Assembly (NCBI GenBank): GCA_964386935.1 | Contig: CAYLUX010000001.1 | Location: forward strand, 23,386-87,385 | DNA from: an uncultured Janibacter sp. | GTDB lineage: Bacteria; Actinomycetota; Actinomycetes; Actinomycetales; Dermatophilaceae | Direction: 5' to 3' | Length of the DNA: 64,000 nucleotides | Position numbers and translations under genes: made by a program | Shown: positions 1 to 64,000 of the stretch, one piece after another | Position numbering within the stretch: position 1 is the stretch's first letter | How the letters are laid out: each line of letters begins with the position of its first letter | Notes under the pieces: model-generated | What the model was told of the DNA's origin: nothing | Databases searched by the model: none | What the model saw: the letters and a program-made list of their open reading frames with translations, nothing else

Positions 1-20
1 CGGGCGGCTACCCTCCATTC

Positions 21-803
21 GTGACCTCATCCGAGACACCCGTCATGCCCACGGTCCCGGTGCGCCCGCGCCCCCTGGTGGTCCTCGGCGCCGTGCTCGC
101 GGGCATCGTGGTCACGCTCGCGGGCCTCTCCGGGCAGCACCTCGCCGACGTCGCCGCGGTGCTCGTCACGGGCCTCGTGGTCGCCGGAGGGTGGCCCCGG
201 ATCGTGCGGTCGCCCGCACCGCTGGGTGCGGGAGTCGTCCTCGCCCTCACGACCCTGGCGCTGGCCGTGGCGCTGCTGCTGCAGAGCGGCCCGCCGCGGC
301 TGCAGCAGGTGCCGGTCGCCGTCGCCGGGGGCGTGGTGCTGATGTGCCTGCACCCGCTCGTGCGTGAGGAGGCGCGCACCCGTCTGGCGGAGCTGCTCAC
401 CGGCACCTCCCTGGGCATCCTCGTCCTCGTCTCCGGGGGAGTGCTCGTCACGACCCATCCCGTGGACGCGACGGTGGCCACCGTCGCCGGGGTGTCGGTG
501 TCCGTGGCTGCGCTGGTGGATCTCGTCCTCGAACGACCGGGCACTGCGGCTTGGATGCTGCCTGCCGCGATGCTCGTCGGCGGGGTGGTCGGGCTCCTCG
601 TGCACGTGGCCCTCGGGGAGGGGTGGGAGGCCGGTCCGTTCCTCGTCGGGCTGGCCACCGCCGCGGTGGCGCTGTGCCTGCGACGGGCGATCTCCCAGCA
701 GCCGGCACTCACCACGCCCCCCGGCGCCGTGGCCGCGGGGGTCGCGTCGGTGCTGTTCGTCGGCCCCGTGGTCCTCGCCCTCGCGCGGATGCCCATCACC
801 TGA
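21..803 (+). CDS. hypothetical polytopic membrane protein
   Basis: GTG-initiated 260-aa ORF, A/V/L/G-rich with repeated ~20-aa hydrophobic stretches. The overlapping minus-strand ORF 8..853 translates to R/P/T-rich junk. Confidence 0.6.
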   Translation: MTSSETPVMPTVPVRPRPLVVLGAVLAGIVVTLAGLSGQHLADVAAVLVTGLVVAGGWPRIVRSPAPLGAGVVLALTTLALAVALLLQSGPPRLQQVPVAVAGGVVLMCLHPLVREEARTRLAELLTGTSLGILVLVSGGVLVTTHPVDATVATVAGVSVSVAALVDLVLERPGTAAWMLPAAMLVGGVVGLLVHVALGEGWEAGPFLVGLATAAVALCLRRAISQQPALTTPPGAVAAGVASVLFVGPVVLALARMPIT

Positions 804-817
804 GGGCTCCGCCTACG

Positions 818-1324
818 ATGTGGGACGTGTTCACCCTCGATCCCACGATCCACCCGGACATCGCGCCGCTCGCTTGGCTGGTCGGCCGGTGGGAGGGCGC
901 CGGAGTTCTCGGCTACCCGACCATCGAGTCCTCACGCTTCGGGCAGGAGATCGTCGTCAGCCACGACGAGCGCCCCTTCCTGCGGTGGGAGAGCAGCACC
1001 TGGATCCTCGACGAGGACGGGGAGATCGTGCGGCCCGCGGCCACGGAGCTGGGCTTCTGGCGTGCGGGGACCCGTGAGGGCGAGGTGGAGCTCCTGCTGA
1101 CCCACCCGACCGGCATCGTCGAGATGTACTACGGCACGCAGGAGCCCGGCCGGATCGAGCTGCAGACGGACGGCGTCCTGCGCTCACCGGGCGCGAAGGA
1201 GTACACGTCCGCGCAGCGGATGTACGGGCTCGTGAAGTCCAACCTCATGTGGGTGATGGACATGGCCGCGGTCGGGCAGCCGATGACCAGCCACGTCTCG
1301 GGGGAGCTGAAGCGGGTCGAGTGA
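818..1324 (+). CDS. nitrobindin-like / DUF1794 FABP-fold protein (peroxynitrite isomerase family)
   Basis: ATG 818 lies inside track ORF 551..1324, whose upstream part is R/G/P-rich. The 'LAWLVGRWEGAGVLGYPT' N-terminus and ~168-aa size are typical of actinobacterial nitrobindins. Confidence 0.75.
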   Translation: MWDVFTLDPTIHPDIAPLAWLVGRWEGAGVLGYPTIESSRFGQEIVVSHDERPFLRWESSTWILDEDGEIVRPAATELGFWRAGTREGEVELLLTHPTGIVEMYYGTQEPGRIELQTDGVLRSPGAKEYTSAQRMYGLVKSNLMWVMDMAAVGQPMTSHVSGELKRVE

Positions 1325-1336
1325 CCCGCTGCGGCG

Positions 1337-2338
1337 TCACTCGACGAAGGACTCCATGTCGTCGCGCTGCAGGGCCTCGCCCAGGCGCTCCATCCCCCGC
1401 TCGTCGAGCACGTCGATCGAGGCGCCACCGGAGGTCGTGCCGAACCCGTCGAAGGGCGCCGTCACGAAGTGGATGTCATTGCCCCGCACGCCGCGCAGCG
1501 CGATGGCCTGACTGCGGATCTTCGAGGTCGTCAGCTGGTTGTCCACGGTCGTGTTCTTGGTGCCGGCGTCGATGACGTCGCTGAGCTTCGCGGGGTTGAG
1601 CAGCACACCCGGGGTGAGGGTCTCGTTCATGATCCCCTTGAGCCAGGCCTGCTGCCTCTCACCGCGGGAGATGTCGCCCTCCTGCAGGCTCTTGCGCTCG
1701 CGGACGAACCTCAGTGCCTCGTCGCCGCCGAGCTCGATGCGGCCCTCCGGGAAGTCGTCCCCGCCCTGGGGGTTGTTCACGGTGACCCCGCCGAGGGCCT
1801 TCGTCAGCGCGACGAAGCCCTCGAAGTCGGTCTGGGCGACGTGGTCGATCTTGACGCCGACGAGGTCCTGGATGGTGCGCACGAGCAGCGGGGACTTCCC
1901 GTAGGCGTAGGCGGCGTTGATCTTGTCCTTGCCGTGCCCGTCGATGGGGACGTAGAGATCACGCGGGAAGTGGATCAGCCAGATGTTGCCGTTGTCCTTG
2001 TCCACGTGCACCAGCTGGATGACGTCGGCCCGGCTGAAGGTCTCGCCGGGGCGGGCGTCGGAGCCGAGGAGGAGGTAGTTCGTGCCCTCACCGCTGACCA
2101 GCTTGTTGCCGTGGGAGTCCCGGTTCGGGTCGTAGCCCTCGGACTGCGTCCCGAGCAGGTCGTCGCGGTCGAGGTTGCGATCCACCTTGCTGCTGAGGAA
2201 CCAGACGTAGGCCGCGAGACCGATGATGATCAGCAGGACCAGTGCGAGCAGCGAGACGAGGATCCGCTTGCCCTTGCCCATGGGTCGTCGAGGGCGGCGA
2301 CGCTCGCGCTCGGGCGCGTCAGAGAAGTCCTCCAGCAT
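1337..2338 (-). CDS. LytR-CpsA-Psr (LCP) family cell-envelope phosphotransferase
   Basis: Internal ATG 2338 (MLEDFSD..). Basic N-tail, one TM helix (ILVSLLALVLLIIIGLAAYVWF), then LCP core 'NYLLLGSDAR', 'SRADVIQLVHVD', 'HFPRDLYV'. Confidence 0.85.
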   Translation of the reverse strand: MLEDFSDAPERERRRPRRPMGKGKRILVSLLALVLLIIIGLAAYVWFLSSKVDRNLDRDDLLGTQSEGYDPNRDSHGNKLVSGEGTNYLLLGSDARPGETFSRADVIQLVHVDKDNGNIWLIHFPRDLYVPIDGHGKDKINAAYAYGKSPLLVRTIQDLVGVKIDHVAQTDFEGFVALTKALGGVTVNNPQGGDDFPEGRIELGGDEALRFVRERKSLQEGDISRGERQQAWLKGIMNETLTPGVLLNPAKLSDVIDAGTKNTTVDNQLTTSKIRSQAIALRGVRGNDIHFVTAPFDGFGTTSGGASIDVLDERGMERLGEALQRDDMESFVE

Positions 2339-2405
2339 GACGCACAGCGTAGACCGAACGCCGGGGAGTGTCTGCACGCTCTCAGAGGAGACGTAGATTG
2401 GTGTC

Positions 2406-2843
2406 ATGGCGGATCCCGGAGAGGTGCTGCGCCGGCACGGCCTGCGCATGACCGAGCAGCGTCGGCGGGTGCTGGCGGTGCTCGGAGAGCGCTCCCACCT
2501 GACGCCGGAGGACATCGTCGCCGCCGTCGGCGACGACGGGGGCCCACCGCTGCCGCCCTCGACGATCTACCGGACCCTCGACGCGCTCCAGGACGTGGGC
2601 CTCGTCGACCACACCCACCTGGACCATCGCGCGCCGACCTACCAGCTGGCGGGCCACCACGGCCACCTGCACCTCGTCTGCCGTCGCTGCGGCGAGGTCC
2701 TCGAGGCCGAGGCCCGGCTCGCCGAAGAGCTCACCGAACGACTGGTGTCCGCGACGGGATTCGTCGCGGACCCGACCCACATGGCGATCCACGGTCACTG
2801 CGCACGCTGCGCGGACGCGGCCGCCGAGGAAGGAGAGGCATGA
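2406..2843 (+). CDS. Fur-family metalloregulator
   Basis: 145 aa. 'LRMTEQRRRVLAVL' winged-helix region, His-rich 'AGHHGHLH', and CxxC pairs 'CRRCG' and 'CARC'. Divergent from the LCP gene. Confidence 0.85.
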   Translation: MADPGEVLRRHGLRMTEQRRRVLAVLGERSHLTPEDIVAAVGDDGGPPLPPSTIYRTLDALQDVGLVDHTHLDHRAPTYQLAGHHGHLHLVCRRCGEVLEAEARLAEELTERLVSATGFVADPTHMAIHGHCARCADAAAEEGEA

Positions 2844-3859
2844 CCGCCTCTGCACTGCTCCGTACCCCGGGCGCGGTCCCCGCCGACGGGATCGACGAGG
2901 GGGTCGCCGCCCACTACGGGGACCCCCTTCGCGAGCAGCGACTGCTCGAGGAAGGGCTGGGGGTCGTCGACCTCTCCCACCGGGGCGTCGTGACCGTCAC
3001 CGGTCCGGACCGGCTCTCCTGGTTGCACACGCTGACCACCCAGCACCTGACCGACCTGCCCCCGCACACCTCCGCGGAGACGCTCGTGCTCACGCCGAAG
3101 GGCAAGGTCGAGCACGACCTGCACGTCGTCGACGACGGCGAGCGGACGTGGCTGACCGTCGAGCCCGGCACCGCGCCGGCGTTGGCAGCGTGGCTGGACT
3201 CGATGCGCTTCATGCTGCGCGTCGAGGTCGCCGACGTCAGCGAGGAGTACGCGGTCCTCGGCGAGACCATCGGCCGCGAGGGGACCGCTGACGAGCCTCC
3301 GACCTGGGTGGACCCGTGGCCGGGCGTCGTCGGGGACACCGCCGCCTACGGCCCGCCCCCCGGGGAGCACCCCGGCAGGCTGCGGCCGTGGCGCGAGGTC
3401 ATCGTGCCGAAGGGGGAGCTGGCCGCCGCCGTGGGTGACCGCGAGCTGGTCGGCACCTGGGCGGCGGAGGCGCTGCGGGTCGCGGCCTGGCGGCCGCGCC
3501 TGGGCGCCGAGACCGACCACCGCACCATCGTGCACGAGGTCGACTGGCTGCGGACCGCGGTACACCTGCACAAGGGGTGCTACCGCGGCCAGGAGACGGT
3601 GGCCCGGGTGCACAACCTCGGGCGGCCGCCGCGCCGCCTCGTCTTCCTGCACCTCGACGGGTCGGGCCACATCCTCCCCGAGGTGGGCGCCGAGATTCGG
3701 TTGGGGGAGAAGGTCGTCGGGCGGATCACCTCCCGGGCGCGGCACCACGAGGACGGACCGATCGCGCTCGCGGTGCTCAAGCGCAACACCGACGACGAGG
3801 CCGACCTGGTGGTCGACCACGACATCGCCGCGGCGCAGACGGTGATCGTCCCCCGCTGA
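2840..3859 (+). CDS. ygfZ: YgfZ/CAF17 folate-binding protein (GcvT-like fold)
   Basis: ATG 2840 overlaps the fur stop (ATGA). Contains 'DLSHRGVVTVTGPDRLSWLHTLTTQ' and the diagnostic 'KGCYRGQE' motif. The track ORF 1469..3859 N-terminus is antisense junk. Confidence 0.85.
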   Translation: MTASALLRTPGAVPADGIDEGVAAHYGDPLREQRLLEEGLGVVDLSHRGVVTVTGPDRLSWLHTLTTQHLTDLPPHTSAETLVLTPKGKVEHDLHVVDDGERTWLTVEPGTAPALAAWLDSMRFMLRVEVADVSEEYAVLGETIGREGTADEPPTWVDPWPGVVGDTAAYGPPPGEHPGRLRPWREVIVPKGELAAAVGDRELVGTWAAEALRVAAWRPRLGAETDHRTIVHEVDWLRTAVHLHKGCYRGQETVARVHNLGRPPRRLVFLHLDGSGHILPEVGAEIRLGEKVVGRITSRARHHEDGPIALAVLKRNTDDEADLVVDHDIAAAQTVIVPR

Positions 3860-3889
3860 CTGAGAGGTCCGTCACTTCTGCTGCCTCCA

Positions 3890-3926
3890 GCTTGCATGCG
3901 CTAACTAAAGCAAGCACTATGGAGTC
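3890..3926 (+). promoter_or_regulatory. candidate promoter/operator of the XRE-hbhA-like pair
   Basis: Locally AT-richer stretch. Inverted repeat GCTTGC-N14-GCAAGC (3890-3915) with an internal GCATGC. TTGCAT (3892-3897) lies 17 nt before CACTAT (3915-3920), and the ATG is 7 nt further, so a leaderless transcript is possible. Confidence 0.4.
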
Positions 3927-4505
3927 ATGTCGAAGAACCCGTTGGATGCGCTGCACGGAGGCCTGGGCAACAACCTGGGTGAGTACCTCCGTGAGCAGCG
4001 CGAGCTGGCCAAGCTGTCGCTCCGGCAGCTCTCCGCGCTGGCCGGGATCTCGAACCCCTACCTCTCGCAGATCGAGCGGGGTGTGAAGCGCCCCAGCGCC
4101 GACATCCTGCAGCAGATCGCCGGGGGCCTGTCGATCTCGGCGGAGACCCTCTACGTGCAGGCCGGTCTGCTCGACCCCAAGGACGCGGTCGCCGAAGCAG
4201 GAGCCACGACCCGCGCGGCCATCCGCAACGACCCGGCCCTGACTGCCCGGCAGCGTCAGTCGCTGCTGGAGATCTACGAGTCCTTCGTCGGCGGTGGCGA
4301 GGCGGACGTCGAGCCGGCCCGCCCCACGCCCCGCTCCCGTGCCACCCACAAGGAGGCGCGCCGGGACGTGACCGCGAAGAAGGCCACCCCCAAGAAGACC
4401 GCGGCCGCCAAGCAGTCCACCGCGAAGAAGACGACGGCCACCAAGGCCGCGTCCAGCAAGCAGTCAACAGCCAAGAAGTCGACCACCAAGAAGACCCGGT
4501 CCTGA
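3927..4505 (+). CDS. XRE-family HTH regulator with Lys/Ala/Thr-rich basic C-terminal tail
   Basis: 'LREQRELAKLSLRQLSALAGISNPYLSQIERGVKRPS' HTH. The last ~50 residues are KKxT/AKK-type repeats. It occupies the position of the HTH gene upstream of hbhA in mycobacteria. Confidence 0.85.
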   Translation: MSKNPLDALHGGLGNNLGEYLREQRELAKLSLRQLSALAGISNPYLSQIERGVKRPSADILQQIAGGLSISAETLYVQAGLLDPKDAVAEAGATTRAAIRNDPALTARQRQSLLEIYESFVGGGEADVEPARPTPRSRATHKEARRDVTAKKATPKKTAAAKQSTAKKTTATKAASSKQSTAKKSTTKKTRS

Positions 4506-4534
4506 CCGGACCGGGAGATCAACAGGAGGACCAC

Positions 4535-5164
4535 ATGAGCGTCACCACCACCGTCAAGAAGGTCGTCACCGACCAGACCTACGCCACCCTCGGCGCCACC
4601 GACCTGGCCGCTGAGACCGTGCGCGGTTACTCCTCGCAGCTGGCCGCCCTCGGCGCCGAGCTGGAGCCGAAGAAGGTCCAGGCCCGCGTCCTCGCCGCCC
4701 CGGGCGACGCCCAGAACTACTACGTCGACCTCACCAAGCGCGGCGAGGCCCTCGTGACCCGCGTGCGCAACCAGCAGGCCACCAAGGACCTCATCGGCCA
4801 GGCCGAGAGCACCGTCGCCCGCGCCAAGGGTGTCGTCACCACCGCTCGCAAGGCCGTCACCGACCTCGAGGCCTCCGCCAAGCGCACCCTGACCATCGGT
4901 CGCAAGGAGGCCGCCAAGGCCGCCGACGCCGTCGCCGACTCGGTGGACGTCGACGTCGACACCGAGAAGGCCAAGAAGGCCGTCACCACCTCCGCCAAGA
5001 AGACGGCCTCCGCCGCCAAGGGCACCACGACCACCGCGAAGAAGGGTGCCACCCGCACCCGGAGCGCGGCCAAGGGTGCCACCACCTCCGCGAAGAAGAC
5101 TGCGAGCGCCTCCTCCAAGGCCACCACCAAGGCCGCCGAGAAGACCTCCGCGTCCTCCAAGTGA
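4535..5164 (+). CDS. HbhA-like (heparin-binding haemagglutinin family) protein with Lys-rich tail
   Basis: AGGAGG (4524-4529) lies 5 nt before the ATG. 'ATLGATDLAAETV' and 'TKRGEALVTRVR' resemble HbhA. The C-terminal half is AKKT/SAKK repeats. Confidence 0.75.
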   Translation: MSVTTTVKKVVTDQTYATLGATDLAAETVRGYSSQLAALGAELEPKKVQARVLAAPGDAQNYYVDLTKRGEALVTRVRNQQATKDLIGQAESTVARAKGVVTTARKAVTDLEASAKRTLTIGRKEAAKAADAVADSVDVDVDTEKAKKAVTTSAKKTASAAKGTTTTAKKGATRTRSAAKGATTSAKKTASASSKATTKAAEKTSASSK

Positions 5165-5192
5165 GCCGAAGGGCGCCGGTAGCCTCGGGGAG

Positions 5193-6191
5193 ATGACCGC
5201 CCAGGCTCCCGCCACGCCCCTCCTGAACGAAGCCCCCGTGCTGGTCCACGTGACCCGCGGGGGCTTCGTCGAGTCCGCCCACCGGGCCACCCTCGTGGCC
5301 ACGACGCGCGAAGGGGGCACCCCCCTTCGCCACGGACGGACCGCTGATGTGGTGCTGCCCCGCTCCAGCCTGAAGCCCGTGCAGGCGCTGGCCATGGTCC
5401 GGGCCGGCCTCGACCTCCCGCCCGAGCTGCTCGCTCTGGTGTGTGCCAGCCACTCCGGGGAGCGGCGCCACCTGGACGGTGTCGCGCGGATCCTCGACTC
5501 GGTCGGGCTGGACACCACTGCCCTGCGCACGACGCCGGCGCTGCCGCTCGGCGAGGTCGAGCACGCCCGGTGGCTGGTCGAGGGACGCGGGCCGGAGCCG
5601 GTCGCCATGGACTGCTCCGGCAAGCACGCCGGGATGCTCGCGACCTGCCGGATCAACGACTGGCCGACCGAGAGCTACCTGGACCCCGGGCACCCCCTGC
5701 AGCAGGCCATCCGGGAGACCGTGAGCAGCGGCGTCGGGCCCGTCAGCCACGTGACCGTCGACGGCTGCGGCGCACCGCTCTTCGCCGTCCCGCTCGACGG
5801 GCTGGCCCGGGCCTTCGGCGTGCTCGCCGCCGCAGACCCGGGGACCCCGGAGGGGCGGATCGCCGAGGCGATGCGGACCGCCCCGGGCATGGTCGGCGGG
5901 ACCGGCCGGGACGTCACCGCGTTCATGGAGGGCGTGCCGGGGCTGATCGCCAAGGACGGCGCCGAGGCGGTCTACGCCGCGGGCCTGCCGGACGGCCGGG
6001 GCATCGCCCTCAAGGTGGCCGACGGTGCTGCGGGTCCCCGAGCGAGGCGGGCACTGCTGGCCCACGCCCTCCTCGCCCTCGGCGTCGACACCCCACCTCT
6101 GCGGGACCTCGCCCACCAGCCGGTGCTCGGTCACGGCGAGCCTGTGGGTGAGGTCCGGGTGCTCGACCTGACGGGGGAGGACCGGGCATGA
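5193..6191 (+). CDS. L-asparaginase II family protein (Rhizobium-type)
   Basis: ATG 5193 within track ORF 5046..6191. Motifs 'HVTRGGFVESAH', 'PRSSLKPVQAL', 'CSGKHAGMLA'. Confidence 0.8.
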   Translation: MTAQAPATPLLNEAPVLVHVTRGGFVESAHRATLVATTREGGTPLRHGRTADVVLPRSSLKPVQALAMVRAGLDLPPELLALVCASHSGERRHLDGVARILDSVGLDTTALRTTPALPLGEVEHARWLVEGRGPEPVAMDCSGKHAGMLATCRINDWPTESYLDPGHPLQQAIRETVSSGVGPVSHVTVDGCGAPLFAVPLDGLARAFGVLAAADPGTPEGRIAEAMRTAPGMVGGTGRDVTAFMEGVPGLIAKDGAEAVYAAGLPDGRGIALKVADGAAGPRARRALLAHALLALGVDTPPLRDLAHQPVLGHGEPVGEVRVLDLTGEDRA

Positions 6192-6616
6192 GGACGGTGC
6201 TGCAGCGTGTCACCTCGGCACGCGTCGTCGTCGAGGGAGAGACCGTCGGGCAGATCGGTCCCGGGCTGGTCGCGCTCGTCGGCGTCACCCACGACGACGG
6301 GCCCGAGCAGGTGGAGCGCACGGTGCGCAAGACCGCCGAGCTGCGCATCATGCCGGGTGAGCGCTCCGTGCAGGAGAGTGGCGGCGAGGTGCTCGTCGTC
6401 AGCCAGTTCACCCTCCACGCGGACGTGCGCAAGGGGCGCCGCCCGTCCTGGAACGCCGCCGCCCCGGCGGACGTGGCCGAGCCCGTCGTGCAGGCCGTCG
6501 CCGACGGGCTCGCCGCTCGCGGCATCGGCGTGGCCACCGGTGCCTTCGGTGCCGACATGGCCGTCGACATCCACGGTGACGGTCCGGTGACCATCGTCCT
6601 GGACGTGCCCGCATAG
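6188..6616 (+). CDS. dtd: D-aminoacyl-tRNA deacylase
   Basis: ATGA overlap with the upstream gene. Contains 'MRTVLQRV', 'IGPGLVALVGV', 'SQFTLHADVRKGRRPS', 'GPVT'. Confidence 0.9.
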   Translation: MRTVLQRVTSARVVVEGETVGQIGPGLVALVGVTHDDGPEQVERTVRKTAELRIMPGERSVQESGGEVLVVSQFTLHADVRKGRRPSWNAAAPADVAEPVVQAVADGLAARGIGVATGAFGADMAVDIHGDGPVTIVLDVPA

Positions 6617-6626
6617 GCTTGGGCCC

Positions 6627-6932
6627 GTGCAGATCATCGGTCAGGTCCAGTTCTGGATCATCCAGGCCCTCGCGCTCCTCGCGCTCGGGGCGGAGATCTT
6701 CGCGCTCGTGCACGCCGCCCGGACCCGCAGCGACGCCTTCCCGGCGGCGGGCAAGCAGACGAAGCTCTTCTGGGTCGCGCTGCTCGTGCTCGCGGTCCTC
6801 ATGGGCTTCACCGCCATCGGCCCCACGGGTGGGCTGGGTCTGCTCTCCATCATCGGGATCGTCATCGCCGGTGTGTACCTGGCGGACGTGCGTCCCGCGA
6901 TCGACCAGCTGCTGGGGCGCTCCCGGCGCTGA
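6627..6932 (+). CDS. DUF2516-like small membrane protein
   Basis: GTG start. 101 aa with three hydrophobic helices. Confidence 0.6.
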   Translation: MQIIGQVQFWIIQALALLALGAEIFALVHAARTRSDAFPAAGKQTKLFWVALLVLAVLMGFTAIGPTGGLGLLSIIGIVIAGVYLADVRPAIDQLLGRSRR

Positions 6933-6984
6933 CCGTGGGGCACAATGCCCTTGGGGCAGTATCGAGCACACAGGGGAGCGACAC

Positions 6985-7350
6985 GTGGAGGACCATCCGG
7001 ACCCTCGGGGAGAGGTCGTCACGTCACGCCGCCCGTGGGGCGGCTTCGAGCAGCTCTCCCACAACGAGTTCACGACCGTCAAGGTCATCACCGTCCTGCC
7101 GGGTCAGCGCCTCTCGCTGCAGACCCACGCCCGACGGGCCGAGCTGTGGCAGGTCCTCGACGGGCCGCTGGAGGTCACCGTCGGGGACGAGACGTGGACC
7201 GCGGCCACCGACGAGCGGGTCTGGGTGCCGCTCGGGACCCGGCACCGGATGCACAACGCCGGCGAGGAGTCGGCGCGGGTGCTCGAGATCGCCTGGGGGG
7301 ACTTCGACGAGGACGACATCGTGCGCCTCCAGGACGACTACGACCGCTGA
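6985..7350 (+). CDS. cupin-domain protein (mannose-6-phosphate isomerase type II C-terminal-like)
   Basis: GTG 6985 is the only in-frame start upstream of 'RPWGGFEQL', 'VKVITVLPGQRLSLQTHARRAELWQVLDG'. Confidence 0.7.
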   Translation: MEDHPDPRGEVVTSRRPWGGFEQLSHNEFTTVKVITVLPGQRLSLQTHARRAELWQVLDGPLEVTVGDETWTAATDERVWVPLGTRHRMHNAGEESARVLEIAWGDFDEDDIVRLQDDYDR

Positions 7351-7424
7351 GACACCGGCCTCGGGGGACCGTCTCCGGGAGGCGAACGTAGGCTGACCCG
7401 GATGAAGACATCACGGGTGCTGCC

Positions 7425-8696
7425 GTGACCGGTCCCGACATCGGCCGGGTCGCGATGATCAGCGTGCACACCTCCCCGCTGGACCAGCCGGGCACCGGCG
7501 ACGCGGGAGGTCTCAACGTCTACGTCGTCGAGTCCGCGCTCGAGCTGGCCCGCCGCGGCGTCGAGGTCGAGATCTTCACCCGCCGCACCTCGGCCGAGCA
7601 GCCGGACGTCGTCGAGATGTCCCGGGGCGTGAGCGTGAGGCACGTCGACGCCGGGCCCTACGAGGGGCTGCTCAAGGAGGACCTGCCCGGTCAGCTGTGC
7701 GCCTTCGCCGCAGGGATCATGCACGAGATCGCCAGGGTCCCGCCGGGGCACTACGACGTCGCGCACTCCCACTACTGGCTCTCCGGGCAGGTGGGCTGGC
7801 TCGTCGCCGAGCGGTGGCAGGTGCCGCTCGTGCACACGATGCACACGATGGCCCGGGTCAAGAACCGCACCCTGTCCGAGGACGACGTCCCCGAGCCGCA
7901 GACCCGCGAGATCGGTGAGCTGCAGGTCGTCGACATCGCCGACCGGCTGGTCGCGAACACCGTTCGCGAGGAGCAGGAGCTCATCGAGTACTACGACGCC
8001 GTCCCCGAGGCGATCGAGGTGGTCCCACCGGGTGTCGACCTCGAGGTCTTCCACCCCGGGGACCGGGAGCAGGCGCGAGCCCGTCTGGGGCTGCCCCGGG
8101 ACGCGGTCGTGCTCCTCTTCGTCGGTCGGATCCAGCCGCTCAAGGCGCCGGACGTCCTCGTGCGGGCGGCGGCGGAGCTGCTGACGCGCATGCCGCAGCT
8201 GCGCGAGCGGCTCGTCGTCGCGGTGCTCGGCGGCGCCTCGGGCAGGGGACAGGCGGCACCCGACGAGCTGCAGCGTCTCGGCGAGGAGCTCGGCCTGGCC
8301 GACGTCCTCCACCTCTCGCCCCCGACCACCCGCGCGGGCCTGGCGGACTGGTACCGCGCGGCCGACGTCGTCACGGTGCCCTCCTACAGCGAGTCCTTCG
8401 GGCTGGTCGCCGTCGAGGCCCAGGCCTGCGGGGCGGTCGTCCTCGCGGCCGACGTGGGTGGCCTGCCCACCGCCGTCGGCACCGCCGGTGTCCTCGTGCG
8501 CGGGCACGACCCACGGGTGTGGGCCGAGGAGATCGCCGCGGTGCTGCAGGACCCGGAGCACGCGCGGGACCTGGGTGCACGAGCGCGGGTCCACGCGGAG
8601 ACCTTCGGGTGGAACGCCACCGTCGACCGGCTCATGGAGGTCTACCGTGAAGCCGTGTCCGAACGTCGACAGACAATGTTGGAGGCTTCGCGATGA
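7425..8696 (+). CDS. mshA: D-inositol-3-phosphate glycosyltransferase (mycothiol biosynthesis)
   Basis: '[26 protein letters not shown]' N-terminus and GT4 '[14 protein letters not shown]'. Followed by a YbjN-like gene and gpmA, as in mycobacteria. Confidence 0.9.
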
Positions 8697-9217
8697 CCCG
8701 GGACGACGTCACACCGCAGCAGGTGCTGCAGACCGTGCGCGAGGCGCTCGAGGAAGCCGAGGTCGACTTCGAGCCCGGCGTGCGCGAGGGCGAGCTCGTC
8801 GTCTCCCTCCCGGGCGAGCGGAAGCTGAAGACCGTCGCCTCCCTCGTCGTCGGTGAGCACGACCTGGCCGCCACCGCCTTCGTCATCCGTCACCCGGACG
8901 AGAACGAGCAGGCCTTCAACCACCACCTCCTCCGGCGCAACCTGCGCATGACCCTGCTCGCCTACGCCGTCGACGACATGGGCGACGTGTACGTCCGTGG
9001 GCGCATCCCCCTTCGCGCCGTGACCGAGGAACTGGTCGACCAGCTCCTCGGCATGCTCCTCGAGGCCGCGGACGAACCCTTCAACGAGCTCCTCCTGCTC
9101 GGCTTCCGCAGCTCGATGCAGAAGGAGTGGGACTGGCGGGTCTCCCGCGGCGAGTCCCTGCGCAACCTCGAGGCCTTCCGCTCGGTCCTCCAACGCGAGG
9201 GAGACCCCGGGGCCTGA
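8693..9217 (+). CDS. YbjN-domain protein
   Basis: ATGA overlap with mshA. 174 aa. Conserved mshA neighbour in actinobacteria (from memory, Rv0487-like). Confidence 0.75.
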
Positions 9218-9377
9218 GACGCAGGGTTGCTGGGCGGGCCCCTGGGGCGGTTCCTGCGGCGGAGTGCGTGCGGCACTCGGCCCTGGGGACTGCGGCCGCG
9301 GGGCGGCCTCCGTCCTTATTCGGGCCGAGCACCACACGCACTCCGCCTCCGGAGCCGTGCGTGGTTACGCTTGCCCC

Positions 9378-10109
9378 ATGTCGACCCTCATCCTCCTTCG
9401 TCATGGCCAGTCCGAGTGGAACGAGAAGAACCTGTTCACGGGCTGGGTCGATGTCGACCTGACCGCGAAGGGGCGCGAGGAGGCCGTGCGCGGCGGTGAG
9501 CTGATGCGGGAGGCGGGGCTGCTGCCGGACGTCCTGCACACGTCGGTGCTGCGTCGGGCGATCACCACCGCGAACCTCGCCCTCGACGCCGCCGACCGGC
9601 ACTGGATCCCGGTGCGGAGGGACTGGCGGCTCAACGAGCGCCACTACGGGGCGCTGCAGGGGCTGGACAAGGCCGAGACGCGGGAGAAGTACGGCGAGGA
9701 GCAGTTCATGCTGTGGCGCCGCAGCTTCGACACCCCGCCGCCGGAGATCGCGACGGACGACCGGTACGCCCAGACCGACGACCCGCGGTACGCGGGCACC
9801 GAGGTGCCGCGCACCGAGTGCCTCAAGGACGTCATCGGGCGACTCATGCCCTACTGGGAGGGGCCGGTCAGGGAGGACCTGGCCGCCGGCCGGACGGTGC
9901 TGATCACGGCGCACGGCAACTCCCTTCGCGCGCTCGTGAAGCACCTCGACGGGATCAGCGACGAGGACATCGCCGCTCTGAACATCCCCACGGGGATGCC
10001 GCTGGTCTACGACCTGGGGGAGGACTTCATGCCGACCCGGCCCGCGGAGTACCTCGACCCGGAGACCGCTGCGGCGGAGGCCGCCGCAGTCGCCGGTCAG
10101 GGCCGCTGA
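9378..10109 (+). CDS. gpmA: 2,3-bisphosphoglycerate-dependent phosphoglycerate mutase
   Basis: ATG 9378 gives '[28 protein letters not shown]' (RHG motif). Also '[11 protein letters not shown]'. Confidence 0.95.
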
Positions 10110-10115
10110 GGAGTC

Positions 10116-10793
10116 TCAGACGCCGTCGTCGACGTCGACGGCCTCCTGCTCGATGGAGTCCATCGCACCGGTGACGAGGAAGCGCACGCGGCGGGCGACG
10201 GTGACCGCGTGGTCGCCGAAGCGCTCGTAGTAGCGGCTGAGCAGCGCCACGTCCACGGCGCTCGTCGTCCCGTGCTGCCACTTGTCGGCCAGGTGGGTGA
10301 ACATCGACCGGTGCAGCTCGTCGAGCTCGTCGTCGATCGTCTCGATGTCCCGGGCCTCGGACAGGTCCTGGCTGACGATCACCCCGGCGGCCCGGGCGAC
10401 GATGCGATCGGCGGCCTCGCCCATCCGGCGGAAGGCGTCGTGCAGCTCCGGCGGCACGGCCGACTCGGGGTAGCGCAGTCGGGTGACCTTGGCGACGTGG
10501 CGGGCGAGGTCGCCCATCCGCTCCAGGTCCCCGGACATCCGCATGGAGGTCAGGACCCGGCGCAGATCGCTCGCGACCGGCGCCTGCAGAGCGAGCAGGT
10601 CCACCGACCGGGCGTCCAGCTCGTTGCGGCGGGCGTCGATCTCCTGATCGGACTCGATGACCTGCTCGGCGAGCCGGACGTCGGCCTCGAGCAGCGCGGT
10701 GGTCGAGGAGCGGATCGCCGAGCGCACGAGCTCGCTCAGCTCGACGAGCTCGTCCGTCACCTGGCTCAGCTCGTCGTGGAAGGCGGTGCGCAT
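10116..10793 (-). CDS. phoU: phosphate-signalling regulator PhoU
   Basis: 225 aa with two PhoU repeats ('LERMGDLARHV' and 'YERFGDHAVTV'). Confidence 0.9.
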   Translation of the reverse strand: MRTAFHDELSQVTDELVELSELVRSAIRSSTTALLEADVRLAEQVIESDQEIDARRNELDARSVDLLALQAPVASDLRRVLTSMRMSGDLERMGDLARHVAKVTRLRYPESAVPPELHDAFRRMGEAADRIVARAAGVIVSQDLSEARDIETIDDELDELHRSMFTHLADKWQHGTTSAVDVALLSRYYERFGDHAVTVARRVRFLVTGAMDSIEQEAVDVDDGV

Positions 10794-10879
10794 CTGGGGA
10801 GGTCCTCCGAAGAAGTCGTGGGTGGTGTCTCACCGGCCCGGAGGGCATGGTCCGGGGCGGTGCCTCCCACCCCACACCT

Positions 10880-10912
10880 CGGGGGTGAACGCGTCCCGGA
10901 CCGCGGGTGAAC
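10880..10912 (-). promoter_or_regulatory. PHO-box-like 11-nt direct repeats in the phoU / senX3-regX3 divergent region
   Basis: On the minus strand, GTTCACCCGCG (10912-10902) and GTTCACCCCCG (10890-10880) lie exactly 22 nt (2 x 11) apart. Both fit my recollection of the actinobacterial PhoP repeat unit G(G/T)TCAYYYR(G/C)G. Confidence 0.5.
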
Positions 10913-10984
10913 ACGAGGGGGCCTGCGGGCGGCGCGCCCGGGACGAAGAGCGCGCGACACCCGCCTCCGGTTAGGGTCTGGCCC

Positions 10985-12145
10985 GTGGAGCCTACGACCG
11001 CAGCAGTCTTCGGTGGAGCCGCCGGCCTGCTCATCGGCTTCCTGGTCTGGGCCGCCCTCGGGCTGAGCGACCGGGAGCGGTCCGTGCCCGAGCCGGAGCA
11101 CGAGATCCCGCCGGGCGTGACCGACGTGCTCGCCGTCCTGCGCTCCTCCGGGCTCGTCGTGGACCACGACGGCCGCGTGGTGCGCAGCTCGCCGTCCGCG
11201 GTCACCTTCGGGCTGGTGCGCACCGGCTGGGTCGCCCACGAGGAGATCCGCGACATGACCCGGCAGGTCTCCAGGGACGGGGTCATCCGCGACGCGGAGT
11301 TCGAGCTGCGCAGTGGCGGCACCGGGGCCGTGATCTTCGCCGCGGTGCGTGTGGCGCCACTGGGCCTGGACCACCTGCTCGTCCTCGTCGAGGACCAGTC
11401 CCAGGGGCATCGGGTCGAGGCGACCCGGCGGGACTTCGTCGCCAACGTCAGCCACGAGCTGAAGACCCCCGTCGGCGGCCTCTCGCTGCTCGCGGAGGCG
11501 GTGCAGGGCGCCAAGGACGACCCGGAGGCGGTCGACCGCTTCGCCCAACGCATGCAGGCCGAGACCGTTCGCCTCACGAAGCTCATCAAGGAGATCGTCG
11601 AGCTCTCCCGGCTCCAGGGCACTCCCGTGCTGCAGGATCCCGGCCTCGTCGAGATCCGGGAGGTGGTCGAGCAGGCCTTGGAGCACCAGCGGCTCGAGGC
11701 GGAGGCCAAGAAGATCACGCTCACCGCCAGGGTCGGCGGGGACCTGCTCGTGCGGGGCGACCAGGACATGCTCGTGACGGCGGTGCGCAACCTCGTCGGC
11801 AATGCGGTCTCCTACTCCGACGAGGGCACCTCGGTGGGGGTCGGGGCCCGCCGCTTCGAGGACACCGTCGAGATCACCGTCACCGACCAGGGGCCGGGCA
11901 TCCCGGCTGCCGACCAGGAGCGGATCTTCGAGCGCTTCTACCGCCGGGACGCCGCTCGCTCCCGGGCCACCGGGGGGACCGGGCTGGGGCTCTCGATCGT
12001 CAAGCACGTCTGCGCCAACCACGGTGGCGACGTGCGCGTGTGGAGCGACGGATCGCACGGATCCACCTTCACCATCAGACTGCCCTCCGCCGTCCCCGCG
12101 GACGATGAGAGGCTTGACCCGACCACCACCAAGGAGAAGCGCTGA
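10985..12145 (+). CDS. senX3: phosphate-sensing histidine kinase (SenX3/PhoR-like)
   Basis: 'ANVSHELKTPVGG' H-box, 'VGNAVSYS' N-box, 'DQGPGIP', 'GGTGLGLSIVKH'. Start is uncertain. GTG 10985 is preferred because GTG 10907 lies inside the PHO-box-like repeats. Confidence 0.85.
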   Translation: MEPTTAAVFGGAAGLLIGFLVWAALGLSDRERSVPEPEHEIPPGVTDVLAVLRSSGLVVDHDGRVVRSSPSAVTFGLVRTGWVAHEEIRDMTRQVSRDGVIRDAEFELRSGGTGAVIFAAVRVAPLGLDHLLVLVEDQSQGHRVEATRRDFVANVSHELKTPVGGLSLLAEAVQGAKDDPEAVDRFAQRMQAETVRLTKLIKEIVELSRLQGTPVLQDPGLVEIREVVEQALEHQRLEAEAKKITLTARVGGDLLVRGDQDMLVTAVRNLVGNAVSYSDEGTSVGVGARRFEDTVEITVTDQGPGIPAADQERIFERFYRRDAARSRATGGTGLGLSIVKHVCANHGGDVRVWSDGSHGSTFTIRLPSAVPADDERLDPTTTKEKR

Positions 12146-12825
12146 TGACCCGAATTCTCGTCGTGGAGGACGAGGTGTCCTTCTCGGACCCGCTGTCCTA
12201 CCTCCTGGAGAAGGAGGGCTACGAGGTCGCCGTCACCGAGACGGGGACGGACGCCATCGCCGCCTTCGAGGCCGACGGTGCCGACCTGGTGCTGCTGGAC
12301 CTGATGCTGCCGGGCATGTCGGGCACGGACGTGTGCCGCGCCATCCGGGCCGAGTCCAACGTCCCGGTCATCATGCTGACCGCCAAGGACGACGAGATCG
12401 ACAAGGTCGTCGGCCTCGAGATCGGCGCCGACGACTACGTCACCAAGCCCTACAGCTCGCGTGAGCTGCTCGCCCGGATCAAGGCCGTGCTCCGCCGCAA
12501 CAACGAGCCGGAGGAGCTGGTCCCCTCGACCATCGAGGGCGGTCCGGTGCGGATGGACGTCGACCGGCACGTCGTGACCGTGGACGGCGAGGCCACGCAG
12601 CTGCCGCTGAAGGAGTTCGAGCTGCTGGAGATGTTGCTGCGCAACGTCGGTCGGGTCCTGACCCGGGTGCAGCTGATCGACCGGATCTGGGGCAGCGACT
12701 ACGTCGGCGACACCAAGACACTGGACGTGCACATCAAGCGGCTGCGGGCCAAGATCGAGCCGGACCCGGCCTCGCCGGTGCACATCATCACCGTGCGCGG
12801 GCTCGGCTACAAGTTCGAGGCCTGA
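12145..12825 (+). CDS. regX3: OmpR-family response regulator (RegX3/PhoP-like)
   Basis: TGATG junction with the kinase gene. Contains 'ILVVEDE', 'DLVLLDLMLPGMSGTDVC', 'GADDYVTKPYS', 'TVRGLGYKF'. Confidence 0.95.
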   Translation: MTRILVVEDEVSFSDPLSYLLEKEGYEVAVTETGTDAIAAFEADGADLVLLDLMLPGMSGTDVCRAIRAESNVPVIMLTAKDDEIDKVVGLEIGADDYVTKPYSSRELLARIKAVLRRNNEPEELVPSTIEGGPVRMDVDRHVVTVDGEATQLPLKEFELLEMLLRNVGRVLTRVQLIDRIWGSDYVGDTKTLDVHIKRLRAKIEPDPASPVHIITVRGLGYKFEA

Positions 12826-12833
12826 GCGGACAG

Positions 12834-12886
12834 ACGAAGGGCGCCGCCCGGGAGCCCTCGTGGCTCACCCGGGCGGCGCCCTTCGT
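12834..12886. terminator. bidirectional hairpin between convergent regX3 and lipoprotein genes
   Basis: Perfect 19-bp stem ACGAAGGGCGCCGCCCGGG / CCCGGGCGGCGCCCTTCGT (12834-12852 / 12868-12886). The loop itself can pair (GAGCC..GGCTC). There is no T-tract, which fits a GC-rich I-shaped terminator. Confidence 0.65.
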
Positions 12887-12894
12887 GCGTCAGC

Positions 12895-13410
12895 TCAGTG
12901 GGACTTCTCGTCCGACGTGTGCTTCTGCTCGTTCTTGATCGGGGTGTAGTCCGACGGCGCGTACTTCTTGTAGTAGCCCTCGGCGGGCAGCACCGGGACG
13001 TCGACCGGTGAGGAGTCGCTGCCACCGGTGCTGACCTTGATGGAGGTCATGTCACCGGCGCCGGCCTCGAGGCCCTTGACGGTGACCGGCTTGTCCTCGC
13101 TGAAGCGGAAGAGCTCGTGCGGGGGCACCTTCTGCTTCACGGTGTCCGAGCCCGCTGTGACCTCGAGGGTGATCTCCTTGTCGGTGAGGTTGTCGACCGT
13201 TCCGGTGATCGTCGCCTCACCCCCGTCGAGGTCGCTGATCAGCACGAGGTTGCGCAGCTCCGCCTTCTGGAGGTCGAGCGGCACACCGTCGGTGATCTGC
13301 TGGGTGTCGGCGGTCTGGAACGGCGAGTTCACCGTGCAGCCGGCGGTGCCGGCGGCGACGGCGATGGCCAGGACGACGGTCCGGCCCCGGTGGAGGAGAT
13401 TGCGCTTCAC
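12895..13410 (-). CDS. putative lipoprotein
   Basis: GTG 13410 gives 'VKRNLLHRGRTVVLAIAVAAGTAGC' (signal peptide plus lipobox Cys). The rest of track ORF 12895..14082 is antisense to carD. Confidence 0.6.
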   Translation of the reverse strand: MKRNLLHRGRTVVLAIAVAAGTAGCTVNSPFQTADTQQITDGVPLDLQKAELRNLVLISDLDGGEATITGTVDNLTDKEITLEVTAGSDTVKQKVPPHELFRFSEDKPVTVKGLEAGAGDMTSIKVSTGGSDSSPVDVPVLPAEGYYKKYAPSDYTPIKNEQKHTSDEKSH

Positions 13411-13569
13411 GGGGCACAGCCTAGCGGTGCCGCCGACGGAGGTGGCGTCGGGCCGGTCCGGGTGTGGCGCGGAACCCTTGGGGCCGTGCAGGGCCGCCGG
13501 TTGTGGACCGACTCTGAGACCTGCGCCACCCCGTGATATTCTGGAGGTCGCGAAAGGGGAAATCTCCAC

Positions 13570-14052
13570 ATGGTTTTCAAGGTCGGCGAGACGGTCGTAT
13601 ACCCCCACCACGGGGCTGCACTGATCGAAGAGATCAAGTTTCGAAAGATCAAGGGCGAAGAGAAGCAATACCTCAAGCTGAAGGTCGCACAGGGCGATCT
13701 GACCATCGAGGTCCCTGCCGAGAACTGCGACCTCGTCGGAGTCCGCGACGTCGTCGGCAAGGAGGGGCTGGACCGGGTGTTCGAGGTGCTGCGCACCCCG
13801 CACGCGGAGGAGCCCACCAACTGGTCGCGTCGCTACAAGGCCAACCTCGAGAAGCTGGCCTCCGGCGACGTCATCAAGGTCTCCGAGGTCGTGCGCGACC
13901 TGTGGCGCCGTGAGCAGGACCGCGGTCTGTCCGCCGGTGAGAAGCGGATGCTGGCCAAGGCGCGCCAGATCCTCGTCTCCGAGCTCGCGCTCGCGGAGAA
14001 GACCGACGAGGACAAGGCCGGGGTCATCCTCGACGAGGTCCTGGCCTCCTGA
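13570..14052 (+). CDS. carD: RNA-polymerase-binding transcription factor CarD
   Basis: '[22 protein letters not shown]' N-terminal domain. 160 aa. An AAGGGGA purine tract lies upstream. Confidence 0.95.
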
Positions 14053-14114
14053 GCCCCAGCGTCCTGAGCAGCAACGGACCACACGACGCCCGCACTATCT
14101 CCGGTGCGGGCGTC

Positions 14115-14780
14115 GTGCTCGTCGCGGCCGGGTCCGGCACCCGACTGGGCGCCGGTCGACCCAAGGCCTTCGTCGAGCTGGCGGGGGCCACACTGCTCTC
14201 CCGGGCCCTGGACGGGGTGCTCGCCGTGCCGGCCGTCGAGGAGGTCGTCCTCGTGGTGCCGGCGGACCACCTCGCGCAGGTCGACGAGCTCACCGGCACC
14301 CAGGGGGGCGTGCGGATCCGTGCCGTCGCCGGCGGGGCGGAGCGCACCGATTCCGTGGCCGCCGGTCTGGGGGCCCTCTCCGAGAACGTGACCCGGGTGC
14401 TCGTCCACGACGCCGCCCGGTGCCTGACGCCGGTGGCGGTCTTCGAGCGGGTGCTCGCGGCCCTCGAGGACGGGGCGAAGGGAGCGATCCCCGGTGTGCC
14501 CGTCGTGGACACCATCAAGGCGGTCGACGAGCGAGGAGTCATCACCGCCACCCCGGACCGGTCCCCGCTGCGGGCGGTGCAGACGCCACAGGGCTTCGAG
14601 CGGGCCGTGCTCGAGCGGGCGCACGCGGCCGGCGCGCAGGCGACCGACGACGCCGCTCTCGTCGAGGCCGAGGGCCACGACGTGTTCGTCGTCGAGGGCG
14701 ACCACCGCGCGCTGAAGATCACCACCGCCGCGGACCTGGTCCTCGCCGAGCACCTGCTGGCCACCGGCTCCCGGGGCTAG
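14115..14780 (+). CDS. ispD: 2-C-methyl-D-erythritol 4-phosphate cytidylyltransferase
   Basis: 'LVAAGSGTRLG', 'PKAF', 'VLVHDAARCL', 'VVDTIK'. GTG 14115 is the only in-frame start after the carD stop. Confidence 0.9.
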   Translation: MLVAAGSGTRLGAGRPKAFVELAGATLLSRALDGVLAVPAVEEVVLVVPADHLAQVDELTGTQGGVRIRAVAGGAERTDSVAAGLGALSENVTRVLVHDAARCLTPVAVFERVLAALEDGAKGAIPGVPVVDTIKAVDERGVITATPDRSPLRAVQTPQGFERAVLERAHAAGAQATDDAALVEAEGHDVFVVEGDHRALKITTAADLVLAEHLLATGSRG

Positions 14781-15841
14781 GCGCTCTCCCTTCGAGCGAG
14801 GTGGTCACGGACCGCCAGGGCCGCCGCGCGGCCGGCCCGGTTCCCCCCGATGGTGCTCGCCGAGGGGCCGTAGCCCACCAGCTGCACCCGCGGGTCGGCC
14901 ACGGTGGTCACGCTCGCCTGGACGTCGCGGCCGCCGGGCCGCAGGGCGATGCCGCCCTCGGGGCTGCGCAGGCCGAGCGGGGCCAGATGGCGGATCGCCG
15001 GGCGGAAGCCGGTGGCCCACAGGATCGCGTCCACCGGCTCGAAGGTGCCGTCGGCCCAGCGCGCCCCGTTCGCCTCGATCCGCTGGAACATCGGCAGCCG
15101 GCGGTCGTAGATGCCGGTCCGCCGTGCGGCCTCCTCCTGGGGGCGCAGCGCCAGGCCGGTCACGCTGACGACGCTGGCCGGGGGCAGGCCCTGCGCGACC
15201 CGTTCCTGGACCATGGCGATCGCCTCGCGCCCGGAGAAGCCGTCCGAGTTCCACACCGGTGGGCGGCGCGTCGCCCACAGCACGTCCGTGACGGGTGCGA
15301 GCTCGCCGAGGAACTGGACCGCCGAGGCGCCGCCCCCGACGACGACGACCCGCTTGCCCCGGAAGTGCTCCGCGCCCGGGTAGGCCACCGTGTGCCACTG
15401 CTCCCCGGCGAAGTCCCGCTGGCCGGGGTAGCTCGGCACGAAGGGGTTGGTCCAGGTGCCGGTGGCGTTGATGATTGTCCGGGCGGACCACTGCCCGCCC
15501 TCCGTCGACCGGATGCGCAGGACGCCGTCCACGTCGACCACCTGGCGCACGTGCACCGGACGCAGCACCGGCAGGTCGTGGGCCTGCTCGTAGTCGTCGA
15601 ACCACTCGGCGATGACCTCGTTCGCGGGGTCCTCCGAGCCGCCCGGTGCCTCGGCCGTGGGCAGGTCGGCCACGCCGTGCACGTCCTCCATCGACAGCGA
15701 GTCCCACCGGTGCTGCCAGGCCCCGCCGGGGCGCTCGTTGGCGTCGAGGACGACGTGCTCGATGCCCAGGCGGCGCAGGTGGAAGGAGCTGGAGAGCCCC
15801 GCCTGCCCGGCCCCGATCACCACGGAGTCGAGGATGGTCAT
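14777..15841 (-). CDS. class B flavoprotein monooxygenase (FMO-type) / NAD(P)-FAD oxidoreductase
   Basis: ATG 15841 gives '[16 protein letters not shown]' (GxGxxG). FMO motif '[11 protein letters not shown]' (FxGxxxHxxxY) and second dinucleotide site '[10 protein letters not shown]'. Confidence 0.8.
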
Positions 15842-15896
15842 GTCCGCTGCAACGCCCTTCGCCTCGGCCTGCATCCCACGGTGCCAGACTGCCGCC

Positions 15897-16385
15897 ATGG
15901 AGCAGCTGCCACGGACCGGGGTCGGGGTCGACGTCCATGCCTTCGCGGAGGCCGAGGCGGCACGGGAGCTGTGGGTCGGTGGGCTGCTGTGGCCGGGGGA
16001 GTCTGGCCTGGCCGGTCACTCCGACGCCGACGTCGCCTGCCACGCGGCCTGTGACGCGCTCTTCTCCGCGGCCGGGATCGGCGACCTGGGGCAGCACTTC
16101 GGGACCGGTCGGCCGGAGCTCGCCGGCGCCTCGGGCGCGACCCTGCTCGCCGAGGCGGCCCGGCTCGTGCGCGAGGCGGGCTTCGAGATCGGCAACGTCG
16201 CGGTGCAGGTCATCGGCAACCGCCCGAAGATCGGGACCCGTCGTGGCGAGGCGCAGAAGGTCATGTCGGACGCCTGCGGCGCCCCCGTCGCCGTCAGCGG
16301 GACGACGAGCGACGGTCTCGGGCTCACCGGTCGGGGCGAGGGGTGCGCCGCGATCGCGACCGCCCTCGTGGTGGCCCGGGTCTGA
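15897..16385 (+). CDS. ispF: 2-C-methyl-D-erythritol 2,4-cyclodiphosphate synthase
   Basis: ATG 15897. Contains 'GVGVDVHAF', '[16 protein letters not shown]', 'IGNRPKIG'. Confidence 0.9.
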
Positions 16386-16404
16386 CGTCTGGTGCCCGGC
16401 CGGG

Positions 16405-17808
16405 CTACTCGGCCCGGTCCCTGGTGCGGGAGGCCAGCGCCGCCAGTGCCGAGGGAAAGATCTCCGCGGGAGGGGTGACGAGCCCCGCGCCCACCTGACC
16501 GACCCCCGCGACCCGCCCCGCCATGCCGGTGTTGATCTGCGGCAGGATGCCGGTGCGGCAGACCTTCGAGACGTCGATGCCGGTGGGGGCGCCGAGGAAG
16601 TCGAGGACCGGGATCGCCCAGCGATTGTTCTCGGCCAGCGTGATCTCGCCCATCCGACGAGTGGTGGCCAGGGCGTCCGGGACCGAGCCGCCGACGAATC
16701 GGACGATGGCCGGCGCGGTGGCCATCGAGAAGCCACCGATCCCCGTGGTCTCCGTGATCGCCGAGTCGCCGATGTCGGGATTGGCGTCCTCCGGACCGTA
16801 GTCGCCGAGGAAGAGACCGTCGGCGACCTGGGCCGGCCCCGTGAACCACTCGTCGCCGGTACCGGCGACCTGGATGCCGAACTCGGTGCCGTTGCGTGCC
16901 ATCGCCACGACCATGGTCGAGCCGTCGATGCCGCGGGCGGCGTCCATCTGGAGCTTGCACGCCGGCATGGCCACGTTGAGGAAGAAGTGGTCGTTCCCGC
17001 CGATGAAGGCGAAGACGTCCGCGACGTCGCCCGGGTCCGCACTGCTTCGGACGAGGGCGGGGGCCAGGTCGCGGAGCAGCATGAGGGTGCCCGCGCGGTT
17101 GCGGTTGTGGGCCTCGTCGCCCATCTGCAGCATCTGACCCAGGATCGCCGTCGCGTCGATGGGCCCGGTCGCCCGGACGGCCTCGGCGAGGACGGGGCCG
17201 AGGGTGTCGGCCATCCAGCGCAGTCGGGTGAGCACCTCCGAGGAGTAGGCCCCGTAGCGCAGGACCTTCCCGAGGCCCTCGTTGAGGGAGCAGTAGGTGC
17301 GCCGCCCGTCCTCGGGGTCCTCGAGCACCCACATCCACATGGAGGGGGAGACGACCCCGGCCATCGGACCGACCGAGCGACGGTGGTGGCAGGGCTCGAA
17401 GCTGAGGCTCCCGTCGGCGAAGAGGGCGGCGGCATCCTCCGGGTCCTCCACGAGCCCCTCGAAGGCGGCGGCACCCATCAGGGCGCCCTGCATCGGGCCC
17501 GATGCCTTGTCCCAGGTCAGCGGCGGCCCGGCGTGCAGGAACTGCCCGCGCTCCAGGCCCAGCACCTCGCGGGCAGGGGCCACGTCGACGACCATCGCCT
17601 GGACGCCGAGGACCGCCTCGACCGCACGCCGGTTCGCCTCGGCGCGAAGGGGGTCGGTCGCGACCGTGGTGAGGTCGGCCTCGGTCCCCGTCATCGGGGG
17701 GCGCCAGTCGACCCGGCTCACGGGGACGGCCTGGTCGGCCAGGGCGTCGGCGAAGATGCTGGCACCGGCCGACACCACTCCGGCCGTGGGGTTGCTGTTC
17801 GTCGTCAT
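16405..17808 (-). CDS. DUF1116 protein, YlbE/AllG-like subunit of an FdrA-type carbamoyltransferase
   Basis: 'LHAGPP', 'FEPCHHRRSVGPMAGV', 'CSLNEGLGKVLRYGAY' and 'GDSAITETTGIGGF' match my recollection of E. coli YlbE along the whole length. Confidence 0.85.
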   Translation of the reverse strand: MTTNSNPTAGVVSAGASIFADALADQAVPVSRVDWRPPMTGTEADLTTVATDPLRAEANRRAVEAVLGVQAMVVDVAPAREVLGLERGQFLHAGPPLTWDKASGPMQGALMGAAAFEGLVEDPEDAAALFADGSLSFEPCHHRRSVGPMAGVVSPSMWMWVLEDPEDGRRTYCSLNEGLGKVLRYGAYSSEVLTRLRWMADTLGPVLAEAVRATGPIDATAILGQMLQMGDEAHNRNRAGTLMLLRDLAPALVRSSADPGDVADVFAFIGGNDHFFLNVAMPACKLQMDAARGIDGSTMVVAMARNGTEFGIQVAGTGDEWFTGPAQVADGLFLGDYGPEDANPDIGDSAITETTGIGGFSMATAPAIVRFVGGSVPDALATTRRMGEITLAENNRWAIPVLDFLGAPTGIDVSKVCRTGILPQINTGMAGRVAGVGQVGAGLVTPPAEIFPSALAALASRTRDRAE

Positions 17809-19307
17809 GCTGCGGCTCCAATCAGGGAGAGCGCCCGGTCGACTGCCTGGGCATTGGACAGGTAGACCTCGGCTCCGGCCTCGGCCAGCGCCCTCGCCTG
17901 CTCGTCGAGCACCTGCGGGTCCTCGGCGGTGCCGATGCAGCTCACGAGGACGGTGAGATCCCGGCCCTCGGCACGGGCTGCCGCGATGGCGTCGCGGATC
18001 GCGGGGGCCGTGCTGGCGGCGGGGTCGGCGTCGGCACCGTGGCCGAGCACGACGTCCATGAGCACGACCGCCGCGTCCGGGTCCGCGCCGGTGGCGGCGA
18101 GGTGTTCGAGTCGGATCGTGGGGTCGATCATCGGGTGGGCCCGCCCGGCGGTCATCGAGTCGTCACCGAAGTCGATCATCACCGTGCCGTCGGCCGTGAG
18201 CGTCGGGCCGAGCGTGTACCGGGAGTCCAACGGGATGTTGCTGTACACCGGGCCGACGCGGTCCGTGGCCATGATCATGGCCTCGTCGCACAGCGTCCCG
18301 CCCGCGAAGAGGCCCCGCAGCCGCCCGGCGGTCGCCGTCGTGCCGGCAGCACCCCACGTGGGCCAGGTGGGCACCGGACGGTCGAGGGCGGTCAGGACGG
18401 TGGCAGCCGCCTCGGTGAGGTCGGGCCGTCCCGGTCCGAGGAGTGCGAAGTGGACCGGTGTGTCCAGCGTGTCCGCGAACCGGCGCAACTCGGCCTCGAC
18501 CTGCTCCGCCGGCGGCTTGGAGACCACGACGATCAGCTCGGTCCCCGGGTCGGCGTCGAGCCGGCGCATCGCCTGCATGGTCGCCAGACCACCGACCTCG
18601 GGGCCCAGGTCGCGACCGCCGACACCGAGCGCGGCGCTCATGCCGACGCCGGCGTGGTCGAGCAGGCACATCAGCTGCTGGCAACCCGTGCCGGAGGCCG
18701 CGACCAGGCCGACAGGCCCGGGACGCACCGCATTGGCGAAGCCGAGGCCCACTCCGTCCACCATCGCGGTTCCGCAGTCCGGACCCATGACGAGCAGGTC
18801 ACGGGCGGTGGCGATCCGTTTCAGTGCGACCTCCTGGTCGAGGGGCACGTTGTCGCTGAAGATCATCACGTCGTGGCCGGCGTCGAGGGCATCCATCGCC
18901 TCGACGACGGCACTCGCCCCGGGGACCGAGACGAGGGCCAGCGCCGAGTCCGAGCGCCGCAGGGCACTCGTGACGGTGCGTGCCGGCTCCTCCGCGCTGC
19001 CGGAGGACTCCGATCGCCTCGTCACGGCGGCCAGAGCCGCGTCGACAGCCGCCAGCGCCTCCTCCAGGGAGGACCGGTCCTCGAGCCGGATGGCCACGAC
19101 CATGTCGTTGGGGGTGGTCTCGGGCAGCTCGAAGCCCATCGAGGCGATGACGTCGAGGTTCAACGGCGTCGCCATCGCGACCTGTGCTGCTCGGACGCCC
19201 CGGACACCGGCCACGTCCTTGCTGACCTGCAGGAGTGCGACGGAGTCCGCGTAGGCGCCGGGGCGCCGTTCCACGTGGACGTGGCCGGCGTCGGTGGTGG
19301 AGGTCAT
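17805..19307 (-). CDS. fdrA: FdrA-like protein (succinyl-CoA-ligase alpha fold)
   Basis: ATG 19307 (the track ORF is extended to 19601 by R-rich junk). Contains 'LVSVPGASAVVEAMDALDAGHDVMIFSDNVP', 'LVMGPDCGTA', 'VGLVAASGTG'. It overlaps both neighbours by 4 nt. Confidence 0.85.
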   Translation of the reverse strand: MTSTTDAGHVHVERRPGAYADSVALLQVSKDVAGVRGVRAAQVAMATPLNLDVIASMGFELPETTPNDMVVAIRLEDRSSLEEALAAVDAALAAVTRRSESSGSAEEPARTVTSALRRSDSALALVSVPGASAVVEAMDALDAGHDVMIFSDNVPLDQEVALKRIATARDLLVMGPDCGTAMVDGVGLGFANAVRPGPVGLVAASGTGCQQLMCLLDHAGVGMSAALGVGGRDLGPEVGGLATMQAMRRLDADPGTELIVVVSKPPAEQVEAELRRFADTLDTPVHFALLGPGRPDLTEAAATVLTALDRPVPTWPTWGAAGTTATAGRLRGLFAGGTLCDEAMIMATDRVGPVYSNIPLDSRYTLGPTLTADGTVMIDFGDDSMTAGRAHPMIDPTIRLEHLAATGADPDAAVVLMDVVLGHGADADPAASTAPAIRDAIAAARAEGRDLTVLVSCIGTAEDPQVLDEQARALAEAGAEVYLSNAQAVDRALSLIGAAA

Positions 19308-20119
19308 GGGCAGGTGCTCCTTGATCTGAGGTGGTCCAGGGCGAGCGAGAGTCCCAGCACCAGACCGTGGCCGGACGTGTGACCGATGTGGGTCAGGTCG
19401 GCCACCGCGGCGGGGACCTCGTCGGGCCGGGCGGTGAGGGCGTCCAGCAGGTGTGCGAACTGGGGCACGGTCTCCCCGTGCAGTGCTCGACGCAGCAGCG
19501 TCGCCGAGAGGGAGGTGGTGCGTGTCCCGGCGGCGGCGAGCACCCTCCGGCCGAAGGGGGCCGCGCACGGGTGTCGTGCGGCGACGACGGTGGCGAGCCA
19601 ACCGCTCAGGACGTCGTCACCGAGCGGCGTGAGTCCGCTGCCGAGGCCGAGCAGGGCATCGACCGCGCGCACGTCCGCGTCCGCGAGGTCCTGCAGTGCC
19701 GCGGTGGGCAGCTCGGTCCGGATCTCGCTGCCCGCCGCCGGAGCCGACTCGAGGCGGAAGAGCATCCGGGGGGCCTCCTCGGGGTCGATCACCGTCGCGA
19801 CGCGACTGCTGATGCGTCCCACGCGGACCCGTGCCCCGGTGAAGTGGAGCGCTCCGCCGTCGATCGTGACGGTGCTGCCGGGGGCAGGAGGGCGTCCGTC
19901 GAGGGCGAGCCGGCCGGTGTCGGTCAGGGTCGTGTGCAGCCCGCACGGCACCAGGACCGCTCGTCGCGACAGCACGGCGACGACCTCCTTGCCGAGGTCG
20001 AGGTAGACCGCGTCCGGCCCGGAGTGGAGCACGGGCACCTGCGTGGGCCCCTCGGCGAGGAGCTCCCGGATCCACCGGGGACCGGCGGCGGAGACGTCGG
20101 TGCGGACCGCCGTGGTCAC
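19304..20119 (-). CDS. DUF2877 protein, YlbF/AllH-like
   Basis: GTG start, 271 aa. Contains 'LLGLGSGLTPLGDDVLSGWL' and 'IGHTSGHG'. First gene of a ylbF-fdrA-ylbE-type operon. Confidence 0.75.
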   Translation of the reverse strand: MTTAVRTDVSAAGPRWIRELLAEGPTQVPVLHSGPDAVYLDLGKEVVAVLSRRAVLVPCGLHTTLTDTGRLALDGRPPAPGSTVTIDGGALHFTGARVRVGRISSRVATVIDPEEAPRMLFRLESAPAAGSEIRTELPTAALQDLADADVRAVDALLGLGSGLTPLGDDVLSGWLATVVAARHPCAAPFGRRVLAAAGTRTTSLSATLLRRALHGETVPQFAHLLDALTARPDEVPAAVADLTHIGHTSGHGLVLGLSLALDHLRSRSTCP

Positions 20120-20218
20120 GACATCGTTCCCGTGGTCATATGTGGACCGTAGCGGCTGCTGTTAGCCTTGTTTAAGGCAAGAAATGACAATCATTCCCCG
20201 CAGAATTGACAGACTTTC
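20120..20218. promoter_or_regulatory. divergent control region between the DUF2877-fdrA-DUF1116 operon and pucR
   Basis: 99-bp stretch, clearly AT-richer than its surroundings. Palindrome GCCTT-GTTT-AAGGC (20165-20178) and a TGATT-N8-TTGCC element on the minus strand (20193-20176). Confidence 0.5.
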
Positions 20219-21874
20219 ATGAACCATGGGTACCGGGTCCCCCTTCGTGACGTCCTGGAGGTCGATGCCCTCGCGGACACGTCGGTGCTGGCGGGCCGTT
20301 CCGGTCTGGACCGGGTCGTGACGCGGCTGAACGTCATGGAGGTGCCCGACATCGTCGACTGGGTGGGCCCGCACGCCCTTCTGGTCACGGCCGGGTTCCC
20401 GCTCGTCGGGCTCGACGAGGAACGGTTCATCGACCTGATCCGGGGCCTCGACGAGCGAGAGGTCACGGCGCTGGGGATCAAGGTCGGCCGATATCTCGAC
20501 GAGATCCCCCCGAGCGTCCTCGAGGTCGCGGACGAGCTCGGGTTCCCCCTGCTGGCGCTCTCGGCGGATCTCGCCTTCGAGGACCTCCTCGAGGAGGTCC
20601 ACGTGCGTCTCACGGAGGTCCAGCAGGGAGTCCTGGAGCGCACGGATGCCCTGCACGCGGCGCTGGAGGGCCTGGTCCTCGAGGGGGCCGGTCTCGAGGA
20701 GATCGCTACCCGGATCGCCGAGGTGCTGGGGATCGGTGTCCTCGTGACGACGGTGGACGGACGTGAGCTGGCGGGGGCCCTGGCCGATGACATGCGCGAG
20801 ATCCTCGCGGGGGAGGACCTGTCCGACCCCACCGGTCGGATCCGGGTGGAGCGACTGCGGGTGCGACCGATGAGGGTCGGGGGCGGGCAGGTGCTGGTCC
20901 AGCCGGTGGTCGCCGCGAACAGCGACCTGGCGCGTCTCGTCGCCTTCGACCCGCACCGGGTGATCCCCAAGGACGACGTGTACGCCCTGCAGCGGGCGTC
21001 GGCGGTGGCCGCCCTCCTCATCTCCCAGCAGCAGGCCGTCAGCGCCGTGGAGTCGAAGTACCGGGGTGACTTCCTCCGGGACGTCCTCAGCGACCGGGCC
21101 GGCGACGAGGGCCGGGTGAGGGACTACGCGGCCGGGCTGGGGTGGAGCATCGATCTGCCGGTGATGGTGGTGACGGCGCGGCTCGACCCACCGGACAAGG
21201 GCTCGTCACCGGAGGGCAACCCGAGGGAGTGGCGCGAGCGCTTCTTCCAGGCGTGGAAGAAGGTCGTGGCCTCCCGCGGCCCCGAGCACCCCACGGCCGA
21301 CTTCTTCGACGAGGTCGTCAGCATCCTCTCCGCGCCGGAGCACCTGCGCGACCAGCCCAAGGCGGCGACGGAGCACCTCCAGGGGCAGGTCGCCGACATC
21401 GTCAGCGAGGTGGCGGGGGACCGGGGCGGGAGCCGGCGGCCCTTCTCCGTCGGTACCAGTCGGCTGGTGCGAGTCTGGGACGGGTTGCCCGCCGCCTACC
21501 GGCAGGCGCGGCGGGCCAACGAGGTCGGCTACCGGTTCACGGGAGGCAGCGGCACCTCGCACTTCGACGACCTGGGCATCCACCGCCTCATCGGGCTGAT
21601 CCCCGACCGGGGGGAGATGGAGGCCTTCGCCGAGGACGTCCTGGGCGAGCTGGCCGGTGAGGGGCCCGAGGTGGAGGGGCTGCGCGACACCCTGCAGGTG
21701 CTTCTCGACGCCAATCTCAACGTGGCGGAGGCCTCCCGGATCCAGTACGTCCACTACAACACGATGCGTTACCGGATCACGAAGCTCGAGCAGCTGCTCG
21801 GGTCCTTCACGACGGATCCCGCCCTGCGTCTGAACCTCGCGGTGGCGCTCCAGGTGCGCAGGATCCAGCTCTGA
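20219..21874 (+). CDS. PucR-family transcriptional regulator
   Basis: 551 aa. N-terminal PucR-type domain ('LRDVLEVDALADTSVLAGRSGLDRVVTRLNVMEVPD') and C-terminal HTH ('AEASRIQYVHYNTMRYRITKLEQLLG'). Confidence 0.85.
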   Translation: MNHGYRVPLRDVLEVDALADTSVLAGRSGLDRVVTRLNVMEVPDIVDWVGPHALLVTAGFPLVGLDEERFIDLIRGLDEREVTALGIKVGRYLDEIPPSVLEVADELGFPLLALSADLAFEDLLEEVHVRLTEVQQGVLERTDALHAALEGLVLEGAGLEEIATRIAEVLGIGVLVTTVDGRELAGALADDMREILAGEDLSDPTGRIRVERLRVRPMRVGGGQVLVQPVVAANSDLARLVAFDPHRVIPKDDVYALQRASAVAALLISQQQAVSAVESKYRGDFLRDVLSDRAGDEGRVRDYAAGLGWSIDLPVMVVTARLDPPDKGSSPEGNPREWRERFFQAWKKVVASRGPEHPTADFFDEVVSILSAPEHLRDQPKAATEHLQGQVADIVSEVAGDRGGSRRPFSVGTSRLVRVWDGLPAAYRQARRANEVGYRFTGGSGTSHFDDLGIHRLIGLIPDRGEMEAFAEDVLGELAGEGPEVEGLRDTLQVLLDANLNVAEASRIQYVHYNTMRYRITKLEQLLGSFTTDPALRLNLAVALQVRRIQL

Positions 21875-21946
21875 GGCACGTCGTCGCCCGAGCAACGGGG
21901 GCGGTCGCGGACGAGGGTCATGTTTGCCATCGCCCAACGGGGTCTT

Positions 21947-22002
21947 CTGGCAGCACTTGCCAGTGAGGCTGGTGTGACGTGAGACATAGGCTCGTGTCTC
22001 AC
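21947..22002 (+). promoter_or_regulatory. two inverted repeats upstream of the nucleobase permease
   Basis: CTGGCA-GCACT-TGCCAG (21947-21963) and GTGAGACA-N8-TGTCTCAC (21979-22002), just upstream of the AGGAG RBS. They may be operators or leader hairpins. Confidence 0.4.
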
Positions 22003-22023
22003 CTCGGCACCTAGGAGCTTTCA

Positions 22024-23412
22024 ATGGCGAACATGTTCAGGTGGACAGAAGTACATGGGGGAAAGACGCCGCCTCCGGGCGAGTCGGTGGGTCCTCATGA
22101 ACGAATGAGCTGGGGGCGCACGATCGGGATCGGCGCCCAGCACGTGGTCGCGATGTTCGGCGCCACGTTCGTCTTCCCCGTCATCATGGGCCTGGATCCC
22201 AACCTGGCGATCCTCTTCTCCGGGTTGATGACGATCCTCTTCCTCATCATCGTCAAGAACTGGGTGCCCAGCTACCTGGGCACGAGCGCCGCCTTCGTCG
22301 CCGTCGTGATCGCCATCCGCTCCCAGGGCGGGGACTCCTCGGACGTCACCGGAGCGATCCTGGCCGCGGGTGCCGTCCTTGCCCTGGTCGGTGTCGGCGT
22401 CCACTTCGCCGGTCCTCGGCTCCTGAAGAAGGTGCTCCCCCCGGCCGTGACCGGCGGGGTGGTCATGCTCATCGGCTTCAACCTCGCGCCGGTCGTGGCG
22501 GACACGTACTGGCCCCAGGACCAGTGGATCGCGATCCTGACGACGCTCTTCCTCGTCGTCGGCGCCGTGCTCTTCCCCGGCTTCTGGGCGCGGATCGCGG
22601 TGTTCCTGGGTCTCCTGTTCGGCTTCCTCCTCTCGTGGCTCGCCGACGTCACCCTGGGGCCGATCACGTCGGTGACACCGACCAGCAACGGCGAGGCCGT
22701 CCCCCACGACCGGGTGAGCTTCGCCGGGATCGGCGACGCCTCGTGGTTCGGTCTCCCCAGCGGCGATCTCGCCGACGGTGTCGCCGCCGTCCACGGGCCG
22801 AGCTTCTCGCTGACCTTCATCCTGCTGGCGCTCCCCGGTGTCATCGCCCTCATCGCCGAGAACACCGGCCACGTGCGGGCCATCGCGGAGATGACTGGTG
22901 ACGACCTCGATCCCTACATGGGCCGGGCCCTCGGGGCCGACGGTCTGGCCACGGTCCTCGCCAGCTCGGTCGGAGCCTCACCCACGACGACCTATGCAGA
23001 AAACATCGGCGTCATGTCGGCCACCCGCATCTACTCGACGGCGGCCTACTACGTGGCGGCCATCGTGGCGATCATCCTGGGGCTGGTGCCGAAGTTCGGC
23101 GTCATCATCAACGCCATCCCCGGGGGCGTCCTCGGCGGGATCACCGTCGTGCTCTACGGGATGATCGGCCTGATCGGCGCCAAGATCTGGGTGGACAACC
23201 ACGTCGACTTCGGCAGTCCGAAGAACATCGTCCCGCTGGCCGCCGGCCTCATCGTCGGGATCGGTGACGTGACGTTGGAGATCACGGACGACTTCCAGCT
23301 GGGTGGCATCGCCTTCGGCACGATCCTCCTGCTCGTGCTCTACCACCTCGTCAACCGTAGTGACACTCCCACCAACGAGCCCAGTGACGAAACGGATCTG
23401 ACCTACACGTGA
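22024..23412 (+). CDS. NCS2-family nucleobase:cation symporter, uracil/pyrimidine (UraA/RutG) branch
   Basis: AGGAG (22013-22017) lies 6 nt before the ATG. Contains 'GAQHVVAMFGATFVFPVIMGLDPN' and the NCS2 signature 'TTYAENIGVMSATRIYS' (ENxGxxxxTR, as in UraA rather than the QN form of xanthine permeases). Confidence 0.85.
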   Translation: MANMFRWTEVHGGKTPPPGESVGPHERMSWGRTIGIGAQHVVAMFGATFVFPVIMGLDPNLAILFSGLMTILFLIIVKNWVPSYLGTSAAFVAVVIAIRSQGGDSSDVTGAILAAGAVLALVGVGVHFAGPRLLKKVLPPAVTGGVVMLIGFNLAPVVADTYWPQDQWIAILTTLFLVVGAVLFPGFWARIAVFLGLLFGFLLSWLADVTLGPITSVTPTSNGEAVPHDRVSFAGIGDASWFGLPSGDLADGVAAVHGPSFSLTFILLALPGVIALIAENTGHVRAIAEMTGDDLDPYMGRALGADGLATVLASSVGASPTTTYAENIGVMSATRIYSTAAYYVAAIVAIILGLVPKFGVIINAIPGGVLGGITVVLYGMIGLIGAKIWVDNHVDFGSPKNIVPLAAGLIVGIGDVTLEITDDFQLGGIAFGTILLLVLYHLVNRSDTPTNEPSDETDLTYT

Positions 23413-24296
23413 AACCCGCTCCCTTCCGCTACGAACGTCCGACGAACCTGGCCGGGGCCCTGGCCGTCCGGGCCTCGGAGCCCGAGGCGAAGGTCCTCGC
23501 AGGTGGGCAGAGCCTGATCCCCCTGATGTCGATGCGGCTCAGCACCGTCCCGGTGCTCATCGACATCAACGGGCTCGAAGAGCTCTCCCGCATCACGGTG
23601 GACCAGTCCGGGGTCCGGTTCGGCGCCATCGTGCGGCACAGCGAGCTGCTGGCGCACGAGGAGGCGAGGAAGGTCCAGCCCCTCCTCGCGGCCGCCCTCG
23701 AGCACGTCGCCCACGCGACCATCCGCAACCGGGGGACGAGCGTCGGCTCGATCGCGCATGCCGACGCCTCCGGGGAGATGCCGATGATCCTCTGCCTCAC
23801 CGGCGGCAGCCTGACCGTCGCGTCGACGCGGGGCCGGCGGGAGATCCCGGCCCAAGACCTGTTCGTCGGGGCCATGGAGACCAGCCTCGAGCCGGACGAG
23901 ATCGCGATCGAGGCTTTCGCGCCGGCGCTCGCGGCACGCAGCGGGATCGCCTACGACGAGGTCGCCCGTCGACACGGTGACTACGCCCTCTGCGGTGTGG
24001 GCGCCGTGGTCACCCACGACGAGGAGGGCCGGATCGAGCACGCCCGGGCGGGGTTCGTGTCGGTCTCGGAGGTTCCCGAGGTCGTCGACCTCACCGAGTG
24101 CTTCCCGCGGGGAGAGCTGAGCGAAGGGAGCCTGGCGGATGCCGGCGACCACGCCCTGAGCCGGCTCGACCCGGAGTCCGACATCCACGCCACGGCCGAC
24201 TACCGGGCGCAGCTCGCGCGCACGCTCACCGTCAGGGTGCTGCGCGCCGCCGACGAGGACGCCCGCGCCCGGACGATCCGGAAGGAGAGGGTCTGA
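23409..24296 (+). CDS. molybdenum hydroxylase FAD-binding medium subunit (CoxM/CutM type)
   Basis: GTGA overlap with the permease stop. Contains 'VLAGGQSLIPLMSMRL' and 'IRNRGTSVGSIAHADA'. Confidence 0.85.
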   Translation: MKPAPFRYERPTNLAGALAVRASEPEAKVLAGGQSLIPLMSMRLSTVPVLIDINGLEELSRITVDQSGVRFGAIVRHSELLAHEEARKVQPLLAAALEHVAHATIRNRGTSVGSIAHADASGEMPMILCLTGGSLTVASTRGRREIPAQDLFVGAMETSLEPDEIAIEAFAPALAARSGIAYDEVARRHGDYALCGVGAVVTHDEEGRIEHARAGFVSVSEVPEVVDLTECFPRGELSEGSLADAGDHALSRLDPESDIHATADYRAQLARTLTVRVLRAADEDARARTIRKERV

Positions 24297-24298
24297 CC

Positions 24299-24805
24299 AT
24301 GGAGGATCCCGCTGCAGAGGAGACCGTGTCGATCCAGTTGCGGGTCAACGGCATCACCCACACCATCGAGGCGCCGCCACGACGACTGCTGAGCGACGCC
24401 CTCCGCCACGACCTCGGCCTCACCGGCACGCACGTGGGGTGCGAGCACGGGGTCTGCGGGGCCTGCACCATCCTCGTCGACGGTTCTCCCATGCGCTCCT
24501 GCCTGATGTTCGCCGTCAGTGCCGCGCACCACGAGCTGACCACGGTGGAGGGGCTGGCGTGCAGGGACGGGCGGCTGAGCCCGACGCAGCAGGCCTTCAA
24601 GGAGTGCCACGGGCTGCAGTGCGGCTTCTGCACGCCCGGGTTCCTCACGACCATCAGCGCCGGGATCAGGGACAACCCGGACCCGGACCGCCAGGAGGCG
24701 CAGGACATGATCGCCGGCAACCTCTGCCGGTGTACCGGGTACCAGAACATCGTCGCATCGGTCCTGCGGGCGGCTGAGATCCAGCGGGAGGAGGACAGGC
24801 GATGA
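24299..24805 (+). CDS. molybdenum hydroxylase [2Fe-2S] small subunit (CoxS/CutS type)
   Basis: ATG 24299. Cluster motifs 'GCEHGVCGACTILVDG' and 'QCGFCTPGF ... CRCTGY'. Confidence 0.9.
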   Translation: MEDPAAEETVSIQLRVNGITHTIEAPPRRLLSDALRHDLGLTGTHVGCEHGVCGACTILVDGSPMRSCLMFAVSAAHHELTTVEGLACRDGRLSPTQQAFKECHGLQCGFCTPGFLTTISAGIRDNPDPDRQEAQDMIAGNLCRCTGYQNIVASVLRAAEIQREEDRR

Positions 24806-27225
24806 CCACGAGGATGATGGGTGAGCCGGTCGCCCGGGTCGAGGACGATCGCTTCGTCACGGGTCAGGGCCGCTACACCGACGACGTCGTGCCGGGCGCC
24901 CTCGAGGCGGCGGTGCTGCGCAGCCCGCACGCGCACGCGCGCATCGTCGACATCGAGGTCGAGGCCGTCCTGGAGATCCAGGGCGTGCACGCCGTCTACA
25001 CCTACGAGGACCTCACGGGTCCGATGGCCGAGCCGCTGCCGCTGCTCATCCCACACCCCGCCCTGACCGAGGGGCGCACCCAGTACGCGCTGGCGAAGGA
25101 CGAGGTCAACTACGTCGGCGAGGCGGTGGCCTTCGTCGTCGCCGACAACCGCTACATCGCCGAGGACGCACTGGACTGCATCGAGGTGGAGTACGAGCTC
25201 CTCGAGCCGGTGGTGGGGATCCCCGCGGCCAGGGAGGCGAGCACCCTCGTCCACGACGACGTCCCGGGCAACAGGGCGGCGATGTTGCAGCAGTCCTTCG
25301 GCGACGCGGACGCCGCGATCGAGGCGGCGCCCCACCGGCTGGAGCTCGACCTGAGCATCGAGCGCAGCGCGTCCACCCCTCTGGAGGGGCGCGGGACGGT
25401 CGCGCGCTGGGATGCCGACCTGAACCGGATGACGGTGTGGACCTCGACGCAGACGTCCACGGGGGTGCGTGCCGCGGTCGCGGCCAAGCTCGGCCTCGGC
25501 CTCGGTCAGGTCGACGTGGTCACGCCGGACGTCGGGGGAGGTTTCGGCGTCAAGATCATGCACCCGTGGCCCGAGGAGCTCCTCGTCCCCCTGGCGGCCG
25601 CGGCGCTGGGCCGCCCGGTGAAGTTCACCGAGGACCGACGTGAGCACTTCATCTCGGCCGCGCACGAACGCGGCCAGGAGCACCACATCGAGGTCGGCTT
25701 CGACGACGACGGGCGGATGCAGGGTCTGTCGGTGCACTTCTGGCACGACAACGGCGCCTACACCCCGTACGGGCTGATCGTCCCCATCATCACCTCGACG
25801 CAGCTGCTCGGCCCGTACAAGCCACCGAACTACTCGGTGACCTTCGAGAGCCTCTACACCAACACCGTGATCGTCACCCCCTACCGGGGAGCCGGCCGGC
25901 CCCAGGGCGTCTACGCGATGGAGCGCACGATGGACGCGATCGCCGCCCACCTCGGCCTGGACCGCACGGCGGTCCGCGAGGCGAACTTCATCCAGCCCGA
26001 CGAGTTCCCCTACGCCCAGGGCGACCTGATCTTCCAGGACGGGAGACCCCTGGTCTACGACTCCGGCGACTACCCGGGGTTGATGACCAAGGCCAAGGAC
26101 CTCATCCGCTGGTCGGACTTCGAGTCCTACCGGGAGGAGGCGCGGGCCGCCGGGCGCAGGGTCGGTATCGGCATCGCCTGCTACGTCGAGGGCACCGGGG
26201 TGGGACCGTACGAAGGGGGCCACGTCCAGATCGAGACCAGCGGCAAGGTCAAGGTCTCCACCGGGCTCACCACGCAGGGGCAGGGACACCAGACCGCCTT
26301 CGCCCAGATCGTCGCCGACGAGCTGGGGGTCCCCTTCGAGGACGTCGAGGTCGTCACGGGCGACACCAGGCGCTCCCCGTACTCCGTCGGCACCTTCGCC
26401 TCCCGCGCCGCGGTGATGAGCGGGTCCGCCATCGCCCTCGCGGCACGCAACGTGCGGGAGAAGGCGCTTCGCCTCGCATCGGACGCGCTCGAGGCCGATG
26501 TGGAGGACCTCGAGATCGACGACGGCATCGTCCACGTCAAGGGCGCCCCGCAGAGCCAGATCGCGCTCGGGACGCTGTCCGTGCTCTCGAACCCGCTTCG
26601 TTACGCCTTCGACGAGGCCTCCCGCGCGGCAACGCAGTTCGTCGTGGGGGACGCGACCAAGCCACCCGTCGCCGACGACGACGAGCCCGGGCTGGAGGGC
26701 AAGGACTACTACTCGCCGATGGGCTCGACATTCGCCAGCGGGATCCACGCCGTGGTCGTCGAGACCGACCCGGACACGGCGGAGATCAGCATCCTGGAGT
26801 ACGCCGTGGTCCACGACTGCGGGACCCTGATCAACCCCCGGATCGTCGAGGGCCAGATCCATGGCGGGGTCGCCCAGGGTGTCGGGGGAGCGCTCTACGA
26901 GCGGATGGCCTACGACGAGCACGGGCAGCTGCAGAACGCCTCCTTCATGGACTTCCTCATGCCCTACGTCACGGAAGTCCCCGACGGGATCTCGATCGAC
27001 CACCAGGAGACGCCCTCCACGATGAACCCGTTGGGGCTCAAGGGCGCCGGGGAGGCCGGGGTGATCCCGGTGTCGGCCGCGCTCGCCTCCGCCATCGAGG
27101 ACGCCGAGGGCTTCCCGATCACCGCCATGCCGATATCGCCCTCCGAGCTGTATGCACTCCGGGACACCCACCGGAGCGCACGCGACACCGGGCGCAGTCA
27201 CGACGTCGAAAGGACCTCCAAGTGA
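24802..27225 (+). CDS. molybdopterin-binding large subunit (CoxL/CutL type, form-II-like)
   Basis: ATGA overlap. Contains 'RVEDDRFVTGQGRYTDD'. The active-site loop is 'TPYRGAGRPQG', not the CO-dehydrogenase 'AYRCSFR'. Also 'GLKGAGEAG', the catalytic Glu region. Confidence 0.9.
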   Translation: MTTRMMGEPVARVEDDRFVTGQGRYTDDVVPGALEAAVLRSPHAHARIVDIEVEAVLEIQGVHAVYTYEDLTGPMAEPLPLLIPHPALTEGRTQYALAKDEVNYVGEAVAFVVADNRYIAEDALDCIEVEYELLEPVVGIPAAREASTLVHDDVPGNRAAMLQQSFGDADAAIEAAPHRLELDLSIERSASTPLEGRGTVARWDADLNRMTVWTSTQTSTGVRAAVAAKLGLGLGQVDVVTPDVGGGFGVKIMHPWPEELLVPLAAAALGRPVKFTEDRREHFISAAHERGQEHHIEVGFDDDGRMQGLSVHFWHDNGAYTPYGLIVPIITSTQLLGPYKPPNYSVTFESLYTNTVIVTPYRGAGRPQGVYAMERTMDAIAAHLGLDRTAVREANFIQPDEFPYAQGDLIFQDGRPLVYDSGDYPGLMTKAKDLIRWSDFESYREEARAAGRRVGIGIACYVEGTGVGPYEGGHVQIETSGKVKVSTGLTTQGQGHQTAFAQIVADELGVPFEDVEVVTGDTRRSPYSVGTFASRAAVMSGSAIALAARNVREKALRLASDALEADVEDLEIDDGIVHVKGAPQSQIALGTLSVLSNPLRYAFDEASRAATQFVVGDATKPPVADDDEPGLEGKDYYSPMGSTFASGIHAVVVETDPDTAEISILEYAVVHDCGTLINPRIVEGQIHGGVAQGVGGALYERMAYDEHGQLQNASFMDFLMPYVTEVPDGISIDHQETPSTMNPLGLKGAGEAGVIPVSAALASAIEDAEGFPITAMPISPSELYALRDTHRSARDTGRSHDVERTSK

Positions 27226-27860
27226 AGCTCTCCGGATCCACCCACCTCGCCGCACCTCCCGAGGACGTCTGGGATGCGCTGCTGAACCCCGATGTCCTCA
27301 CCAGGACCATCCCCGGATGCGAACGGCTGGAGCCGACCGGGGAGAACACCTACGACCTGACCGTGACGGCCGGCGTGGCCTCCATCAAGGGCACCTACAA
27401 GGGGGCCGTGGAGCTCGAGGACCTGGTACCGCACCAGTCGCTGACGATGCGCGTCGACGGGGCCGGCTCGGCCGGCACCATCGGCGTCACCGTGCGGGTG
27501 CGCTTCGAGCCGGGCGAAGGGGGGACCACCGACCTGAGCTATGACGCGGACGCGGTCGTCGGCGGGATGATCGGCGGTGTCGGCCAACGGATGCTGACCT
27601 CGGTGAGCAAGCGGATGGCCGGCCAGTTCTTCGGGGCCGTCAACGACGTGCTGACCGGCGTGGCCGTGCCTGCAGCCGCACCGGGGGTGCCGGCGCAGGC
27701 GGCAGCAGCCGGTGCCGGAGTGCCCGCTCCCGTGGCCGGTGCCGGCTTCGCCCCACAGGCCGGTTCCTCGACCCAGGACCTCGTCAAGGGCGCCCTCGTC
27801 GGTGGGGCCCTCGTCCTGGCGGGTGTGCTCGCGGGGGCACTCGCCGGACGTCGCCGCTGA
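27222..27860 (+). CDS. CoxG-like SRPBCC protein with C-terminal membrane anchor
   Basis: GTGA overlap. Starts 'MKLSGSTHLAAPPEDVWDALLNPDVL'. An A/P/G-rich linker is followed by the hydrophobic tail 'LVGGALVLAGVLAGALAGRRR'. Confidence 0.8.
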   Translation: MKLSGSTHLAAPPEDVWDALLNPDVLTRTIPGCERLEPTGENTYDLTVTAGVASIKGTYKGAVELEDLVPHQSLTMRVDGAGSAGTIGVTVRVRFEPGEGGTTDLSYDADAVVGGMIGGVGQRMLTSVSKRMAGQFFGAVNDVLTGVAVPAAAPGVPAQAAAAGAGVPAPVAGAGFAPQAGSSTQDLVKGALVGGALVLAGVLAGALAGRRR

Positions 27861-27872
27861 GGAGGGTGTGCC

Positions 27873-29288
27873 GTGACGGACTCGCTCGACCACTACTCGA
27901 GCGCTCGCCGGATGCGGGACGCGGTCCGGGCGAAGGAGATCTCCGCCCGGGAGCTCCTCGAGCTGCACCTGGAGCGCATCGAGCAGGTCAACCCCCGCGT
28001 CAACGCCATCGTCAGCCCGGATCCGGATCGGGCGCGATCGGCCGCGGCGCTGGCCGACGAACAGCTCGCGCGGGGTGAGGACGTCGGCCCCCTGCACGGG
28101 CTGCCCTTCGCCGTGAAGGACACCCACGAGGTCGGTGGTTGGCTCTCCACGTCGGGGTCACCGGTGCGCGCCGACCACGTACCCGAGCGCGACGAGCTGG
28201 TGGTCGAGCGGGTCCGGTCCGCCGGAGCGATCATCGTCGGGAAGACCAACACGCCGGAGTTCGCCTCGGGATCCCACACCTTCAACCCGCTGTTCGGGAC
28301 GACCTACAACCCCTACGACCTCGGTCGGTCCGCGGGAGGCTCCAGTGGAGGCGCGGCCGCGGCCCTGGCCAGCGGCATGGTCCCCCTGGCGGACGGCAGC
28401 GACATGGGCGGGTCCCTGCGCAACCCGGCCTCCTTCTGCAATGTCGTGGGGATGCGCCCCTCCTTCCAGCGGGTCCCCCAGTGGCCCAGCAGCAACTACT
28501 GGGAGGTCATCTCGGTCCAGGGGCCGTTGGCCCGCAGCGTGGACGATCTGGCCCTCCTGCTCTCGGTGATGTCCGGACCGACGGACCGGGTCCAGACCGC
28601 GCAGCAGGTCCCGGGGAGGGTCTTCGACGAGGTGCCCCCTGCCGACCTCGGCGGGCTCCGGGTGGCGCTCTCGATCGACCTGGCGGGCGGGTTCGAGGTC
28701 GATGCCGACGTCGCCGCCATCGTCCGGGACCAGGGAGCCGTCCTGGAGGGGGCGGGGGCCAGGGTCCGTGACGCTGCTCCTGACCTCCGGGGTGCCGAGG
28801 ACACCTTCCGCACACTGCGCGCCTGGCACTTCCAGGCCTCGTACGGAGAGCTCCTCGAGCGCCACCCGGACTCCTTCAAGCAGTCCCTGGCGGACAACAT
28901 CCGCGCCGGGGAGTCGCTGACCGGTGCCGACGTCGCCCGCGCCTACCGGCAGCGGTCCGCGCTGGCCGACCGGATGCGGCAGTTCTTCGAGGACCACGAC
29001 GCCCTCGTCCTGCCCGTGAGCCAGGTCCCGCCCTTCCCCGCGGACATGGAGTACCCGGCGGACATCAACGGGCAGGTCCAGGAGACCTATCTGGACTGGA
29101 TGCGGTCGGCATTCCTGATCTCGGTGACCGGCTGCCCGGCGATGTCGGTCCCGGCCGGGTTCACCGACGACGGCCTGCCGGTGGGCCTGCAGATCGTCAC
29201 GCCCGCCAACACCGAGCACCGGCTCCTGGCGATCGCGCGGGCATTCGAGCAGCTGACCGGGATCGGGGCCCGTCGCCCCGTGCTGTGA
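27873..29288 (+). CDS. amidase-signature (AS) family amidase
   Basis: GTG start 12 nt after the coxG-like stop. Contains 'PFAVKDT', 'GGSSGGAAAALA', 'GSDMGGSLRNPASFC' (Ser-cisSer-Lys triad context). Confidence 0.9.
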   Translation: MTDSLDHYSSARRMRDAVRAKEISARELLELHLERIEQVNPRVNAIVSPDPDRARSAAALADEQLARGEDVGPLHGLPFAVKDTHEVGGWLSTSGSPVRADHVPERDELVVERVRSAGAIIVGKTNTPEFASGSHTFNPLFGTTYNPYDLGRSAGGSSGGAAAALASGMVPLADGSDMGGSLRNPASFCNVVGMRPSFQRVPQWPSSNYWEVISVQGPLARSVDDLALLLSVMSGPTDRVQTAQQVPGRVFDEVPPADLGGLRVALSIDLAGGFEVDADVAAIVRDQGAVLEGAGARVRDAAPDLRGAEDTFRTLRAWHFQASYGELLERHPDSFKQSLADNIRAGESLTGADVARAYRQRSALADRMRQFFEDHDALVLPVSQVPPFPADMEYPADINGQVQETYLDWMRSAFLISVTGCPAMSVPAGFTDDGLPVGLQIVTPANTEHRLLAIARAFEQLTGIGARRPVL

Positions 29289-29305
29289 TTCAGCAGATTC
29301 TGACA
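29286..29305 (+). promoter_or_regulatory. shared island motif, copy A (upstream of hyuA)
   Basis: TGATTCAGCAGATTCTGACA. The first 11 nt are identical to copy B. Confidence 0.45.
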
Positions 29306-29396
29306 ACCCGACGGTGTCGTCACGTCAGGTACTGCCGTGGATCCGACGGAGATACCGCGATGGGGTGGCATCGGAACCACAACCAGGAGGCGCAGG

Positions 29397-31487
29397 GTGC
29401 AACGAGGCAGCCACATCAGGATCGGGATCGACACGGGCGGCACCTTCACCGACGTCGTCGCATTCGACGAGCTCACCGGGCGCACGGTCACGACGAAGAC
29501 CCCCTCCACGCCCGAGGACCCGGCGGAGGGCTTCCTCGCCGGTACCGCGAAGGTCCTGGACGAGCTCGGCCTCGGTGCCGACACCGTCAGCGCCATCAGC
29601 CACGGCACCACGGTCGCGACCAACCAGCTCCTCGAGGGCAAGATCGAGCGGATGGGCTTCATCGCCAATGCCGGGTACGAGGCCGTGCTGGAGATCGCAC
29701 GACAGTCCGTGCCGGACGGTTACGGGAACTCCTACTTCTGGGTCAAGCCGGAGCGCATCGTGCCCCGCCACCTCGTCAGGGGAGTGCCGGGACGGCTGGA
29801 CTTCACCGGCGAGGAGATCGAGGCCTTCGACGAGCAGCGGGCACGCGAGGTCGCGCGCTGGTTCCGCGAGCACGAGGTGCACACCCTGGGCGTCTGCCTC
29901 CTGCACTCCTACGCGAACCCCGCGCACGAGCAGCGGATGCGCGAGATCCTGCGTGAGGAGCACCCCGACGCCATCGTCTCGGTCTCCTCCGAGGTGCTGC
30001 GGGAGTACCGGGAGTACGAGCGCTCGATGACCACCCTCGTCGACGCCGCGGTCAAGCCGCGGCTCTCCCGCTACATCGACAACATCACGACCCGGCTGGA
30101 CGGACTCACCACCGGGGGAGGGCTGCCCTTCTACGTCATGAAGTCCAACGGGGGCGTGCTCAGTGCGGAGGAGGTGGTCCACCAGCCGATCACGACGGTG
30201 CTCTCGGGGCCCGCGGCGGGTGCCCTGGGGGCGGCCATGATCGGTGACCTGGCGGGCTTCGACCGGGTCCTCACCTGTGACGGCGGCGGGACCTCGACCG
30301 ACGTCTCGGTCGTCATCGACGGGAGCCCCACCCTGACCACGGAGGGCTCCGTCGGGGTCTACCCGAGCAAGATCCCCATGATCGACGTGGTCACCGTGGG
30401 TGCCGGAGGCGGCTCGATCGCCGGCCTGTCACCCGAGGGCACCCTCAAGGTCGGGCCCGCCTCGGCCGGTGCGGACCCCGGGCCCGTCTGCTACGGCAAC
30501 GGGGGCACGGAGGTGACCATCACGGACGCCCACGTCGTCCTCGGGCGCGTCCCCGCACACCTGCTCGGCGGCGAGATCGGACTGGACGTCGACGGTGCCC
30601 GGGCCGCGTTGGAGCAGCTGGCGGGCTCCCTCGACATGACCGTCGAGGAGTGCGCGGTCGGGATCCTCGAGATCTCCGCCTGGAACCAGGCGAACGCCCT
30701 TCGTCAGGTCACGGTCAAGCGGGGTCTCGACGTCCGCGACTTCGCGCTCACCACGTTCGGTGGCTCCGGTTCGCTCCTGCTGTGCCGGCTCATGGACATC
30801 CTCGACATCGCGACCGTGCTCGTGCCGTTGAACCCCGGCAACCTGTCCGCCTTCGGCCTGCTGACGGTGGACGTCAAGAACGACTACGTGCAGACCTCGG
30901 TGACGCTGCACAGCCAGCTGCAGGCCGATCACCTGACGGCGGTCTACGGACAGCTCGAGGAGCAGGCGGTCGACGCCCTCACCCGTGAGGGGTTCGACTC
31001 GGAGGTCCACCAGCTGGTCCGTACCGCGGACCTGCGTTACTTCGGTCAGGCCTTCGAGGTCCGGGTCCCCGTGGCGGAGGGGCCGATCACCCGGGAGGTG
31101 ATCGACGCGGTGGCCAAGCGCTTCCACGACGAGCACCGCACGCTCTACGGCTACGACTTCGAGGGCAACCCGGACCAGCAGGTCGAGTGGGTCAACCTCC
31201 GGGTGTCCGGCATCGGGCCGATCCGACGTCCGGAGCTGACGCCGGAACCGGTGCAGCAGGACCCACCGACCGTCCCGACCGGTCGGCGCAGCGTCTGCTT
31301 CGACCCGGAGCGTGGCCGGGTCGACACCCCCGTCTACTGGCGCGAGGACCTGGCGCCAGGGGCCCGGCTCACCGGCCCGGCCGTCATCGAGGAGTTCGGG
31401 TCCACCGTGCCCATCCACCCCGGATTCGTCGTCCGTGTCGACGAGTACCGCAACATCATCGTCACTCGCGAAGGAGCCGAGGCATGA
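29397..31487 (+). CDS. hyuA: hydantoinase/oxoprolinase family, A (HyuA-like) subunit
   Basis: AGGAGG (29385-29390) lies 6 nt before GTG 29397. Contains 'IRIGIDTGGTFTDVVAFD' and 'GGGTSTDVS'. Confidence 0.85.
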   Translation: MQRGSHIRIGIDTGGTFTDVVAFDELTGRTVTTKTPSTPEDPAEGFLAGTAKVLDELGLGADTVSAISHGTTVATNQLLEGKIERMGFIANAGYEAVLEIARQSVPDGYGNSYFWVKPERIVPRHLVRGVPGRLDFTGEEIEAFDEQRAREVARWFREHEVHTLGVCLLHSYANPAHEQRMREILREEHPDAIVSVSSEVLREYREYERSMTTLVDAAVKPRLSRYIDNITTRLDGLTTGGGLPFYVMKSNGGVLSAEEVVHQPITTVLSGPAAGALGAAMIGDLAGFDRVLTCDGGGTSTDVSVVIDGSPTLTTEGSVGVYPSKIPMIDVVTVGAGGGSIAGLSPEGTLKVGPASAGADPGPVCYGNGGTEVTITDAHVVLGRVPAHLLGGEIGLDVDGARAALEQLAGSLDMTVEECAVGILEISAWNQANALRQVTVKRGLDVRDFALTTFGGSGSLLLCRLMDILDIATVLVPLNPGNLSAFGLLTVDVKNDYVQTSVTLHSQLQADHLTAVYGQLEEQAVDALTREGFDSEVHQLVRTADLRYFGQAFEVRVPVAEGPITREVIDAVAKRFHDEHRTLYGYDFEGNPDQQVEWVNLRVSGIGPIRRPELTPEPVQQDPPTVPTGRRSVCFDPERGRVDTPVYWREDLAPGARLTGPAVIEEFGSTVPIHPGFVVRVDEYRNIIVTREGAEA

Positions 31488-33424
31488 CCACATCGAGGCT
31501 TGCTCCCACGGAGTTCCCCTTCGGTTCGCTCACCCCCGACGCGGGGGCGGGCGCGGACCCCGTGATCGTCGAGATCGTCCAGGGCAGCCTCGCCTCCGTC
31601 GAGATGGAGGTGGAGACGGCCATCGCGCGGACGTCCCGGTCCCCGATGATCCGGGACGCCCACGACTTCCGTGCGGGGATCCACGACCGCTTGTTGCGCA
31701 AGCTCACGGGGCGTTCCTACAGCGCGCTGGTCCACCCCGTGGCCCGGGACTTCCCGCTGGAGTCGATGGTCCCGGGCGATGTCTTCTTCCACAACGACGT
31801 CTACGAGTCCGAAGGGGGGATCGGTCACCTTCCGGACCTGTGCGTCACCGTGCCGGTCTTCCACACCTCCGCCGGTTCGGAGCGACCGGAGGTGGTCGCC
31901 TTCGTCCAGGCCTTCGGCCACCACGACGACATCGGGGGAGCGGTGCCCGGCTCGATGCCGAGTGGCGCGACGAGCGTGTTCGAGGAGGGGCTGATGGTCC
32001 CACCGATCAAGCTCTGGGACGCCGGCGTCCCGGTCCGGTCCGCGCTGCGCATCATGACGCGCAACTCCCGGACCCCGGAGGCGCTGGCCGCGGACCTCGA
32101 CGCCGAGTGCTCCGCCTGCCTCATGGGTGCGCGGCGACTGGGCGAGCTCTTCGACCGGTACGGCCGCGACGCGGTCGAGTCGGCCTTCGACGCGGTCATC
32201 GACAACACGACCCGGACCTACCGCCGGGAGATCCTCAGTCGGATCCCGGTGGGGACGTGGACCTGGGAGGACTACGCCGAGCACGACGGGGTCGAGGACC
32301 CGAAGCTGCACACGCAGCGGATCACCCTGACGAGGACCTCGGCGGAGGACCCCGAGGGGGAGCGGCTGATCTTCGACTTCGCCGGCACCTCGCCCCAGGC
32401 CAAGGGGCCCATCAACCACTGCGCCGACTACTCCGACGGTGTCTTCCTCAAGAAGTGGCTGGCCCCGATCCTGCGGAACCTGGCCGAGACACCCGAGCGG
32501 ATGGCGGAGCTCGACGTCAACGAGGGCATCGTGCCGCTCATCGAGATGCGCTTCCCGCCGAAGGGGACCCTGCTCACCCCGGAGTTCCCCGCCCCGACGA
32601 ATGCACGCACCTTCGTCATCCTCCGGTTGCTCGGGGTGCTCGCCGGCGTCATCGCCAAGGCGGTCGACGGGCGGATGCCCGCGGACCAGGAGACGATCCG
32701 GTACACCGGTGTGTACGGCGAGGGGCGCGACGGCCGGCCGTACCTCATGCGCGAGGTGCTCGGGGGTGGGTCCGGAGGGCGCTACTACGCCGACGGCGAG
32801 GACACCATCCACGTCGTGCCGGACTCGCGCAACCTGCCGACCGAGTTCACCGAGTCGCGCTTCCCCTTCATCGTGGAGAGCCTCGGCCTGGCCATCGACT
32901 CCGGGGGAGCGGGGCAGTTCCGTGGCGGTCTGGGCTACGAGAAGCGGCTGCGGATGCTCAAGGACGCACGGTTCATGTCCATCGCCGACCGGTCCATCCT
33001 CGCCTGCTGGGGCGTGAAGGGCGGTCGGGCCGGGGCCCCCTTCGAGGTGGTCATCAATCCCGGGACCGATCGGGAGCGGCACGTGGACGCCCTCGCGGAC
33101 GACGAGGAGGTGTCGGCGGGCGAGACCATCTGCATCCGCACCACCGGTGGCGGAGGGTGGGGTGATCCACTGGACCGCGAGCCGGAGTCCGTCGTCCGTG
33201 ACGTGGCCTGGGCGAAGGTTTCCGCGGAGGCGGCACTGCGCGACTACGGGGTCGTGCTGACCGGATCGATCGAGACAGACGACCTGGGGCATGACGCCGA
33301 GGCCACGACGGCCGAGCGCCGGCGGCTGCGGGAGGCCCGCGGCGAGGAGCCGTTCTTCGACCGTGGCCCCGGCTACGCGCGTCTCAGCGACGGCAGGAGC
33401 AGCGCGGACGTGGACTGGCTCTGA
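31484..33424 (+). CDS. hyuB: hydantoinase/oxoprolinase family, B (HyuB-like) subunit
   Basis: ATGA overlap with hyuA. Contains 'DPVIVEIVQGSLASVEMEVETAIARTSRSPMIRDAHDF' and 'GGGGWGDPLDREPESVVRDV'. Confidence 0.85.
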   Translation: MTTSRLAPTEFPFGSLTPDAGAGADPVIVEIVQGSLASVEMEVETAIARTSRSPMIRDAHDFRAGIHDRLLRKLTGRSYSALVHPVARDFPLESMVPGDVFFHNDVYESEGGIGHLPDLCVTVPVFHTSAGSERPEVVAFVQAFGHHDDIGGAVPGSMPSGATSVFEEGLMVPPIKLWDAGVPVRSALRIMTRNSRTPEALAADLDAECSACLMGARRLGELFDRYGRDAVESAFDAVIDNTTRTYRREILSRIPVGTWTWEDYAEHDGVEDPKLHTQRITLTRTSAEDPEGERLIFDFAGTSPQAKGPINHCADYSDGVFLKKWLAPILRNLAETPERMAELDVNEGIVPLIEMRFPPKGTLLTPEFPAPTNARTFVILRLLGVLAGVIAKAVDGRMPADQETIRYTGVYGEGRDGRPYLMREVLGGGSGGRYYADGEDTIHVVPDSRNLPTEFTESRFPFIVESLGLAIDSGGAGQFRGGLGYEKRLRMLKDARFMSIADRSILACWGVKGGRAGAPFEVVINPGTDRERHVDALADDEEVSAGETICIRTTGGGGWGDPLDREPESVVRDVAWAKVSAEAALRDYGVVLTGSIETDDLGHDAEATTAERRRLREARGEEPFFDRGPGYARLSDGRSSADVDWL

Positions 33425-34224
33425 TGGTGGTTGCCGACATCGCCGTGCTCAGTGGCCGGGGGAAGACCGGGGGCGCGGTGGTGTCGGCGCTGCGTCGGCG
33501 CGGCGTCGCTGCCCGGCCGCTGGGGCGAGCCGAGCTGGTCGATCTCCCGGAGGCCCTGAGGGGGTGCACGGGTCTCTACCTCATGGCGCCCAACATGAGC
33601 GAGGACGAGCCCTCCTTCGTCGACTCGGCCCTGCGGGCGGCCGGCAGAGCCGGCATCCGCAGGGTGGTCTACCACTCCGTGGCCGCTCCGTACGCGCCAC
33701 TGATGCCCCACCACCTGGGCAAGGCGGAGGCCGAGGACCTCGTGCGCCGCAGTGGCCTCGACTGGACGATCCTGCAGCCCTGCGCCTACGTCCAGAACCT
33801 CCTCCCCGGTCTGCGGGCGGACCCTCCGGGCATCGACGTCGTCTACGACCCCGATCGCAGGTTCGGACTCGTCGACGTCGAGGACGTGGGTGAGGCGGCA
33901 GCGATCACGCTCCTCCGGTCCGAGGACGTCGGGGCGACCTACGAGCTCGGTGGGCCCGAGCTGGTCAGCGTGCGTGAGGTGGCCGGTGTCGCCGAGGAGG
34001 TGATCGGCCGGCGCGTGCCGGTGCGTCGGATCCCGGTGGCCGAGTGGTCGGCCGGCGCCGGCCGCGGTCTCGAGCCGAGGGTGCGTGACTGGCTCCTGGC
34101 GATGTTCGCCTACTACGACCGGTACGGCCTGCCGGCCGGGTCCGGGTCGCTCGTCGGCCTGCTGGGCCGTCCGCCGAGGGGACTGACGCCGATCCTGCGT
34201 CGAGAGCTCGGCGCATTGTCATGA
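33424..34224 (+). CDS. NmrA-like / atypical SDR NAD(P)-binding protein
   Basis: TGATG junction with hyuB. 266 aa. 'GRGKTGGAVVSAL' is a degenerate Rossmann start. Also 'GLDWTILQP'. Confidence 0.65.
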   Translation: MVVADIAVLSGRGKTGGAVVSALRRRGVAARPLGRAELVDLPEALRGCTGLYLMAPNMSEDEPSFVDSALRAAGRAGIRRVVYHSVAAPYAPLMPHHLGKAEAEDLVRRSGLDWTILQPCAYVQNLLPGLRADPPGIDVVYDPDRRFGLVDVEDVGEAAAITLLRSEDVGATYELGGPELVSVREVAGVAEEVIGRRVPVRRIPVAEWSAGAGRGLEPRVRDWLLAMFAYYDRYGLPAGSGSLVGLLGRPPRGLTPILRRELGALS

Positions 34225-34242
34225 CGTGCCCAGAACGTTTTC

Positions 34243-34262
34243 TGATTCAGCAGCTATTGCCA
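34243..34262 (+). promoter_or_regulatory. shared island motif, copy B (upstream of arcC)
   Basis: TGATTCAGCAGCTATTGCCA, preceded by the palindrome CAGAA-CGTT-TTCTG (34231-34244). Confidence 0.45.
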
Positions 34263-34299
34263 GTGTGGGCCGGTGGTGTCGGCTCGTAACGTGCATCAC

Positions 34300-35238
34300 A
34301 TGCGCTTCGTGATCGCCTTGGGCGGCAACGCCATGACGTCCCCGGACGGGAGTGCACGTCCGGAGGACCAGCGGGATGCCATCCGGCGGGCGGCGGGCCC
34401 CGTCGTCGATCTCGTCGCTGCGGGACACGAGGTGCTGATCACCCACGGCAACGGTCCCCAGGTCGGGAACCTGCTCGTGAAGAACGAGCTCACGGCCGGA
34501 CGCGTGCCACCCGTGCCGCTGGACTGGTGCGGTGCCCAGACGCAGGCGACGATCGGCATGCTGATCATCAATGCCCTGGACGAGCAGTTCGCGGCGAGGG
34601 GCATCGACCGGAAGTCCGCAGCGCTCGTCTCGCGGACGCTGGTCGACCCGGCGGACGCACACTTCGTCGACCCGACGAAGCCGATCGGTCGGTACCTGAC
34701 CCGTGCCGAGGCCCAGCCCCTCATCGACCAGGGGCAGCAGTTCGTCGAGGTGCCCGAGCGTGGCTGGCGTCGTGTCGTGGCCTCACCGGCACCCGTCGAG
34801 TGCCTCGACGGCCCCGCCGCCGACGTGCTGATGAGGTCCGGTTACGTGGTCGTGTGCTCCGGGGGCGGGGGGATCCCCACGTTCCGCGGCACCGACGGGG
34901 CCAACGTCGGTGCGGAGGCGGTCATCGACAAGGACCTCACCGCGGCGCTCATCGCGCAGCAGGTGCGAGCGGACCACCTCGTCATCGCCACCGACGTAGA
35001 CGCGGTCGTGGCCGGCTGGGGCAGTGACTCCGAGCGGCCCGTCGGCGAGATCGACGCGACCGAGATGCGAGAGCTCTGCGCCGAGCAGGGATTCGCGGCC
35101 GGGTCGATGGGACCCAAGGTCGAGGCCGTCACGACGTTCGCCGAGTCCGGTACCGGGACCGGCATCATCACCTCCCTCGAGCGCATCACCGAGGCCATCG
35201 AGGGGCGGGTCGGCACGCGGGTCGTGCCGACCCGCTAG
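34300..35238 (+). CDS. arcC: carbamate kinase
   Basis: ATG 34300 gives '[12 protein letters not shown]'. Also '[10 protein letters not shown]', 'CSGGGGIP', '[10 protein letters not shown]'. Confidence 0.9.
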
Positions 35239-35278
35239 CTCGCCCGATCCATCACCACCACCACGGAAGGACGCGCCA

Positions 35279-36391
35279 GTGCCGTCAGCAATCGAAGTCC
35301 GCAAGGTCCCGATCCACTCCGTCGCCGACGCCAGCGAGTTGGCCAAGCTCATCGACGACGGCACCCTGGAGGCCGATCGGGTCATCGCCATCATCGGGAA
35401 GACCGAGGGCAACGGCGGGGTCAACGACTACACCCGCATCATCGCCGACCGGGCATTCCGGGAGGTGATCCAGGAGAAGGGAACCCGGTCCGCCGACGAG
35501 GTGCACCAGATCCCGATCGTGTGGTCCGGGGGGACCGACGGCGTCATCAGCCCGCACGCGACCATCTTCGCCACGCTGCCCCCGGAGAAGGCGGCGCCGA
35601 GCGACGAGCTGCGCCTCAGCGTCGGCTTCGCCATGAGCGACCAGCTGCTCCCGGAGGAGATCGGGCGGACCCCGATGATCGAGAAGGTCGCCGAAGGCGT
35701 CACCCGCGCGATGGCGGAGGCGGGCATCACCGACCCCGCCGACGTGCACTACGTCCAGACCAAGACACCCCTGCTGACGATCGACACCATCAGGGACGCC
35801 AAGAGCCGCGGGAAGACGGTGTGGACCGACGACACCCTCAAGTCGATGGACCTGTCCAACGGCACCACTGCACTCGGGATCGCCGTCGCCCTCGGGGAGA
35901 TCGAGATGCCGACCGACGAGGACGTCCTGGAGAACCGGGACCTGTACTCCTCGGTCGCGTCCTGCTCCTCCGGAGTGGAGCTGGACCGGGCCCAGATCGT
36001 CGTCGTGGGCAATGCCCGGGGGGTCGGCGGCAACTACCGCATCGGCCACTCGGTCATGAAGGACGCCCTGGACGCCGAGGGCATCTGGGACGCGATCAAG
36101 GACGCGGGGCTCGACCTGCCGGAGCGCGCCCGCAGCACCGACCTGGACGATCGCCTCGTCAACGTCTTCCTCAAGTGCGAGACCAGCCAGGACGGCCACG
36201 TGCGGGGGCGGCGCAATGCGATGCTCGATGACTCCGACGTCCACTGGCACCGGCAGATCAAGGCCGCCGTTGGCGGCGTGACAGCGTCCGTCACCGGTGA
36301 TCCCGCCGTCTTCGTCTCGGTCTCGGCCGCGCACCAGGGCCCGGACGGGGGAGGCCCCGTCGCGGCGATCGTCGACATGGGGCGGGCGTGA
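35279..36391 (+). CDS. ring-opening amidohydrolase of the barbiturase / cyanuric acid hydrolase (AtzD/TrzD) family
   Basis: GGAAGG then GTG 35279. '[16 protein letters not shown]', '[12 protein letters not shown]', 'LPEEIGR', '[14 protein letters not shown]', '[27 protein letters not shown]' and '[14 protein letters not shown]' track my recollection of the AtzD sequence end to end. Confidence 0.9.
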
Positions 36392-37593
36392 CCGAGGCCG
36401 GCTCCGCGCCGGACCCGGCGGGCGACGGGCCACTGTCCGGGACCATCGTCCTGGACATGACCCGGGCGCTCGCCGGGCCCCACGCGGCCATGATGCTCGG
36501 GGACCTCGGCGCCCGCGTGATCAAGATCGAGAGCCCCGCTGGAGACGACAGCCGTGGCTGGGGTCCACCGTTCCTCGGCGAGGGTGAGCAGCGCGAGTCG
36601 ACCTACTTCATGTCGGCCAACCGCAACAAGGAGTCGATCACCCTCGATCTGAAGATCGCCGAGGACCAACAGGTGATGACCGCACTGGTGCGGCAGGCGG
36701 ACGTCCTCATGGAGAACTTCCGGGTCGGTGTCCTGGACCGGCTCGGGTTCGACGTCGAGCGGCTGCACGAGCTCAACCCGCGCCTGGTCATCCTCTCGAT
36801 CACCGGCTTCGGGCACGACGGGCCGGAGGCGGAGAGGGCGGGGTACGACCAGATCGCCCAGGGCGAGGCCGGGCTGATGAGCCTGACCGGGATCGAGGAG
36901 CCGACCAAGGTCGGGGTGCCGATCGCGGACCTGCTCGCCGGGATGAACGGCGCCTACGGCACGGTGGCGGCCCTCTACGAGCGGGAGCGCACCGGTCGCG
37001 GACGCGTCGTCCGCACCTCGCTCATCGCCGGCATCGTCGGGATCCATGCCTTCCAGGGCACCCGGTGGACCGTGGGGGGAGAGGTCCCGGGGCTCTCCGG
37101 CTCGCACCACCCGTCGATCGCGCCGTACGGCCTCTTCCACACGGCGACCTCGCCCATCCAGCTCTCCTGCGGTTCGGAGACCCTGTGGAAGCGGTTCGCC
37201 CCCGCACTCGGGATCGCGGTCGACGACCCACGGTTCGCCACCAACGGCGACCGGGTCACCCACAAGGAGGAGCTCATCGACATCCTCGAGGGGGTGTTCG
37301 CCGAGGAGCCCGCCGACCACTGGCTGGAGCTCCTCACCGCGGCGGGGATCCCGTCCGGGCGGGTCCGGACCATCGACGAGGTCTACGAGTGGGACCAGGC
37401 CATCTCCCAGGGCCTGAGGATCGAGGTCGACCACGCCACCCAGGGGCGTCTCGCGCTGCCGGGACCGGCCGTGCGGCTCGACGACAACGACTACGCGGGC
37501 GCCCGCCGCCACCACGAGGCGCCTCCGACCCTGGGCCAGCACAACGACTCCGTCCGCCGGTGGCTGGCGGAGGTCGACGCAACCGTGCACTAG
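36388..37593 (+). CDS. family III CoA-transferase (CaiB/BaiF/Frc type)
   Basis: GTGA overlap with the upstream gene. Contains '[31 protein letters not shown]', '[17 protein letters not shown]', 'PIADLLAG'. Confidence 0.85.
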
Positions 37594-37610
37594 GCGAGGC
37601 CGCCCCTGGC

Positions 37611-39044
37611 TCAGGCGCTTCGCAGCTCCCGCAGCCGGACGCCGATCGAGGCCGCGACGGCCTCGGCGAAGACCTCCGGGGAGTCCTCCTCGGACTCCGC
37701 GACGAGGTGGGTGACGATGCCGTCCTCGAGCAGCTCGAAGGCCGAGACGCGTTGCTGCTCCACCATCTGCGGCGCGTGGGTCGCGTCACCGAACATGATG
37801 ACGCTCGCCCCCTCGGGCGGCAGTGGCGAGAGCCAGGCGTTCTCGGCGGCGATGGTGCGGTCCGCCGGCAGCAGCGCGAGCGCACCGCCACCGCACCCCT
37901 GACCGAGCAGGACCGAGACACTGGGGACCGTGAGCGAGGTCATCCCCGCGATGCACCGGGCGATCTCGCCGGCCATGGCACCTTCCTCGGCCTCCGGCGA
38001 CAGCTCGGCGCCGGGGGTGTCGATGACCGAGACGAGGGGCAGGCGCAGCTGGTTGGCCAGGTGCATGCCCCGCCTGGCCTCCCGCAGGGCGGCCGGACCC
38101 ATCGGGGTGCCGGGGGACTGCCGGCTCCGGTCCTGGCCGATGAGGACGCACGGCACCCCGTCGATCCGGGCGATCGCGATCATGACCGTCCGGTCGTTCT
38201 CGCCCTCGTCCGTCCCCTGCAGCCGGATGATGGCGTCGCTGCCGTGGCGGAGGAGGTCCCGCACGCCTACGCGATGCTCCTCGCGGGTGATCTCGATCGA
38301 CTCCCACGAGGACCTGCGGCGCTCCTCGGGTCCGGGCCGCTCCGACCGGGTGGTGGCAGTGGGCGGGTCGAGGAGGAGCCCGAGGGTGCGGTCCAGCACC
38401 TCCGCCAGCTCCGTGGTGGTCACGACGCCGTCGATGATCCCCCGTCGCACGAGGTTGTCGCTGACCTGGACTCCCGGAGGGAAGGGGCGCCCCTCGAGGG
38501 CCTCGTAGACCTTCGGCCCGAGGAAGGCGACCATCGCCCCGGGCTCGGCGACGGTGATGTGGCCCAACGACCCCCACGAGGCAAGGACGCCGCCCGTCGT
38601 CGGGTGCCGGAGGTGCACGAGGTAGGGCAGGCCGGCCTCCTGGTGGGCGACGATGGCCCGGGAGATCCGGGCCATGTGCACGAAGGCGGGAGTCCCCTCC
38701 TGCATCCGGGTTCCGCCGGAGCAGGTCGAGGCCACGAGAGGGAGACCTTCGGCGGTGGCCCGGCTCACCGCCCGTGTGATCCGGTCAGCGGCAGCGGATC
38801 CGATCGAGCCGGCCAGGAAGGCGAACTCGTTGACGATCACCGCCACGGGACGCCCGTGCACGAGGCCGCGGCCGGTGATCACGGACTCGTCCGTGCCGGC
38901 GCGCTCGGCGGCGCGGCGCAGCGAGTCCCGGTACTCCTCGGGGTGTCCGCTGATGTCGATCGGCTCGTCCCAGGGCTCGAAGGACCCGTCGTCGAGCACG
39001 GTCTCGATGAGCTCGTGGGCGGAGAGCCGTGGCAGGGATGACAT
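37611..39044 (-). CDS. fused carboxyltransferase (AccD-like N-half + AccA-like C-half, no Zn-ribbon)
   Basis: N-half has 'DDGSFEPWDEP', 'VAVIVNEFAFLAGSIGSAAADRITRA', 'SGGTRMQEG'. C-half has 'PLVSVIDTPGA' and 'VLLGQGCGGGALAL'. Confidence 0.85.
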   Translation of the reverse strand: MSSLPRLSAHELIETVLDDGSFEPWDEPIDISGHPEEYRDSLRRAAERAGTDESVITGRGLVHGRPVAVIVNEFAFLAGSIGSAAADRITRAVSRATAEGLPLVASTCSGGTRMQEGTPAFVHMARISRAIVAHQEAGLPYLVHLRHPTTGGVLASWGSLGHITVAEPGAMVAFLGPKVYEALEGRPFPPGVQVSDNLVRRGIIDGVVTTTELAEVLDRTLGLLLDPPTATTRSERPGPEERRRSSWESIEITREEHRVGVRDLLRHGSDAIIRLQGTDEGENDRTVMIAIARIDGVPCVLIGQDRSRQSPGTPMGPAALREARRGMHLANQLRLPLVSVIDTPGAELSPEAEEGAMAGEIARCIAGMTSLTVPSVSVLLGQGCGGGALALLPADRTIAAENAWLSPLPPEGASVIMFGDATHAPQMVEQQRVSAFELLEDGIVTHLVAESEEDSPEVFAEAVAASIGVRLRELRSA

Positions 39045-39174
39045 GGCCCGAGACTATTGAGCGGGCCGCCCCGGGCGACATGTCAAGAGATGCCCAAAGG
39101 ATCCCGGTCACCCGTCAACCCACGACAGCGCCGGCGGTTCATCGGGGGCGCGGCGGTGCCGCCTGCCCTCGGTC

Positions 39175-39873
39175 TCAGAGCCGCCCGGCGAAGGCGGCGG
39201 CAACCGGGCGCCATGCCGCCTCGATCGCCGGCTCGGCGGCCTCGATCGAGGCGAGCGTCGCGCGGACGTCGACACCGTCCAGCTCGGCGGTCCCGGCGTC
39301 CGACTCGGCCCACCGGGCGACGACCCGGTGGTCGGCCTCGGGGTGGCCCTGGACTCCCCAGACCGTGGGTGCGAGCCGGGCGAGCAGCAGGTCGTCCCGC
39401 TCGTTGGTGGCGAGCGGCGTTGCGCCGGAGGGCAGCCGGGTGACGATGTCGTCGTTCCACTGGGGGATGGGGGCATCCTGCGCGGCTCGCAGGACGGGGT
39501 CCTCGGCGAGCTCGCCCTGGCCGCGGGTGGTGAAGACCCCCAGCGTGCGACCCGCGGGGTTGCGGCCCACGTCGCCGCCGAGTGCGACCGCCGCGAGCTG
39601 GTGCCCCAGGCACACGCCGAGGGTGGGAGTCGCCCCCTTCGCGGCGACGCGGATCAGCTCACGGGTCGCCGGGAGCCACGGGGCCACCCCGTCGTCCCGG
39701 CAGCCCATCTGCCCACCGAGCACGACCAGGCCCGCGTGCCCGGTGAGGTCCTCGGGGAGCGGCTCGCCCTCGTAGGGCCGGCGCACGTCGAGATCGACAC
39801 CGTCCTCACGCAGCCACTGCCCGAGACGGGCCGGCGGGCACGTGGCTTGGTGCTGGATCACGAGGACGCTCAT
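39175..39873 (-). CDS. class I glutamine amidotransferase-like protein
   Basis: 'LGVCLGHQL' nucleophile elbow and 'VQGHPE' His-Glu pair. Confidence 0.8.
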   Translation of the reverse strand: MSVLVIQHQATCPPARLGQWLREDGVDLDVRRPYEGEPLPEDLTGHAGLVVLGGQMGCRDDGVAPWLPATRELIRVAAKGATPTLGVCLGHQLAAVALGGDVGRNPAGRTLGVFTTRGQGELAEDPVLRAAQDAPIPQWNDDIVTRLPSGATPLATNERDDLLLARLAPTVWGVQGHPEADHRVVARWAESDAGTAELDGVDVRATLASIEAAEPAIEAAWRPVAAAFAGRL

Positions 39874-39916
39874 GGTGGGGAAGGGTAGCCCTCGCGCCCG
39901 CGGGGGTCCCCGGTGA

Positions 39917-40234
39917 TCACCGGATCGAGGAGTGCGTCCTGGGAGAGGCGATGCGGGCCAGCCGTTGCAGCTCGGAGACGTGCCCGCAGAGGGCTTCCCG
40001 CCCGCGAGGGGTCAGCGTCACCCGGGTGAGCCGCCGCCCGGCGGTGACCTCCCGCGCGACGGTGACGTAGTCCTCGGCCTCCAGTGCGCTCAGGTGCTTG
40101 CTGAGCGCCGAGTCGGACAGGCCGACCTCCTCCCGGATCCGGGCGAAGGGAAGCCCCCGCGTCGGCACGAGCAGCGCGCAGATCTGGAGTCGGTGCGGCT
40201 GGTGCACGACCGGGTCGAAGAGCGGACGTGGCAT
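39917..40234 (-). CDS. small winged-helix (ArsR/MarR-like) transcriptional regulator
   Basis: 105 aa. '[12 protein letters not shown] ... [23 protein letters not shown]'. Divergent from the mscR-like gene. Confidence 0.75.
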
Positions 40235-40397
40235 GGCCCAAGCCTAGTGACTTGCCTCGGCGGAAACTTGCCTCCACCGCATCGGCGCCCGGCCCGGGCG
40301 ACCGGGGGTCGGGGGCGGGGTGGCCACCCCCTTCGCCCGTGGGACACGATGGAGCGCGAAGGGGGCAGCCGTGCCCCGACGCAGGAAGGAGTCTCCC

Positions 40398-41483
40398 GTG
40401 CCGCAGACCGTCAAGGGCGTCATCGCCCGGAGCAAGGACGCCGAGGTCGAGGTCGTCGACATCGTCGTGCCGGACCCCGGACCCGGCGAGGCCGTCGTGA
40501 AGATCAGCACGTGCGGTGTCTGCCACACCGACCTCGCCTACCGCGACGGTGGGATCAACGACGAGTACCCGTTCCTGCTCGGCCACGAGGCCTCGGGCGT
40601 CGTCGAGGCCGTCGGCGAGGGCGTCACCGAGGTCGCCCCCGGCGACCCGGTCATCCTCAACTGGCGCGCCGTGTGCGGGGAGTGCCGCGCCTGCCGGAAG
40701 GGCAAGCCGCACTACTGCTTCGACACCCACAACGCCGATCAGCCGATGACGCTCACCGACGGCACCGTGCTCAGCCCCGCGCTGGGCATCGGCGCCTTCG
40801 CGGAGAAGACCCTCGTCGCCGCCGGCCAGTGCACCAAGGTCGACCCGGACGCCGACGCCGCGGCGGTCGGGCTGCTCGGGTGCGGTGTCATGGCCGGCTT
40901 CGGTGCCGCCGTCAACACCGGTGAGGTCACCCGCGGCGAGTCCATCGCCGTCATCGGGTGCGGTGGCGTCGGTGACGCCGCCATCGCCGGTGCCGTCGTG
41001 GCGGGTGCGACGACGATCATCGCCGTCGACCGGGACCCGCGGAAGCTGGAGACCGCCAAGGAATTCGGCGCCACCCACACCGTCGACGCGAGCCGTGAGG
41101 ACACCGTCGAGCGGGTCCGCGAGCTCACCGGCGGCTTCGGTGCCGACGTCGTCGTCGAGGCGGTCGGCCTGCCGGAGACCTACGAGCAGGCCTTCTACGC
41201 CCGCGACCTCGCCGGCCGGCTCGTGCTCGTCGGCGTGCCCACCCCGGACAAGGAGGTCACCCTCCCGATGATCGAGATCTTCGGTCGGGGCGGTGCGCTG
41301 AAGTCCAGCTGGTACGGCGACTGCCTGCCGAGCCGCGACTTCCCGATGCTCGTCGACCTCTACCGCCAGGGCCGCTTCGACCTGGACCGCTTCGTCTCCG
41401 AGCGCATCGGCCTCGGTGACGTCGAGTCCGCCTTCACCAAGATGCACGCCGGTGAGGTGCTCCGCTCGGTGGTGGTCCTGTGA
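40398..41483 (+). CDS. mscR: S-(hydroxymethyl)mycothiol dehydrogenase / class III Zn-dependent alcohol dehydrogenase
   Basis: GGAAGGAG then GTG 40398. Contains 'CGVCHTD', '[15 protein letters not shown]', '[15 protein letters not shown]', 'GCGGVG'. Followed by an MBL hydrolase, as at the mycobacterial mscR locus. Confidence 0.8.
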
Positions 41484-42091
41484 CCGCGCGCATCGAGAAG
41501 GTCATCACCTCGGGCACCTTCGAGCTGGACGGTGGCTCCTGGGAGGTGGACAACAACGTGTGGATCGTCGGTGACGACGCGGAATGCATCGTCATCGACG
41601 CCGGTCACGAGGCCGCCCCGATCCTCGAGGCGGTCGGCGATCGCCGACTGCTCGCGATCGTGTCCACCCACGCGCACAACGACCACGTCAACGCCGCCGC
41701 CGAGGTCGCCGACGCGAAGGGGGCCCCGATCTGGGTGCACCCGGACGAGGCCCCGCTGTGGCAGATGACCTACCCGGACCGAGCGCCGGACGGCGCCCTG
41801 GCCCACGGCCAGGTCATCACCGTCGCGGGCACCGACCTGACCGTGCTGCACACGCCCGGTCACGCACCGGGAGCGTGCTGCCTGCACGTCCCGGGCCTGG
41901 GGGTCGTCTTCTCCGGCGACACCCTCTTCAACGGGGGGCCCGGCGCCACCGGGCGGTCCTACTCGGACTACCCGACGATCGTGGAGTCGATCCGCGAGAA
42001 GCTGCTGACCCTCCCCGCGGAGACGGTCGTGCACACCGGCCACGGGCCGGACACGACGATCGCCGCCGAGGTGCCGAACGTCACCGACTGA
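41480..42091 (+). CDS. MBL-fold metallo-hydrolase
   Basis: GTGA overlap. Contains 'STHAHNDH' (HxHxDH) and 'HTPGH'. Confidence 0.85.
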
Positions 42092-42097
42092 CGGTGT

Positions 42098-42130
42098 CGC
42101 TGCCCTCGCGGTCAGGCCGCGAGGGCAGCG
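42098..42130. terminator. bidirectional hairpin between convergent MBL-hydrolase and membrane-protein genes
   Basis: Perfect 14-bp stem CGCTGCCCTCGCGG / CCGCGAGGGCAGCG with a 5-nt loop. The right arm overlaps the 3' end of the minus-strand gene. Confidence 0.6.
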
Positions 42131-42594
42131 AACCCCAGTGCGATGAGGATCATCATCTCCACGACGGCGAAGGGGGCGCCGAGCCACCGGACGATCCTCG
42201 CCTGGGCGAGTGTGGCCCCCGCTGCCACGAGGTCCGTGCGGTCCGGGTTGGGGCCCGTGCTCGTCGGGAGCAGGCTCGTGACGAATGGTCCGAGGGGGAC
42301 CACGACGAGCAGGACACCCGCACAACACACCAGCGAGGCATGGGTCGTCGCCTCGCGCAGCTGCAGCACGAGGAAGGAGCCGGCCAGGCCGGCGGCCACG
42401 ATCACCAGGTGCAGGAGCAGCACGCGGCCGGTCGTGGGCAGGGCTGCGGCGCCCGGGTGGAACCAGATGCGGATCAGCCTGCGCTGCAGACCGATGCCGA
42501 CCGCGAGGCTCCACACGGTGACGGCCAGTGCGAGGGTCAGGGCTGCCCACGTGGGGACCTGCATCGCAAGCAGGTCGACGTCCTGTGCTGCCAC
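42112..42594 (-). CDS. hypothetical membrane protein
   Basis: About four hydrophobic helices. Start is uncertain (GTG 42594 or ATG 42564). The first ~96 codons of track ORF 42112..42882 run antisense into cysS and are rejected. Confidence 0.5.
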   Translation of the reverse strand: MAAQDVDLLAMQVPTWAALTLALAVTVWSLAVGIGLQRRLIRIWFHPGAAALPTTGRVLLLHLVIVAAGLAGSFLVLQLREATTHASLVCCAGVLLVVVPLGPFVTSLLPTSTGPNPDRTDLVAAGATLAQARIVRWLGAPFAVVEMMILIALGFAALAA

Positions 42595-42628
42595 GCGCTC
42601 AAGGTAGCCCACCGCGCCCGTTAGCCTT

Positions 42629-44068
42629 GTGCGCGTGACCCTGCAGCTCTTCGACTCCGCCACGCGTACCCAGCGCGACTTCGTCCCGGTGACCCCCGGG
42701 AAGGTCGGCATGTACATCTGTGGCCTCACCACCCAGGGCGCCCCGCACATCGGGCACCTGCGTTTCGCCGTCGCCTTCGACATCCTGCGGCGCTGGCTCG
42801 TGCGGGGGCACGGATACGACGTCACCCTCGTGCGCAACGTGACCGACATCGACGACAAGATCCTCCGCAAGGCGGAGGGCACCGACGAGCCGTGGTGGGC
42901 CCTCAGCTACCGCAACGAGCGCTACACCACCGAGGCGCTGGAGCTGCTCGGCGTGCTGCCACCGACCTACGAGCCGCGGGCCACCGGGCACATCCCCGAG
43001 ATGGTGCAGCTCGTCGACCGTCTCATCGAGAACGGCCACGCCTACGCCGCAGAGGACGGCTCGGGCGACGTCTACTTCGACGTGCGCAGCTGGGGCGAGT
43101 ACGGGCAGCTGAGCAACCAGAACCTCGACGACATGGTCGCCGCGGACGACGCCGACCCTCGCGGCAAGCGGGACCCGCGCGACTTCGCCCTGTGGAAGGG
43201 GGCCAAGCCCGAGGAGCCGACAACGGCCAGCTGGCCGACCCCCTACGGCACCGGGCGCCCCGGCTGGCACCTGGAGTGCTCGGCCATGGCTCGCAAGTAC
43301 CTCGGTGACGCCTTCGACATCCACGGTGGCGGGATCGACCTTCGCTTCCCCCACCACGAGAACGAGCAGGCCCAGTCCCACGCCGCGGGGTACGACTTCG
43401 CCGGCTACTGGCTGCACAACGGCTGGGTGACGGTCAAGGGCGAGAAGATGGGCAAGTCCCTCGGCAACGCCCTGGAGGTCCAGCACCTCGTCACCGAGCA
43501 CGACCCGCTCACCGTGCGCTACTTCCTCACGGCCGCCCACTACCGCTCGATGATCGAGTACCACGTCGGGTCGCTCGACGAGGCCGCCTCCGCCGTCGAG
43601 CGCATCGAGGGCTTCCTGCGCCGCGCGCTGCCGGACCAGGAGGTCCTGGAGGCCGACCCGGCAGTGGAGCTGCCGGCCGAGTTCGCCGAGGCGATGGACG
43701 ACGACCTCGGCGTCACCGGCGCGCTCGCGGTCATCCACGAGACCGTCCGCAGCGGCAACACCGCCCTCGACGAGGGCGCCCGTGACGAGGCCGCCCAGAT
43801 CGCGCTCACCGTCGTCGCGATGACCGACGTGCTCGGCGTCAACCCGCTCTCCGGCGTGTGGGCCGCTGCCGGGGGCGGGCGCGAGGCCGAGCTGACCTCC
43901 GCCCTCGACGCGGTCGTGCGCACGCAGATCGAGGCCCGCGCCGAGGCCCGCGCCTCGCGCGACTTCGAGACCGCCGACCGGATCCGCGACGAGCTGACGG
44001 CAGCCGGCATCACCCTCGAGGACACCCCGAGTGGTGCCCGGTGGACCCTCGGACGGAGGGAGCACTGA
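42629..44068 (+). CDS. cysS: cysteine--tRNA ligase
   Basis: '[18 protein letters not shown]' (HIGH) and 'KMGKSLGN' (KMSKS). GTG 42629 (GTG 42635 is also possible). Confidence 0.95.
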
Positions 44069-45015
44069 TGGCCGGCAACAGCGGCCGCCGCGGCGCCGTG
44101 CGCAGGAGCGGCTCGAAGAAGGGCCCGACCGTCGGGTCCGGGGGCCAGCGACGCAAGGGCCTCGAGGGCAAGGGACCGACGCCGCGGGCGGAGGACCGTC
44201 CGAACCACAAGAAGTACAAGACCGGTCAGGACTCCCGACGCCGTGACGGGGGCCGACCGGCACCGCGTCGCAAGACAGACTCGAGCGAGGTCATCGCCGG
44301 GCGCAACTCCGTCCTCGAGGCGCTGCGCGCCGGGGTGCCGGCGAGCACGATGTACCTCGCCGGTCGGATCGAGAGCGATGACCGGGTCAAGGAGGCGCTC
44401 AAGGCGGCCGCCGGGCTCGACATCCCGATCATGGAGGCCTCCCGCCAGGAGCTGGACCGCCTCACCGACGGCGCGGTGCACCAGGGCCTGGCGCTGCAGG
44501 TGCCGCCCTACGAGTACGCGCACCCCAAGGACCTCATCAACTCCCAGTTGCCGGGCACCCCGCTCGTCGTGGCGCTGGACGGGATCACCGACCCCCGCAA
44601 CCTCGGAGCCATCGTCCGCTCGGTCGGTGCCTTCGGCGGGCACGGCGTGGTCGTCCCGCAGCGGCGCAGCGCCGGGATGACCGCCTCGGCGTGGAAGACC
44701 TCCGCCGGTGCGGCCGCACGCATCCCGGTGGCCCGGGCCAGCAACCTGACGCGGGCCCTCGAGGACTACCGCAAGGCCGGTTTCTTCGTCATCGGCCTCG
44801 ACATGGACGGAGACGTCGAGCTGCCCGGGCTGGAGCTGGCGGACACCCCGCTCGTCGTGGTCGTCGGCAGCGAGGGCAAGGGACTCTCCCGGCTCGTCAG
44901 CGAGACCTGCGACCAGATCGTCTCGGTGCCGATGAGCAGTGCCGTGGAGTCCCTCAACGCCGGGGTCGCCGCCGGGGTCACCCTCTACGAGATCTTCCGG
45001 CTGCGGAGGGGCTGA
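44068..45015 (+). CDS. rlmB: SpoU/TrmH-family 23S rRNA 2'-O-methyltransferase
   Basis: TGATG junction with cysS. Basic R/G/K N-tail, then '[11 protein letters not shown]', '[16 protein letters not shown]', '[12 protein letters not shown]', 'VESLNAG'. Confidence 0.9.
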
Positions 45016-45019
45016 GCCG

Positions 45020-45517
45020 ATGGGCACCGTGCCGCAGCAGCCTCCGCAGTGGCAGGGGCAGCAGTGGCCGGTGGCCAGACCGCCCGCGATCACCATCGCG
45101 TGGGTCGCGATGGTGGCGGCCGCGGTCGTCACGGCCTTGGCGGGCCCGCTCGCCCTCGCCGTGGACTGGCAGGACTTCCGCACCGAGCTCGAGCGCAACC
45201 TCGGCGAGGACGGCAACCTCGACATGGTCGGCCCCGCCCTGGCAATCGGCGTCATCTTCGTCGTCGCGTTCTGCCTCGGGGTCGCCGCGCTGTGGCTCGC
45301 CATGGCCTGGCTGACCGCGCGCGGGGCGGAGTGGTCGCGGGTCGTGGGGACCGTGTTCTTCGGTCTCTACGTGCTCGCGTCAATCTGCTGGCTGATCAGC
45401 GTCGCCGATCCCCTGCCGCTCATCGGCGACGTGCTCACCCTGGCGTGCGCGCTCGTCGCCGTCATCGCGATGTGGCAGCGCCCGGCGACGGCCTGGTACC
45501 GCCGGCCCCGCCCCTGA
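45020..45517 (+). CDS. hypothetical membrane protein
   Basis: ATG 45020. Q/P-rich N-terminus followed by four hydrophobic helices. Confidence 0.55.
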   Translation: MGTVPQQPPQWQGQQWPVARPPAITIAWVAMVAAAVVTALAGPLALAVDWQDFRTELERNLGEDGNLDMVGPALAIGVIFVVAFCLGVAALWLAMAWLTARGAEWSRVVGTVFFGLYVLASICWLISVADPLPLIGDVLTLACALVAVIAMWQRPATAWYRRPRP

Positions 45518-45538
45518 GCAGGCGAAGGGGGCCTGCCC

Positions 45539-45973
45539 TCACCTCCCGTGGTGGCGGACCACGAGGGTGCCTGCGGCGATGTCGGCGAGCGAGCGGTCCT
45601 CGTCGTCGATGAGCACCCAGAGCCACGAGAAGACGCCCGCGACCCGGCTGACCAGCTCGCGCAGCAGCGCGGGCCCGACCGACGGGGGCAGCCCGCTCGC
45701 GGCGTCGACGACCTGCAGCCCGCAGGCGCTCTTGCCGACGCTCTGACCGATGCGCACCACGCGCACCACCCGGTTCCAGACGACGAGGGCGATGTCGAGG
45801 AGCACGGCCAGCCCGAGCAGGATGAGCCCGACGAGGATGACCGCGCTCGAGTCGCCGGCGAGGAGGAGCACCAGGCCGAGGACCCCCACGAGGAGCGCCG
45901 GGACACCCGAGACGAGTTCGTCGATGATCCCGGCCGGGACCCGGTCGGTGAAGTCGGCGGTGCGTGGGCTCAC
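45539..45973 (-). CDS. RDD-family membrane protein
   Basis: GTG start. Contains 'RVPAGIIDELV', two TM helices, 'GQSVGKSACGLQVV' and 'LADIAAGTLVV'. Confidence 0.75.
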   Translation of the reverse strand: MSPRTADFTDRVPAGIIDELVSGVPALLVGVLGLVLLLAGDSSAVILVGLILLGLAVLLDIALVVWNRVVRVVRIGQSVGKSACGLQVVDAASGLPPSVGPALLRELVSRVAGVFSWLWVLIDDEDRSLADIAAGTLVVRHHGR

Positions 45974-47217
45974 GGGTCCACATCCTCCACGATCGGCGGC
46001 GCGGGGTGGTCCGTTGCGAGCACCGCCTCCTCGTCGGGTCGACCCGGGAGGACGTCACGGAGGTAGGCGGTGATCGCCTCCTCGAGGGGGATGTCGTGCC
46101 CCACACGCTCGGCCATGTACCAGCGGTGCTCGAGGATCTCGTGGAAGATCTCCGGCGGCTCGAGCTTGCGGCGCAGTGCGGGCGGGATCGCCCGGATCGT
46201 GGGCCGGTAGACGCGCGTCAGCCAGTCGTTGGCGACGAGCTCCTCGTCCTCGCCCTGACGGTCCGTGGCGGCGGTGTAGGAGTCCAGGTCGTTGAGCAGC
46301 CGCCTGGCCTGGTTGTCCTCCACGTCCAGCCCGGTCAGCCGCAGCAGCCGACGGGTGTGGTGGCCGGCGTCGACCACCTTCGGCTGGATCCGCATCGAGG
46401 ACCCGTCCAGGTCGGTGGACATCTCCAGCTCGTCGACGTCGAAGCCCAACGCGTTCAGCCGACGGATGCGCTCGTCGACGCGCCAGCGCTCGCCGACCTC
46501 GAAGGTCTCGTCCTCGGTCAGCTCCCGCCACAGGTGTCGGTAGCGGCCGATGACCGTCTCGGAGGACTCGATCGGGTCCAGCCCCTCCGGCAGGTACCCG
46601 CCCGCGGCGAGGTCCATCATCTCGCCGGCGATGTTGACGCGTGCCAGGTCCAGGTCGTGCTCGCGCTGCCCGTCGCTGAGGGAGTCGTGCAGCTCGCCGG
46701 TCTCGGCGTCGACGAGATACGCGGCGAAGGCTCCTGCGGAGCGGCGGAAGAGGGTGTTCGACAACGAGACGTCCCCCCAGAAGAAACCCACGAGGTGCAG
46801 CCGGGCCAGCAGCACCGCGAGCGCGTCGACGAGCCGGTCGGCGGTGTCCACGCGCAGCTGCTGGCTGAAGAGGGCGCGGTAGGGGAGGGAGAACTGCAGG
46901 TGCCGGGTGACCAGGCAGGCGTCGAGCGGCGTCCCCGCCTCGTCGGTGCGTCCCGCGACGACGGCGATCGGCTCGACGCAGGGCAGGTCCAGCCGGCGCA
47001 GGTTGCGCAGCAGGTGGTACTCCTCGCGGGCGAGCGACTCCTTGATCTCCTTGACCGCGACGATCCCGCCGGAGAGCCGGGCGAAGCGCACCACGTGCCG
47101 GGAGATGCCCCGGGGCAGCGCGGCCAGGAGGTCCTCCGGCCACTGCGCGAGCGGGACCGACCAGGGCAGGTCGAGCAGGGCGGGGTCCGGCCGGGCGGCG
47201 AAGATGTCCAGGGGCAT
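45970..47217 (-). CDS. DUF4032 (protein-kinase-like fold) protein
   Basis: 415 aa. 'FFWGDVSLSNTLF' and 'AYLVDAETGE' look like kinase catalytic and Mg loops. Overlaps the RDD gene by 4 nt. Confidence 0.7.
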   Translation of the reverse strand: MPLDIFAARPDPALLDLPWSVPLAQWPEDLLAALPRGISRHVVRFARLSGGIVAVKEIKESLAREEYHLLRNLRRLDLPCVEPIAVVAGRTDEAGTPLDACLVTRHLQFSLPYRALFSQQLRVDTADRLVDALAVLLARLHLVGFFWGDVSLSNTLFRRSAGAFAAYLVDAETGELHDSLSDGQREHDLDLARVNIAGEMMDLAAGGYLPEGLDPIESSETVIGRYRHLWRELTEDETFEVGERWRVDERIRRLNALGFDVDELEMSTDLDGSSMRIQPKVVDAGHHTRRLLRLTGLDVEDNQARRLLNDLDSYTAATDRQGEDEELVANDWLTRVYRPTIRAIPPALRRKLEPPEIFHEILEHRWYMAERVGHDIPLEEAITAYLRDVLPGRPDEEAVLATDHPAPPIVEDVDP

Positions 47218-47226
47218 GGCTCTCGC

Positions 47227-48012
47227 CTACCGTCCCGACCCCGAGGGCGCCATGCGTCGCTCCCGCTGCTCCCGCAACCGGACGAGCAGGTCGGGCACCT
47301 CGGTGGCGTCGGCGAGGCGCGTCGTCGCGGCCGTCTCGCCGTCCCCGACCTTGATGCCGAGGTCCTGCGGGCCGAGCACCTCGAAGACGTGCTCGTCGGT
47401 CACGTCGTCACCGAGGTAGACGATCGCGTCGGCGCCGAGCTCCCCGGCCAGCCCCTGCAGCGCAGTGCCCTTGTCGGCCCGCACGACGCTCAGCTCGTGC
47501 ACCGACTTGCCGGTCAGCAGCCCGACGCCGTCCGCTGCGGCGGCCTCCTCGGCGATCTCGGCGGCGACCTCGAGGCTGTCCGGCGTCAGGCCGCGGGTGT
47601 GCAGGACGACGGCGGTCGGCTTCTCCTCCACGCGGATGCGCGGGTCACGCTCCGCCACGGCCGAGTGGACGGTCTCCCGCAGCCGCTGCAGCCGTTCGGC
47701 CACCTCCGGGCCGGGCCCCGCCCCGAGCTCCCGGCTGGTCTCGGCGCCGTGGCTGCCGATCCGCACGACCGCGGACCCGGCGAGCCCGGTCAGGGCCTCC
47801 AGCGTGGCCAGGTCGCGACCGGAGACGACCGCGGACCAGGTCCGGGGGAGGGCGGCCAGGGCGCGCAGCGCCTCGGTGGTGCCCTCCTGGGGGCGGGCGT
47901 CCATCGGGTCCAGGACGAAGGGGGCCAGCACCCCGTCGAAGTCGCTCGCCACGAGCAGCCGCCCGGCGCCGGCGACCCGCTCGAGGGATCCGGCGGGGCT
48001 CTCCCCGGTCAC
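47227..48012 (-). CDS. otsB: trehalose-6-phosphate phosphatase
   Basis: GTG 48012 overlaps the otsA stop (GTGA). HAD motifs 'LLVASDFDGVL', 'ADKGTAL', 'YLGDDVTDE'. The track ORF is extended to 49248 by antisense junk. Confidence 0.85.
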   Translation of the reverse strand: MTGESPAGSLERVAGAGRLLVASDFDGVLAPFVLDPMDARPQEGTTEALRALAALPRTWSAVVSGRDLATLEALTGLAGSAVVRIGSHGAETSRELGAGPGPEVAERLQRLRETVHSAVAERDPRIRVEEKPTAVVLHTRGLTPDSLEVAAEIAEEAAAADGVGLLTGKSVHELSVVRADKGTALQGLAGELGADAIVYLGDDVTDEHVFEVLGPQDLGIKVGDGETAATTRLADATEVPDLLVRLREQRERRMAPSGSGR

Positions 48013-49457
48013 GGCCGGGCCCCCTTCGTCCCGGTGCGGTCCGGCCGCTCGGGGGCCAGCTCCAGGTTCGTGAGGAACCGGTCGGCCCAGGTCTGCACGT
48101 CGTTCTCGCCGACCTGGCGCCGGAGGGCCCGCATCTGGCGCCGCTTCTGCCGGGGCTCGGTCTCGATCGCGCGCATCATCGTCAGCTTCAGCCCCTCGAT
48201 GTCGTGCGGGTTGCACACGAAGGCCTGCTTCATGTGGTGCCAGGCGCCGGTGAACTCGCTGAGCACGAGCGCCCCGCCCTCGTCGTGGCGGCAGGTGACG
48301 TACTCCTTGGCGACGAGGTTCATCCCGTCCCGCAGCGGGGTGACGAGCATGATGTCGGCCATGAGGAAGAGGGCTGCCATCTCCTCGCGCGGGTAGCTGC
48401 GGTGCAGGTAGTGCAGCGCCGGCCGGCCGATCGCGGAGTAGGTGCCGTTGATCCGCCCGACGGTCGTCTCCACCTCGCTGCGCAGCTGCCGGTAGGCCGC
48501 GACCCGCTCCCGGCTGGGCGTCGCGACCTGCACGAAGGTCACCTCCGGCGAGCGGAGCGTGCCGTCGGCGAGGAGCTCCTCGTAGGCCTTGAGGCGGTGG
48601 CGGATGCCCTTGGTGTAGTCGAGGCGGTCGACGCCGAGCATGACGACGTCGGGGTCGCCCAGCGAGGCACGGATCTGCTGCGCCCGCTGCTCGACGGCCG
48701 GGGTGCGGGCCAGCTCGTCCAGCCCCTGGTAGTCCACGCTGATCGGCACGGCGGAGGCCCGCACCACCCGCTCCGAGCCGTCCGGGTCGGTGGTGGTGAC
48801 GGTCTCTCCCTTCGTGGTGCGGCCGTCGAGCTGCCGGGCCGCACGCAGGAAGTTCTGGGCGTCCGCCTGCCGCTGGAAGCCGAGGTAGTCGGCGCCGAGG
48901 AGGCCCTCGATGATGCGCGAGCGCCACGGCAGCTGGGCGAAGAGCTCGACCGGCGGGAAGGGGATGTGGTTGAACCAGCCGATCCGCACGTCGGAGCGCC
49001 GTTCGCGCACCAGGGCGGGCACGAGCTGGAGCTGGTAGTCGTGGATCCACACCTTCGCGCCCGGTGCGGCGACCTCGCACACGGCGTCGGCGAAGCGCTC
49101 GTTGACCGCCCGGTAGTCCGCCCACCACTCCCGGTGGAAGTGGGCCGGCACGATGACGTCGTGGTAGATCGGCCACAGCGTCTCGTTGCTGAAGCCCTCG
49201 TAGTAGGAGGTGACCTCCTCCCGCGAGACCGGCACCGGGTGCAGCCACATGCCCGCCTCGGCGAAGGGGGCCGGAGCCTCACCCGCCTCTCCGGCCCAGC
49301 CGACCCAGGCTCCGTCGCGATGGCTCATCACCGAGTCCATCGCGGTCACGAGGCCCCCGGGCGAGCGGTGCCACTCGCTCGTGCCGTCGGGACCGACGAC
49401 ACGGTCCACGGGCAGGCGGTTGGCGGCGATGACGAGGTCGAAGGTGCGAGTACCCAC
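48009..49457 (-). CDS. otsA: alpha,alpha-trehalose-phosphate synthase
   Basis: GTG start. Contains 'LVIAANRLP', 'WIHDYQLQLVP', 'GWFNHIPFP', 'RDGMNLVAKEY'. Confidence 0.95.
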   Translation of the reverse strand: MGTRTFDLVIAANRLPVDRVVGPDGTSEWHRSPGGLVTAMDSVMSHRDGAWVGWAGEAGEAPAPFAEAGMWLHPVPVSREEVTSYYEGFSNETLWPIYHDVIVPAHFHREWWADYRAVNERFADAVCEVAAPGAKVWIHDYQLQLVPALVRERRSDVRIGWFNHIPFPPVELFAQLPWRSRIIEGLLGADYLGFQRQADAQNFLRAARQLDGRTTKGETVTTTDPDGSERVVRASAVPISVDYQGLDELARTPAVEQRAQQIRASLGDPDVVMLGVDRLDYTKGIRHRLKAYEELLADGTLRSPEVTFVQVATPSRERVAAYRQLRSEVETTVGRINGTYSAIGRPALHYLHRSYPREEMAALFLMADIMLVTPLRDGMNLVAKEYVTCRHDEGGALVLSEFTGAWHHMKQAFVCNPHDIEGLKLTMMRAIETEPRQKRRQMRALRRQVGENDVQTWADRFLTNLELAPERPDRTGTKGARP

Positions 49458-49543
49458 GGCGATGCTCCTCCCGGTCGGTGATGACCAGCCTATGTACAGC
49501 GCAAGGGCTACCGCTGGGATCGACGGCCCGGTAGCGTCGGTAC

Positions 49544-49972
49544 ATGAAGATCTCGGACGTGCTGCGAAACAAGGGCAGCGATGTGTTCACGGTGTCGCCC
49601 GACTCGACCGTCACCGAGCTGCTCGCCACTCTGGACGAGCACCGCATCGGCGCCGTCGTCGTCACCTCCGGGGACGGTGTCGTCGTCGGCATCGTCTCGG
49701 AGCGGGACGTCGCGCGTCGGCTGCACCGGGACGGCGTGTCCGTCCTCGAGGGTCCGGTGAGCGCGATCATGACCCGCCAGGTGCAGACCTGCGAGGAGGA
49801 GGACCAGGTCGCCGACCTCGCCGCCCGGATGACGGAGCGACGAATCCGCCACATGCCGGTGCTGCGCGACGGCAAGTTGCACGCCGTGGTGAGCATCGGT
49901 GACATCGTCAAGCACCGGATCGACACGCTGGCGGCCGAGCGGGACCACCTCGAGGCCTACATCCAGCAGTGA
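49544..49972 (+). CDS. CBS-pair domain protein
   Basis: 142 aa with two CBS repeats ('IGAVVVTSGDGVVVGIVSERD' and 'IRHMPVLRDGKLHAVVSIGD'). Confidence 0.85.
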   Translation: MKISDVLRNKGSDVFTVSPDSTVTELLATLDEHRIGAVVVTSGDGVVVGIVSERDVARRLHRDGVSVLEGPVSAIMTRQVQTCEEEDQVADLAARMTERRIRHMPVLRDGKLHAVVSIGDIVKHRIDTLAAERDHLEAYIQQ

Positions 49973-50036
49973 TCCATCAGCAGGCACTCAGGTAGCGCTC
50001 CGACAACTCACACCCGTGTCGCCCTAGTCTGGACCC

Positions 50037-51715
<1,679 letters not shown>

Positions 51716-51719
<4 letters not shown>

Positions 51720-53386
51720 CGACACCGCCGCCTCCTGAGCCACGCAAGCCTCGGCGACCGGGGCCGCAGGACCGTCCGAAGCAGCGGCCACCGAGGAAGC
51801 AGGAGCCGGGTGCCCAGGCCATCCCGGTGCAGCAGCAGCGTCCCTACCGCCGGCCGCGGCCACGGCCCTTCACGACCTCGGAGCCGACGCCGCCGCAGGG
51901 GCCGCAGCCGAAGCCGCGTCGCCGGCCGTCGCTGCGCGGGGAGCACCCGACCGAGACCATCCCCCTGCGGGGCTCGCTGCGCGGCACGCCCTACCGAGAC
52001 CCGCGTGTCACGCGTGCGGTCGCGGAGGAGAAGGCCGCCGCGAGCGCGATGGACCTCGCACTGCGTGTCGCCGAGATCATGCTGCGCTGTGGCTCCAGCG
52101 CGAGCGCCGTCGAGGCGGCCACGACCGCCGTGGGCGTCGCGGCGGGTCTGGAGGACATGGACGTCGACCTGACGATGCAGTCGATGCACATGCAGTGCCG
52201 CACCCCCTCGGGGCAGACGATCTCGCGGCTGCGTGTCGTGCGCCAGCCCCGACGGGACTTCGGCCGTCTGGCCCAGGTGCACGCCCTCGTGGACGACCTG
52301 GTCTCGGGGGACGTGGACATCGAGCAGGCCGAGCAGCGGCTCAAGGAGATCAACTCCTCGCCGCGTACGTGGTCCCGCTGGGTGGTCACCTGCGCCGAGG
52401 GCGGTGTCGCAGCCGGCGTGGCACTCATGCTCGGGGCCAGCATCGGCGGCATCGTGCTCGCCTTCCTCGCGGTCACGGCGGTGACCGGCGCGACCAGGCT
52501 CGTCAGCCGGCTGCACCTGCCGGACTTCTACCTCAGTGCCCTCGGTGGCGCGGCGGCGACGATCGTCTCCTTCTTGGGGTACGTCGGTGGTCGGAGCGAG
52601 TTCGTCCCCGTGACGGCGAGCGACTTCGTCTTCGCCATGGCCGGTGGCATCGTCTTCCTGCTGCCCTCGCTCACCCTGACCTCGGCGATGGAGGACGTCC
52701 TCTCCGGCTTCCCTGTGACAGGGACGGCCCGGCTCTTCGAGGTCATGATGCACACCTTCGGTCTCATCATCGGTGTGGCCGGTGGGCTGGGCGTGTGTCT
52801 CCAGACCGCGACGTTCTTCGAGATCGGCCTGCGCCCGCCTCCGCTGGACCAGCTCGAGTGGGCCTCTGCCTCCTTCCCGCTGGTGCTCATCGGATCCGGG
52901 TTCATCGGGCTGACCGGTGCCATGACGATGCTCGGGCACGAGCGGCTCCTGCTGTGGTCCGGAGGGCTCTCGGCGCTGGGTGTCGCGGTGGCCACGATCC
53001 TCAGCAGCGCGGACGTCGGGCGGGTGAGCTCCACCGGCCTCGCGGCGGTCGTCATCGGCTTCTTCGCGCGGCTCATCGCGCTGCGCAAGGATGCGCCGCC
53101 GCTGACCATCCAGGTGCCGGCGACCTTCGGTCTGCTGCCCGGTCTGGCGATCTTCCTCGGGCTGTACCACATGGTCGGTCCGGCAGAGGTCACGCAGGGT
53201 TCGGTGGTCCAGCAGGGCATCGTCGAGGTGGTCACTGCGCTGGGCATCATCATGGCCATCGCCACCGGCGCGACCCTCGGTGACCGACTCGCCGCACCCT
53301 TCGATTCGCCTGTGGCACAACGGCGTCGGGCCTCCGTCGCGTCCGAGGCCGAGCGCCGTGGGGACGACGAGTGGGCGGACGACTGA
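51716..53386 (+). CDS. ThrE-family (DUF1212 + DUF3815) putative threonine/serine exporter
   Basis: ATGA overlap with the kinase gene. A P/R-rich N-tail of ~110 aa is followed by 'AMDLALRVAEIMLRCGSSASAVE' and about ten hydrophobic helices. Confidence 0.8.
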
Positions 53387-53596
53387 AGTAAGGAAATGGT
53401 GAGTCCCGAGTCACAGGCGGGTCGGTTTGACCTCCAAGGTCACGGGAATGTAACGTTCTGAAACGTCCGCGAACGAAGCCAGTCTGTTCTGGCAGTTCAC
53501 ACATCAGAACCACGCTCATCCTGAGCGTCCGCCAGACCGTCTGGCAGCTTCAACCACGAAGCCCCTGAAACTCCGTGGAAGGAAACCCCAATCCCC

Positions 53597-54490
53597 ATGT
53601 TCTACTCGCCCAAGCACGCCCAGATCCTCAAGGGTTCGCCCGCTCGCCGCCGCATCGCCGGTGTCGCCGTGGCCGGCGCGACCGCAGCTGTTGGCTCCGT
53701 CGCCGCCGCGCAGAGCGCCTCGGCCAGCAGCGTCTGGGACGCCGTCGCCCAGTGTGAGAGCGGCGGCAACTGGTCCACCAGCACCGGCAACGGTTTCTAC
53801 GGTGGTCTGCAGTTCACCCACCAGACCTGGCAGGCCTTCGGTGGCGGCGCTTACGGCTACAACGCCGACGACGCCACCCGCGAGCAGCAGATCACCATCG
53901 CCCAGAAGGTCCTGCAGGCGCAGGGCCCGGGCGCCTGGCCCGTCTGCTCCCAGGAGGCCGGCCTGACCTCCAGCAACGGTGGCGGCAGCTACGACACCAG
54001 CTCCAGTGACTCCAGCGACTCCTACGAGTCGGACGACTCCTCCGAGTCCACCGACTCGACCGAGTCCAGCGACTCCACCGAGTCCTACGAGTCGGACGAC
54101 TCCACCGAGTCGACCGAGTCCGAGTCCACTGAGTCGACCGAGTCCACCGACTCCAACCCGACCGAGCGCTCCACCGACGAGTCCTCCTCGCGGAGCACCG
54201 AGCGCACCGCTCCCGCCCCGAGCAGCAGCGACATCGCCGTTGACGGCATCGTCGGCCCGAACACCGCCGCTGCCATCGAGCAGTGGGTCGGCGGCTCGGT
54301 CGACGGTGACGACTGGCTGAGCAACTCCGACATCCAGAAGCTGCAGGCCAAGCTCGGCGTCTCCCAGGACGGCGTCGTCGGCCCGGAGACCACCACCGCT
54401 CTGCAGGAGCTCGTCGGCGCGAACACCGACGGCATCTGGGGTCCGCAGACCACCAGCGCGCTGCAGCAGCACCTCAACGAGGTTCTCTGA
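53597..54490 (+). CDS. rpf: resuscitation-promoting factor: Rpf domain + acidic S/D/E/T linker + three PG-binding-type repeats
   Basis: Signal peptide, then '[37 protein letters not shown]' and 'GPGAWPVCS'. C-terminal repeats are '[16 protein letters not shown]', '[14 protein letters not shown]', '[13 protein letters not shown]'. Confidence 0.9.
54000..54170 (+). repeat. in-frame tandem repeat encoding the acidic S/D/E/T linker of Rpf
   Basis: The 21-nt string TCCTACGAGTCGGACGACTCC occurs at 54020 and 54083 (63-nt period). It is embedded in 9-nt (TCS ACC GAG)-type units. Confidence 0.8.
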
Positions 54491-54514
54491 GCAGTACCGC
54501 TCAACTGAGCTGAC

Positions 54515-54555
54515 GAAGGGCCCCGCACCACTGGTGCGGGGCCCTTCTTTTGTGT
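54515..54555 (+). terminator. rho-independent terminator after the first rpf gene
   Basis: 16-nt arms GAAGGGCCCCGCACCA / TGGTGCGGGGCCCTTC, followed by TTTTGTGT. Confidence 0.85.
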
Positions 54556-54694
54556 CCGAATGATGTGACTGGGGAGTAAGTTACAGGGATGTATTTACGG
54601 GGCAAATGTTGTTTGTGTGACTCATGTGCCTCTAGCGTCCTTCTCGGACCAGCACGGGGCCCCTGCCCGTGCCGACCGAAAGGGTATTGAGTAC

Positions 54695-55444
54695 ATGCTG
54701 AACACCACCGACTTCCCCGATCAGCCCGCCTCCCGGCGCGGCACCCGCCTGCGCCTCGCCGGTGGGGCCCTGACCGTCACCGCCCTCGCGGCCGGTGGTG
54801 TGGCCGTGGCCACCGGGGCCGGTGCCTCCGACACGGTCTGGGACCGCGTCGCGATGTGCGAGTCCTCCGGGGACTGGGACATCAACACCGACAACCCGTT
54901 CTACGGCGGCCTGCAGTTCACCTACGACACCTGGAAGGGCTTCGGTGGCCAGCAGTACGCCACCACCGCCGACCAGGCGACGAAGGCCCAGCAGATCGCC
55001 GTCGCCCAGGAGGTCCTGAAGGTCCAGGGCCCGGGTGCCTGGCCCGTCTGCTCCCAGAAGGCCGGCCTGACCGTCTCCAACGGCCTCGCGGTCGACCCGT
55101 ACTCGGGCACCGAGCAGGTCTCCCGCTCGGAGACCCGCGAGAGCACGAGCAGCTCCAGCTCGAGCTCCAGCACGGCCTCCGCCGGTGAGCTCGTCGTGGA
55201 CGGCATCCGCGGCCCGAAGACCAACGCGGGCATCGAGACCTGGGTCAACCGTCCGACGGACGGCTACCTCGACCAGGGGGACCGCAAGGCCCTCCAGGGC
55301 AAGGTGGGCACCTCCCAGGACGGCATCATCGGTCCGATCACGACCTCGGCCGTCCAGCGCCGTGTCGGCGCCGGCGTGGACGGCATCTGGGGCAGCCAGA
55401 CGACCTCCTCGCTTCAGCGCTACCTCAACGAGCACGTCTTCTGA
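54695..55444 (+). CDS. rpf: resuscitation-promoting factor paralogue (Rpf domain + poly-Ser linker + PG-binding-type repeats)
   Basis: ATG 54695. Contains '[37 protein letters not shown]' and 'GPGAWPVCS'. C-terminal repeats are 'VDGIRGPKTNAGIETW', 'DGIIGPITTSAVQ', 'DGIWGSQTTSSLQ'. Confidence 0.9.
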   Translation: MLNTTDFPDQPASRRGTRLRLAGGALTVTALAAGGVAVATGAGASDTVWDRVAMCESSGDWDINTDNPFYGGLQFTYDTWKGFGGQQYATTADQATKAQQIAVAQEVLKVQGPGAWPVCSQKAGLTVSNGLAVDPYSGTEQVSRSETRESTSSSSSSSSTASAGELVVDGIRGPKTNAGIETWVNRPTDGYLDQGDRKALQGKVGTSQDGIIGPITTSAVQRRVGAGVDGIWGSQTTSSLQRYLNEHVF

Positions 55445-55467
55445 GGACGGACCGACGCTCGGTGATG

Positions 55468-55507
55468 ACCGGGGCCGCGGCTAGGATGCCGCGGTCCCGG
55501 TTTTTTT
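55468..55507 (+). terminator. rho-independent terminator after the second rpf gene
   Basis: 13-bp stem (ACCGGGGCCGCGG / CCGCGGTCCCGGT, one G-U pair), 8-nt loop, then T7. It lies 14 nt upstream of the tRNA-Thr. Confidence 0.85.
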
Positions 55508-55520
55508 CTTCCCCGGGCAC

Positions 55521-55593
55521 GCTGGCGTGGCGCAATCGGTAGCGCACCTGTCTTGTAAACAGGTGGTTGGGGGTTCGAGTCCCCCCGCCAGCT
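55521..55593 (+). tRNA. tRNA-Thr (anticodon UGU)
   Basis: Hand-folded cloverleaf: acceptor GCTGGCG/CGCCAGC, D-arm GCGC-AATCGGTA-GCGC, anticodon arm CCTGT-CTTGTAA-ACAGG (U33, TGT, A37), 5-nt variable loop, T-arm GGGGG-TTCGAGT-CCCCC, discriminator T. CCA is not encoded. Confidence 0.9.
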
Positions 55594-55700
55594 CTCCCGC
55601 TCCGGTGCCCACCCCCGCCGGGTGCCGGCAGGCTCCCTTCGCCGGCTGCATACGATGGGGCGGGGCCGGCTGGCCCCATCCCCCCGGAGAGGCCAGGAGC

Positions 55701-56654
55701 ATGCGCACGTCCACCCGTGAGTGGTTGGCCGCGCACAGCCGTGCCCACGAGGAGTTCACCGCCGCCGGGGTGGCCGAGCGTCTCCGGGAGACGGGAGAGC
55801 GCGTCAGCGTCGTCATCCCCGCCCGCAACGAGGCCAGGACCGTTGGGGGCGTCGTCTCGCTGCTGCGCAGCGAGCTGATGGAAGAAGTCCCCCTCGTGGA
55901 CGAGCTCGTCGTCATCGACTCCGACTCCACCGACGAGACCGCCGCGGTGGCCCGCGAGGCCGGCGCCGTGGTCCACCGCAGCGCCGAGATCGCGCCGCAC
56001 CTCGGGAGCAACCCCGGCAAGGGCGAGGCGCTGTGGAAGTCCCTCTTCGTCACCACCGGTGAGCTGCTCGTCTTCGTCGACGCGGACCTGACCGAGTGGG
56101 GGCCCCACTTCGTCACCGGGCTCGTCGGCACCCTCACCGCCGACCCGGCCACCCGGCTCGTCAAGGGGTGGTACGACCGGGTCCTCGACCTCGACGGGCA
56201 CCGCAGCACCGAGGGCGGTCGGGTCACCGAGCTCGTCGCCCGGCCGGTGCTCGACCTGTGGTGGCCCGAGCTCGCCGGCGTCGTCCAGCCCCTGGCCGGG
56301 GAATGGGCCGCCCGCCGTTCCCTCATGGAGTCCCTCACCGTGCCGACTGGGTACGGCGTGGAGATCGCCTCGCTCATCGACACCTTCACCACGCACGGGC
56401 TGGACGCCATCGCCCAGGTCGACCTCGGCGCCCGGGCCCACCACCACCAGCAGGACCACGACCTGGCCGTCATGGCGGCCGAGCTCCTCGCCGTCGTGCA
56501 CGCCCGCCACGAGGGCGACGCCACGAACGTGACGGCACCGGCGCAGGAGCTGCACCAGTTCACGCGCGAAGGGGGCTGGCGGGCCCGACCGGTCCCGCTG
56601 GCCCAGCGTCCGCCGGCCGTGGGCGAGGCGGGATACCCGGGAGGAGCGTCATGA
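55701..56654 (+). CDS. gpgS: glucosyl-3-phosphoglycerate synthase (GT81)
   Basis: ATG 55701 (the track ORF from 55527 runs through the tRNA). Contains 'VSVVIPARNEARTVG', 'VVIDSDSTDET', 'GKGEALWKS', 'FVDADL'. Confidence 0.85.
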   Translation: MRTSTREWLAAHSRAHEEFTAAGVAERLRETGERVSVVIPARNEARTVGGVVSLLRSELMEEVPLVDELVVIDSDSTDETAAVAREAGAVVHRSAEIAPHLGSNPGKGEALWKSLFVTTGELLVFVDADLTEWGPHFVTGLVGTLTADPATRLVKGWYDRVLDLDGHRSTEGGRVTELVARPVLDLWWPELAGVVQPLAGEWAARRSLMESLTVPTGYGVEIASLIDTFTTHGLDAIAQVDLGARAHHHQQDHDLAVMAAELLAVVHARHEGDATNVTAPAQELHQFTREGGWRARPVPLAQRPPAVGEAGYPGGAS

Positions 56655-57511
56655 GACTCGGTCGGCACCACTTCGAGGACACCGCGATGCTCGTCATGGC
56701 GATCGTGAACCGCACCCCGGACTCCTTCTACGACAAGGGCGCCACCTTCGCCGAGGACAAGGCGATGGAGCGGGTCGACCTCGTCGCCGAGCAGGGAGCC
56801 GACATCGTCGACATCGGCGGGGTCAAGGCCGCGCCCGGCGGTGACGTGGACGTCGCGGAGGAGATCGAGCGGGTCGTCGGCCTCGTCGCGCGGGTGCGCG
56901 AGCAGCACCCGGAGCTGGTCATCTCGGTGGACACGTGGCGCTCCGAGGTCGCCGAGGCGGTCTGCCGCGCCGGCGCCGACGTGCTCAACGACGCATGGGG
57001 CGGCGCGGACCCGGGACTCGTCGACGTCGCCGCGCGCCACGACGCCGGGATCATCTGCACCCACACCGGCGGGGTGACGCCGCGGACGCGGCCGTTCCGC
57101 ACGGGGTACGAGCGGGGCGTCGTGGCCGAGGTCGTCGACGGGGCGGTCGCCTATGCCGAGCGGGCACTCGCGGCGGGGGTCGCGAAGGAGTCCATTGTCA
57201 TCGACCCAGCACACGACTTCGGCAAGAACACCCACCACACCCTCGAGGTCACCCGGCGGCTGGACGAGATGGTCGCGACCGAGTGGCCAGTGCTGGTCTC
57301 GTTGTCCAACAAGGACTTCGTCGGCGAGACCCTCGACCGGCCGGTGGACCAGCGACTCGTCGGCACCCTGGCGACCACGGCCGTCTCCGCCTGGCTCGGC
57401 GCCCGGATCTACCGGGTCCACGAAGCCGCCGAGACCCGCCAGGTCCTCGACATGGTCGCCACGCTGCGCGGGGAACGCCCGCCCGCACGAACGATCCGGG
57501 GCCTGGCATGA
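56651..57511 (+). CDS. folP: dihydropteroate synthase family protein (FolP2-like)
   Basis: ATGA overlap with gpgS. Contains 'VMAIVNRTPDSFYDKG', 'ADIVDIGG', 'ISVDT', 'NDAWGG', 'DPAHDFGK'. Confidence 0.85.
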   Translation: MRLGRHHFEDTAMLVMAIVNRTPDSFYDKGATFAEDKAMERVDLVAEQGADIVDIGGVKAAPGGDVDVAEEIERVVGLVARVREQHPELVISVDTWRSEVAEAVCRAGADVLNDAWGGADPGLVDVAARHDAGIICTHTGGVTPRTRPFRTGYERGVVAEVVDGAVAYAERALAAGVAKESIVIDPAHDFGKNTHHTLEVTRRLDEMVATEWPVLVSLSNKDFVGETLDRPVDQRLVGTLATTAVSAWLGARIYRVHEAAETRQVLDMVATLRGERPPARTIRGLA

Positions 57512-58170
57512 GGGCCGTCGTCGTCCCCGCGGCACCGGCGCTGATCCCCGGCGTCGGCGGCACCGCCGACCCGCTCGCCGAGCTGCGCGAGCAGGCGCGG
57601 GCGCTCGTGGCCGAGAGCCTGACGAAGGGGGAAGGCCCCGTCGTGGTCGTCGGCGCGGGGCAGGCTACCCGCGACTGGCCGGCCGACGCCCCCTCCGGGG
57701 AGGCGCGCTTCACCACCGGCCGGGTGCCCGAGGGGGCGCTGCCGACGGCCCCGGGGATCGGGCGCATGCTGCTCCCCGACGTCGGAGACCGGCTGGTGCT
57801 CCAGTCGATCGCTGCCGACGCGACTCCGCAGGAGTGCGCCGACCTCGGCCGCAGGCTGGCCGACGGACCCGACGGGCTCCTCGTCGTCGTCGCCGACGGC
57901 CCCGCCACGCTGACGGAGAAGGCGCCGGGCCACCTGCAGGCTGACGCCGCCCCCTTCGCCAGGGAGCTCGCGCGGGCACTGGCCGACGGTGACCTCGCCG
58001 CGCTCACCGGTCTGGACCCGGCCGTCTGCGACCGGCTGTGGATGCGTGGCCGACCGGCGCTGCAGGTACTCGCCGGCGCCGCCGCCGGCGCCTCGCCGTC
58101 CGCGCAGGTGCTCCTGGACGAGGCCCCCTTCGGCGTGCAGTACCTGCTGGCGCGCTGGGACGAGTGGTGA
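57508..58170 (+). CDS. hypothetical protein
   Basis: 4-nt overlaps at both ends, so it is embedded in the operon. 220 aa, A/L/P-rich. No motif recognised. Confidence 0.55.
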   Translation: MRAVVVPAAPALIPGVGGTADPLAELREQARALVAESLTKGEGPVVVVGAGQATRDWPADAPSGEARFTTGRVPEGALPTAPGIGRMLLPDVGDRLVLQSIAADATPQECADLGRRLADGPDGLLVVVADGPATLTEKAPGHLQADAAPFARELARALADGDLAALTGLDPAVCDRLWMRGRPALQVLAGAAAGASPSAQVLLDEAPFGVQYLLARWDEW

Positions 58171-59507
58171 CCACCCTGCGACAGCTGTACGACGTCGGCC
58201 GCCGCCGCGCATGGGCGATCTGGCTGACCGGCCTCGGCGTCTACGTCCTGGCCATCTTCCACCGCACCTCGCTCGGCGTCGCCGGGCTCATCGCGGCGGA
58301 CCGCTTCGACATCAGCGGCAGCCAGCTGGCGACCTTCACCGTCCTGCAGCTGCTCGTCTACGCGGGCATGCAGATCCCCGTCGGGGTGATGCTGGACCGC
58401 TTCGGGTCCAGGGCGATGATCCTCGGCGGACTGCTGGCCATGACCGTGGGGCAGCTGTGGTTCTCCGTGGCCGGGTCCTTCGGGGTGGGACTGGCCGCTC
58501 GGGCCCTCGTGGGCGCGGGTGATGCCATGATCTTCACGTCGGTGCTGCGCCTGATCGCCCTGTGGTTCAACGCGCGGCAGGTGCCGGTCCTGAACCAGAT
58601 CACCGGCATCGTCGGCCAGCTCGGAGCCGTCATCGCCGCCGTGCCGCTGAGCGCAGCCCTGCACCGGTGGGGCTGGACGATGACCTACGCGACGACCGCC
58701 TCGCTGGGCGTGATCTTCACCCTCGGCGTCATCGTGCTCGTCAAGGACTCGCCCTACGAGCGCGGGGCGGTCGAGCGGATCCGGTTCCGCGAGATGAGCC
58801 GCAGCCTCGTGCAGGTCTACCGAGAGCCGGGCTCGAGGCTGGGCTTCTTCCTGCACTTCACCACGCAGTTCGCGCCCACGGTCTTCGCGCTGCTGTGGGG
58901 CTTCCCCTTCCTCGTCCAGGGCCAGGGGCGTACCCCGACGGAGGCCTCGGCGCTGCTGACGCTGATGACCTTCGTCGCGCTCGTCGCCGGGCCGATCATC
59001 GGCCGCTGGAGCGGCCGGCACCCGTACCACCGGTCGGTCTTCGCGCTGTCCGTCGTGGGTGCGATCGCGCTGGTGTGGGCGATCGTGCTCGCGCTGCCAT
59101 TCCCCGCGCCCATGTGGCTGCTCGTGCTCTTCATCGCGGTCACCGCCATCGGCATGCCCGCCTCGATGATCGCCTTCGACGTGGCGCGCAGCTTCCACCG
59201 CAGCGAGCGGCTCGGGCGGGCCTCGGGCTTCGTGAACATGGGTGGCTTCACCGCCTCCCTGCTGACGATGGCGCTCGTCGGGATCCTGCTCGACCTGCGC
59301 GCGTCCGGAGGGCCGGACACCTACACGCTCGATGACTTCCGGGTCGCGATGAGCTCGCAGTTCCTCGTCTGGGGCTTCGGTGCGCTGATGCTGCGGCGCT
59401 ACCGCCGGCGCTCGCTGACCCGGGTAGCCGGTGCGCCCGGCGCGTTGGCCGCGCTGCGTCGCGGGGAGACCCTGCTGCCGGGGATCTCCCGGGACCGGGA
59501 CGACTGA
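58167..59507 (+). CDS. MFS transporter
   Basis: GTGA overlap. About 12 hydrophobic helices and the 'GMQIPVGVMLDRFGSR' loop 2-3 motif. Confidence 0.8.
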   Translation: MTTLRQLYDVGRRRAWAIWLTGLGVYVLAIFHRTSLGVAGLIAADRFDISGSQLATFTVLQLLVYAGMQIPVGVMLDRFGSRAMILGGLLAMTVGQLWFSVAGSFGVGLAARALVGAGDAMIFTSVLRLIALWFNARQVPVLNQITGIVGQLGAVIAAVPLSAALHRWGWTMTYATTASLGVIFTLGVIVLVKDSPYERGAVERIRFREMSRSLVQVYREPGSRLGFFLHFTTQFAPTVFALLWGFPFLVQGQGRTPTEASALLTLMTFVALVAGPIIGRWSGRHPYHRSVFALSVVGAIALVWAIVLALPFPAPMWLLVLFIAVTAIGMPASMIAFDVARSFHRSERLGRASGFVNMGGFTASLLTMALVGILLDLRASGGPDTYTLDDFRVAMSSQFLVWGFGALMLRRYRRRSLTRVAGAPGALAALRRGETLLPGISRDRDD

Positions 59508-59538
59508 CCCGGCCACATCCTCGGTTCGGCCCGACGGA

Positions 59539-60699
59539 TCAGAGCGAGGCGAGCAGGTTCCGCGAGATGACGAGGCGCTGGATCTGGTTGGTGCCCTCGA
59601 AGATCTGGGTGACCTTGGCCTCGCGGAAGTACCGCGCGACGGGGAAGTCCTCGGTGTAGCCGGCGCCGCCGAGCACCTGGATGGCGTCGGTCGTCACCCG
59701 CATGGCGGCATCGGTGGCCACGAGCTTCGCGGCGGCGGCCTCGGTCCCGAAGGGGCGACCGGCGTCCCGCATCCGCGCGGCCTGCAGGTAGGTCGCCCGG
59801 GCACTCATCACGGCGGCCTGCATGTCGGCGAGGATGAAGGCCAGGCCCTGGTTGCTCGCGATGGTGCGGCCGAACTGCTCCCGCTCGTTGGCGTACCGCG
59901 CGGCAACGTCGAGCGCGGCCTGGGCCAGGCCGGTGGCGACGGCGGCGATCCCGAGGCGTCCGGCGTCCAGCCCGGCCAGCGCCATCGGCACCCCACGACC
60001 CAGCTCGCCGACCTGTCGCGCCCCGGCGACGGGGACGTCCTCGAAGATCACCTCGCGGACCGTGTCGCCGTGCAGGCCCATCTTCTTCTCGGGGGTGGCG
60101 AAGGACAGGCCGGGAACGTCGCCGGGCACGACGAAGCAGCTGACCCCGCGGCCCCCGTCGTCGCTCGTGCGGGCGAAGGTCGTGTAGTAGTCGGCGTGCC
60201 CGGCGTGCGAGATCCAGGCCTTCCGGCCGCGGATCAGCCAGTCCTCCCCGTCGGGGACCGCGCGGGTGGTCATCGCCGCGATGTCGGAGCCGGCGAGCGG
60301 CTCGGAGAGGGCATAGGCGCCCAGCTGCTCACCGGAGAGCATGTCCGGCAGCAGCGCCTCCTGCTGCTCCTGCGAGCCGAAGGTGTGCACCGCGTAGGCG
60401 GTGAGCGAGTGCACCGACACCCCGACGCCGACGGCGGCCCACGCCGAGGCGATCTCCTCCACGACCTGCAGGTACACCTCGTAGGGCTGGGCGCCGCCGC
60501 CGAGCTCCTCCGGGTAGGGCAGCGAGAGCAGACCGGCGCGCCCCAGGGTGAGGAAGACCTCCCGCGGGAAGACCTCCTCGTGCTCCGCCCGGGCCTCGAC
60601 GTCGTCGACCACCGGACGCAGCGACTTCTCGCAGATGGAGCGGGTGAGCTCGATGAGGTCGTCACCGATCTCCGTGGGCATGAGTCTGGTCGCGGGCAT
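59539..60699 (-). CDS. acyl-CoA dehydrogenase
   Basis: 'GAYALSEPLAGSD', 'KAWISHAG', and C-terminal 'YFREAKVTQIFEGTNQIQRLVISR'. Confidence 0.9.
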   Translation of the reverse strand: MPATRLMPTEIGDDLIELTRSICEKSLRPVVDDVEARAEHEEVFPREVFLTLGRAGLLSLPYPEELGGGAQPYEVYLQVVEEIASAWAAVGVGVSVHSLTAYAVHTFGSQEQQEALLPDMLSGEQLGAYALSEPLAGSDIAAMTTRAVPDGEDWLIRGRKAWISHAGHADYYTTFARTSDDGGRGVSCFVVPGDVPGLSFATPEKKMGLHGDTVREVIFEDVPVAGARQVGELGRGVPMALAGLDAGRLGIAAVATGLAQAALDVAARYANEREQFGRTIASNQGLAFILADMQAAVMSARATYLQAARMRDAGRPFGTEAAAAKLVATDAAMRVTTDAIQVLGGAGYTEDFPVARYFREAKVTQIFEGTNQIQRLVISRNLLASL

Positions 60700-60837
60700 G
60701 GCCTCACTGTAGTTCGCGTCACACCGGAGACGACTCGGCAGGGGCCTTGGTGAGGGGCAGGTGAGGAGTCGATGAGAGGTCCTTCAGAATCGCCCCTTTT
60801 GCTTGGCCCGGCGGGTGGGGCGGGCCAAGGTGGAGCC

Positions 60838-61497
60838 ATGAACATCCGACGCATCGCCCTCGCTTCCCTGACCGCCGCCACCGCCCTGGCCATGGCCGCC
60901 TGCGGGTCCGACGACGCCGGATCCGCAGGCTCCGCCTCGGACACCAGCACGACGAGCTCGCAGAGCTCGTCGCAGTCCTCCGAGGAGTCGCCCGAGCACT
61001 CCGGCACCGACGAGGGGCAGACCTCCGAGGGCTCGGGCTCGCCGGCCGGCGACGTGGACGCCAAGGACCTGGCGAAGGTCGTCGCCACCGCCGAGGACGA
61101 GGCCGGCGGGACCGCTTACGAGATCGACGACCAGGACCGCGACGGCACCTGGGAGGTCGACGTGGCCAAGGACGACGGGACCTCCGTCGAGGTCGACGTC
61201 GCGTCCGACGGCAGCAAGGTCGTGCGCTCCGACTCCGAGGAGCAGATGGACTCCGAGGACCGTCAGGCGCTGGACGCCGCGAAGATCACGGTCCTCGACG
61301 CGCTCGAGGCCGGGATGAAGGAGGCCGACGGCACCTTCGACGACGTCGAGCTCGAGTCCGAGGGTGGCAAGCACTTCTGGGAGGTCTCCCTGGACGGGCC
61401 CTCCGGCGACGACATCGAGGTCCGTGTCGACGTCGTCACGGGCAAGGCCGCGGTGCACCAGGACTCCGAGGACCAGGACGACGACAACGACGACTGA
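60838..61497 (+). CDS. PepSY-like lipoprotein with acidic low-complexity regions
   Basis: ATG 60838 gives 'MNIRRIALASLTAATALAMAAC' (lipobox). Two 'W.V....DG....V.VD'-type repeats. Confidence 0.7.
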   Translation: MNIRRIALASLTAATALAMAACGSDDAGSAGSASDTSTTSSQSSSQSSEESPEHSGTDEGQTSEGSGSPAGDVDAKDLAKVVATAEDEAGGTAYEIDDQDRDGTWEVDVAKDDGTSVEVDVASDGSKVVRSDSEEQMDSEDRQALDAAKITVLDALEAGMKEADGTFDDVELESEGGKHFWEVSLDGPSGDDIEVRVDVVTGKAAVHQDSEDQDDDNDD

Positions 61498-61524
61498 GCG
61501 TCGTCACGTCTGGAGGCGGTGGGC

Positions 61525-62595
61525 CTACGGGTCCATCGCCTCCGTGTGTGCCGGGTGGACCCGCACCTGACTCGCCTTGACCGAGGCCCACACCCGCTCC
61601 CCGGGACGAAGGGGGAGTGCCGCCAGTGCCGCAGGGGTCACCTCGGCACTCACCGGGACGAGGGAGTCGACCCACACCCGCGCCCGACCGGCATGTGCCT
61701 CGACCCGGGAGACCTGCCCCGGCCAGACATTGCGGGGCGAACCCTCGGGGCGGGTCAGGTGCAGCGAGACCGCGTCAGGGGTGAAGGTCACCCAGCAGGC
61801 GCCGGTCACGTCGTGGCTCGTCGTGGCGATCTCCAGGGGGCCCCCGGGTGTCTCGGCGCGGGCCCCCGCCCCGACCAGCGCCTCGGCCCGCACGAGGTTG
61901 ACCCCGGCCAGGCCGGCGGTGAAGGCGCTGCGGGGGTGCTCGAGCACCTCCCGGACCGGCCCGTGCTCGACCTGCTCGCCGAGCACCGTCATCGTGTCCT
62001 GGGGGCCGTCTGCGACGGTGAGCACGTCGAGCACGTCGTGGGTGACGAGCACGACCACGAGGTCCTCGCGGGCATGGGTGACGTCCGAGAGCACAGCCCG
62101 CATCGCCGGCGTGGCCTCGACGTCGAGGGCGGCGAGGGGCTCGTCGAGCAGCAGCGCGTCCGGCTCCGCCGCGAGCGCCCGGGCGAGCGCCACCCGCGCG
62201 GCCTGGCCCCCCGAGAGCTGGGTGGGCCGCCGACCCGCGAAGTCGCCCATCCCGACGATCCCGAGCCAGTGCTCCGCGGTGGCGCGGGCCTCCCTTCGCC
62301 GTCGTCCCCGGCTGCGCGGCCCGAAGGCGACGTTGTCCCGCGCGTCGAGGTGGGGGAAGAGCGCCGGTGACTGGCTGAGCAGCCCCACCCTGCGCCGGTG
62401 CGGGGGCACGCCGGTCAGGTCGCGCCCGGACAGGGCGATCCGCGCCGAGTCCGGGCGGGCGAGCCCCGCGATGACCGAGAGCAGCGAGGACTTGCCGGCG
62501 CCGTTCGGGCCGGTGATCGCGTGCCGCCCTGCGGGCAGGTCGAGCTCGACGGTGAGGCCGCGCTGCTGCCACCGCACGGCCAGCTGCAGGCTCAT
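61525..62595 (-). CDS. modC: molybdate ABC transporter ATP-binding protein with C-terminal TOBE-like domain
   Basis: ATG 62595. Contains '[11 protein letters not shown]', '[15 protein letters not shown]', 'LLLDEP'. The track ORF is extended to 63507 by junk. Confidence 0.85.
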
Positions 62596-63374
62596 CTCGT
62601 CCGCTCCGGTCGGATGGTGCGCGCGTAGACCGTGCCGACGATGACCGTCGCGAGGACGACGAGCAGCAGCGCGAGGGTGACCGCGGCGTCCGGGTCGGTC
62701 TCGCGCTGCAGGTAGATCTCCAGCGGCAGTGTCCGGGTGCGTCCCTGCGCGGACCCGGCGAAGGTCAGGGTCGCGCCGAACTCGCCGAGCGCCCGGGCGA
62801 AGGCCAGCACGCAGCCGGACAGCAGCCCGGGCGCGACGAGGGGGAGGGTGACATGGGTCAGCCGACGCCACGGCCCTGCCCCGAGGGTGGCGGCGGCCTC
62901 CTCGTGCCGGCGCCCGAGACCGCGCACCGCCCCCTCGAGGGAGAGGACGAGGAAGGGCAGGGCGACGAAGGTCTGGGCGAGCACGACGGCGGTGGTGCTG
63001 AAGGAGATCGAGATCCCCGCCGCCTCCAGGTAGCGCCCGAGCAGGCCTCGCCGGCCGAAGGTGTAGAGCAGCGCGAGGCCGCCGACGACCGGTGGCAGGA
63101 CGAGTGGGACGAGCACGAGGGCCCGCAGCACCGCCTGCCCCGGCCAGCGGCCGCGGGCCAGCAGCAGCGCCAGCGGCGTCCCGAGGAGCACGCAGATCAC
63201 GGTCGCGGCCGTCGCGGTGCGCAGCGAGAGCAGCAGCGCATCGAGCGAGGCCTCGGAGGTCAGCAGCGGCCACAGCTGGCCGACGGGGACCTGGGCGAGG
63301 AGCCCGGCGAGCGGCACGACGACGAGCACGACCGCCCCGGCGGCCGGGATCCACAGCCAGCGGGGCGGACTCAC
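62592..63374 (-). CDS. modB: molybdate ABC transporter permease
   Basis: GTG start. '[16 protein letters not shown]' EAA loop and multiple TM helices. Overlaps modC by 4 nt. Confidence 0.85.
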
Positions 63375-64000
63375 GGCGCGCCGAAGCCCCTCTCCTGCAG
63401 CACCTTCTGCCCCTCCTTGCCGGTGACGAGGTCGACGAAGGCCTGCGCGTCCTTCGGGGAGGCGCTCTCCTCCAGGGTGGCGATGGGGTAGTCGTTGACC
63501 ACCGCATCGGCCCCCTTCGGCTCCACGGCGGTGACGTCGTCGCCGGCGCCGGTCGCGTCGGTGACGTAGACCAGCCCCGCGTCGGCCTCGCCTGAGGTGA
63601 CCTTGGCGAGCACGTCGGTCACCTTGGTCTCCTCGCTCGCGGGGTCGAGGGTCACGCCTTCCTTCTCGGCGAGGCGCTGGGTGGCGTTGCCGCAGGGCAC
63701 CTCCGGCGCGCAGACGACGACGGCCAGGTCCGGGTCGGCCAGGTCCTCCATCCCCGTGATGTCCTCGGGGTTGCCCGGTTCGGTGACGATCGTCAGGGTG
63801 TTCGTGGCGAAGATCGTCGGGTCCTTCACCATCGAGGAGACCTTGTCCATGTTGGGCTCGTCGGCGGAGGCGAAGACGTCGACGTCCGAGCCGCCCTTGA
63901 TCTGCGCGGCCAGGTCGGAGGAGCCGGCGAACTGCAGCTCGACCTCGACGCCGTCGTGCTGCTCCTCGTAGGTCTCGGCGAGCTCCTCGAAGGAGTCGGT
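63371..64000 (-). CDS. modA: molybdate-binding periplasmic protein (5' end lies beyond the window)
   Basis: My own translation shows the frame stays open to nt 64000 ('..[34 protein letters not shown]..'). Overlaps modB by 4 nt. Partial. Confidence 0.8.

Follow-up and report, generated by a model that had tools for sequence, protein, structure and literature searches.

A conserved actinobacterial gene cluster predicted to degrade pyrimidines through barbiturate, possibly with phosphorolytic recovery of ATP

A 23-kb gene block from an uncultured Janibacter sp. was found to be a conserved actinobacterial cluster and not a one-off juxtaposition of genes. On balance, the block is best explained as a uracil/thymine cluster that operates via barbiturate in a phosphorolytic, ATP-recovering variant. 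A pyrimidine pathway through barbiturate is very probable; for phosphorolysis of ureidomalonate, the case for and the case against are evenly balanced. Thymine is probably a substrate in addition to uracil. The set of genes suggests a pathway variant not described before, in which the ureido group would be split by phosphate, ATP would be recovered and no urea would be released. The barbiturase assignment apart, the substrates proposed below rest on context.

Gene content, borders and conservation

The window is the whole 64,000-nt stretch that was analysed (GCA_964386935.1, contig CAYLUX010000001.1, positions 23,386-87,385). The block spans 16405-39044 of the window, with 17 ORFs, and the ORF list and profiles recovered all 17 genes of the original prediction in place and in the families named there. 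The predicted overlaps of 1-4 nt at 17805, 19304, 23409, 24802, 27222, 31484, 33424 and 36388 agreed with the ORF coordinates; a base-by-base inspection of the 19304 junction placed the FdrA start at 19307, with an ATGA shared with the AllH stop codon. CoxM and CoxS, however, do not overlap but lie 2 nt apart, and ArcC and Bar lie 40 nt apart. On the left, the block is flanked by carD, ispD, a flavoprotein gene and ispF, the last as predicted, but on the right approximately 3.5 kb of other genes (a GATase-like gene, Zn-ADH and an MBL-fold gene) separate it from cysS (42608-44068). The earlier term "accessory island" is apt insofar as the block is inserted into a conserved carD-ispD-ispF-cysS block, but the cluster is widespread and conserved rather than strain-specific. 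The GC content was level, and the borders of the block showed neither a tRNA or integrase gene nor flanking direct repeats. The ORF scan covered the window up to its last ~3 kb, with the exception of several small ORFs; among the ORFs scanned there were no purine-catabolic genes and, as predicted, no urease, urea carboxylase or allophanate hydrolase.

To compare gene neighborhoods, 80 genomes anchored on barbiturase and 80 metagenome loci anchored on CoxL were surveyed, and co-occurrence was counted within windows of ~20 kb rather than genome-wide. The gene set and its order recurred in well over 100 independent loci, and ArcC-Bar, HyuAB, CoAT-CT, CoxMSL-CoxG-amidase and AllHFG-PucR-permease co-occurred, in this or a rearranged order, across many actinobacterial families. 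The carbamate kinase gene directly preceded bar in 69 of the 76 informative species-level loci, again in many actinobacterial families; in L088, L119, L131, L137 and L138, metagenome loci of greater divergence, ArcC did not adjoin bar. The CoxL-anchored loci revealed a recurrent order, AllG-FdrA-AllH and PucR-permease-CoxMSL-CoxG-amidase-HyuAB-...-Bar, with AllHFG divergent from PucR. Of the 21 metagenome loci that extend 7.5 kb or more upstream of CoxL, 16 contained AllFGH and 5 lacked it upstream of the Cox genes. AllHFG and bar are contiguous in Nocardioides sp. R1-1 and N. donggukensis, and in Nocardioides sp. CPCC 206349 they share a contig at a distance of ~20 kb; the stretch from FdrA to Bar takes up less than 18 kb in L131, L137 and L138. 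In Janibacter alittae and Saccharomonospora marina, AllHFG is located beside PucR-permease-CoxMSL, as in the window. The R1-1 cluster adjoins a pyrimidine-nucleoside phosphorylase, a cytidine deaminase and a nucleoside ABC transporter. No published description of the cluster was found in the literature, in line with the earlier remark that no described locus unites these functions.

Uptake, hydroxylation and ring opening

The NCS2 nucleobase:cation symporter (22024-23412, plus strand; PF00860) scored 351 bits against RutG, 249 against UraA and 151 against PbuX, all under the equivalog cut-offs. It looks like a member of the uracil/RutG branch, pyrimidine-like and not purine-like, and would import the base. 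Downstream on the same strand are a CoxM-type FAD subunit (23409-24296; PF00941, PF03450), a CoxS-type 2x[2Fe-2S] subunit (24299-24805; PF00111, PF01799; start verified in the sequence), a CoxL-type molybdopterin subunit (24802-27225; PF01315, PF02738, PF20256) and the SRPBCC accessory protein CoxG (27222-27860; PF06240), which followed CoxL in 36 of the 38 informative metagenome loci. The CoxL sequence fell far below the cut-off of every XDH model, and its nearest solved relatives were quinoline 2-oxidoreductase (452 bits) and 6-hydroxypseudooxynicotine dehydrogenase of the nicotine pathway. The enzyme shares the L/M/S subunit architecture and the form-II-type PYRGAGR loop with the CoxL/Qor/Kdh-type N-heterocycle Mo-hydroxylases, which are also its best solved matches, but the match is only 434-452 bits and the substrate here would be uracil or thymine. 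CoxL is a candidate for the large subunit of uracil/thymine dehydrogenase; from its family, its context and the classical pathway, the enzyme, together with CoxG, would hydroxylate C6 to yield barbiturate. The NCBIfam family name would make CoxL an aerobic CO dehydrogenase, which is contradicted by the PYRGAGR motif found in place of the CO-dehydrogenase signature.

Purine catabolic loci typically contain PucR regulators, NCS2 permeases and XDH-family enzymes. The block could accordingly be read as a purine locus, in which a xanthine/urate permease and the Mo enzyme feed purines to oxalurate and then to AllFGH/ArcC, with Bar, the CoA-transferase and the carboxyltransferase as passengers; AllFGHK does close the E. 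coli allantoin pathway (PMC11326118). However, both proteins that the original prediction had left open to purine specificity point elsewhere by sequence, as the permease favors RutG/UraA over PbuX and CoxL, which stays far below all XDH cut-offs, most resembles N-heterocycle hydroxylases. Uricase, HIU hydrolase, allantoinase and allantoicase were not found among the window ORFs scanned, and the R1-1 cluster is flanked by pyrimidine nucleoside genes. In many families, moreover, Bar, ArcC, HyuAB and CoAT/CT keep synteny with the Cox genes and are thus not passengers. We regard the purine reading as very improbable.

The bar product (35279-36391, plus strand; AtzD/Bar family, PF09663, 497 bits) aligned without gaps to the Rhodococcus erythropolis barbiturase structure 5HWE at 666 bits, compared with at most 332 bits for any cyanuric acid hydrolase, and Rhodococcus barbiturase genes were 82-83% identical to it. 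All five barbiturase signature/specificity residues defined in PMC3758960 (N194, H324, K328, V348 and S349) were present. When set against both enzyme groups, as the original prediction had proposed, the protein thus sides with barbiturase, and its assignment as the enzyme that would open barbiturate to ureidomalonate is strongly supported. An s-triazine pathway would instead make this protein a cyanuric acid hydrolase and the amidase AtzE-like, with AllFGH/ArcC clearing biuret- or allophanate-type products. The AtzD/TrzD pathway does share the Toblerone-fold ring-opening amidohydrolase family and an AS amidase with the window; Bar reaches 489 bits with the NCBIfam equivalog model for cyanuric acid amidohydrolase, above the cut-off of 360, and the amidase matches the AtzE model at 266 bits, under the cut-off. 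Against this stand a barbiturase score twice that of any cyanuric acid hydrolase and five specificity positions that are all of the Bar type, the AtzD type being R/T/R/G/G. AtzF, AtzG, AtzH and BiuH were not found among the window ORFs scanned, and the malonate-type modules would be left without a role. This makes an s-triazine function barely credible. The oxidative pyrimidine route originally proposed (uptake, hydroxylation, barbiturase and amidase) is supported by the identity of Bar, the RutG/UraA-type permease, the N-heterocycle-type CoxL and synteny.

Fate of ureidomalonate and malonate

Three minus-strand genes encode AllG (formerly DUF1116/YlbE; 16405-17808; PF06545, 324 bits), the CoA-ligase fold subunit AllF/FdrA (17805-19307; NF004760 FdrA, 407 bits; PF00549) and AllH (formerly DUF2877/YlbF; 19304-20119; PF11392, 83 bits) homologues. 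The DUF2877-FdrA-DUF1116 set corresponds to AllHFG, whose description as an oxamate carbamoyltransferase dates from 2024, and E. coli AllFGH was shown experimentally to interconvert oxalurate plus Pi and oxamate plus carbamoyl phosphate (PMC11326118). The window proteins were 48% (AllG, 409 aa), 37% (FdrA) and 34% (AllH, C-terminal 119 aa only) identical to those of E. coli, a range (34-48%) at which substrate specificity is unreadable from sequence, and the known AllFGH range is oxalurate/oxamate only. AllG homologues in the same cluster context were 77-90% identical. Ureidomalonate is oxalurate lengthened by one CH2 group. We propose that AllH-AllF-AllG would phosphorolyze the acyl-urea bond of ureidomalonate to carbamoyl phosphate and malonamate, a new step that would take the place of the hydrolytic, urea-releasing ureidomalonase. 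With AllHFG identified, the loose idea in the original prediction that the ureido group might yield carbamoyl phosphate and ATP becomes a concrete step. The catabolic-type carbamate kinase gene arcC (34273 or 34300 to 35238, plus strand; TIGR00746, 327 bits; NF009007, 283 bits, above the cut-off of 266) probably starts at 34300, and its product is 39% identical to E. coli AllK. This family converts carbamoyl phosphate and ADP to ATP, NH3 and CO2, which would be its role here; the kinase would have a substrate only with a step that forms carbamoyl phosphate, for which AllHFG is the sole candidate in the cluster.

The amidase-signature (AS) amidase (27873-29288, plus strand; PF01425, 361 bits) scored 464 bits against NF005686, with a cut-off of 465. 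It reached 96 bits against malonamidase E2, compared with approximately 190-200 bits against GatA, NylA and AtzE, and so is no closer to the former. Its orthologues after CoxG in related loci were 64-76% identical, and a CN_hydrolase occupied its position in 10 loci. By sequence the amidase is generic and could be a ureidomalonase; the identity of AllHFG makes it more likely a malonamate hydrolase, which would release malonate and NH3, a step that a nitrilase-superfamily amidase would perform in other genomes.

A ureidomalonase role for this amidase would follow classical hydrolysis, with urea and malonate as products and with AllHFG/ArcC serving oxalurate or another purine/allantoin acyl-urea, co-located through a shared PucR-type nitrogen-scavenging regulon. 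Classical hydrolysis is the sole route shown biochemically (PMC3758960), E. coli AllFGH acts on oxalurate (PMC11326118), and the amidase family gives no substrate from sequence; AllFGHK is also found beside biuret/triuret genes in nitrifiers (PMC12625717), so the module accompanies more than one kind of ureide pathway. However, genes that could make oxalurate (allantoinase, allantoicase, ureidoglycolate dehydrogenase and uricase) were found neither among the window ORFs scanned nor beside AllHFG in five sequenced genomes, and ArcC is attached to bar, not allHFG, in the 69 of 76 loci given above. Urease and allophanate hydrolase were likewise missing among the ORFs scanned. The window amidase is not orthologous to the Rhodococcus amidase that adjoins bar (34-40% identity), and many loci that retain AllFGH, HyuAB and Bar either lack it or have another gene in its place. 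We consider classical hydrolysis unlikely for this cluster, and phosphorolysis of ureidomalonate remains the reading adopted here.

The family III CoA-transferase (36388-37593, plus strand; PF02515, 382 bits) had SUGCT and YfdE as its closest named solved relatives, both of which act on dicarboxylates, and would convert malonate to malonyl-CoA. It was present in 43/65 bar loci, often paired as CoAT-CT; co-directional pairs adjoin bar in many loci, Rhodococcus included. The carboxyltransferase (37611-39044, minus strand; PF01039, PF03255) is a fusion of AccD and AccA halves that weakly matches the malonate decarboxylase beta subunit. It is proposed to be a biotin-independent malonyl-CoA or methylmalonyl-CoA decarboxylase, which would yield acetyl-CoA from malonyl-CoA. 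In L138, a class I CoA-transferase and an arylmalonate-decarboxylase-family protein follow bar in place of CoAT-III and CT. Such non-orthologous replacements at the same positions (the CN_hydrolase and the L138 pair) support steps of small-amide hydrolysis and malonate-type decarboxylation, and a module leading from malonate to acetyl-CoA is reasonably likely.

The subunits of an ATP-dependent hydantoinase/oxoprolinase are encoded on the plus strand by hyuA (29337 or 29397 to 31487; PF05378, PF01968, PF19278; 696 aa in the gene call on an identical Logan contig) and hyuB (31484-33424; PF02538, 451 bits). The two-subunit domain set is that of the ATP-dependent lactamases (N-methylhydantoinase, caprolactamase and 5-oxoprolinase), but the window scores (519 vs 1000 and 171 vs 1000) were far under the equivalog cut-offs. 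The best solved relatives of HyuB were N-methylhydantoinase (214 bits) and caprolactamase, and with 73-89% identity in relatives HyuB ranks with the most strongly conserved of the encoded proteins. HyuAB is a core, highly conserved member, yet the proposed model does not need it. It might drive the opening, at the cost of ATP, of a barbiturate not taken by Bar, such as 5-methylbarbiturate from thymine, although this is quite doubtful; an ATP-consuming HyuAB step would cancel the ATP gain. No paper linking the HyuA/HyuB family to pyrimidine catabolism was found. The adjacent NmrA-like NAD(P)-binding protein gene (33424-34224, plus strand; PF05368, PF13460), likewise counted as a core member, was present in 24/65 loci and also adjoins hyuA in L131.

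Regulatory sites and comparison with known systems

The PucR-family regulator gene (20219-21874, plus strand; PF07905, PF17853, PF13556) is divergent from allH, a position kept in related loci. Several transcription units, in the window as well as in relatives, share an upstream operator-like palindrome, TGGCA-N5-TGCCA. The allH-pucR intergenic region contains a variant with two mismatches, AGGCAAGAAATGACA (20175-20189), and the motif was found upstream of pucR in 18/29 related loci. The only perfect match within the window, TGGCAGCACTTGCCA (21948-21962), lies upstream of the permease gene, overlaps a -35-like TTGCCA and is the likely regulator site; this promoter architecture is kept in relatives. 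The string TTGCCAGTG was found only upstream of the permease gene and of arcC, and two matches were reached in 0/100 shuffles. Two operator-like sites, TGTCATGACGTGCCC and CAGCAGCTATTGCCA, are located upstream of arcC (34217-34262), where the palindrome occupied a fixed position at ~-56 in 47/71 related loci compared with 10.5% of random segments. Another site, TGTCAAGAGATGCCC (39081-39095), precedes the carboxyltransferase start by ~40 nt and is one of the 5 among 24 window motif matches that fall in ~620 nt of cluster intergenic DNA. The PucR-family regulator probably acts at such sites to control all units.

Comparison with the E. coli AllFGH and AllK system revealed that the three subunit families and a linked carbamate kinase are common to both, and the chemistry proposed here is likewise phosphorolysis of an N-acylurea to carbamoyl phosphate. 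In contrast, the gene order is F-G-H-K in E. coli and H-F-G in the window, the window kinase belongs to the bar operon rather than the allF operon, and the allantoin genes allE, allC and allD are not nearby. The substrate is oxalurate in E. coli and ureidomalonate in our proposal.

Rhodococcus is the genus in which urea and malonate were demonstrated as products (PMC3758960); the route of R. erythropolis JCM 3132, by the account of Soong et al. (2001/2002) as cited there, comprises uracil/thymine dehydrogenase, barbiturase and ureidomalonase. The barbiturases are orthologous with the same specificity residues, and Rhodococcus loci also contain a three-subunit Mo-hydroxylase, a RutG-type permease, a PucR regulator and a CoAT-CT pair. 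In contrast, ArcC and HyuAB are missing near bar in Rhodococcus, AllFGH is missing at the equivalent position, and a different AS amidase directly follows bar. The Rhodococcus gene content provides a natural control for the phosphorolytic route: with ArcC, AllHFG and HyuAB and no urea-handling genes among the ORFs scanned, the window is predicted to yield carbamoyl phosphate and malonamate rather than urea and malonate.

Layout, conservation and regulation of the cluster

All 17 open reading frames (ORFs) predicted at 16405-39044 were found to be present, and Pfam and NCBIfam searches placed each of them in the family that had been proposed for it. The gene overlaps predicted at 17805, 19304, 23409, 24802, 27222, 31484, 33424 and 36388 were real, as evident from the ORF coordinates and sequence, and two junctions contained gaps instead: 2 nt between CoxM and CoxS, subunits of the three-subunit FAD/FeS/Mo hydroxylase CoxMSL, and 40 nt between the carbamate kinase ArcC and the AtzD-family barbiturase Bar. 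The bar gene starts with GTG at 35279 and is preceded by the ribosome-binding site GGAAGGA. The original prediction had read these genes as a barbiturate-route pyrimidine catabolic island with ureide and malonate modules; the family, synteny and specificity-residue evidence supported and sharpened this interpretation, and we hold with high confidence that this is a barbiturate-route pyrimidine catabolic cluster.

The left flank of the cluster consists of carD, ispD, an FMO/ArsO-like flavoprotein gene and ispF, and the right flank consists of a GATase-like gene, a Zn-ADH gene and an MBL-fold hydrolase gene (39175-42091), which separate the cluster from cysS. The order carD-ispD-ispF-cysS is a usual actinobacterial gene run, and it is interrupted by the cluster lying between ispF and cysS. 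The GC content was flat across the region at approximately 0.71 (0.68-0.73 throughout), and no integrase, border tRNA, meaningful flanking direct repeats or deviant composition was found at the cluster borders. The same cluster was present in Janibacter alittae in a different chromosomal neighbourhood, and part of the region was found, with identical sequence, on a Logan contig from SRR21601279; among named organisms, Janibacter and Aeromicrobium had the proteins most closely related to those of the cluster. Homologues of the ADH and MBL-fold genes (72% and 63% identical) were also paired upstream of ArcC-Bar in one metagenome-assembled locus (L043 3880-5600; L-numbers denote comparison loci from other genomes and metagenomes); these two genes are probably an unrelated detoxification pair. 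Elsewhere in the window, a tRNA-Thr (TGT) at 55521-55594 (+) was called within ORF 55485-56654, as delimited from stop to stop; this ORF matched glycosyltransferase family 2 weakly, probably has its real start 3' of the tRNA and has no relation to the cluster.

With bar as the anchor, scanning a single genome for each species revealed more than 586 relatives, and the best 80 of these (79-86% identical) were analyzed. All 80 belonged to Actinomycetota, and the taxa among them were Nocardioidaceae, Intrasporangiaceae, Rhodococcus, Pseudonocardia, Streptosporangiaceae, Jatrophihabitans, Jiangellaceae, Cryptosporangium and Geodermatophilaceae. The bar loci were then searched by tblastn with the 17 window proteins. 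Carbamate kinase was directly upstream of bar in 69 of the 76 informative loci, HyuB of the ATP-dependent hydantoinase/oxoprolinase-type pair HyuAB lay no more than 10 kb upstream in 44 of 65, and the family III CoA-transferase (CoAT) was found in 43 of 65 bar loci, frequently as a co-directional pair with the fused AccD-AccA carboxyltransferase (CT). The window order CoxL-CoxG-amidase-HyuAB-(NmrA)-ArcC-Bar recurred across the bar loci. AdnAB-type helicases, PurH, an acyltransferase and AIM24 near bar appeared on inspection to be local Nocardioides chromosomal synteny, not pathway members.

Homologues of AllG (77-90% identical), from the AllH-AllF(FdrA)-AllG set formerly known as DUF2877-FdrA-DUF1116 (AllHFG), came from the same taxa as the Bar relatives. 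In all five AllG loci looked up, AllH-AllF-AllG was divergent from a PucR-type regulator, which was followed by permease-CoxM-CoxS-CoxL-CoxG(-amidase). The AllG loci of Nocardioides sp. R1-1 and N. donggukensis overlapped the bar loci, which makes the cluster one continuous stretch in these two genomes; in Nocardioides sp. CPCC 206349, the AllHFG part and the bar part were approximately 20 kb apart on one contig. In R1-1 (CP175556.1; L082 11426-18615), genes for a pyrimidine-nucleoside phosphorylase, a cytidine deaminase and a Bmp-type nucleoside ABC transporter were found beside allG; together they form a module upstream of the pathway that feeds in uracil or thymine, and it is absent from the window. 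The window gene order also recurred in 80 metagenome loci anchored on CoxL, with CoxG after CoxL in 36 of 38 informative loci. Among the 21 CoxL loci with at least 7.5 kb upstream, FdrA or AllG was found in 16, and AllFGH was missing upstream of the Cox genes in 5. Three loci (L131, L137 and L138) spanned everything from FdrA through Bar.

Among 71 loci, 47 carried a TGGCA-N5-TGCCA palindrome ahead of arcC at a constant distance (about -56), compared with 10.5% of random segments; the palindrome was also found upstream of pucR (62%), hyuA (42%), CoAT (37%) and the permease (31%). The sole perfect copy in the window lies upstream of the permease at 21948-21962, and variants with up to two mismatches were present in the allH|pucR and nmrA|arcC (two sites) intergenic regions and upstream of CT. 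At this tolerance, the window-wide count corresponded to chance (24 found versus 22.7 expected). What supports the motif is where its matches lie and that they are conserved from locus to locus; 5 of the 24 matches fell within approximately 620 nt of cluster intergenic DNA. In addition, the permease and arcC upstream regions were the only places where TTGCCAGTG occurred. The placement of the motif, the sharing of TTGCCAGTG and the aligned permease promoters from relatives argue for one regulon. The 11-mer TGATTCAGCAG, common to the hyuA and arcC upstream regions, was rejected, as it was not conserved in other genomes and not enriched at two mismatches. We also observed an inverted repeat with an 8-bp stem (GTGAGACA...TGTCTCAC) at approximately 21978-22003, between the operator/promoter and the permease start, which was not conserved in the four relatives inspected. 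A sigma-70 promoter and terminator scan and an Rfam search yielded nothing useful.

Barbiturase and the molybdenum hydroxylase

Bar gave a full-length match to the ring-opening amidohydrolase family (PF09663, 497 bits; TIGR02714, 596 bits). Its alignment with the solved Rhodococcus erythropolis barbiturase (5HWE) was gapless and scored 666 bits, compared with at most 332 bits for any cyanuric acid hydrolase. The two enzymes are told apart by Asn194, His324, Lys328, Val348 and Ser/Ala349 in Bar numbering (PMC3758960), and the window protein carries N194, H324, K328, V348 and S349 at all five positions. The reading of Bar as a cyanuric acid hydrolase was ruled out by the scores against solved structures and by the specificity residues, and the AtzD homologue is, as judged from these features, a barbiturase of group VI (PMC3758960). 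Bar also passes the NCBIfam "cyanuric acid amidohydrolase" equivalog NF052395 (489 bits against a cut-off of 360), and automatic annotation would therefore mislabel the barbiturase.

CoxMSL is present as a complete Mo/FAD/FeS set that is syntenic with bar. The active-site loop of form I aerobic CO dehydrogenase is AYRCSFR; the loop of CoxL is PYRGAGR, which is not the CO dehydrogenase signature. NF040766 names CoxL "aerobic carbon-monoxide dehydrogenase large subunit" (1472 bits), and the true CO dehydrogenase model TIGR02416 gave only 455 bits against a cut-off of 991. The loop and the missed equivalog cut-off ruled out a CO dehydrogenase. A xanthine dehydrogenase was ruled out by scores of 399-420 bits against the XdhA models, whose cut-offs are 780-916; the score against PucD was 291 bits (cut-off 784). 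The closest solved relatives of CoxL are quinoline 2-oxidoreductase and a nicotine-pathway hydroxylase, both of which hydroxylate N-heterocycles. Because of these relatives, the RutG/UraA-type permease and the synteny with bar, CoxMSL is the obvious candidate for the uracil/thymine dehydrogenase. Two automatic annotations are misleading in this cluster, namely the barbiturase as "cyanuric acid amidohydrolase" and CoxL as "CO dehydrogenase". In Saccharomonospora marina (L166 13236-21358), a second CoxG-CoxM-CoxL-CoxS set with XdhC and CoxE was found a few kb from the pyrimidine-type cluster; the two are paralogous Mo-hydroxylase systems lying next to each other.

Ureide cleavage, amide hydrolysis and the proposed pathway

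The AllHFG proteins matched PF06545, the FdrA model and PF11392 together in one overlapping operon. Their identities to the E. coli set were 48% for AllG, 37% for FdrA and 34% for AllH, and ArcC was 39% identical to AllK. DUF1116 and DUF2877 are AllG and AllH, and E. coli AllFGH is an oxamate carbamoyltransferase that interconverts oxalurate plus Pi and oxamate plus carbamoyl phosphate, with the carbamate kinase AllK as its partner (PMC11326118). As in E. coli, where a catabolic carbamate kinase is linked to AllFGH, ArcC is encoded in the same cluster. Unlike in E. coli, the kinase gene has been relocated to the bar operon, and arcC is predicted to be co-transcribed with bar and not with allHFG; ArcC was not next to bar in several of the more divergent metagenome loci. 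Whereas the allantoin/oxalurate-forming genes allB/C/D/E adjoin the E. coli allFGH operon, no such genes were found in the window ORFs scanned or in five related loci.

The first function of the AllFGH family was established only in 2024, and ureidomalonate, the barbiturase product, is oxalurate with one additional CH2. By analogy, the simplest reading is that AllHFG would phosphorolyze ureidomalonate with Pi to carbamoyl phosphate and malonamate, that ArcC would then make ATP from the carbamoyl phosphate, and that the amidase would hydrolyze malonamate. For such a phosphorolytic, ATP-yielding ureide step, we consider the chances to be even. AllFGHK was also found beside biuret and triuret genes in nitrifiers and was read there as oxalurate cleavage (PMC12625717); this arrangement suggests that the AllFGH family may serve several acyl-ureas.

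The AS amidase was considered as an orthologue of malonamidase E2, against which it scored only 96 bits; it is a generic AS amidase with a substrate not readable from its sequence, and the putative malonamate assignment is consequently drawn from context alone. In 10 metagenome loci, a CN_hydrolase (nitrilase superfamily) stood between CoxG and HyuA instead of the AS amidase, as in L158 (7361-8275) and L131 (8788-9711). After bar, L138 (19016-21797) contained a class I CoA-transferase (A and B) and an arylmalonate-decarboxylase/EutA-like protein, and the other loci instead contained CoAT and CT at this position. These replacements fit a pathway that hydrolyzes a small amide and then activates and decarboxylates a malonate-type acid. 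The nearest named solved relatives of CoAT, SUGCT and YfdE, both act on dicarboxylates, and CT, a fusion of AccD and AccA, lacks the N-terminal Zn-ribbon region that the AccD model includes.

In the proposed pathway, CoxMSL would convert uracil or thymine to the corresponding barbiturate type, Bar would open barbiturate to ureidomalonate, and the AllHFG, ArcC and amidase steps would precede activation and decarboxylation of a malonate-type acid. The functional claims beyond the barbiturase are inferred from sequence and context, and the balance tips slightly in favour of the model as a whole. HyuAB is superfluous to this pathway despite being among the best-conserved cluster proteins (73-89% identity). 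It tracks the ArcC/AllFGH-type clusters, is absent from the Rhodococcus type and has ATP-dependent lactam hydrolases (N-methylhydantoinase and caprolactamase) as relatives. ATP-driven ring opening of 5-methylbarbiturate in the thymine branch is our weak guess for its role, and we regard it as improbable. The NmrA-like protein has no role in the model and was left unassigned.

The FMO/ArsO-like flavin monooxygenase is encoded at 14777-15898 (-), between ispD and ispF and one gene from allG, and scored 295 bits against NF040505 (cut-off 425). A 55% identical orthologue was one gene from allG in S. marina (L166 12071-13189), and homologues with 59-69% identity were located 8-10 kb downstream of bar in nine Nocardioides loci. 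The flavoprotein was found near the cluster in three different arrangements and may belong to the system as well; the DNA upstream of its gene showed no operator-like site.

Relation to the classical oxidative pyrimidine pathway

The oxidative (barbiturate) pyrimidine route has been known biochemically since the 1950s, and to our knowledge, the barbiturase gene is the only one so far assigned in it. A full-text literature search revealed neither a description of the cluster nor a paper connecting barbiturase with carbamate kinase, AllFGH or HyuAB; papers outside this search may treat the gene context. The cluster provides testable gene candidates for uptake, the uracil/thymine dehydrogenase, ureide cleavage, amide hydrolysis and malonate disposal, and it points to a phosphorolytic, ATP-yielding variant without urea release that is built on the AllFGH family. 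We tentatively propose that many Actinomycetota may possess a urea-free, ATP-recovering oxidative pyrimidine pathway, in which an AllFGH-family ureidomalonate phosphorylase (malonamate carbamoyltransferase) and carbamate kinase would recover ATP from the pyrimidine C2-N3 unit, and a HyuAB lactamase would open a barbiturate that Bar cannot take, for instance the 5-methylbarbiturate formed from thymine. Such a pathway, if real, would extend the recently identified AllFGH family to a new substrate class, assign genes for the uracil/thymine dehydrogenase and, in Rhodococcus, for ureidomalonase, and represent the first pyrimidine-linked role for a HyuAB enzyme. The cluster is widespread, predicts a new activity for a newly characterized enzyme family and offers candidates for enzymes long without genes; as it is found in hundreds of soil actinobacterial species, it bears on soil nucleobase turnover and nitrogen recycling.

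In Rhodococcus, urea and malonate were shown biochemically to be the products (PMC3758960). The Rhodococcus bar loci differ from the window in that they contain neither ArcC nor HyuAB, and AllFGH is not at an equivalent position. The Rhodococcus-type locus, exemplified by Rhodococcoides fascians (L028 7167-21104), has the order CoAT-CT-Bar-amidase-PucR-amidase-XdhC-PucR-permease-CoxM; AS amidases and PucR regulators are each encoded twice and an XdhC chaperone once, and ArcC, AllFGH and HyuAB are absent. The amidase gene directly after bar in this type of locus is a candidate for encoding the classical ureidomalonase. The window amidase is 34-40% identical to two Rhodococcus amidases and is placed after CoxG, not after bar. 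None of the scanned ORFs in the 64 kb window encoded a urease, a urea carboxylase or an allophanate hydrolase. The window cluster and the classical pathway would thus share a route via barbiturate and ureidomalonate, with a true barbiturase. The classical ending is missing from the window, because it holds no orthologue of the Rhodococcus bar-adjacent amidase and no urea-handling genes; in its place, the window contains a full AllFGH and carbamate kinase set outside the allantoin context.

Follow-up and report, generated by a model that had tools for sequence, protein, structure and literature searches.

Gene content of the island

The 64-kb window (the whole stretch of DNA that was analysed) carries an island of ~25 kb (about 14.8–39.1 kb) around a three-gene allHFG operon, together with genes for a PucR-family regulator, a nucleobase permease, a Mo-hydroxylase, an amidase, HyuAB, a carbamate kinase, a barbiturase, a CoA-transferase and a carboxyltransferase. 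The features are as follows (window coordinates, strand, description):

14777-15898, minus: FMO/ArsO-like flavoprotein (Pfam Pyr_redox_3 and FMO-like), a conserved neighbour of allG
16405-17808, minus: allG, DUF1116 subunit of an AllFGH-type carbamoyltransferase (PF06545, 323.9 bits; 467 aa)
17805-19307, minus: allF, FdrA-like (succinyl-CoA-synthetase-alpha-like) subunit (PF00549 Ligase_CoA, 104.6 bits; 500 aa)
19304-20119, minus: allH, DUF2877 subunit (PF11392, 82.9 bits against a cut-off of 25; 271 aa)
20176-20190, minus: operator-like motif TTGTCATTTCTTGCC in the allH–pucR divergent promoter gap, exact match
20219-21874, plus: PucR-family regulator (PF07905, PF17853, PF13556)
21947-21963, both strands: palindromic motif copy CTGGCAGCACTTGCCAG in the pucR–permease gap, one mismatch
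22024-23412, plus: NCS2 (xanthine/uracil) permease (PF00860, 235 bits)
23409-27225, plus: Mo-hydroxylase of three subunits (Pfam)
23409-24296, plus: its FAD subunit (Pfam)
24293-24805, plus: its 2Fe-2S subunit (Pfam)
24802-27225, plus: its Mo subunit (Pfam)
27222-27860, plus: CoxG/SRPBCC accessory protein of the Mo-hydroxylase (PF06240)
27873-29288, plus: amidase-signature amidase (PF01425, 360.7 bits)
29292-29306, minus: motif copy in the amidase–hyuA gap, one mismatch
29337-31487, plus: hyuA, ATP-dependent hydantoinase/oxoprolinase family (Pfam)
31484-33424, plus: hyuB, same family (Pfam)
33424-34224, plus: NmrA-like NAD(P)-binding protein (PF05368; synteny)
34216-34230, plus: operator-like motif TTGTCATGACGTGCC, ~70 nt 5′ of the arcC ATG, exact match
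34300-35238, plus: arcC, catabolic carbamate kinase (PF00696; NCBIfam PRK12352, 283 bits against a cut-off of 266)
35279-36391, plus: bar, barbiturase, a Toblerone-fold ring-opening amidohydrolase (PF09663, 497 bits)
36388-37593, plus: coaT, family III CoA-transferase (PF02515, 382 bits), overlapping the bar stop by 4 nt
37611-39044, minus: fused AccD/AccA-type carboxyltransferase (PF01039 and PF03255; PDB AccD and AccA)
39080-39094, plus: motif copy 36 nt 5′ of the carboxyltransferase start, one mismatch

GC3 is 0.89–0.94 across the island genes; chance open reading frames in GC-rich DNA were excluded as the source of the named genes, because the family matches are strong and full-length. The genes named in an earlier note on this DNA (allHFG, PucR, carbamate kinase, barbiturase and amidase) were all found, essentially at the coordinates it gave, with the three-gene set divergent from pucR and the carbamate kinase gene, read from its ATG, immediately before the barbiturase-clade gene, as it had described.

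The allH, allF and allG genes form a minus-strand operon with translational coupling, allH coming first. The longest allF open reading frame (to 19601) was rejected as over-extended in favour of the ATG at 19307, read from the translation; given this likely start, the allH–allF and allF–allG junctions are both ATGA overlaps. AllG is 48% identical to E. coli YlbE/AllG and scores 381 bits against PDB 3clq; AllF shares 37% identity with E. coli FdrA/AllF along its full length, scoring 407 bits against the NCBIfam FdrA model, slightly below the cut-off of 433; and AllH shares 34% identity with E. coli YlbF in an alignment of the C-terminal 119 aa. In E. coli, FdrA/YlbE/YlbF (AllFGH), correctly named in the earlier note as oxamate carbamoyltransferase, have been demonstrated to act as an oxamic transcarbamylase, and their genes share a transcript with that of the carbamate kinase AllK (PMC11326118). 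Biochemically, the family is one of carbamoyl-phosphate-forming transcarbamylases with an N-acylurea as substrate (PMC11326118). Barbiturase-linked AllG and AllF form a clade of their own, which lies at about the same distance from E. coli AllG/F, from YahG/F and from the forms linked to cyanuric acid hydrolase (CAH). To our knowledge, the characterised substrates of the E. coli enzyme are oxamate and oxalurate only.

ArcC is 39% identical to E. coli AllK/YbcF. The barbiturase shares ~83% identity with the Rhodococcus enzyme that has been crystallised and falls in the barbiturase clade, with a full-length match of 666 bits to PDB barbiturase 5hwe versus at most 333 bits to cyanuric acid hydrolases. 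Xanthine dehydrogenase was rejected as the identity of the Mo-hydroxylase (1472 bits against NCBIfam CODH_aero_grp5), the large subunit being nearer to quinoline 2-oxidoreductase and CoxL. HyuAB are caprolactamase-like, under the cut-off; the carboxyltransferase matches MdcD weakly and has no biotin partner in its vicinity. The FMO-like gene, which scores 295 bits against the NCBIfam ArsO family (under its cut-off), also adjoins allG in Saccharomonospora marina (L083) and in L090, and lies near barbiturase in nine loci.

Exact matches to TTGKCA-N5-TGCC number two in the 64 kb, against 0.06 expected, and no promoter gap of the island lacks the motif, exact or with one mismatch. In 32 loci, related motifs are found no more than 250 nt 5′ of arcC; in Nocardioides allH promoters the motif is degenerate. 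We infer that this operator is paired with the PucR-family protein, which probably regulates the island.

Gene order in related genomes

The earlier note had suggested checking barbiturase-clade genes for co-occurrence with arcC and with the fdrA set. For arcC the association is tight: in 72 of the 80 species-level loci it immediately precedes bar in the same orientation, with a gap below 200 nt in 71, the eight exceptions being six Rhodococcus loci, one unclassified metagenome-assembled genome (L060) and one contig edge. The tightest partners of arcC–bar are HyuAB and CoaT, not AllHFG: HyuA occurs in 38, HyuB in 44 and the CoA-transferase in 49 of the 80 loci, Rhodococcus included for the last. 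The most frequent local gene order is hyuAB-(nmrA)-arcC-bar, with an SDR in place of the NmrA-like gene in other genomes, and both HyuAB and NmrA/SDR are found only in arcC-type clusters.

AllHFG and barbiturase are less than 10 kb apart in only one of the 80 barbiturase-centred loci, a count for which the 10-kb flank limit is partly responsible. Linkages do exist: metagenome contig L091 carries arcC-bar-coaT-allH-allF-allG-carboxyltransferase as one co-directional string, and compact clusters occur in L004 (allF, allH / pucR-arcC-bar) and L133. The window's arrangement of AllHFG is repeated in Nocardioides sp. R1-1 (L074 plus L081) and Saccharomonospora marina; Embleya is arranged alike, with allG 18 kb from bar, and in Nocardioides CPCC 206349 the AllHFG and barbiturase parts lie ~30 kb apart on a single contig. 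This AllHFG clade usually adjoins a PucR–permease–Mo-hydroxylase module: of the 29 metagenome loci that could be assessed, 20 have pucR divergent from allH, as do L081–L083, and a permease or Mo-hydroxylase accompanies this AllG clade in 13 of 17 metagenome loci. The allG gene of Nocardioides sp. R1-1 is flanked by genes for pyrimidine-nucleoside phosphorylase, cytidine deaminase and a Bmp nucleoside ABC transporter; in L158–L160 allHFG stands alone amid unrelated genes.

Rhodococcus clusters, whose known products are urea and malonate (PMC3758960), differ in gene order (coaT-carboxyltransferase-bar-amidase (40% identical)-pucR…permease-Mo-hydroxylase), and arcC, AllHFG and HyuAB are absent from them within 21 kb, so that the distribution of arcC and AllHFG is complementary to this urea-forming cluster type. 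The Mo-hydroxylase is linked to barbiturase in both types, as is the carboxyltransferase.

Plasmids of Proteobacteria offer an independent parallel, in which genes for AllHFG and carbamate kinase flank genuine cyanuric acid hydrolases. Aminobacter pSR8 and a Klebsiella plasmid carry fdrA-DUF1116-trzD-arcC…DUF2877, where TrzD is a genuine cyanuric acid hydrolase (810 bits against PDB 5t13), and K. aerogenes has CAH-NCS2-DUF2877-fdrA-DUF1116-arcC. Exchanging NH for CH2 turns carboxybiuret into its isostere ureidomalonate, and allophanate into malonamate; malonamate hydrolysis has been reported for AtzF (PMC3944691).

A proposed phosphorolytic route

Several independent lines speak for a coupling of both AllHFG and carbamate kinase to barbiturase: conserved synteny across many actinobacterial families and the single-strand string of L091, and likewise the shared operator motif, the complementarity with Rhodococcus and the pairing with cyanuric acid hydrolases in Proteobacteria. 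The substrates and products after barbiturase are all read from context. On that footing we consider it reasonably likely that ureidomalonate and Pi are converted to malonamate and carbamoyl phosphate, the latter yielding ATP and the former passing through malonate to acetyl-CoA.

The oxidative pyrimidine pathway would then run in a variant form, with phosphorolysis in place of the urea-forming, hydrolytic ureidomalonase step of Rhodococcus. The NCS2 permease would import uracil, perhaps thymine too (uptake of these bases is its probable role), and the CoxL/Qor-type Mo-hydroxylase, probably a uracil/thymine dehydrogenase, its substrate a presumption, would turn uracil into barbiturate, whose ring barbiturase would open to ureidomalonate (3-oxo-3-ureidopropanoate), an N-acylurea. 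AllH–AllF–AllG, as a distinct clade within the oxamate-carbamoyltransferase family, would then move the terminal carbamoyl group onto Pi, giving malonamate and carbamoyl phosphate, and carbamate kinase would use the latter with ADP to form ATP, NH3 and CO2. As a proposed malonamidase, the amidase would release malonate and NH3 from malonamate. The CoA-transferase and the fused carboxyltransferase, proposed to form malonyl-CoA from malonate and to decarboxylate it, would yield acetyl-CoA and CO2; since both occur in both cluster types, malonate is the likely common product. The PucR-family regulator would probably govern all the transcription units through TTGKCA-N5-TGCC.

Alternative readings

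A first alternative, which we regard as unlikely but worth taking seriously, makes the amidase a true ureidomalonase (ureidomalonate to malonate and urea), as in Rhodococcus, with AllHFG and carbamate kinase processing another N-acylurea of the same regulon. A candidate would be the product of ring opening of a second substrate, for example 5-methylbarbiturate from thymine, or else a hydantoin or an imide on which HyuAB acts, perhaps assisted by the NmrA/SDR or FMO-like enzyme. The amidase could have this activity because its best NCBIfam model, PRK07486 (463.9 bits against a cut-off of 465), is also that of the barbiturase-adjacent Rhodococcus amidase, which matches it strongly. The earlier note, in proposing a malonamidase, pointed to malonamidase E2 as an amidase-signature enzyme; the window protein belongs to that family but has no close relationship to E2. 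Between the two amidase groups identity is nevertheless only 40%, and they segregate perfectly with arcC: amidases 59–73% identical to that of the window occur in 14 loci, all with arcC, and those 39–40% identical in six Rhodococcus loci, all without. A separate hydantoin-like substrate would accommodate the conservation of HyuAB and NmrA/SDR in arcC-type clusters, which the main scheme leaves aside, and the nearest PDB relative of HyuB, N-methylhydantoinase; yet arcC adjoins bar rather than hyuAB in those 72 loci, and L004, L133 and the proteobacterial CAH operons join a ring-opening amidohydrolase to AllHFG and ArcC with no HyuAB intervening.

It is distinctly improbable that AllHFG is an ordinary oxamate carbamoyltransferase acting on purine- or allantoin-derived oxalurate and sharing with the pyrimidine genes only a PucR-type regulator and a neighbourhood. 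Pfam labels the subunits as oxamate carbamoyltransferase, a homologue, P0183, already bears that name in one source, and purine catabolism typically involves regulators of the PucR family and permeases of the NCS2 family. The earlier note had held that nearby allantoin-pathway genes would point this way, but in the 64 kb Pfam found neither allantoinase nor allantoate amidohydrolase, and no ureidoglycolate dehydrogenase/lyase or glyoxylate carboligase; ureidoglycine aminohydrolase is absent from the window and from 167 related loci (2.3 Mb of related sequence), and tblastn with E. coli AllA/B/C/D/E/Gcl/GlxK gave zero matches in either. The type of the Mo-hydroxylase, the L091 string uniting allHFG with arcC, bar and coaT, the operator motif common to the allHFG and arcC promoters and the separation of the clade from E. 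coli AllFG also argue against it.

We give little credence to a derivative of ureidomalonate as the AllHFG substrate, whether ureidomalonyl-CoA (via the CoA-transferase) or acetylurea (after decarboxylation), with malonamoyl-CoA or acetamide formed beside carbamoyl phosphate. The 4-nt overlap couples coaT translationally to bar in the window; in L091 coaT separates bar from allH, and in L128, L130, L131 and L133 it follows allG directly; AllF has a CoA-ligase type of fold, and the arcC-type clusters L018, L036, L064 and L091 have no amidase in the sequence examined. The CoA-transferase and carboxyltransferase are, however, equally present in Rhodococcus clusters, which make urea and malonate (PMC3758960), so their simplest role is downstream of malonate, and the E. 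coli enzyme works without CoA (PMC11326118).

Least credible, and very improbable, is that HyuAB feeds carbamate kinase by ATP-dependent activation of urea or a ureide through a phospho-intermediate to carbamoyl phosphate, AllHFG being unrelated or accessory. The prevailing hyuAB-(nmrA)-arcC-bar order would fit, as would the phosphorylated amide intermediates of this family's chemistry, seen in oxoprolinase and acetone carboxylase, but we know of no hydantoinase A/B member that releases carbamoyl phosphate. Plasmid CAH–AllHFG–ArcC operons do without HyuAB, and AllFGH is the island's sole family with demonstrated carbamoyl-phosphate chemistry (PMC11326118).

The earlier scheme had omitted the conserved HyuAB, NmrA/SDR, FMO-like, CoA-transferase and carboxyltransferase genes. 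Its description of the phosphorolytic route as net ATP-yielding and urea-free is plausible; a net gain of ATP is uncertain because the conserved HyuAB, NmrA and FMO-like genes stand outside the scheme, and the energetic rationale may be incomplete because HyuAB consumes ATP. A literature search found no publication on such a phosphorolytic pyrimidine route, and the earlier note likewise knew of no description. If the phosphorolytic reading is true, these bacteria would possess an undescribed form of pyrimidine breakdown that gives carbamoyl phosphate (and ATP) in place of urea.

Gene content of the island and the barbiturase assignment

Genes in the window, whose DNA has the ~72% G+C typical of an actinomycete, were separated from many spurious open reading frames using a GC3 filter and named from Pfam and NCBIfam models. 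The island considered here runs from an FMO-like gene to a carboxyltransferase (~14.8-39.1 kb) and contains the following genes, where bar denotes the barbiturase gene and allHFG an operon related to E. coli allFGH:

14777-15898, FMO/ArsO-like flavoprotein, flanking allG
16405-17808, minus strand, allG (DUF1116)
17805-19307, minus strand, allF (FdrA-like)
19304-20119, minus strand, allH (DUF2877)
20219-21874, divergent from allH, PucR-family regulator (pucR)
after pucR, plus strand, NCS2 permease
23409-27860, plus strand, three-subunit Mo-hydroxylase with CoxG
27873-29288, plus strand, amidase-signature amidase
29337-34224, plus strand, hyuA and hyuB (ATP-dependent hydantoinase/oxoprolinase family), then an NmrA-like gene
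34300-35238 (from its ATG), plus strand, carbamate kinase (arcC)
35279-36391, plus strand, ring-opening amidohydrolase (bar)
36388-39044, family III CoA-transferase (coaT; plus strand, overlapping bar by 4 nt) and carboxyltransferase pair
37611-39044, minus strand, fused AccD/AccA carboxyltransferase of that pair

Outside the island the window is made up of housekeeping genes (CarD, IspD, CysS, PhoU, a two-component system, OtsA and others). No urease, urea-carboxylase or allantoin-pathway gene was found in the 64 kb, and insertion of the island between ispD and ispF/cysS was not confirmed. Just beyond the end of the island, the minus strand encodes a class-I glutamine amidotransferase-like protein and a small winged-helix regulator (39175-40234); neither was seen in related loci and both are probably unrelated to the island.

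The ring-opening enzyme is, to near certainty on sequence grounds, a barbiturase, the only assignment in the route discussed here to reach that grade. It carries a full-length ring-opening amidohydrolase domain (PF09663, 497 bits) and aligns end to end (residues 1-369, 666 bits) with the crystallised Rhodococcus barbiturase 5hwe, while its best score against a cyanuric acid hydrolase (CAH) is at most 333 bits. It also passes the NCBIfam AtzD equivalog cut-off (489 vs 360), so that automatic naming as a CAH is possible. The gene directly before it, as the earlier note had recognised, encodes a predicted carbamate kinase with an AA_kinase fold, which scores 283 bits against PRK12352 (cut-off 266) and 327 bits against TIGR00746 (under the 358 cut-off) and is 39% identical to E. 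coli AllK.

That note had also described a DUF2877-FdrA-DUF1116 operon and stated that its E. coli homologues form an oxamate carbamoyltransferase served by a carbamate kinase, and both statements were correct. All three genes are present, divergent from pucR and contiguous, with ATGA start/stop overlaps at both junctions, an arrangement from which co-transcription is predicted; the same H-F-G unit is present in L081-L083, L091 and L170, which are among the genome, metagenome and plasmid loci compared with the window (L-numbers). E. coli YlbF, FdrA and YlbE were shown in 2024 to be an oxamic transcarbamylase (oxalurate + Pi <-> oxamate + carbamoyl phosphate), with genes co-transcribed with that of the carbamate kinase AllK (PMC11326118). 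The window proteins all exceed Pfam gathering cut-offs (AllF, PF00549, 104.6 bits; AllG, PF06545, 323.9; AllH, PF11392, 82.9), although AllF falls slightly under the NCBIfam FdrA cut-off (407 vs 433 bits), and they are 34% (AllH to YlbF, C-terminal part only), 37% (AllF to FdrA) and 48% (AllG to YlbE) identical to their E. coli counterparts.

Like E. coli allFGHK, the window combines the same three protein families, contiguous and coupled genes and a catabolic carbamate kinase as partner, here in the same island and sharing an operator motif; the substrate would again be an N-acylurea, its carbamoyl group passing to phosphate. Unlike E. coli allFGHK, the window has the gene order H-F-G rather than F-G-H, places arcC in another transcription unit adjoining bar and sets the operon among barbiturase and Mo-hydroxylase genes without allantoin genes; the predicted substrate, ureidomalonate, has one carbon more than oxalurate. 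In L091 and L170 allHFG and arcC do occupy a single co-directional gene string. The bar-linked proteins also cluster tightly in a separate clade, with within-clade identities of 74-80% (AllG) and 64-71% (AllF), compared with ~45-50% and 37-41%, respectively, to E. coli AllG/F, YahG/F and CAH-linked forms; the nearest named AllG proteins are from Janibacter (87% identity).

Relatives of this operon occur elsewhere in E. coli. The yahE-yahF-yahG-yahI-yahJ set of K-12 (L171, 4926-11508), encoding DUF2877, FdrA-like, DUF1116, carbamate-kinase-like and amidohydrolase proteins, shares the H-F-G order of the window, followed by carbamate kinase and amidohydrolase; its G and F proteins are ~45% and 38% identical to those of the window, it has no barbiturase-family ring-opening amidohydrolase, and it is another AllFGH paralogue, whose substrate is probably not oxalurate. 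Avian pathogenic E. coli ColV plasmids carry a DUF1116-arcC-cytosine permease unit (L168, pAPEC-O2-ColV, 9001-13026), and in other plasmids with this set fdrA is annotated directly beside the DUF1116 gene. The energy logic, ureido phosphorolysis to carbamoyl phosphate and substrate-level ATP by carbamate kinase, is that of the arginine deiminase and agmatine deiminase modules; those employ single-gene enzymes of the OTC/PTC fold on N-alkylureas, whereas AllFGH has three subunits, is unrelated to that fold and acts on N-acylureas (PMC11326118).

Linkage and probable co-regulation of allHFG and barbiturase

Eighty species-level genome loci around barbiturase-clade genes, with 10-kb flanks, were scored for island proteins. 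They include Nocardioidaceae, Intrasporangiaceae, Pseudonocardia, Streptosporangiaceae, Jatrophihabitans, Cryptosporangium, Jiangellaceae, Geodermatophilaceae and others. In 72 loci arcC lies directly upstream of bar on the same strand (71 with a gap of <200 nt), the remaining eight comprising six from Rhodococcus, one from an unclassified MAG and one truncated at the end of its contig. CoA-transferase (49 loci), HyuB (44), HyuA (38) and carboxyltransferase (21) recur nearby, as does an NmrA or SDR protein; AdnA/AdnB-like helicases, PurH, DeoD and DJ-1 also recur and were set aside as housekeeping neighbours outside the system. The sole assessable non-Rhodococcus bar locus without arcC, amidase, CoA-transferase or other island genes, within 10 kb on either side, is L060, from an uncultured Actinomycetota MAG.

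AllF was found near bar in one of the 80, a lower bound, because 10-kb flanks cannot span the 15 kb to allHFG in a window-type arrangement; searches were therefore run outward from AllG and complemented by a metagenome scan. The AllG locus of Nocardioides sp. R1-1 joins its bar locus in the same order as in the window, with allG flanked by genes for a pyrimidine-nucleoside phosphorylase, a cytidine deaminase and a Bmp nucleoside ABC transporter. A single contig of Nocardioides CPCC 206349 carries a first module, allHFG|pucR-permease-Mo-hydroxylase-CoxG-amidase, at a distance of ~30 kb from hyuAB-arcC-bar. This first module, accompanied by an FMO-like gene, is also found in Saccharomonospora marina, and in Embleya 18 kb separate allG from bar. 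Among metagenome loci of this AllG clade, a divergent PucR gene was present in 20 of the 29 with enough upstream sequence and a permease or Mo-hydroxylase in 13 of the 17 with longer upstream sequence.

Most telling are the compact versions: L004 (allF, allH | pucR-arcC-bar), L133 (both modules within 16 kb), the placement of coaT directly after allG in L128, L130, L131 and L133, and L091, where arcC-bar-coaT-allH-allF-allG-CT (CT, carboxyltransferase) form a single co-directional string, its AllH confirmed by Pfam. Linkage was judged locus by locus, and a few loci (L158-L160) have allHFG alone amid unrelated genes. The FMO/ArsO-like flavoprotein gene recurs beside allG (in the window, in L083 at 12071-13189 and in L090) and lies within 10 kb of bar in nine Nocardioides-type loci.

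A putative operator, TTGKCA-N5-TGCC, has exactly two matches in the 64-kb window, where 0.06 are expected; with one mismatch allowed there are nine (3.3 expected), six of them in the island's five promoter gaps. Copies in these gaps are:

20176-20190, exact copy, allH-pucR gap
21947-21963, one-mismatch palindrome matching on both strands, pucR-permease gap
29292, one-mismatch copy, amidase-hyuA gap
34216-34230, exact copy, ~70 nt upstream of the arcC start
39080, one-mismatch copy, 36 nt upstream of the carboxyltransferase gene

Across related loci a looser form of the motif occurs 32 times within 250 nt upstream of arcC, and also upstream of coaT, hyuA, Rhodococcus bar and the allH genes of L091 and S. 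marina, while Nocardioides allH promoters hold a diverged half-site. The positions of these copies argue for one regulon including allHFG, despite a modest overall enrichment of the looser form (~1.8-fold; 71 matches vs 40 in shuffles). Two other candidate operators were rejected, TAGCGTC as a -10-like box of leaderless allH and GTTGGCA alone as too near a generic -35 box. A TANNNT box (TAACGT, TAGGTT or TAGCGT) precedes the start codon by 6-9 nt in most loci, for arcC at window 34287-34302 and in allH promoters of L081-L165, and both genes appear to be leaderless.

Two cluster types and the proposed fate of ureidomalonate

The oxidative pyrimidine pathway dates back to work of the 1950s, but its genetics are poorly defined. 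To our knowledge, it has always been drawn with urea and malonate as its end; we know of no gene assigned to uracil/thymine dehydrogenase, no sequence assigned to ureidomalonase and no place for HyuAB or the NmrA-like protein in published schemes. The classical pathway was established in Rhodococcus (PMC3758960), and in R. erythropolis uracil/thymine dehydrogenase, barbiturase and ureidomalonase lead to urea and malonate. The Rhodococcus barbiturase is ~83% identical to that of the window, and its clusters (CoAT-CT-bar-amidase-PucR...permease-Mo-hydroxylase) share with the window the same kind of Mo-hydroxylase, an NCS2 permease, PucR, CoA-transferase and carboxyltransferase. They differ in having the amidase directly after bar, whereas the window has arcC directly before bar and its amidase elsewhere in the cluster, and in having no arcC, AllHFG or HyuAB within 21 kb. 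Between bar and the Mo-hydroxylase, the Rhodococcus loci L025 and L028 also encode a second amidase-signature amidase (14442-15818, PRK07487-like, 33% identical to that of the window), a maturation factor resembling XdhC and a second paralogue of PucR.

The CoA-transferase and fused carboxyltransferase are present in all cluster types. In the window the former is translationally coupled to bar and the latter adjoins the coaT gene, with no biotin carboxylase or BCCP nearby; the pair seems suited to turning malonate into acetyl-CoA by way of malonyl-CoA, independently of biotin. As the pair is common to both layouts, malonate is likely to be their shared end product and the difference between them to lie in how the ureido group is removed. 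The amidases of the two layouts differ. That adjacent to Rhodococcus bar scores 726 bits against PRK07486, that of the window 463.9, and the two are 40% identical; arcC-bearing loci have amidases 59-73% identical to that of the window (14 loci) and arcC-less loci amidases 39-40% identical (six loci), so that among these loci amidase type follows the presence or absence of arcC perfectly. In some clusters no amidase was seen within the locus sequence covered.

The Mo-hydroxylase is a candidate uracil/thymine dehydrogenase, given its conserved linkage to bar in both cluster types. Its large subunit is nearest in the PDB to quinoline 2-oxidoreductase and CoxL and scores 1472 bits against NCBIfam CODH_aero_grp5 (aerobic CO dehydrogenase large subunit, group 5), for which reason it would be auto-annotated as CO dehydrogenase; xanthine dehydrogenase models (XdhB/PucD/XdhA) fall far under their cut-offs.

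The simplest scheme is the phosphorolytic one of the earlier note, extended at both ends. Uracil would be hydroxylated to barbiturate by the Mo-hydroxylase and the ring opened by barbiturase to ureidomalonate, which AllHFG would convert with Pi to malonamate and carbamoyl phosphate; ArcC would use carbamoyl phosphate to form ATP, the amidase would yield malonate from malonamate, and the CoA-transferase and carboxyltransferase would carry malonate to acetyl-CoA. Every step after barbiturase is inferred from gene context and the chemistry of the families concerned. Nitrogen would be released as carbamoyl phosphate and NH3, compared with urea in Rhodococcus.

In the main rival reading the amidase is a ureidomalonase, and AllHFG and ArcC would process another N-acylurea, perhaps supplied by HyuAB. 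The part given to the amidase in the phosphorolytic scheme, malonamidase, is proposed from context: the amidase-signature domain is full length, but no specific likeness to malonamidase E2 was seen, the best PDB matches being GatA, NylA, AtzE and urethanases, with no malonamidase at E <= 1e-30. In arcC-type clusters, conserved genes for HyuA, HyuB and the NmrA-like protein (whose place an SDR takes in other genomes) lie shortly before arcC-bar; Rhodococcus-type clusters lack them. HyuAB consumes ATP, which bears on the net energy balance, and there may be a further substrate branch. For HyuAB, the NmrA-like protein and the FMO-like protein three roles were considered, none favoured over the others and none assigned: a branch for thymine and 5-methylbarbiturate, opening of uracil or a hydantoin at the expense of ATP, and formation of oxalurate via dialurate, alloxan and parabanate. 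Ordinary oxalurate metabolism, the established role of the E. coli enzyme, is unlikely here: the earlier note had held that allantoin genes alongside would point to it, and the window has none by Pfam (E. coli has allB, allC, allD and allE upstream), tblastn with E. coli AllA/B/C/D/E/Gcl/GlxK found no match in the window or in 167 related loci (2.3 Mb), and the hydroxylase is of a type other than xanthine dehydrogenase.

Cyanuric acid hydrolase plasmids and the wider AllFGH family

An unexpected and independent parallel to the phosphorolytic scheme emerged from a search of annotated plasmids, in Proteobacteria. Aminobacter sp. SR38 pSR8 (L169, 11013-24825) and a Klebsiella quasipneumoniae plasmid (L086) carry a co-directional cluster, hyp-fdrA-DUF1116-trzD-arcC-amidohydrolase-Bmp ABC transporter-DUF2877, whose TrzD is essentially identical (810 bits) to 5t13, the TrzD cyanuric acid hydrolase crystal structure (PMC5366886). 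Klebsiella aerogenes pMB5632_3 (L170, 5906-14835) has an IS26-flanked hyp(411 aa)-CAH-NCS2-DUF2877-fdrA-DUF1116-arcC set with atzF nearby; its CAH resembles that of Moorella (582 bits to 6bum), and the same genes occur on many Citrobacter, Enterobacter, Leclercia and Raoultella (Enterobacterales) plasmids. No Pfam family matches the hypothetical proteins (411 and 454 aa) encoded at the head of these operons. A truncated AllG, 60% identical to the C-terminal 165 aa of that of the window, lies on the atrazine-catabolic plasmid pTC1 of Paenarthrobacter aurescens TC1 (CP000475.1, 228180-228674), where it may be what is left of an AllFGH-linked triazine module; a companion locus lies on the Agrobacterium leguminum plasmid NZ_CP119975.1 (45984-46478).

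In the bar island and the plasmid operons, the same enzyme set thus accompanies Toblerone-fold ring-opening enzymes with two different specificities. The chemistry runs in parallel: an exchange of NH for CH2 alone separates cyanurate from barbiturate, carboxybiuret from ureidomalonate, and allophanate from malonamate. In the cyanurate route (AtzD/TrzD -> AtzEGH or BiuH -> AtzF), a Toblerone-fold opener makes the N-acylurea carboxybiuret, isostere of ureidomalonate, and AtzF, an amidase-signature amidase, acts on allophanate, isostere of malonamate, which it is reported to accept (PMC3944691). Published cyanurate routes are purely hydrolytic and the ring substrate in the window is barbiturate, but on some plasmids the cyanurate-catabolic TrzD or CAH is embedded among fdrA, DUF1116, DUF2877 and arcC; the TrzD cluster suggests a phosphorolytic, carbamoyl-phosphate-forming step in cyanurate/melamine catabolism.

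A full-text literature search covering open-access articles and bioRxiv yielded no account in which AllFGH or carbamate kinase works together with barbiturase or TrzD, nor any of a role for AllFGH and ArcC beside trzD. The nearest report, a 2025 metagenomic note, places allFGHK beside biuret and triuret genes in nitrifiers and reads it as oxalurate use (PMC12625717).

We tentatively propose, at slightly less than even confidence, that AllFGH-type enzymes are general N-acylurea:phosphate carbamoyltransferases, repeatedly partnered with Toblerone-fold amidohydrolases and carbamate kinase, with unrecognised barbiturate and cyanurate branches. If so, the barbiturate (pyrimidine) and cyanurate (s-triazine, melamine) branches would store ureide-bond energy in ATP without passing through urea, biuret, urease or the AtzE/BiuH steps, and the native pathway of TrzD would be among these carbamoyl-phosphate branches. 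The island would also hold candidates for the genes of uracil/thymine dehydrogenase and ureidomalonase. If the phosphorolytic scheme for barbiturate is right, AllFGH, itself only recently identified, would gain a second physiological substrate, the gene set around TrzD would suggest a parallel, unrecognised cyanuric acid/melamine route of relevance to bioremediation, and automatic annotations as 'CO dehydrogenase', 'oxamate carbamoyltransferase' and 'cyanuric acid amidohydrolase' would need reinterpretation in hundreds of genomes. Most bar-carrying actinomycetes (72 of the 80 species sampled) would then capture the ureido group as carbamoyl phosphate and make ATP from it.

Follow-up and report, generated by a model that had tools for sequence, protein, structure and literature searches.

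A barbiturase-linked CoxMSL-type molybdenum hydroxylase from a Janibacter-like actinobacterium is probably a uracil/thymine dehydrogenase

The classical oxidative pathway of pyrimidine degradation comprises uracil dehydrogenase, barbiturase and ureidomalonase (Hayaishi & Kornberg 1952; Soong et al. 2001, 2002, as cited in PMC3758960), and ends in urea and malonate. The pathway was worked out biochemically in the Rhodococcus erythropolis group, for which the conversion of uracil to barbiturate was demonstrated (PMC12529397). The group that purified uracil-thymine dehydrogenase from R. erythropolis JCM 3132 is also behind a 2024 paper whose title, as cited in PMC12529397, reads "Gene identification ... 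uracil-thymine dehydrogenase" (Soong et al. 2024, J Biosci Bioeng 137:413; PMID 38485553). Two N-heterocycle hydroxylases of known structure, quinoline 2-oxidoreductase (PDB 1T3Q) and 6-hydroxypseudooxynicotine dehydrogenase (PDB 7DQX), hydroxylate a carbon adjoining a ring nitrogen. They are three-subunit Mo/FeS/FAD enzymes, an architecture shared by the form-I Mo-Cu CO dehydrogenases (CODHs) of Afipia/Oligotropha (1N5W) and Mycobacterium smegmatis (8UEM). The M. smegmatis CODH is accompanied by CoxG, in which an SRPBCC domain is joined through a linker to a C-terminal helix, and which extracts and delivers menaquinone (PMC12202499).

We analyzed a stretch of 64,000 nucleotides (the window) from a Janibacter-like host, which belongs to the Micrococcales and thus to another order than Rhodococcus. 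At 23409–27860 it contains four translationally coupled genes that resemble coxM, coxS, coxL and coxG, all on the forward strand. The CoxM-like medium subunit (23409–24296; 295 aa, 31.6 kDa) combines FAD_binding_5 and CO_deh_flav_C domains and carries the FAD motif AGGQSL at residues 31–36. The CoxS-like small subunit (24299–24805; 168 aa, 18.2 kDa) has Fer2 and Fer2_2 domains for two [2Fe-2S] clusters, with the cysteines in the segments C48–C68 and C108–C145. The CoxL-like large molybdopterin subunit (24802–27225; 807 aa, 86.8 kDa), proposed here to hydroxylate uracil or thymine at C6, matches Ald_Xan_dh_C, MoCoBD_1 and MoCoBD_2 (PF01315, PF02738 and PF20256; E-values from 1e-25 to 1e-85) and contains Gln217, GGGFG (245–249), YRGAGR (361–366, within PYRGAGR at 360–366) and Glu751. 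The fourth gene (27222–27860) encodes a 212-aa CoxG-like SRPBCC protein (PF06240, 86 bits). The GTG start of coxM overlaps the stop codon of the upstream permease gene as GTGA; coxS begins 3 nt past the coxM stop, behind the ribosome-binding site GGAAGGAGAGGG; and coxS/coxL and coxL/coxG overlap as ATGA and GTGA, respectively. Domain and motif searches thus recovered all the subunit motifs quoted in the preliminary description, together with the coupling of permease and enzyme that it had noted. Such an arrangement is far beyond chance, its gene order recurring in 80 of 80 related genome loci (see below).

These features indicate that 23409–27225 encodes a three-subunit molybdenum hydroxylase of the xanthine oxidase family, with FAD, two-[2Fe-2S] and Mo-pterin subunits. 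In alignments with quinoline oxidoreductase and CODH, Gln217 and Glu751 of CoxL occupy the conserved Gln and Glu positions, and we take them to be the Mo-proximal Gln and the catalytic Glu. Its closest solved structures are quinoline 2-oxidoreductase (452 bits) and 6-hydroxypseudooxynicotine dehydrogenase (434 bits); form-I CODH scores 364–369 bits. The two heterocycle hydroxylases share the catalytic Gln and Glu; however, their loops read YRGVGF and YRAPGR instead of YRGAGR, their substrates and gene contexts differ, and by alignment they are distant relatives, well outside the window's clade as defined at 50% identity.

Public databases give this protein a different name. All public sources examined call it "aerobic carbon-monoxide dehydrogenase large subunit", in keeping with a score of 1472 bits against the NCBIfam model NF040766, "CODH_aero_grp5" (cut-off 950), and a coxG gene is indeed present. 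A form II, or "group 5", CO dehydrogenase is nonetheless most improbable. In alignment with CODH structures, CoxL has YRGAGR where those enzymes have YRCSFR, so the cysteine of the CSFR loop, which carries Cu in the Mo-Cu site, is missing, while Gln217, Glu751 and GGGFG are kept. The CODH equivalog model TIGR02416 gives 455 bits, far under its cut-off of 991. A scan of window ORFs, chosen by their codon-position GC bias, found no CoxD, CoxE, CoxF or XdhC domain. The genes are embedded in a run for nucleobase catabolism, and CoxG homologues are also known beside family members that are not CODHs (PMC12202499). The preliminary description, which had argued from the loop and the lack of coxDEF-type maturation genes that this form-II-type enzyme is not a CODH, is borne out. 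The next-best curated family is the glyceraldehyde dehydrogenase of Sulfolobus, whose alpha, beta and gamma models rank second with 623, 198 and 195 bits. All three scores lie under the respective cut-offs (790, 350 and 290), and the nucleobase-catabolic context, with no genes of sugar or aldehyde metabolism nearby, makes an aldehyde oxidoreductase of the glyceraldehyde type equally hard to credit.

The C-terminus of the CoxG-like protein consists of an Ala/Pro/Gly-rich linker followed by GALVGGALVLAGVLAGALAGRRR, a predicted tail-anchor helix that ends in RRR. The hydrophobic tail and its basic end are kept in 78 of 82 orthologues. The CoxG partner of form-I CODH, which probably passes electrons to menaquinone, is built in the same way, its SRPBCC domain being joined by a flexible linker to a membrane helix at the C-terminus (PMC12202499). 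The earlier proposal of a membrane tether can thus be refined, as the architecture is that of the M. smegmatis CoxG, which delivers menaquinone and does more than tether the enzyme (PMC12202499). By analogy, the window's CoxG is probably a quinone shuttle as well as a membrane link.

The substrate is suggested by the neighboring genes. A same-strand run of ~15.6 kb holds coxMSLG, a RutG/UraA-like permease and a barbiturase. The permease (22024–23412, forward strand; Pfam Xan_ur_permease) is an NCS2 nucleobase transporter of pyrimidine type, scoring 351 bits against RutG, 249 against uracil permease and 151 against xanthine permease in NCBIfam, all below the curated cut-offs. The barbiturase-family gene that had been placed in the same island is located at 35279–36391, on the same strand as coxMSLG and 7.4 kb away from it, with a GTG start behind a GGAAGGA ribosome-binding site. 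By sequence, its 370-aa product is a true barbiturase (EC 3.5.2.1): it scores 659 bits to the crystallized "Barbiturase" 5HWE, whereas the best-scoring cyanuric acid hydrolase reaches 332 bits, and it is 82% identical to the barbiturase of the R. erythropolis group. In the alignment, it shares with 5HWE an Asn (SNG) at a position occupied by Arg (SRG) in the hydrolase 5T13, and the domain-B Arg conserved in cyanuric acid hydrolases is lost; the barbiturase residue at that site has been described as glutamine (PMC4051656).

Substrate specificity in this family is unreadable from sequence, and the enzyme might instead act on another N-heterocycle that feeds the same island, such as a pyrimidone, a 5-substituted uracil, an isocytosine-type base or a triazine, with uracil as a side substrate at most. 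The conserved partners HyuAB and NmrA, which the three classical steps of uracil breakdown do not call for, would fit this reading, as would the occurrence of HyuAB with the nearest relative outside the clade, beside creatininase and isochorismatase genes. We nevertheless consider it unlikely: among the ring-opening enzymes of the island, the barbiturase alone has a known specificity, and its substrate is the product of uracil C6 hydroxylation, the permease is UraA/RutG-like, and an orthologous cluster occurs in the organism group for which PMC12529397 indicates demonstrated conversion of uracil to barbiturate.

Conservation of the locus was assessed in 80 related genome loci, defined by a CoxL 72–85% identical to that of the window. 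The order AllG-AllF-PucR-NCS2-CoxMSLG-amidase-HyuAB-(NmrA-carbamate kinase)-Bar was seen in 80/80, although the cluster ends after the amidase in 14/80. Where the flank was long enough to judge, bar was present in 20 of 24 loci. The same set surrounds a barbiturase in Saccharomonospora viridis, Embleya and the R. erythropolis group; in Nonomuraea the set is present and bar was not seen within the flank examined. Because 14 of the 80 loci end after the amidase, and plasmid pRZP2 of Rhodococcus sp. ZPP has no bar within 14 kb, the linkage of coxMSLG to bar is frequent but not obligatory.

In the R. erythropolis group, the locus reads upp-bar-amidase-aminotransferase-NCS2-CoxM-CoxS-CoxL-CoxG-HyuAB-NmrA, with a barbiturase 99% identical to 5HWE. 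A single CoxMSL(G) set was found in that bar locus, and the window's genes are its orthologues by synteny (63%, 49% and 66% identity for L, M and S, respectively); the two sets share the YRGAGR and GAGEAG motifs, the NCBIfam family and the permease-M-S-L-G order. The Rhodococcus-group subunits are longer (L, 840 versus 807 aa; S, 214 versus 168 aa), and the cluster layout differs: AllFGH and carbamate kinase are present in the window and missing from the Rhodococcus locus, whose own additions are upp, an aminotransferase and, nearby, XdhC. At 50% identity, among 1.84 billion representatives, the clade is covered by one full-length representative (1365 bits), and the window and R. erythropolis-group CoxL proteins fall in one cluster. 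The next relative beyond the clade stands at 49% identity and 778 bits, and the two nearest outsiders show no barbiturase linkage; the nearest sits with HyuAB. By these sequence measures, the CoxL clade is discrete.

Because the enzyme genes stay linked to a genuine barbiturase and a pyrimidine-type permease across lineages, the R. erythropolis group among them, the best assignment for coxMSL is uracil/thymine dehydrogenase (EC 1.17.99.4), which converts uracil to barbiturate. We regard this assignment as very probably correct. Synteny across lineages thus backs the candidate function put forward in the preliminary description. Its premise that the activity had no assigned genes does not stand, since the 2024 title cited in PMC12529397 reports gene identification; for the same reason the novelty of the gene assignment is largely gone, and the assignment is a correct call and not a new discovery.

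Other genes of the island are conserved to varying degrees. A PucR-family transcriptional regulator (20219–21874, forward strand; Pfam PucR, GGDEF_2 and HTH_30) lies upstream of the catabolic run, divergent from allH-F-G, and adjoins the cluster in 54 of the 80 loci, as well as in Rhodococcus, Saccharomonospora, Embleya and Nonomuraea. Downstream of coxG, and likewise on the forward strand, are an amidase-signature amidase (27873–29288; Pfam Amidase, 361 bits), a candidate ureidomalonase or malonamidase; a HyuA/HyuB pair of the ATP-dependent hydantoinase/lactamase type (29337–33424, with genes at 29337–31487 and 31484–33424; Pfam Hydantoinase_A and Hydantoinase_B); an NmrA-like NAD(P)-binding protein (33424–34224; Pfam NmrA), which follows HyuB in Rhodococcus too; and a carbamate kinase (34273–35238). 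The amidase is found in 72/80 loci and adjoins bar in Rhodococcus and Saccharomonospora, with a mutual identity of just 41–50%. HyuAB, which in NCBIfam comes closest to caprolactamase with a score below cut-off, accompanies coxMSLG in most of the lineages examined (HyuB, 77–83% identical). The carbamate kinase does not reach the arcC cut-off (327 versus 358 bits) but exceeds that of PRK12352 (283 versus 266 bits); in at least 19 of the 80 loci its gene directly precedes bar. Past the barbiturase are a family III CoA-transferase (36388–37593, forward strand; CaiB/oxalate CoA-transferase-like in NCBIfam, below cut-offs), a candidate malonate-activating enzyme whose linkage to bar recurs in Rhodococcus and Embleya, and a fused AccD/AccA-type carboxyltransferase (37611–39053, reverse strand; Pfam Carboxyl_trans and ACCA). 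The latter, a candidate malonyl-CoA decarboxylase component, has weak similarity to malonate decarboxylase beta and adjoins the CoA-transferase in Rhodococcus and Embleya.

On the reverse strand, 16405–20119 holds AllG-like (16405–17808), FdrA/AllF-like (17805 to ~19300; maximal ORF to 19601) and AllH-like (19304–20119) genes for a three-subunit transcarbamylase of the oxamate carbamoyltransferase type (AllG 324 bits, Ligase_CoA and AllH 83 bits in Pfam; FdrA 407 bits). Of the 80 loci, 63–64 carry AllG and AllF, as do those of Embleya and Nonomuraea; the Rhodococcus and Saccharomonospora loci lack both. Genes for PucR, AllFGH and carbamate kinase classically belong to the purine/allantoin pathway. 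Their co-occurrence with an NCS2 permease and an XDH-family enzyme would suit a xanthine/hypoxanthine dehydrogenase of an allantoin/oxalurate-type pathway, in which AllFGH, the oxamic transcarbamylase of Escherichia coli (PMC11326118), and carbamate kinase would keep their E. coli roles, converting oxalurate to oxamate and carbamoyl phosphate and then making ATP. We consider such a purine dehydrogenase very unlikely. No match to uricase, allantoinase, allantoate amidohydrolase or ureidoglycolate dehydrogenase was found among the island genes scanned, the XDH equivalog models give 276–420 bits versus cut-offs of 780–916, and the permease is nearer to pyrimidine permeases. Moreover, the Rhodococcus and Saccharomonospora clusters keep the barbiturase without AllFGH and carbamate kinase.

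Based on gene content and family chemistry, we propose a plausible pathway for uracil/thymine oxidation by this island. First, the co-transcribed NCS2 permease would import uracil or thymine. The Mo-bound hydroxyl, activated by Glu751, would attack C6 of the pyrimidine, with hydride transfer to Mo=S, yielding barbiturate (or 5-methylbarbiturate) with an oxygen derived from water. Electrons would pass from Mo through FeS-I and FeS-II to FAD, and from there most likely to menaquinone presented by the tail-anchored CoxG-like protein, so that the electrons would enter the respiratory chain instead of reducing NAD(P)+. Barbiturase would then open the barbiturate ring to give ureidomalonate, from which the amidase, CoA-transferase and carboxyltransferase could lead to malonate, malonyl-CoA and acetyl-CoA. 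The window's run has candidates for all three classical steps in CoxMSL, barbiturase and amidase, while HyuAB, NmrA, AllFGH, carbamate kinase, the CoA-transferase and the carboxyltransferase are not part of the textbook version. HyuAB, AllFGH and carbamate kinase hint at undescribed, possibly ATP-yielding steps. More tentatively, and with appreciable doubt, we speculate that Janibacter, Nocardioidaceae, Embleya and Nonomuraea perform a pyrimidine catabolism with substrate-level phosphorylation, which would involve two enzymes of new specificity and would not end in urea. In such a variant, the AllFGH-type transcarbamylase would phosphorolyze ureidomalonate to malonamate and carbamoyl phosphate, carbamate kinase would make ATP, the amidase would hydrolyze malonamate, and HyuAB/NmrA might perform a further ATP-dependent reaction on a ring, such as that of thymine-derived 5-methylbarbiturate. 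Ureidomalonate is the one-carbon homologue of oxalurate.

The assignment, reached from raw sequence, points to the same enzyme as the gene identification announced in the 2024 title. With HyuAB, NmrA, AllFGH, carbamate kinase, the CoA-transferase and the carboxyltransferase, the genome-encoded pathway appears larger than the three textbook steps, and these conserved genes are concrete candidates for its missing chemistry. NF040766 scores the barbiturase-linked clade highest (1400–1500 bits versus at most 998 for the nearest outsiders); since it names every member of the clade a CODH, thousands of actinobacterial and soil-metagenome proteins probably bear a wrong CO-oxidation label, which can inflate surveys of CO oxidizers and hide a widespread trait of pyrimidine oxidation.

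The window has a G+C content of ~70% and a Janibacter-like appearance. Its open reading frames (ORFs) were chosen by codon-position GC bias and then scanned against Pfam and NCBIfam. The scan confirmed four packed plus-strand genes of the coxMSLG type at 23409-27860, encoding in order a CoxM-like FAD subunit (295 aa; FAD_binding_5 and CO_deh_flav_C), a CoxS-like subunit with two [2Fe-2S] clusters (168 aa; Fer2 and Fer2_2), a CoxL-like molybdopterin subunit (807 aa; 24802-27225; hammerhead, MoCoBD_1 and MoCoBD_2) and a CoxG-like COXG/SRPBCC protein (212 aa). The motifs quoted in the preliminary description were recovered, with AGGQSL at CoxM residues 31-36, the Cys clusters at CoxS 48-68 and 108-145, and YRGAGR at CoxL 361-366. 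The translational coupling claimed for coxM and the upstream permease also held, as stop and start overlap in GTGA. A 3-nt gap separates the coxM stop from the coxS start, and coxS/coxL and coxL/coxG overlap in ATGA and GTGA, respectively. CoxG has the expected Ala/Pro/Gly linker, followed by a hydrophobic C-terminal tail that closes with RRR; the tail is kept in 78 of 82 orthologues. The window and J. corallicola CoxL proteins share 94% identity.

When aligned to solved structures, CoxL has Gln217 and Glu751 where quinoline 2-oxidoreductase and CO dehydrogenase (CODH) carry their catalytic Gln and Glu, and YRGAGR stands where CODH has the copper-binding YRCSFR. The nearest solved structures are N-heterocycle hydroxylases, namely quinoline 2-oxidoreductase (1T3Q, 452 bits) and 6-hydroxypseudooxynicotine dehydrogenase (7DQX, 434 bits), with form-I CODHs at ~365 bits. 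A CODH reading was rejected, in agreement with the preliminary description, on the basis of the replaced copper loop, a score of 455 bits against the cut-off of 991 for the curated CODH equivalog TIGR02416, and the lack of CoxD/E/F among the window ORFs scanned; XdhC was likewise not found among them. Purine-dehydrogenase and glyceraldehyde-dehydrogenase readings of CoxMSL were also weighed and discarded.

The four genes belong to a 14-gene plus-strand run from 22024 to 37593, in the order NCS2 permease, coxM, coxS, coxL, coxG, amidase, HyuA, HyuB, NmrA-like, carbamate kinase, barbiturase-family and CoA-transferase. The permease at the start of the run (22024) is nearer to RutG/UraA than to xanthine permeases. 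Downstream of coxG lie an amidase-signature amidase (27873-29288), HyuA/HyuB with the NmrA-like protein (29337-34224), carbamate kinase (34273-35238), directly upstream of an AtzD/barbiturase-family gene with a GTG start (35279-36391), and a family III CoA-transferase that begins at 36388. A fused AccD/AccA-type carboxyltransferase (37611-39053, minus strand) converges on the 3′ end of the run. A search there for sigma-70 promoters and terminators gave no match, which carries no information for an actinobacterium of 70% GC. Upstream lie a PucR regulator (20219-21874) and, divergent from it on the minus strand, allH-, fdrA/allF- and allG-like genes (16405-20119). At the island edge, the gene at 14777-15898 (minus strand) encodes a flavin monooxygenase of the ArsO-like, NAD(P)H-dependent type; it is probably outside the pathway, because none of the 80 related loci was found to have it. 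The remaining window is housekeeping, including PhoU, a two-component system, CarD, CysS, OtsA and Rpf-like proteins. A solute-binding protein of the SBP_bac_11 family, truncated by the window edge (63371-64000, minus strand) and ~36 kb away from the molybdoenzyme genes, could be a ModA-type molybdate binder.

The barbiturase-family enzyme placed in this island by the preliminary description proved to be a real barbiturase. It matches the crystallised barbiturase 5HWE with 659 bits and the best cyanuric acid hydrolase with 332 bits; 5HWE itself shares 99% identity with a protein of Rhodococcus qingshengii and is therefore the R. erythropolis-type enzyme. A cyanuric-acid-hydrolase reading, for which the protein passes the cut-off of NCBIfam NF052395, was rejected because the crystallised barbiturase is twice as close. 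Moreover, the domain-B Arg of cyanuric acid hydrolases (SRG in 5T13) is Asn (SNG) in both the window protein and 5HWE. According to PMC4051656, the barbiturase subgroup has glutamine at this position, a minor mismatch that possibly arises from alignment register.

A genome scan retrieved 80 loci with CoxL 72-85% identical to that of the window, from Janibacter, Aeromicrobium, Nocardioides, Marmoricola, Pimelobacter, Mumia and Jatrophihabitans, all of them with the order AllG-AllF-(AllH)-PucR-NCS2-CoxM-S-L-G-amidase-HyuA-HyuB-(NmrA)-(CK)-Bar (CK, carbamate kinase; Bar, barbiturase). Barbiturase is present in 20 of the 24 loci whose fetched flank was long enough, and the cluster ends after the amidase in 14 loci. 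The cluster comes with AllG and AllF in 63-64 of the 80 loci, as well as in Embleya and Nonomuraea, but not in Rhodococcus or Saccharomonospora. Further arrangements are PucR-NCS2-CoxMSLG-HyuAB-Bar-amidase in Saccharomonospora viridis, AllG/F-PucR-NCS2-CoxMSLG-HyuAB in Nonomuraea, and an AllG/F-PucR-NCS2-CoxMSLG block adjoining Bar-CK-carboxyltransferase-CoA-transferase in Embleya. Most tellingly, R. erythropolis-group chromosomes carry PucR-upp-bar-amidase-aminotransferase-NCS2-CoxM-CoxS-CoxL-CoxG-HyuA-HyuB-NmrA, with a CoA-transferase, a carboxyltransferase, a second PucR, a second permease and XdhC just upstream. Soong and colleagues reportedly described in 2002 that bar is preceded by a upp gene, and this locus would agree with that. 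Identity between the window and Rhodococcus subunits is 63% for L, 49% for M and 66% for S, and YRGAGR and GAGEAG are common to both CoxL proteins. A second-type copy of the cluster lies on the 926-kb linear plasmid pRZP2 of Rhodococcus sp. ZPP (497877-528295), with amidase, CoA-transferase, XdhC, PucR, NCS2, CoxMSLG, HyuAB and NmrA, a CoxL 58% identical, and no barbiturase within 14 kb; its coxL and hyuA are absent from the PLSDB gene table, which is incomplete.

In a search of 1.84 billion sequences that represent clusters at 50% identity, the CoxL clade came down to one full-length representative (1365 bits, 77% identity), and the first relative outside it is 49% identical (778 bits). The two nearest outside relatives have unrelated gene neighbourhoods that lack barbiturase, CoxG and the permease. 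Tight clustering with an enzyme of different known substrate, which the preliminary description had named as a refutation, was therefore not seen. The locus of the nearest outside CoxL (L085:4632-13179; Rieske-isochorismatase-HyuA-HyuB-CoxM-CoxS-CoxL-creatininase) is another uncharacterised Mo hydroxylase/HyuAB pairing, perhaps acting on some other cyclic amide or N-heterocycle.

Assignment of CoxMSL as uracil/thymine dehydrogenase is well supported and, in our judgement, quite probable. Uracil or thymine would be imported via the NCS2 permease, and a Glu751-activated Mo-OH would attack C6, with hydride passing to Mo=S to give barbiturate. Electrons would flow through the two FeS clusters to FAD, CoxG would act thereafter, on analogy with its M. 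smegmatis counterpart, and barbiturase would open the barbiturate ring. The M. smegmatis protein draws menaquinone out of the membrane and offers it to its enzyme; CoxG homologues also occur beside non-CODH family members (PMC12202499). Like that protein, the window CoxG has an N-terminal SRPBCC domain, a flexible linker and a C-terminal membrane helix.

The preliminary description had regarded this activity as gene-orphan, a premise now out of date and a novelty now unsupported, because a 2024 paper reports in its title the gene identification of uracil-thymine dehydrogenase (Soong et al. 2024, J Biosci Bioeng 137:413). Its title appears in the reference list of PMC12529397, and the literature searched for the pathway and its enzymes contained no open paper describing the genes. 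None of the Rhodococcus proteins among the cluster members listed bears the name 'uracil-thymine dehydrogenase'. The 2024 enzyme is said to be a heteromer of three different subunits, reportedly active on uracil, thymine and 5-halouracils and not on purines, and accepting quinones and dyes, not NAD(P)+, as acceptors. Such properties would be in keeping with a quinone-coupled enzyme of the CoxMSL type and count as a lead only.

Several conserved partners extend beyond this scheme. In most of the lineages covered, coxMSLG and bar are accompanied by HyuAB and the NmrA-like protein, and HyuB, at 77-83% identity, equals barbiturase in conservation; to our knowledge, neither HyuAB nor the NmrA-like protein is needed by any step of the known oxidative pyrimidine pathway. 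HyuAB are of the ATP-dependent hydantoinase/lactamase type, with caprolactamase as best NCBIfam match, below cut-off; one idea is that they and the NmrA-like protein serve ring opening of thymine-derived 5-methylbarbiturate. Homologues of AllFGH, together with carbamate kinase, turn up repeatedly in several lineages. Since ureidomalonate has one methylene more than its homologue oxalurate, it is chemically plausible that these proteins would cleave it phosphorolytically to carbamoyl phosphate and thereby yield ATP. AllFGH of E. coli is the oxamic transcarbamylase (PMC11326118). The CoA-transferase and carboxyltransferase (36388-39053), which in Rhodococcus (L081:4340-7074) and Embleya (L088) likewise lie beside the bar cluster, are candidates for conversion of malonate via malonyl-CoA to acetyl-CoA. 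Cluster amidases of the window (27873-29288), the R. erythropolis-group locus (L082:3891-5369) and a further locus (L084:19022-20461) are 41-50% identical, against 63-86% for other components, and may differ in substrate and fall short of strict orthology; amidase type showed no clear pattern with AllFGH presence, the amidases being simply divergent.

Publicly, the Rhodococcus and Janibacter proteins are named 'aerobic carbon-monoxide dehydrogenase large subunit' or 'xanthine dehydrogenase family protein'. NCBIfam NF040766 ('CODH_aero_grp5', cut-off 950) scores the window CoxL at 1472, Rhodococcus CoxL at 1401 and the clade representative at 1497, and the nearest outsiders at 998, 938, 853 and 833. 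The model therefore peaks on the barbiturase-linked clade and spreads the CO-dehydrogenase name to it, probably a systematic misannotation of proteins without the CSFR copper loop. The interest of the locus lies mainly in this database mislabelling and in its unexplained conserved partners.
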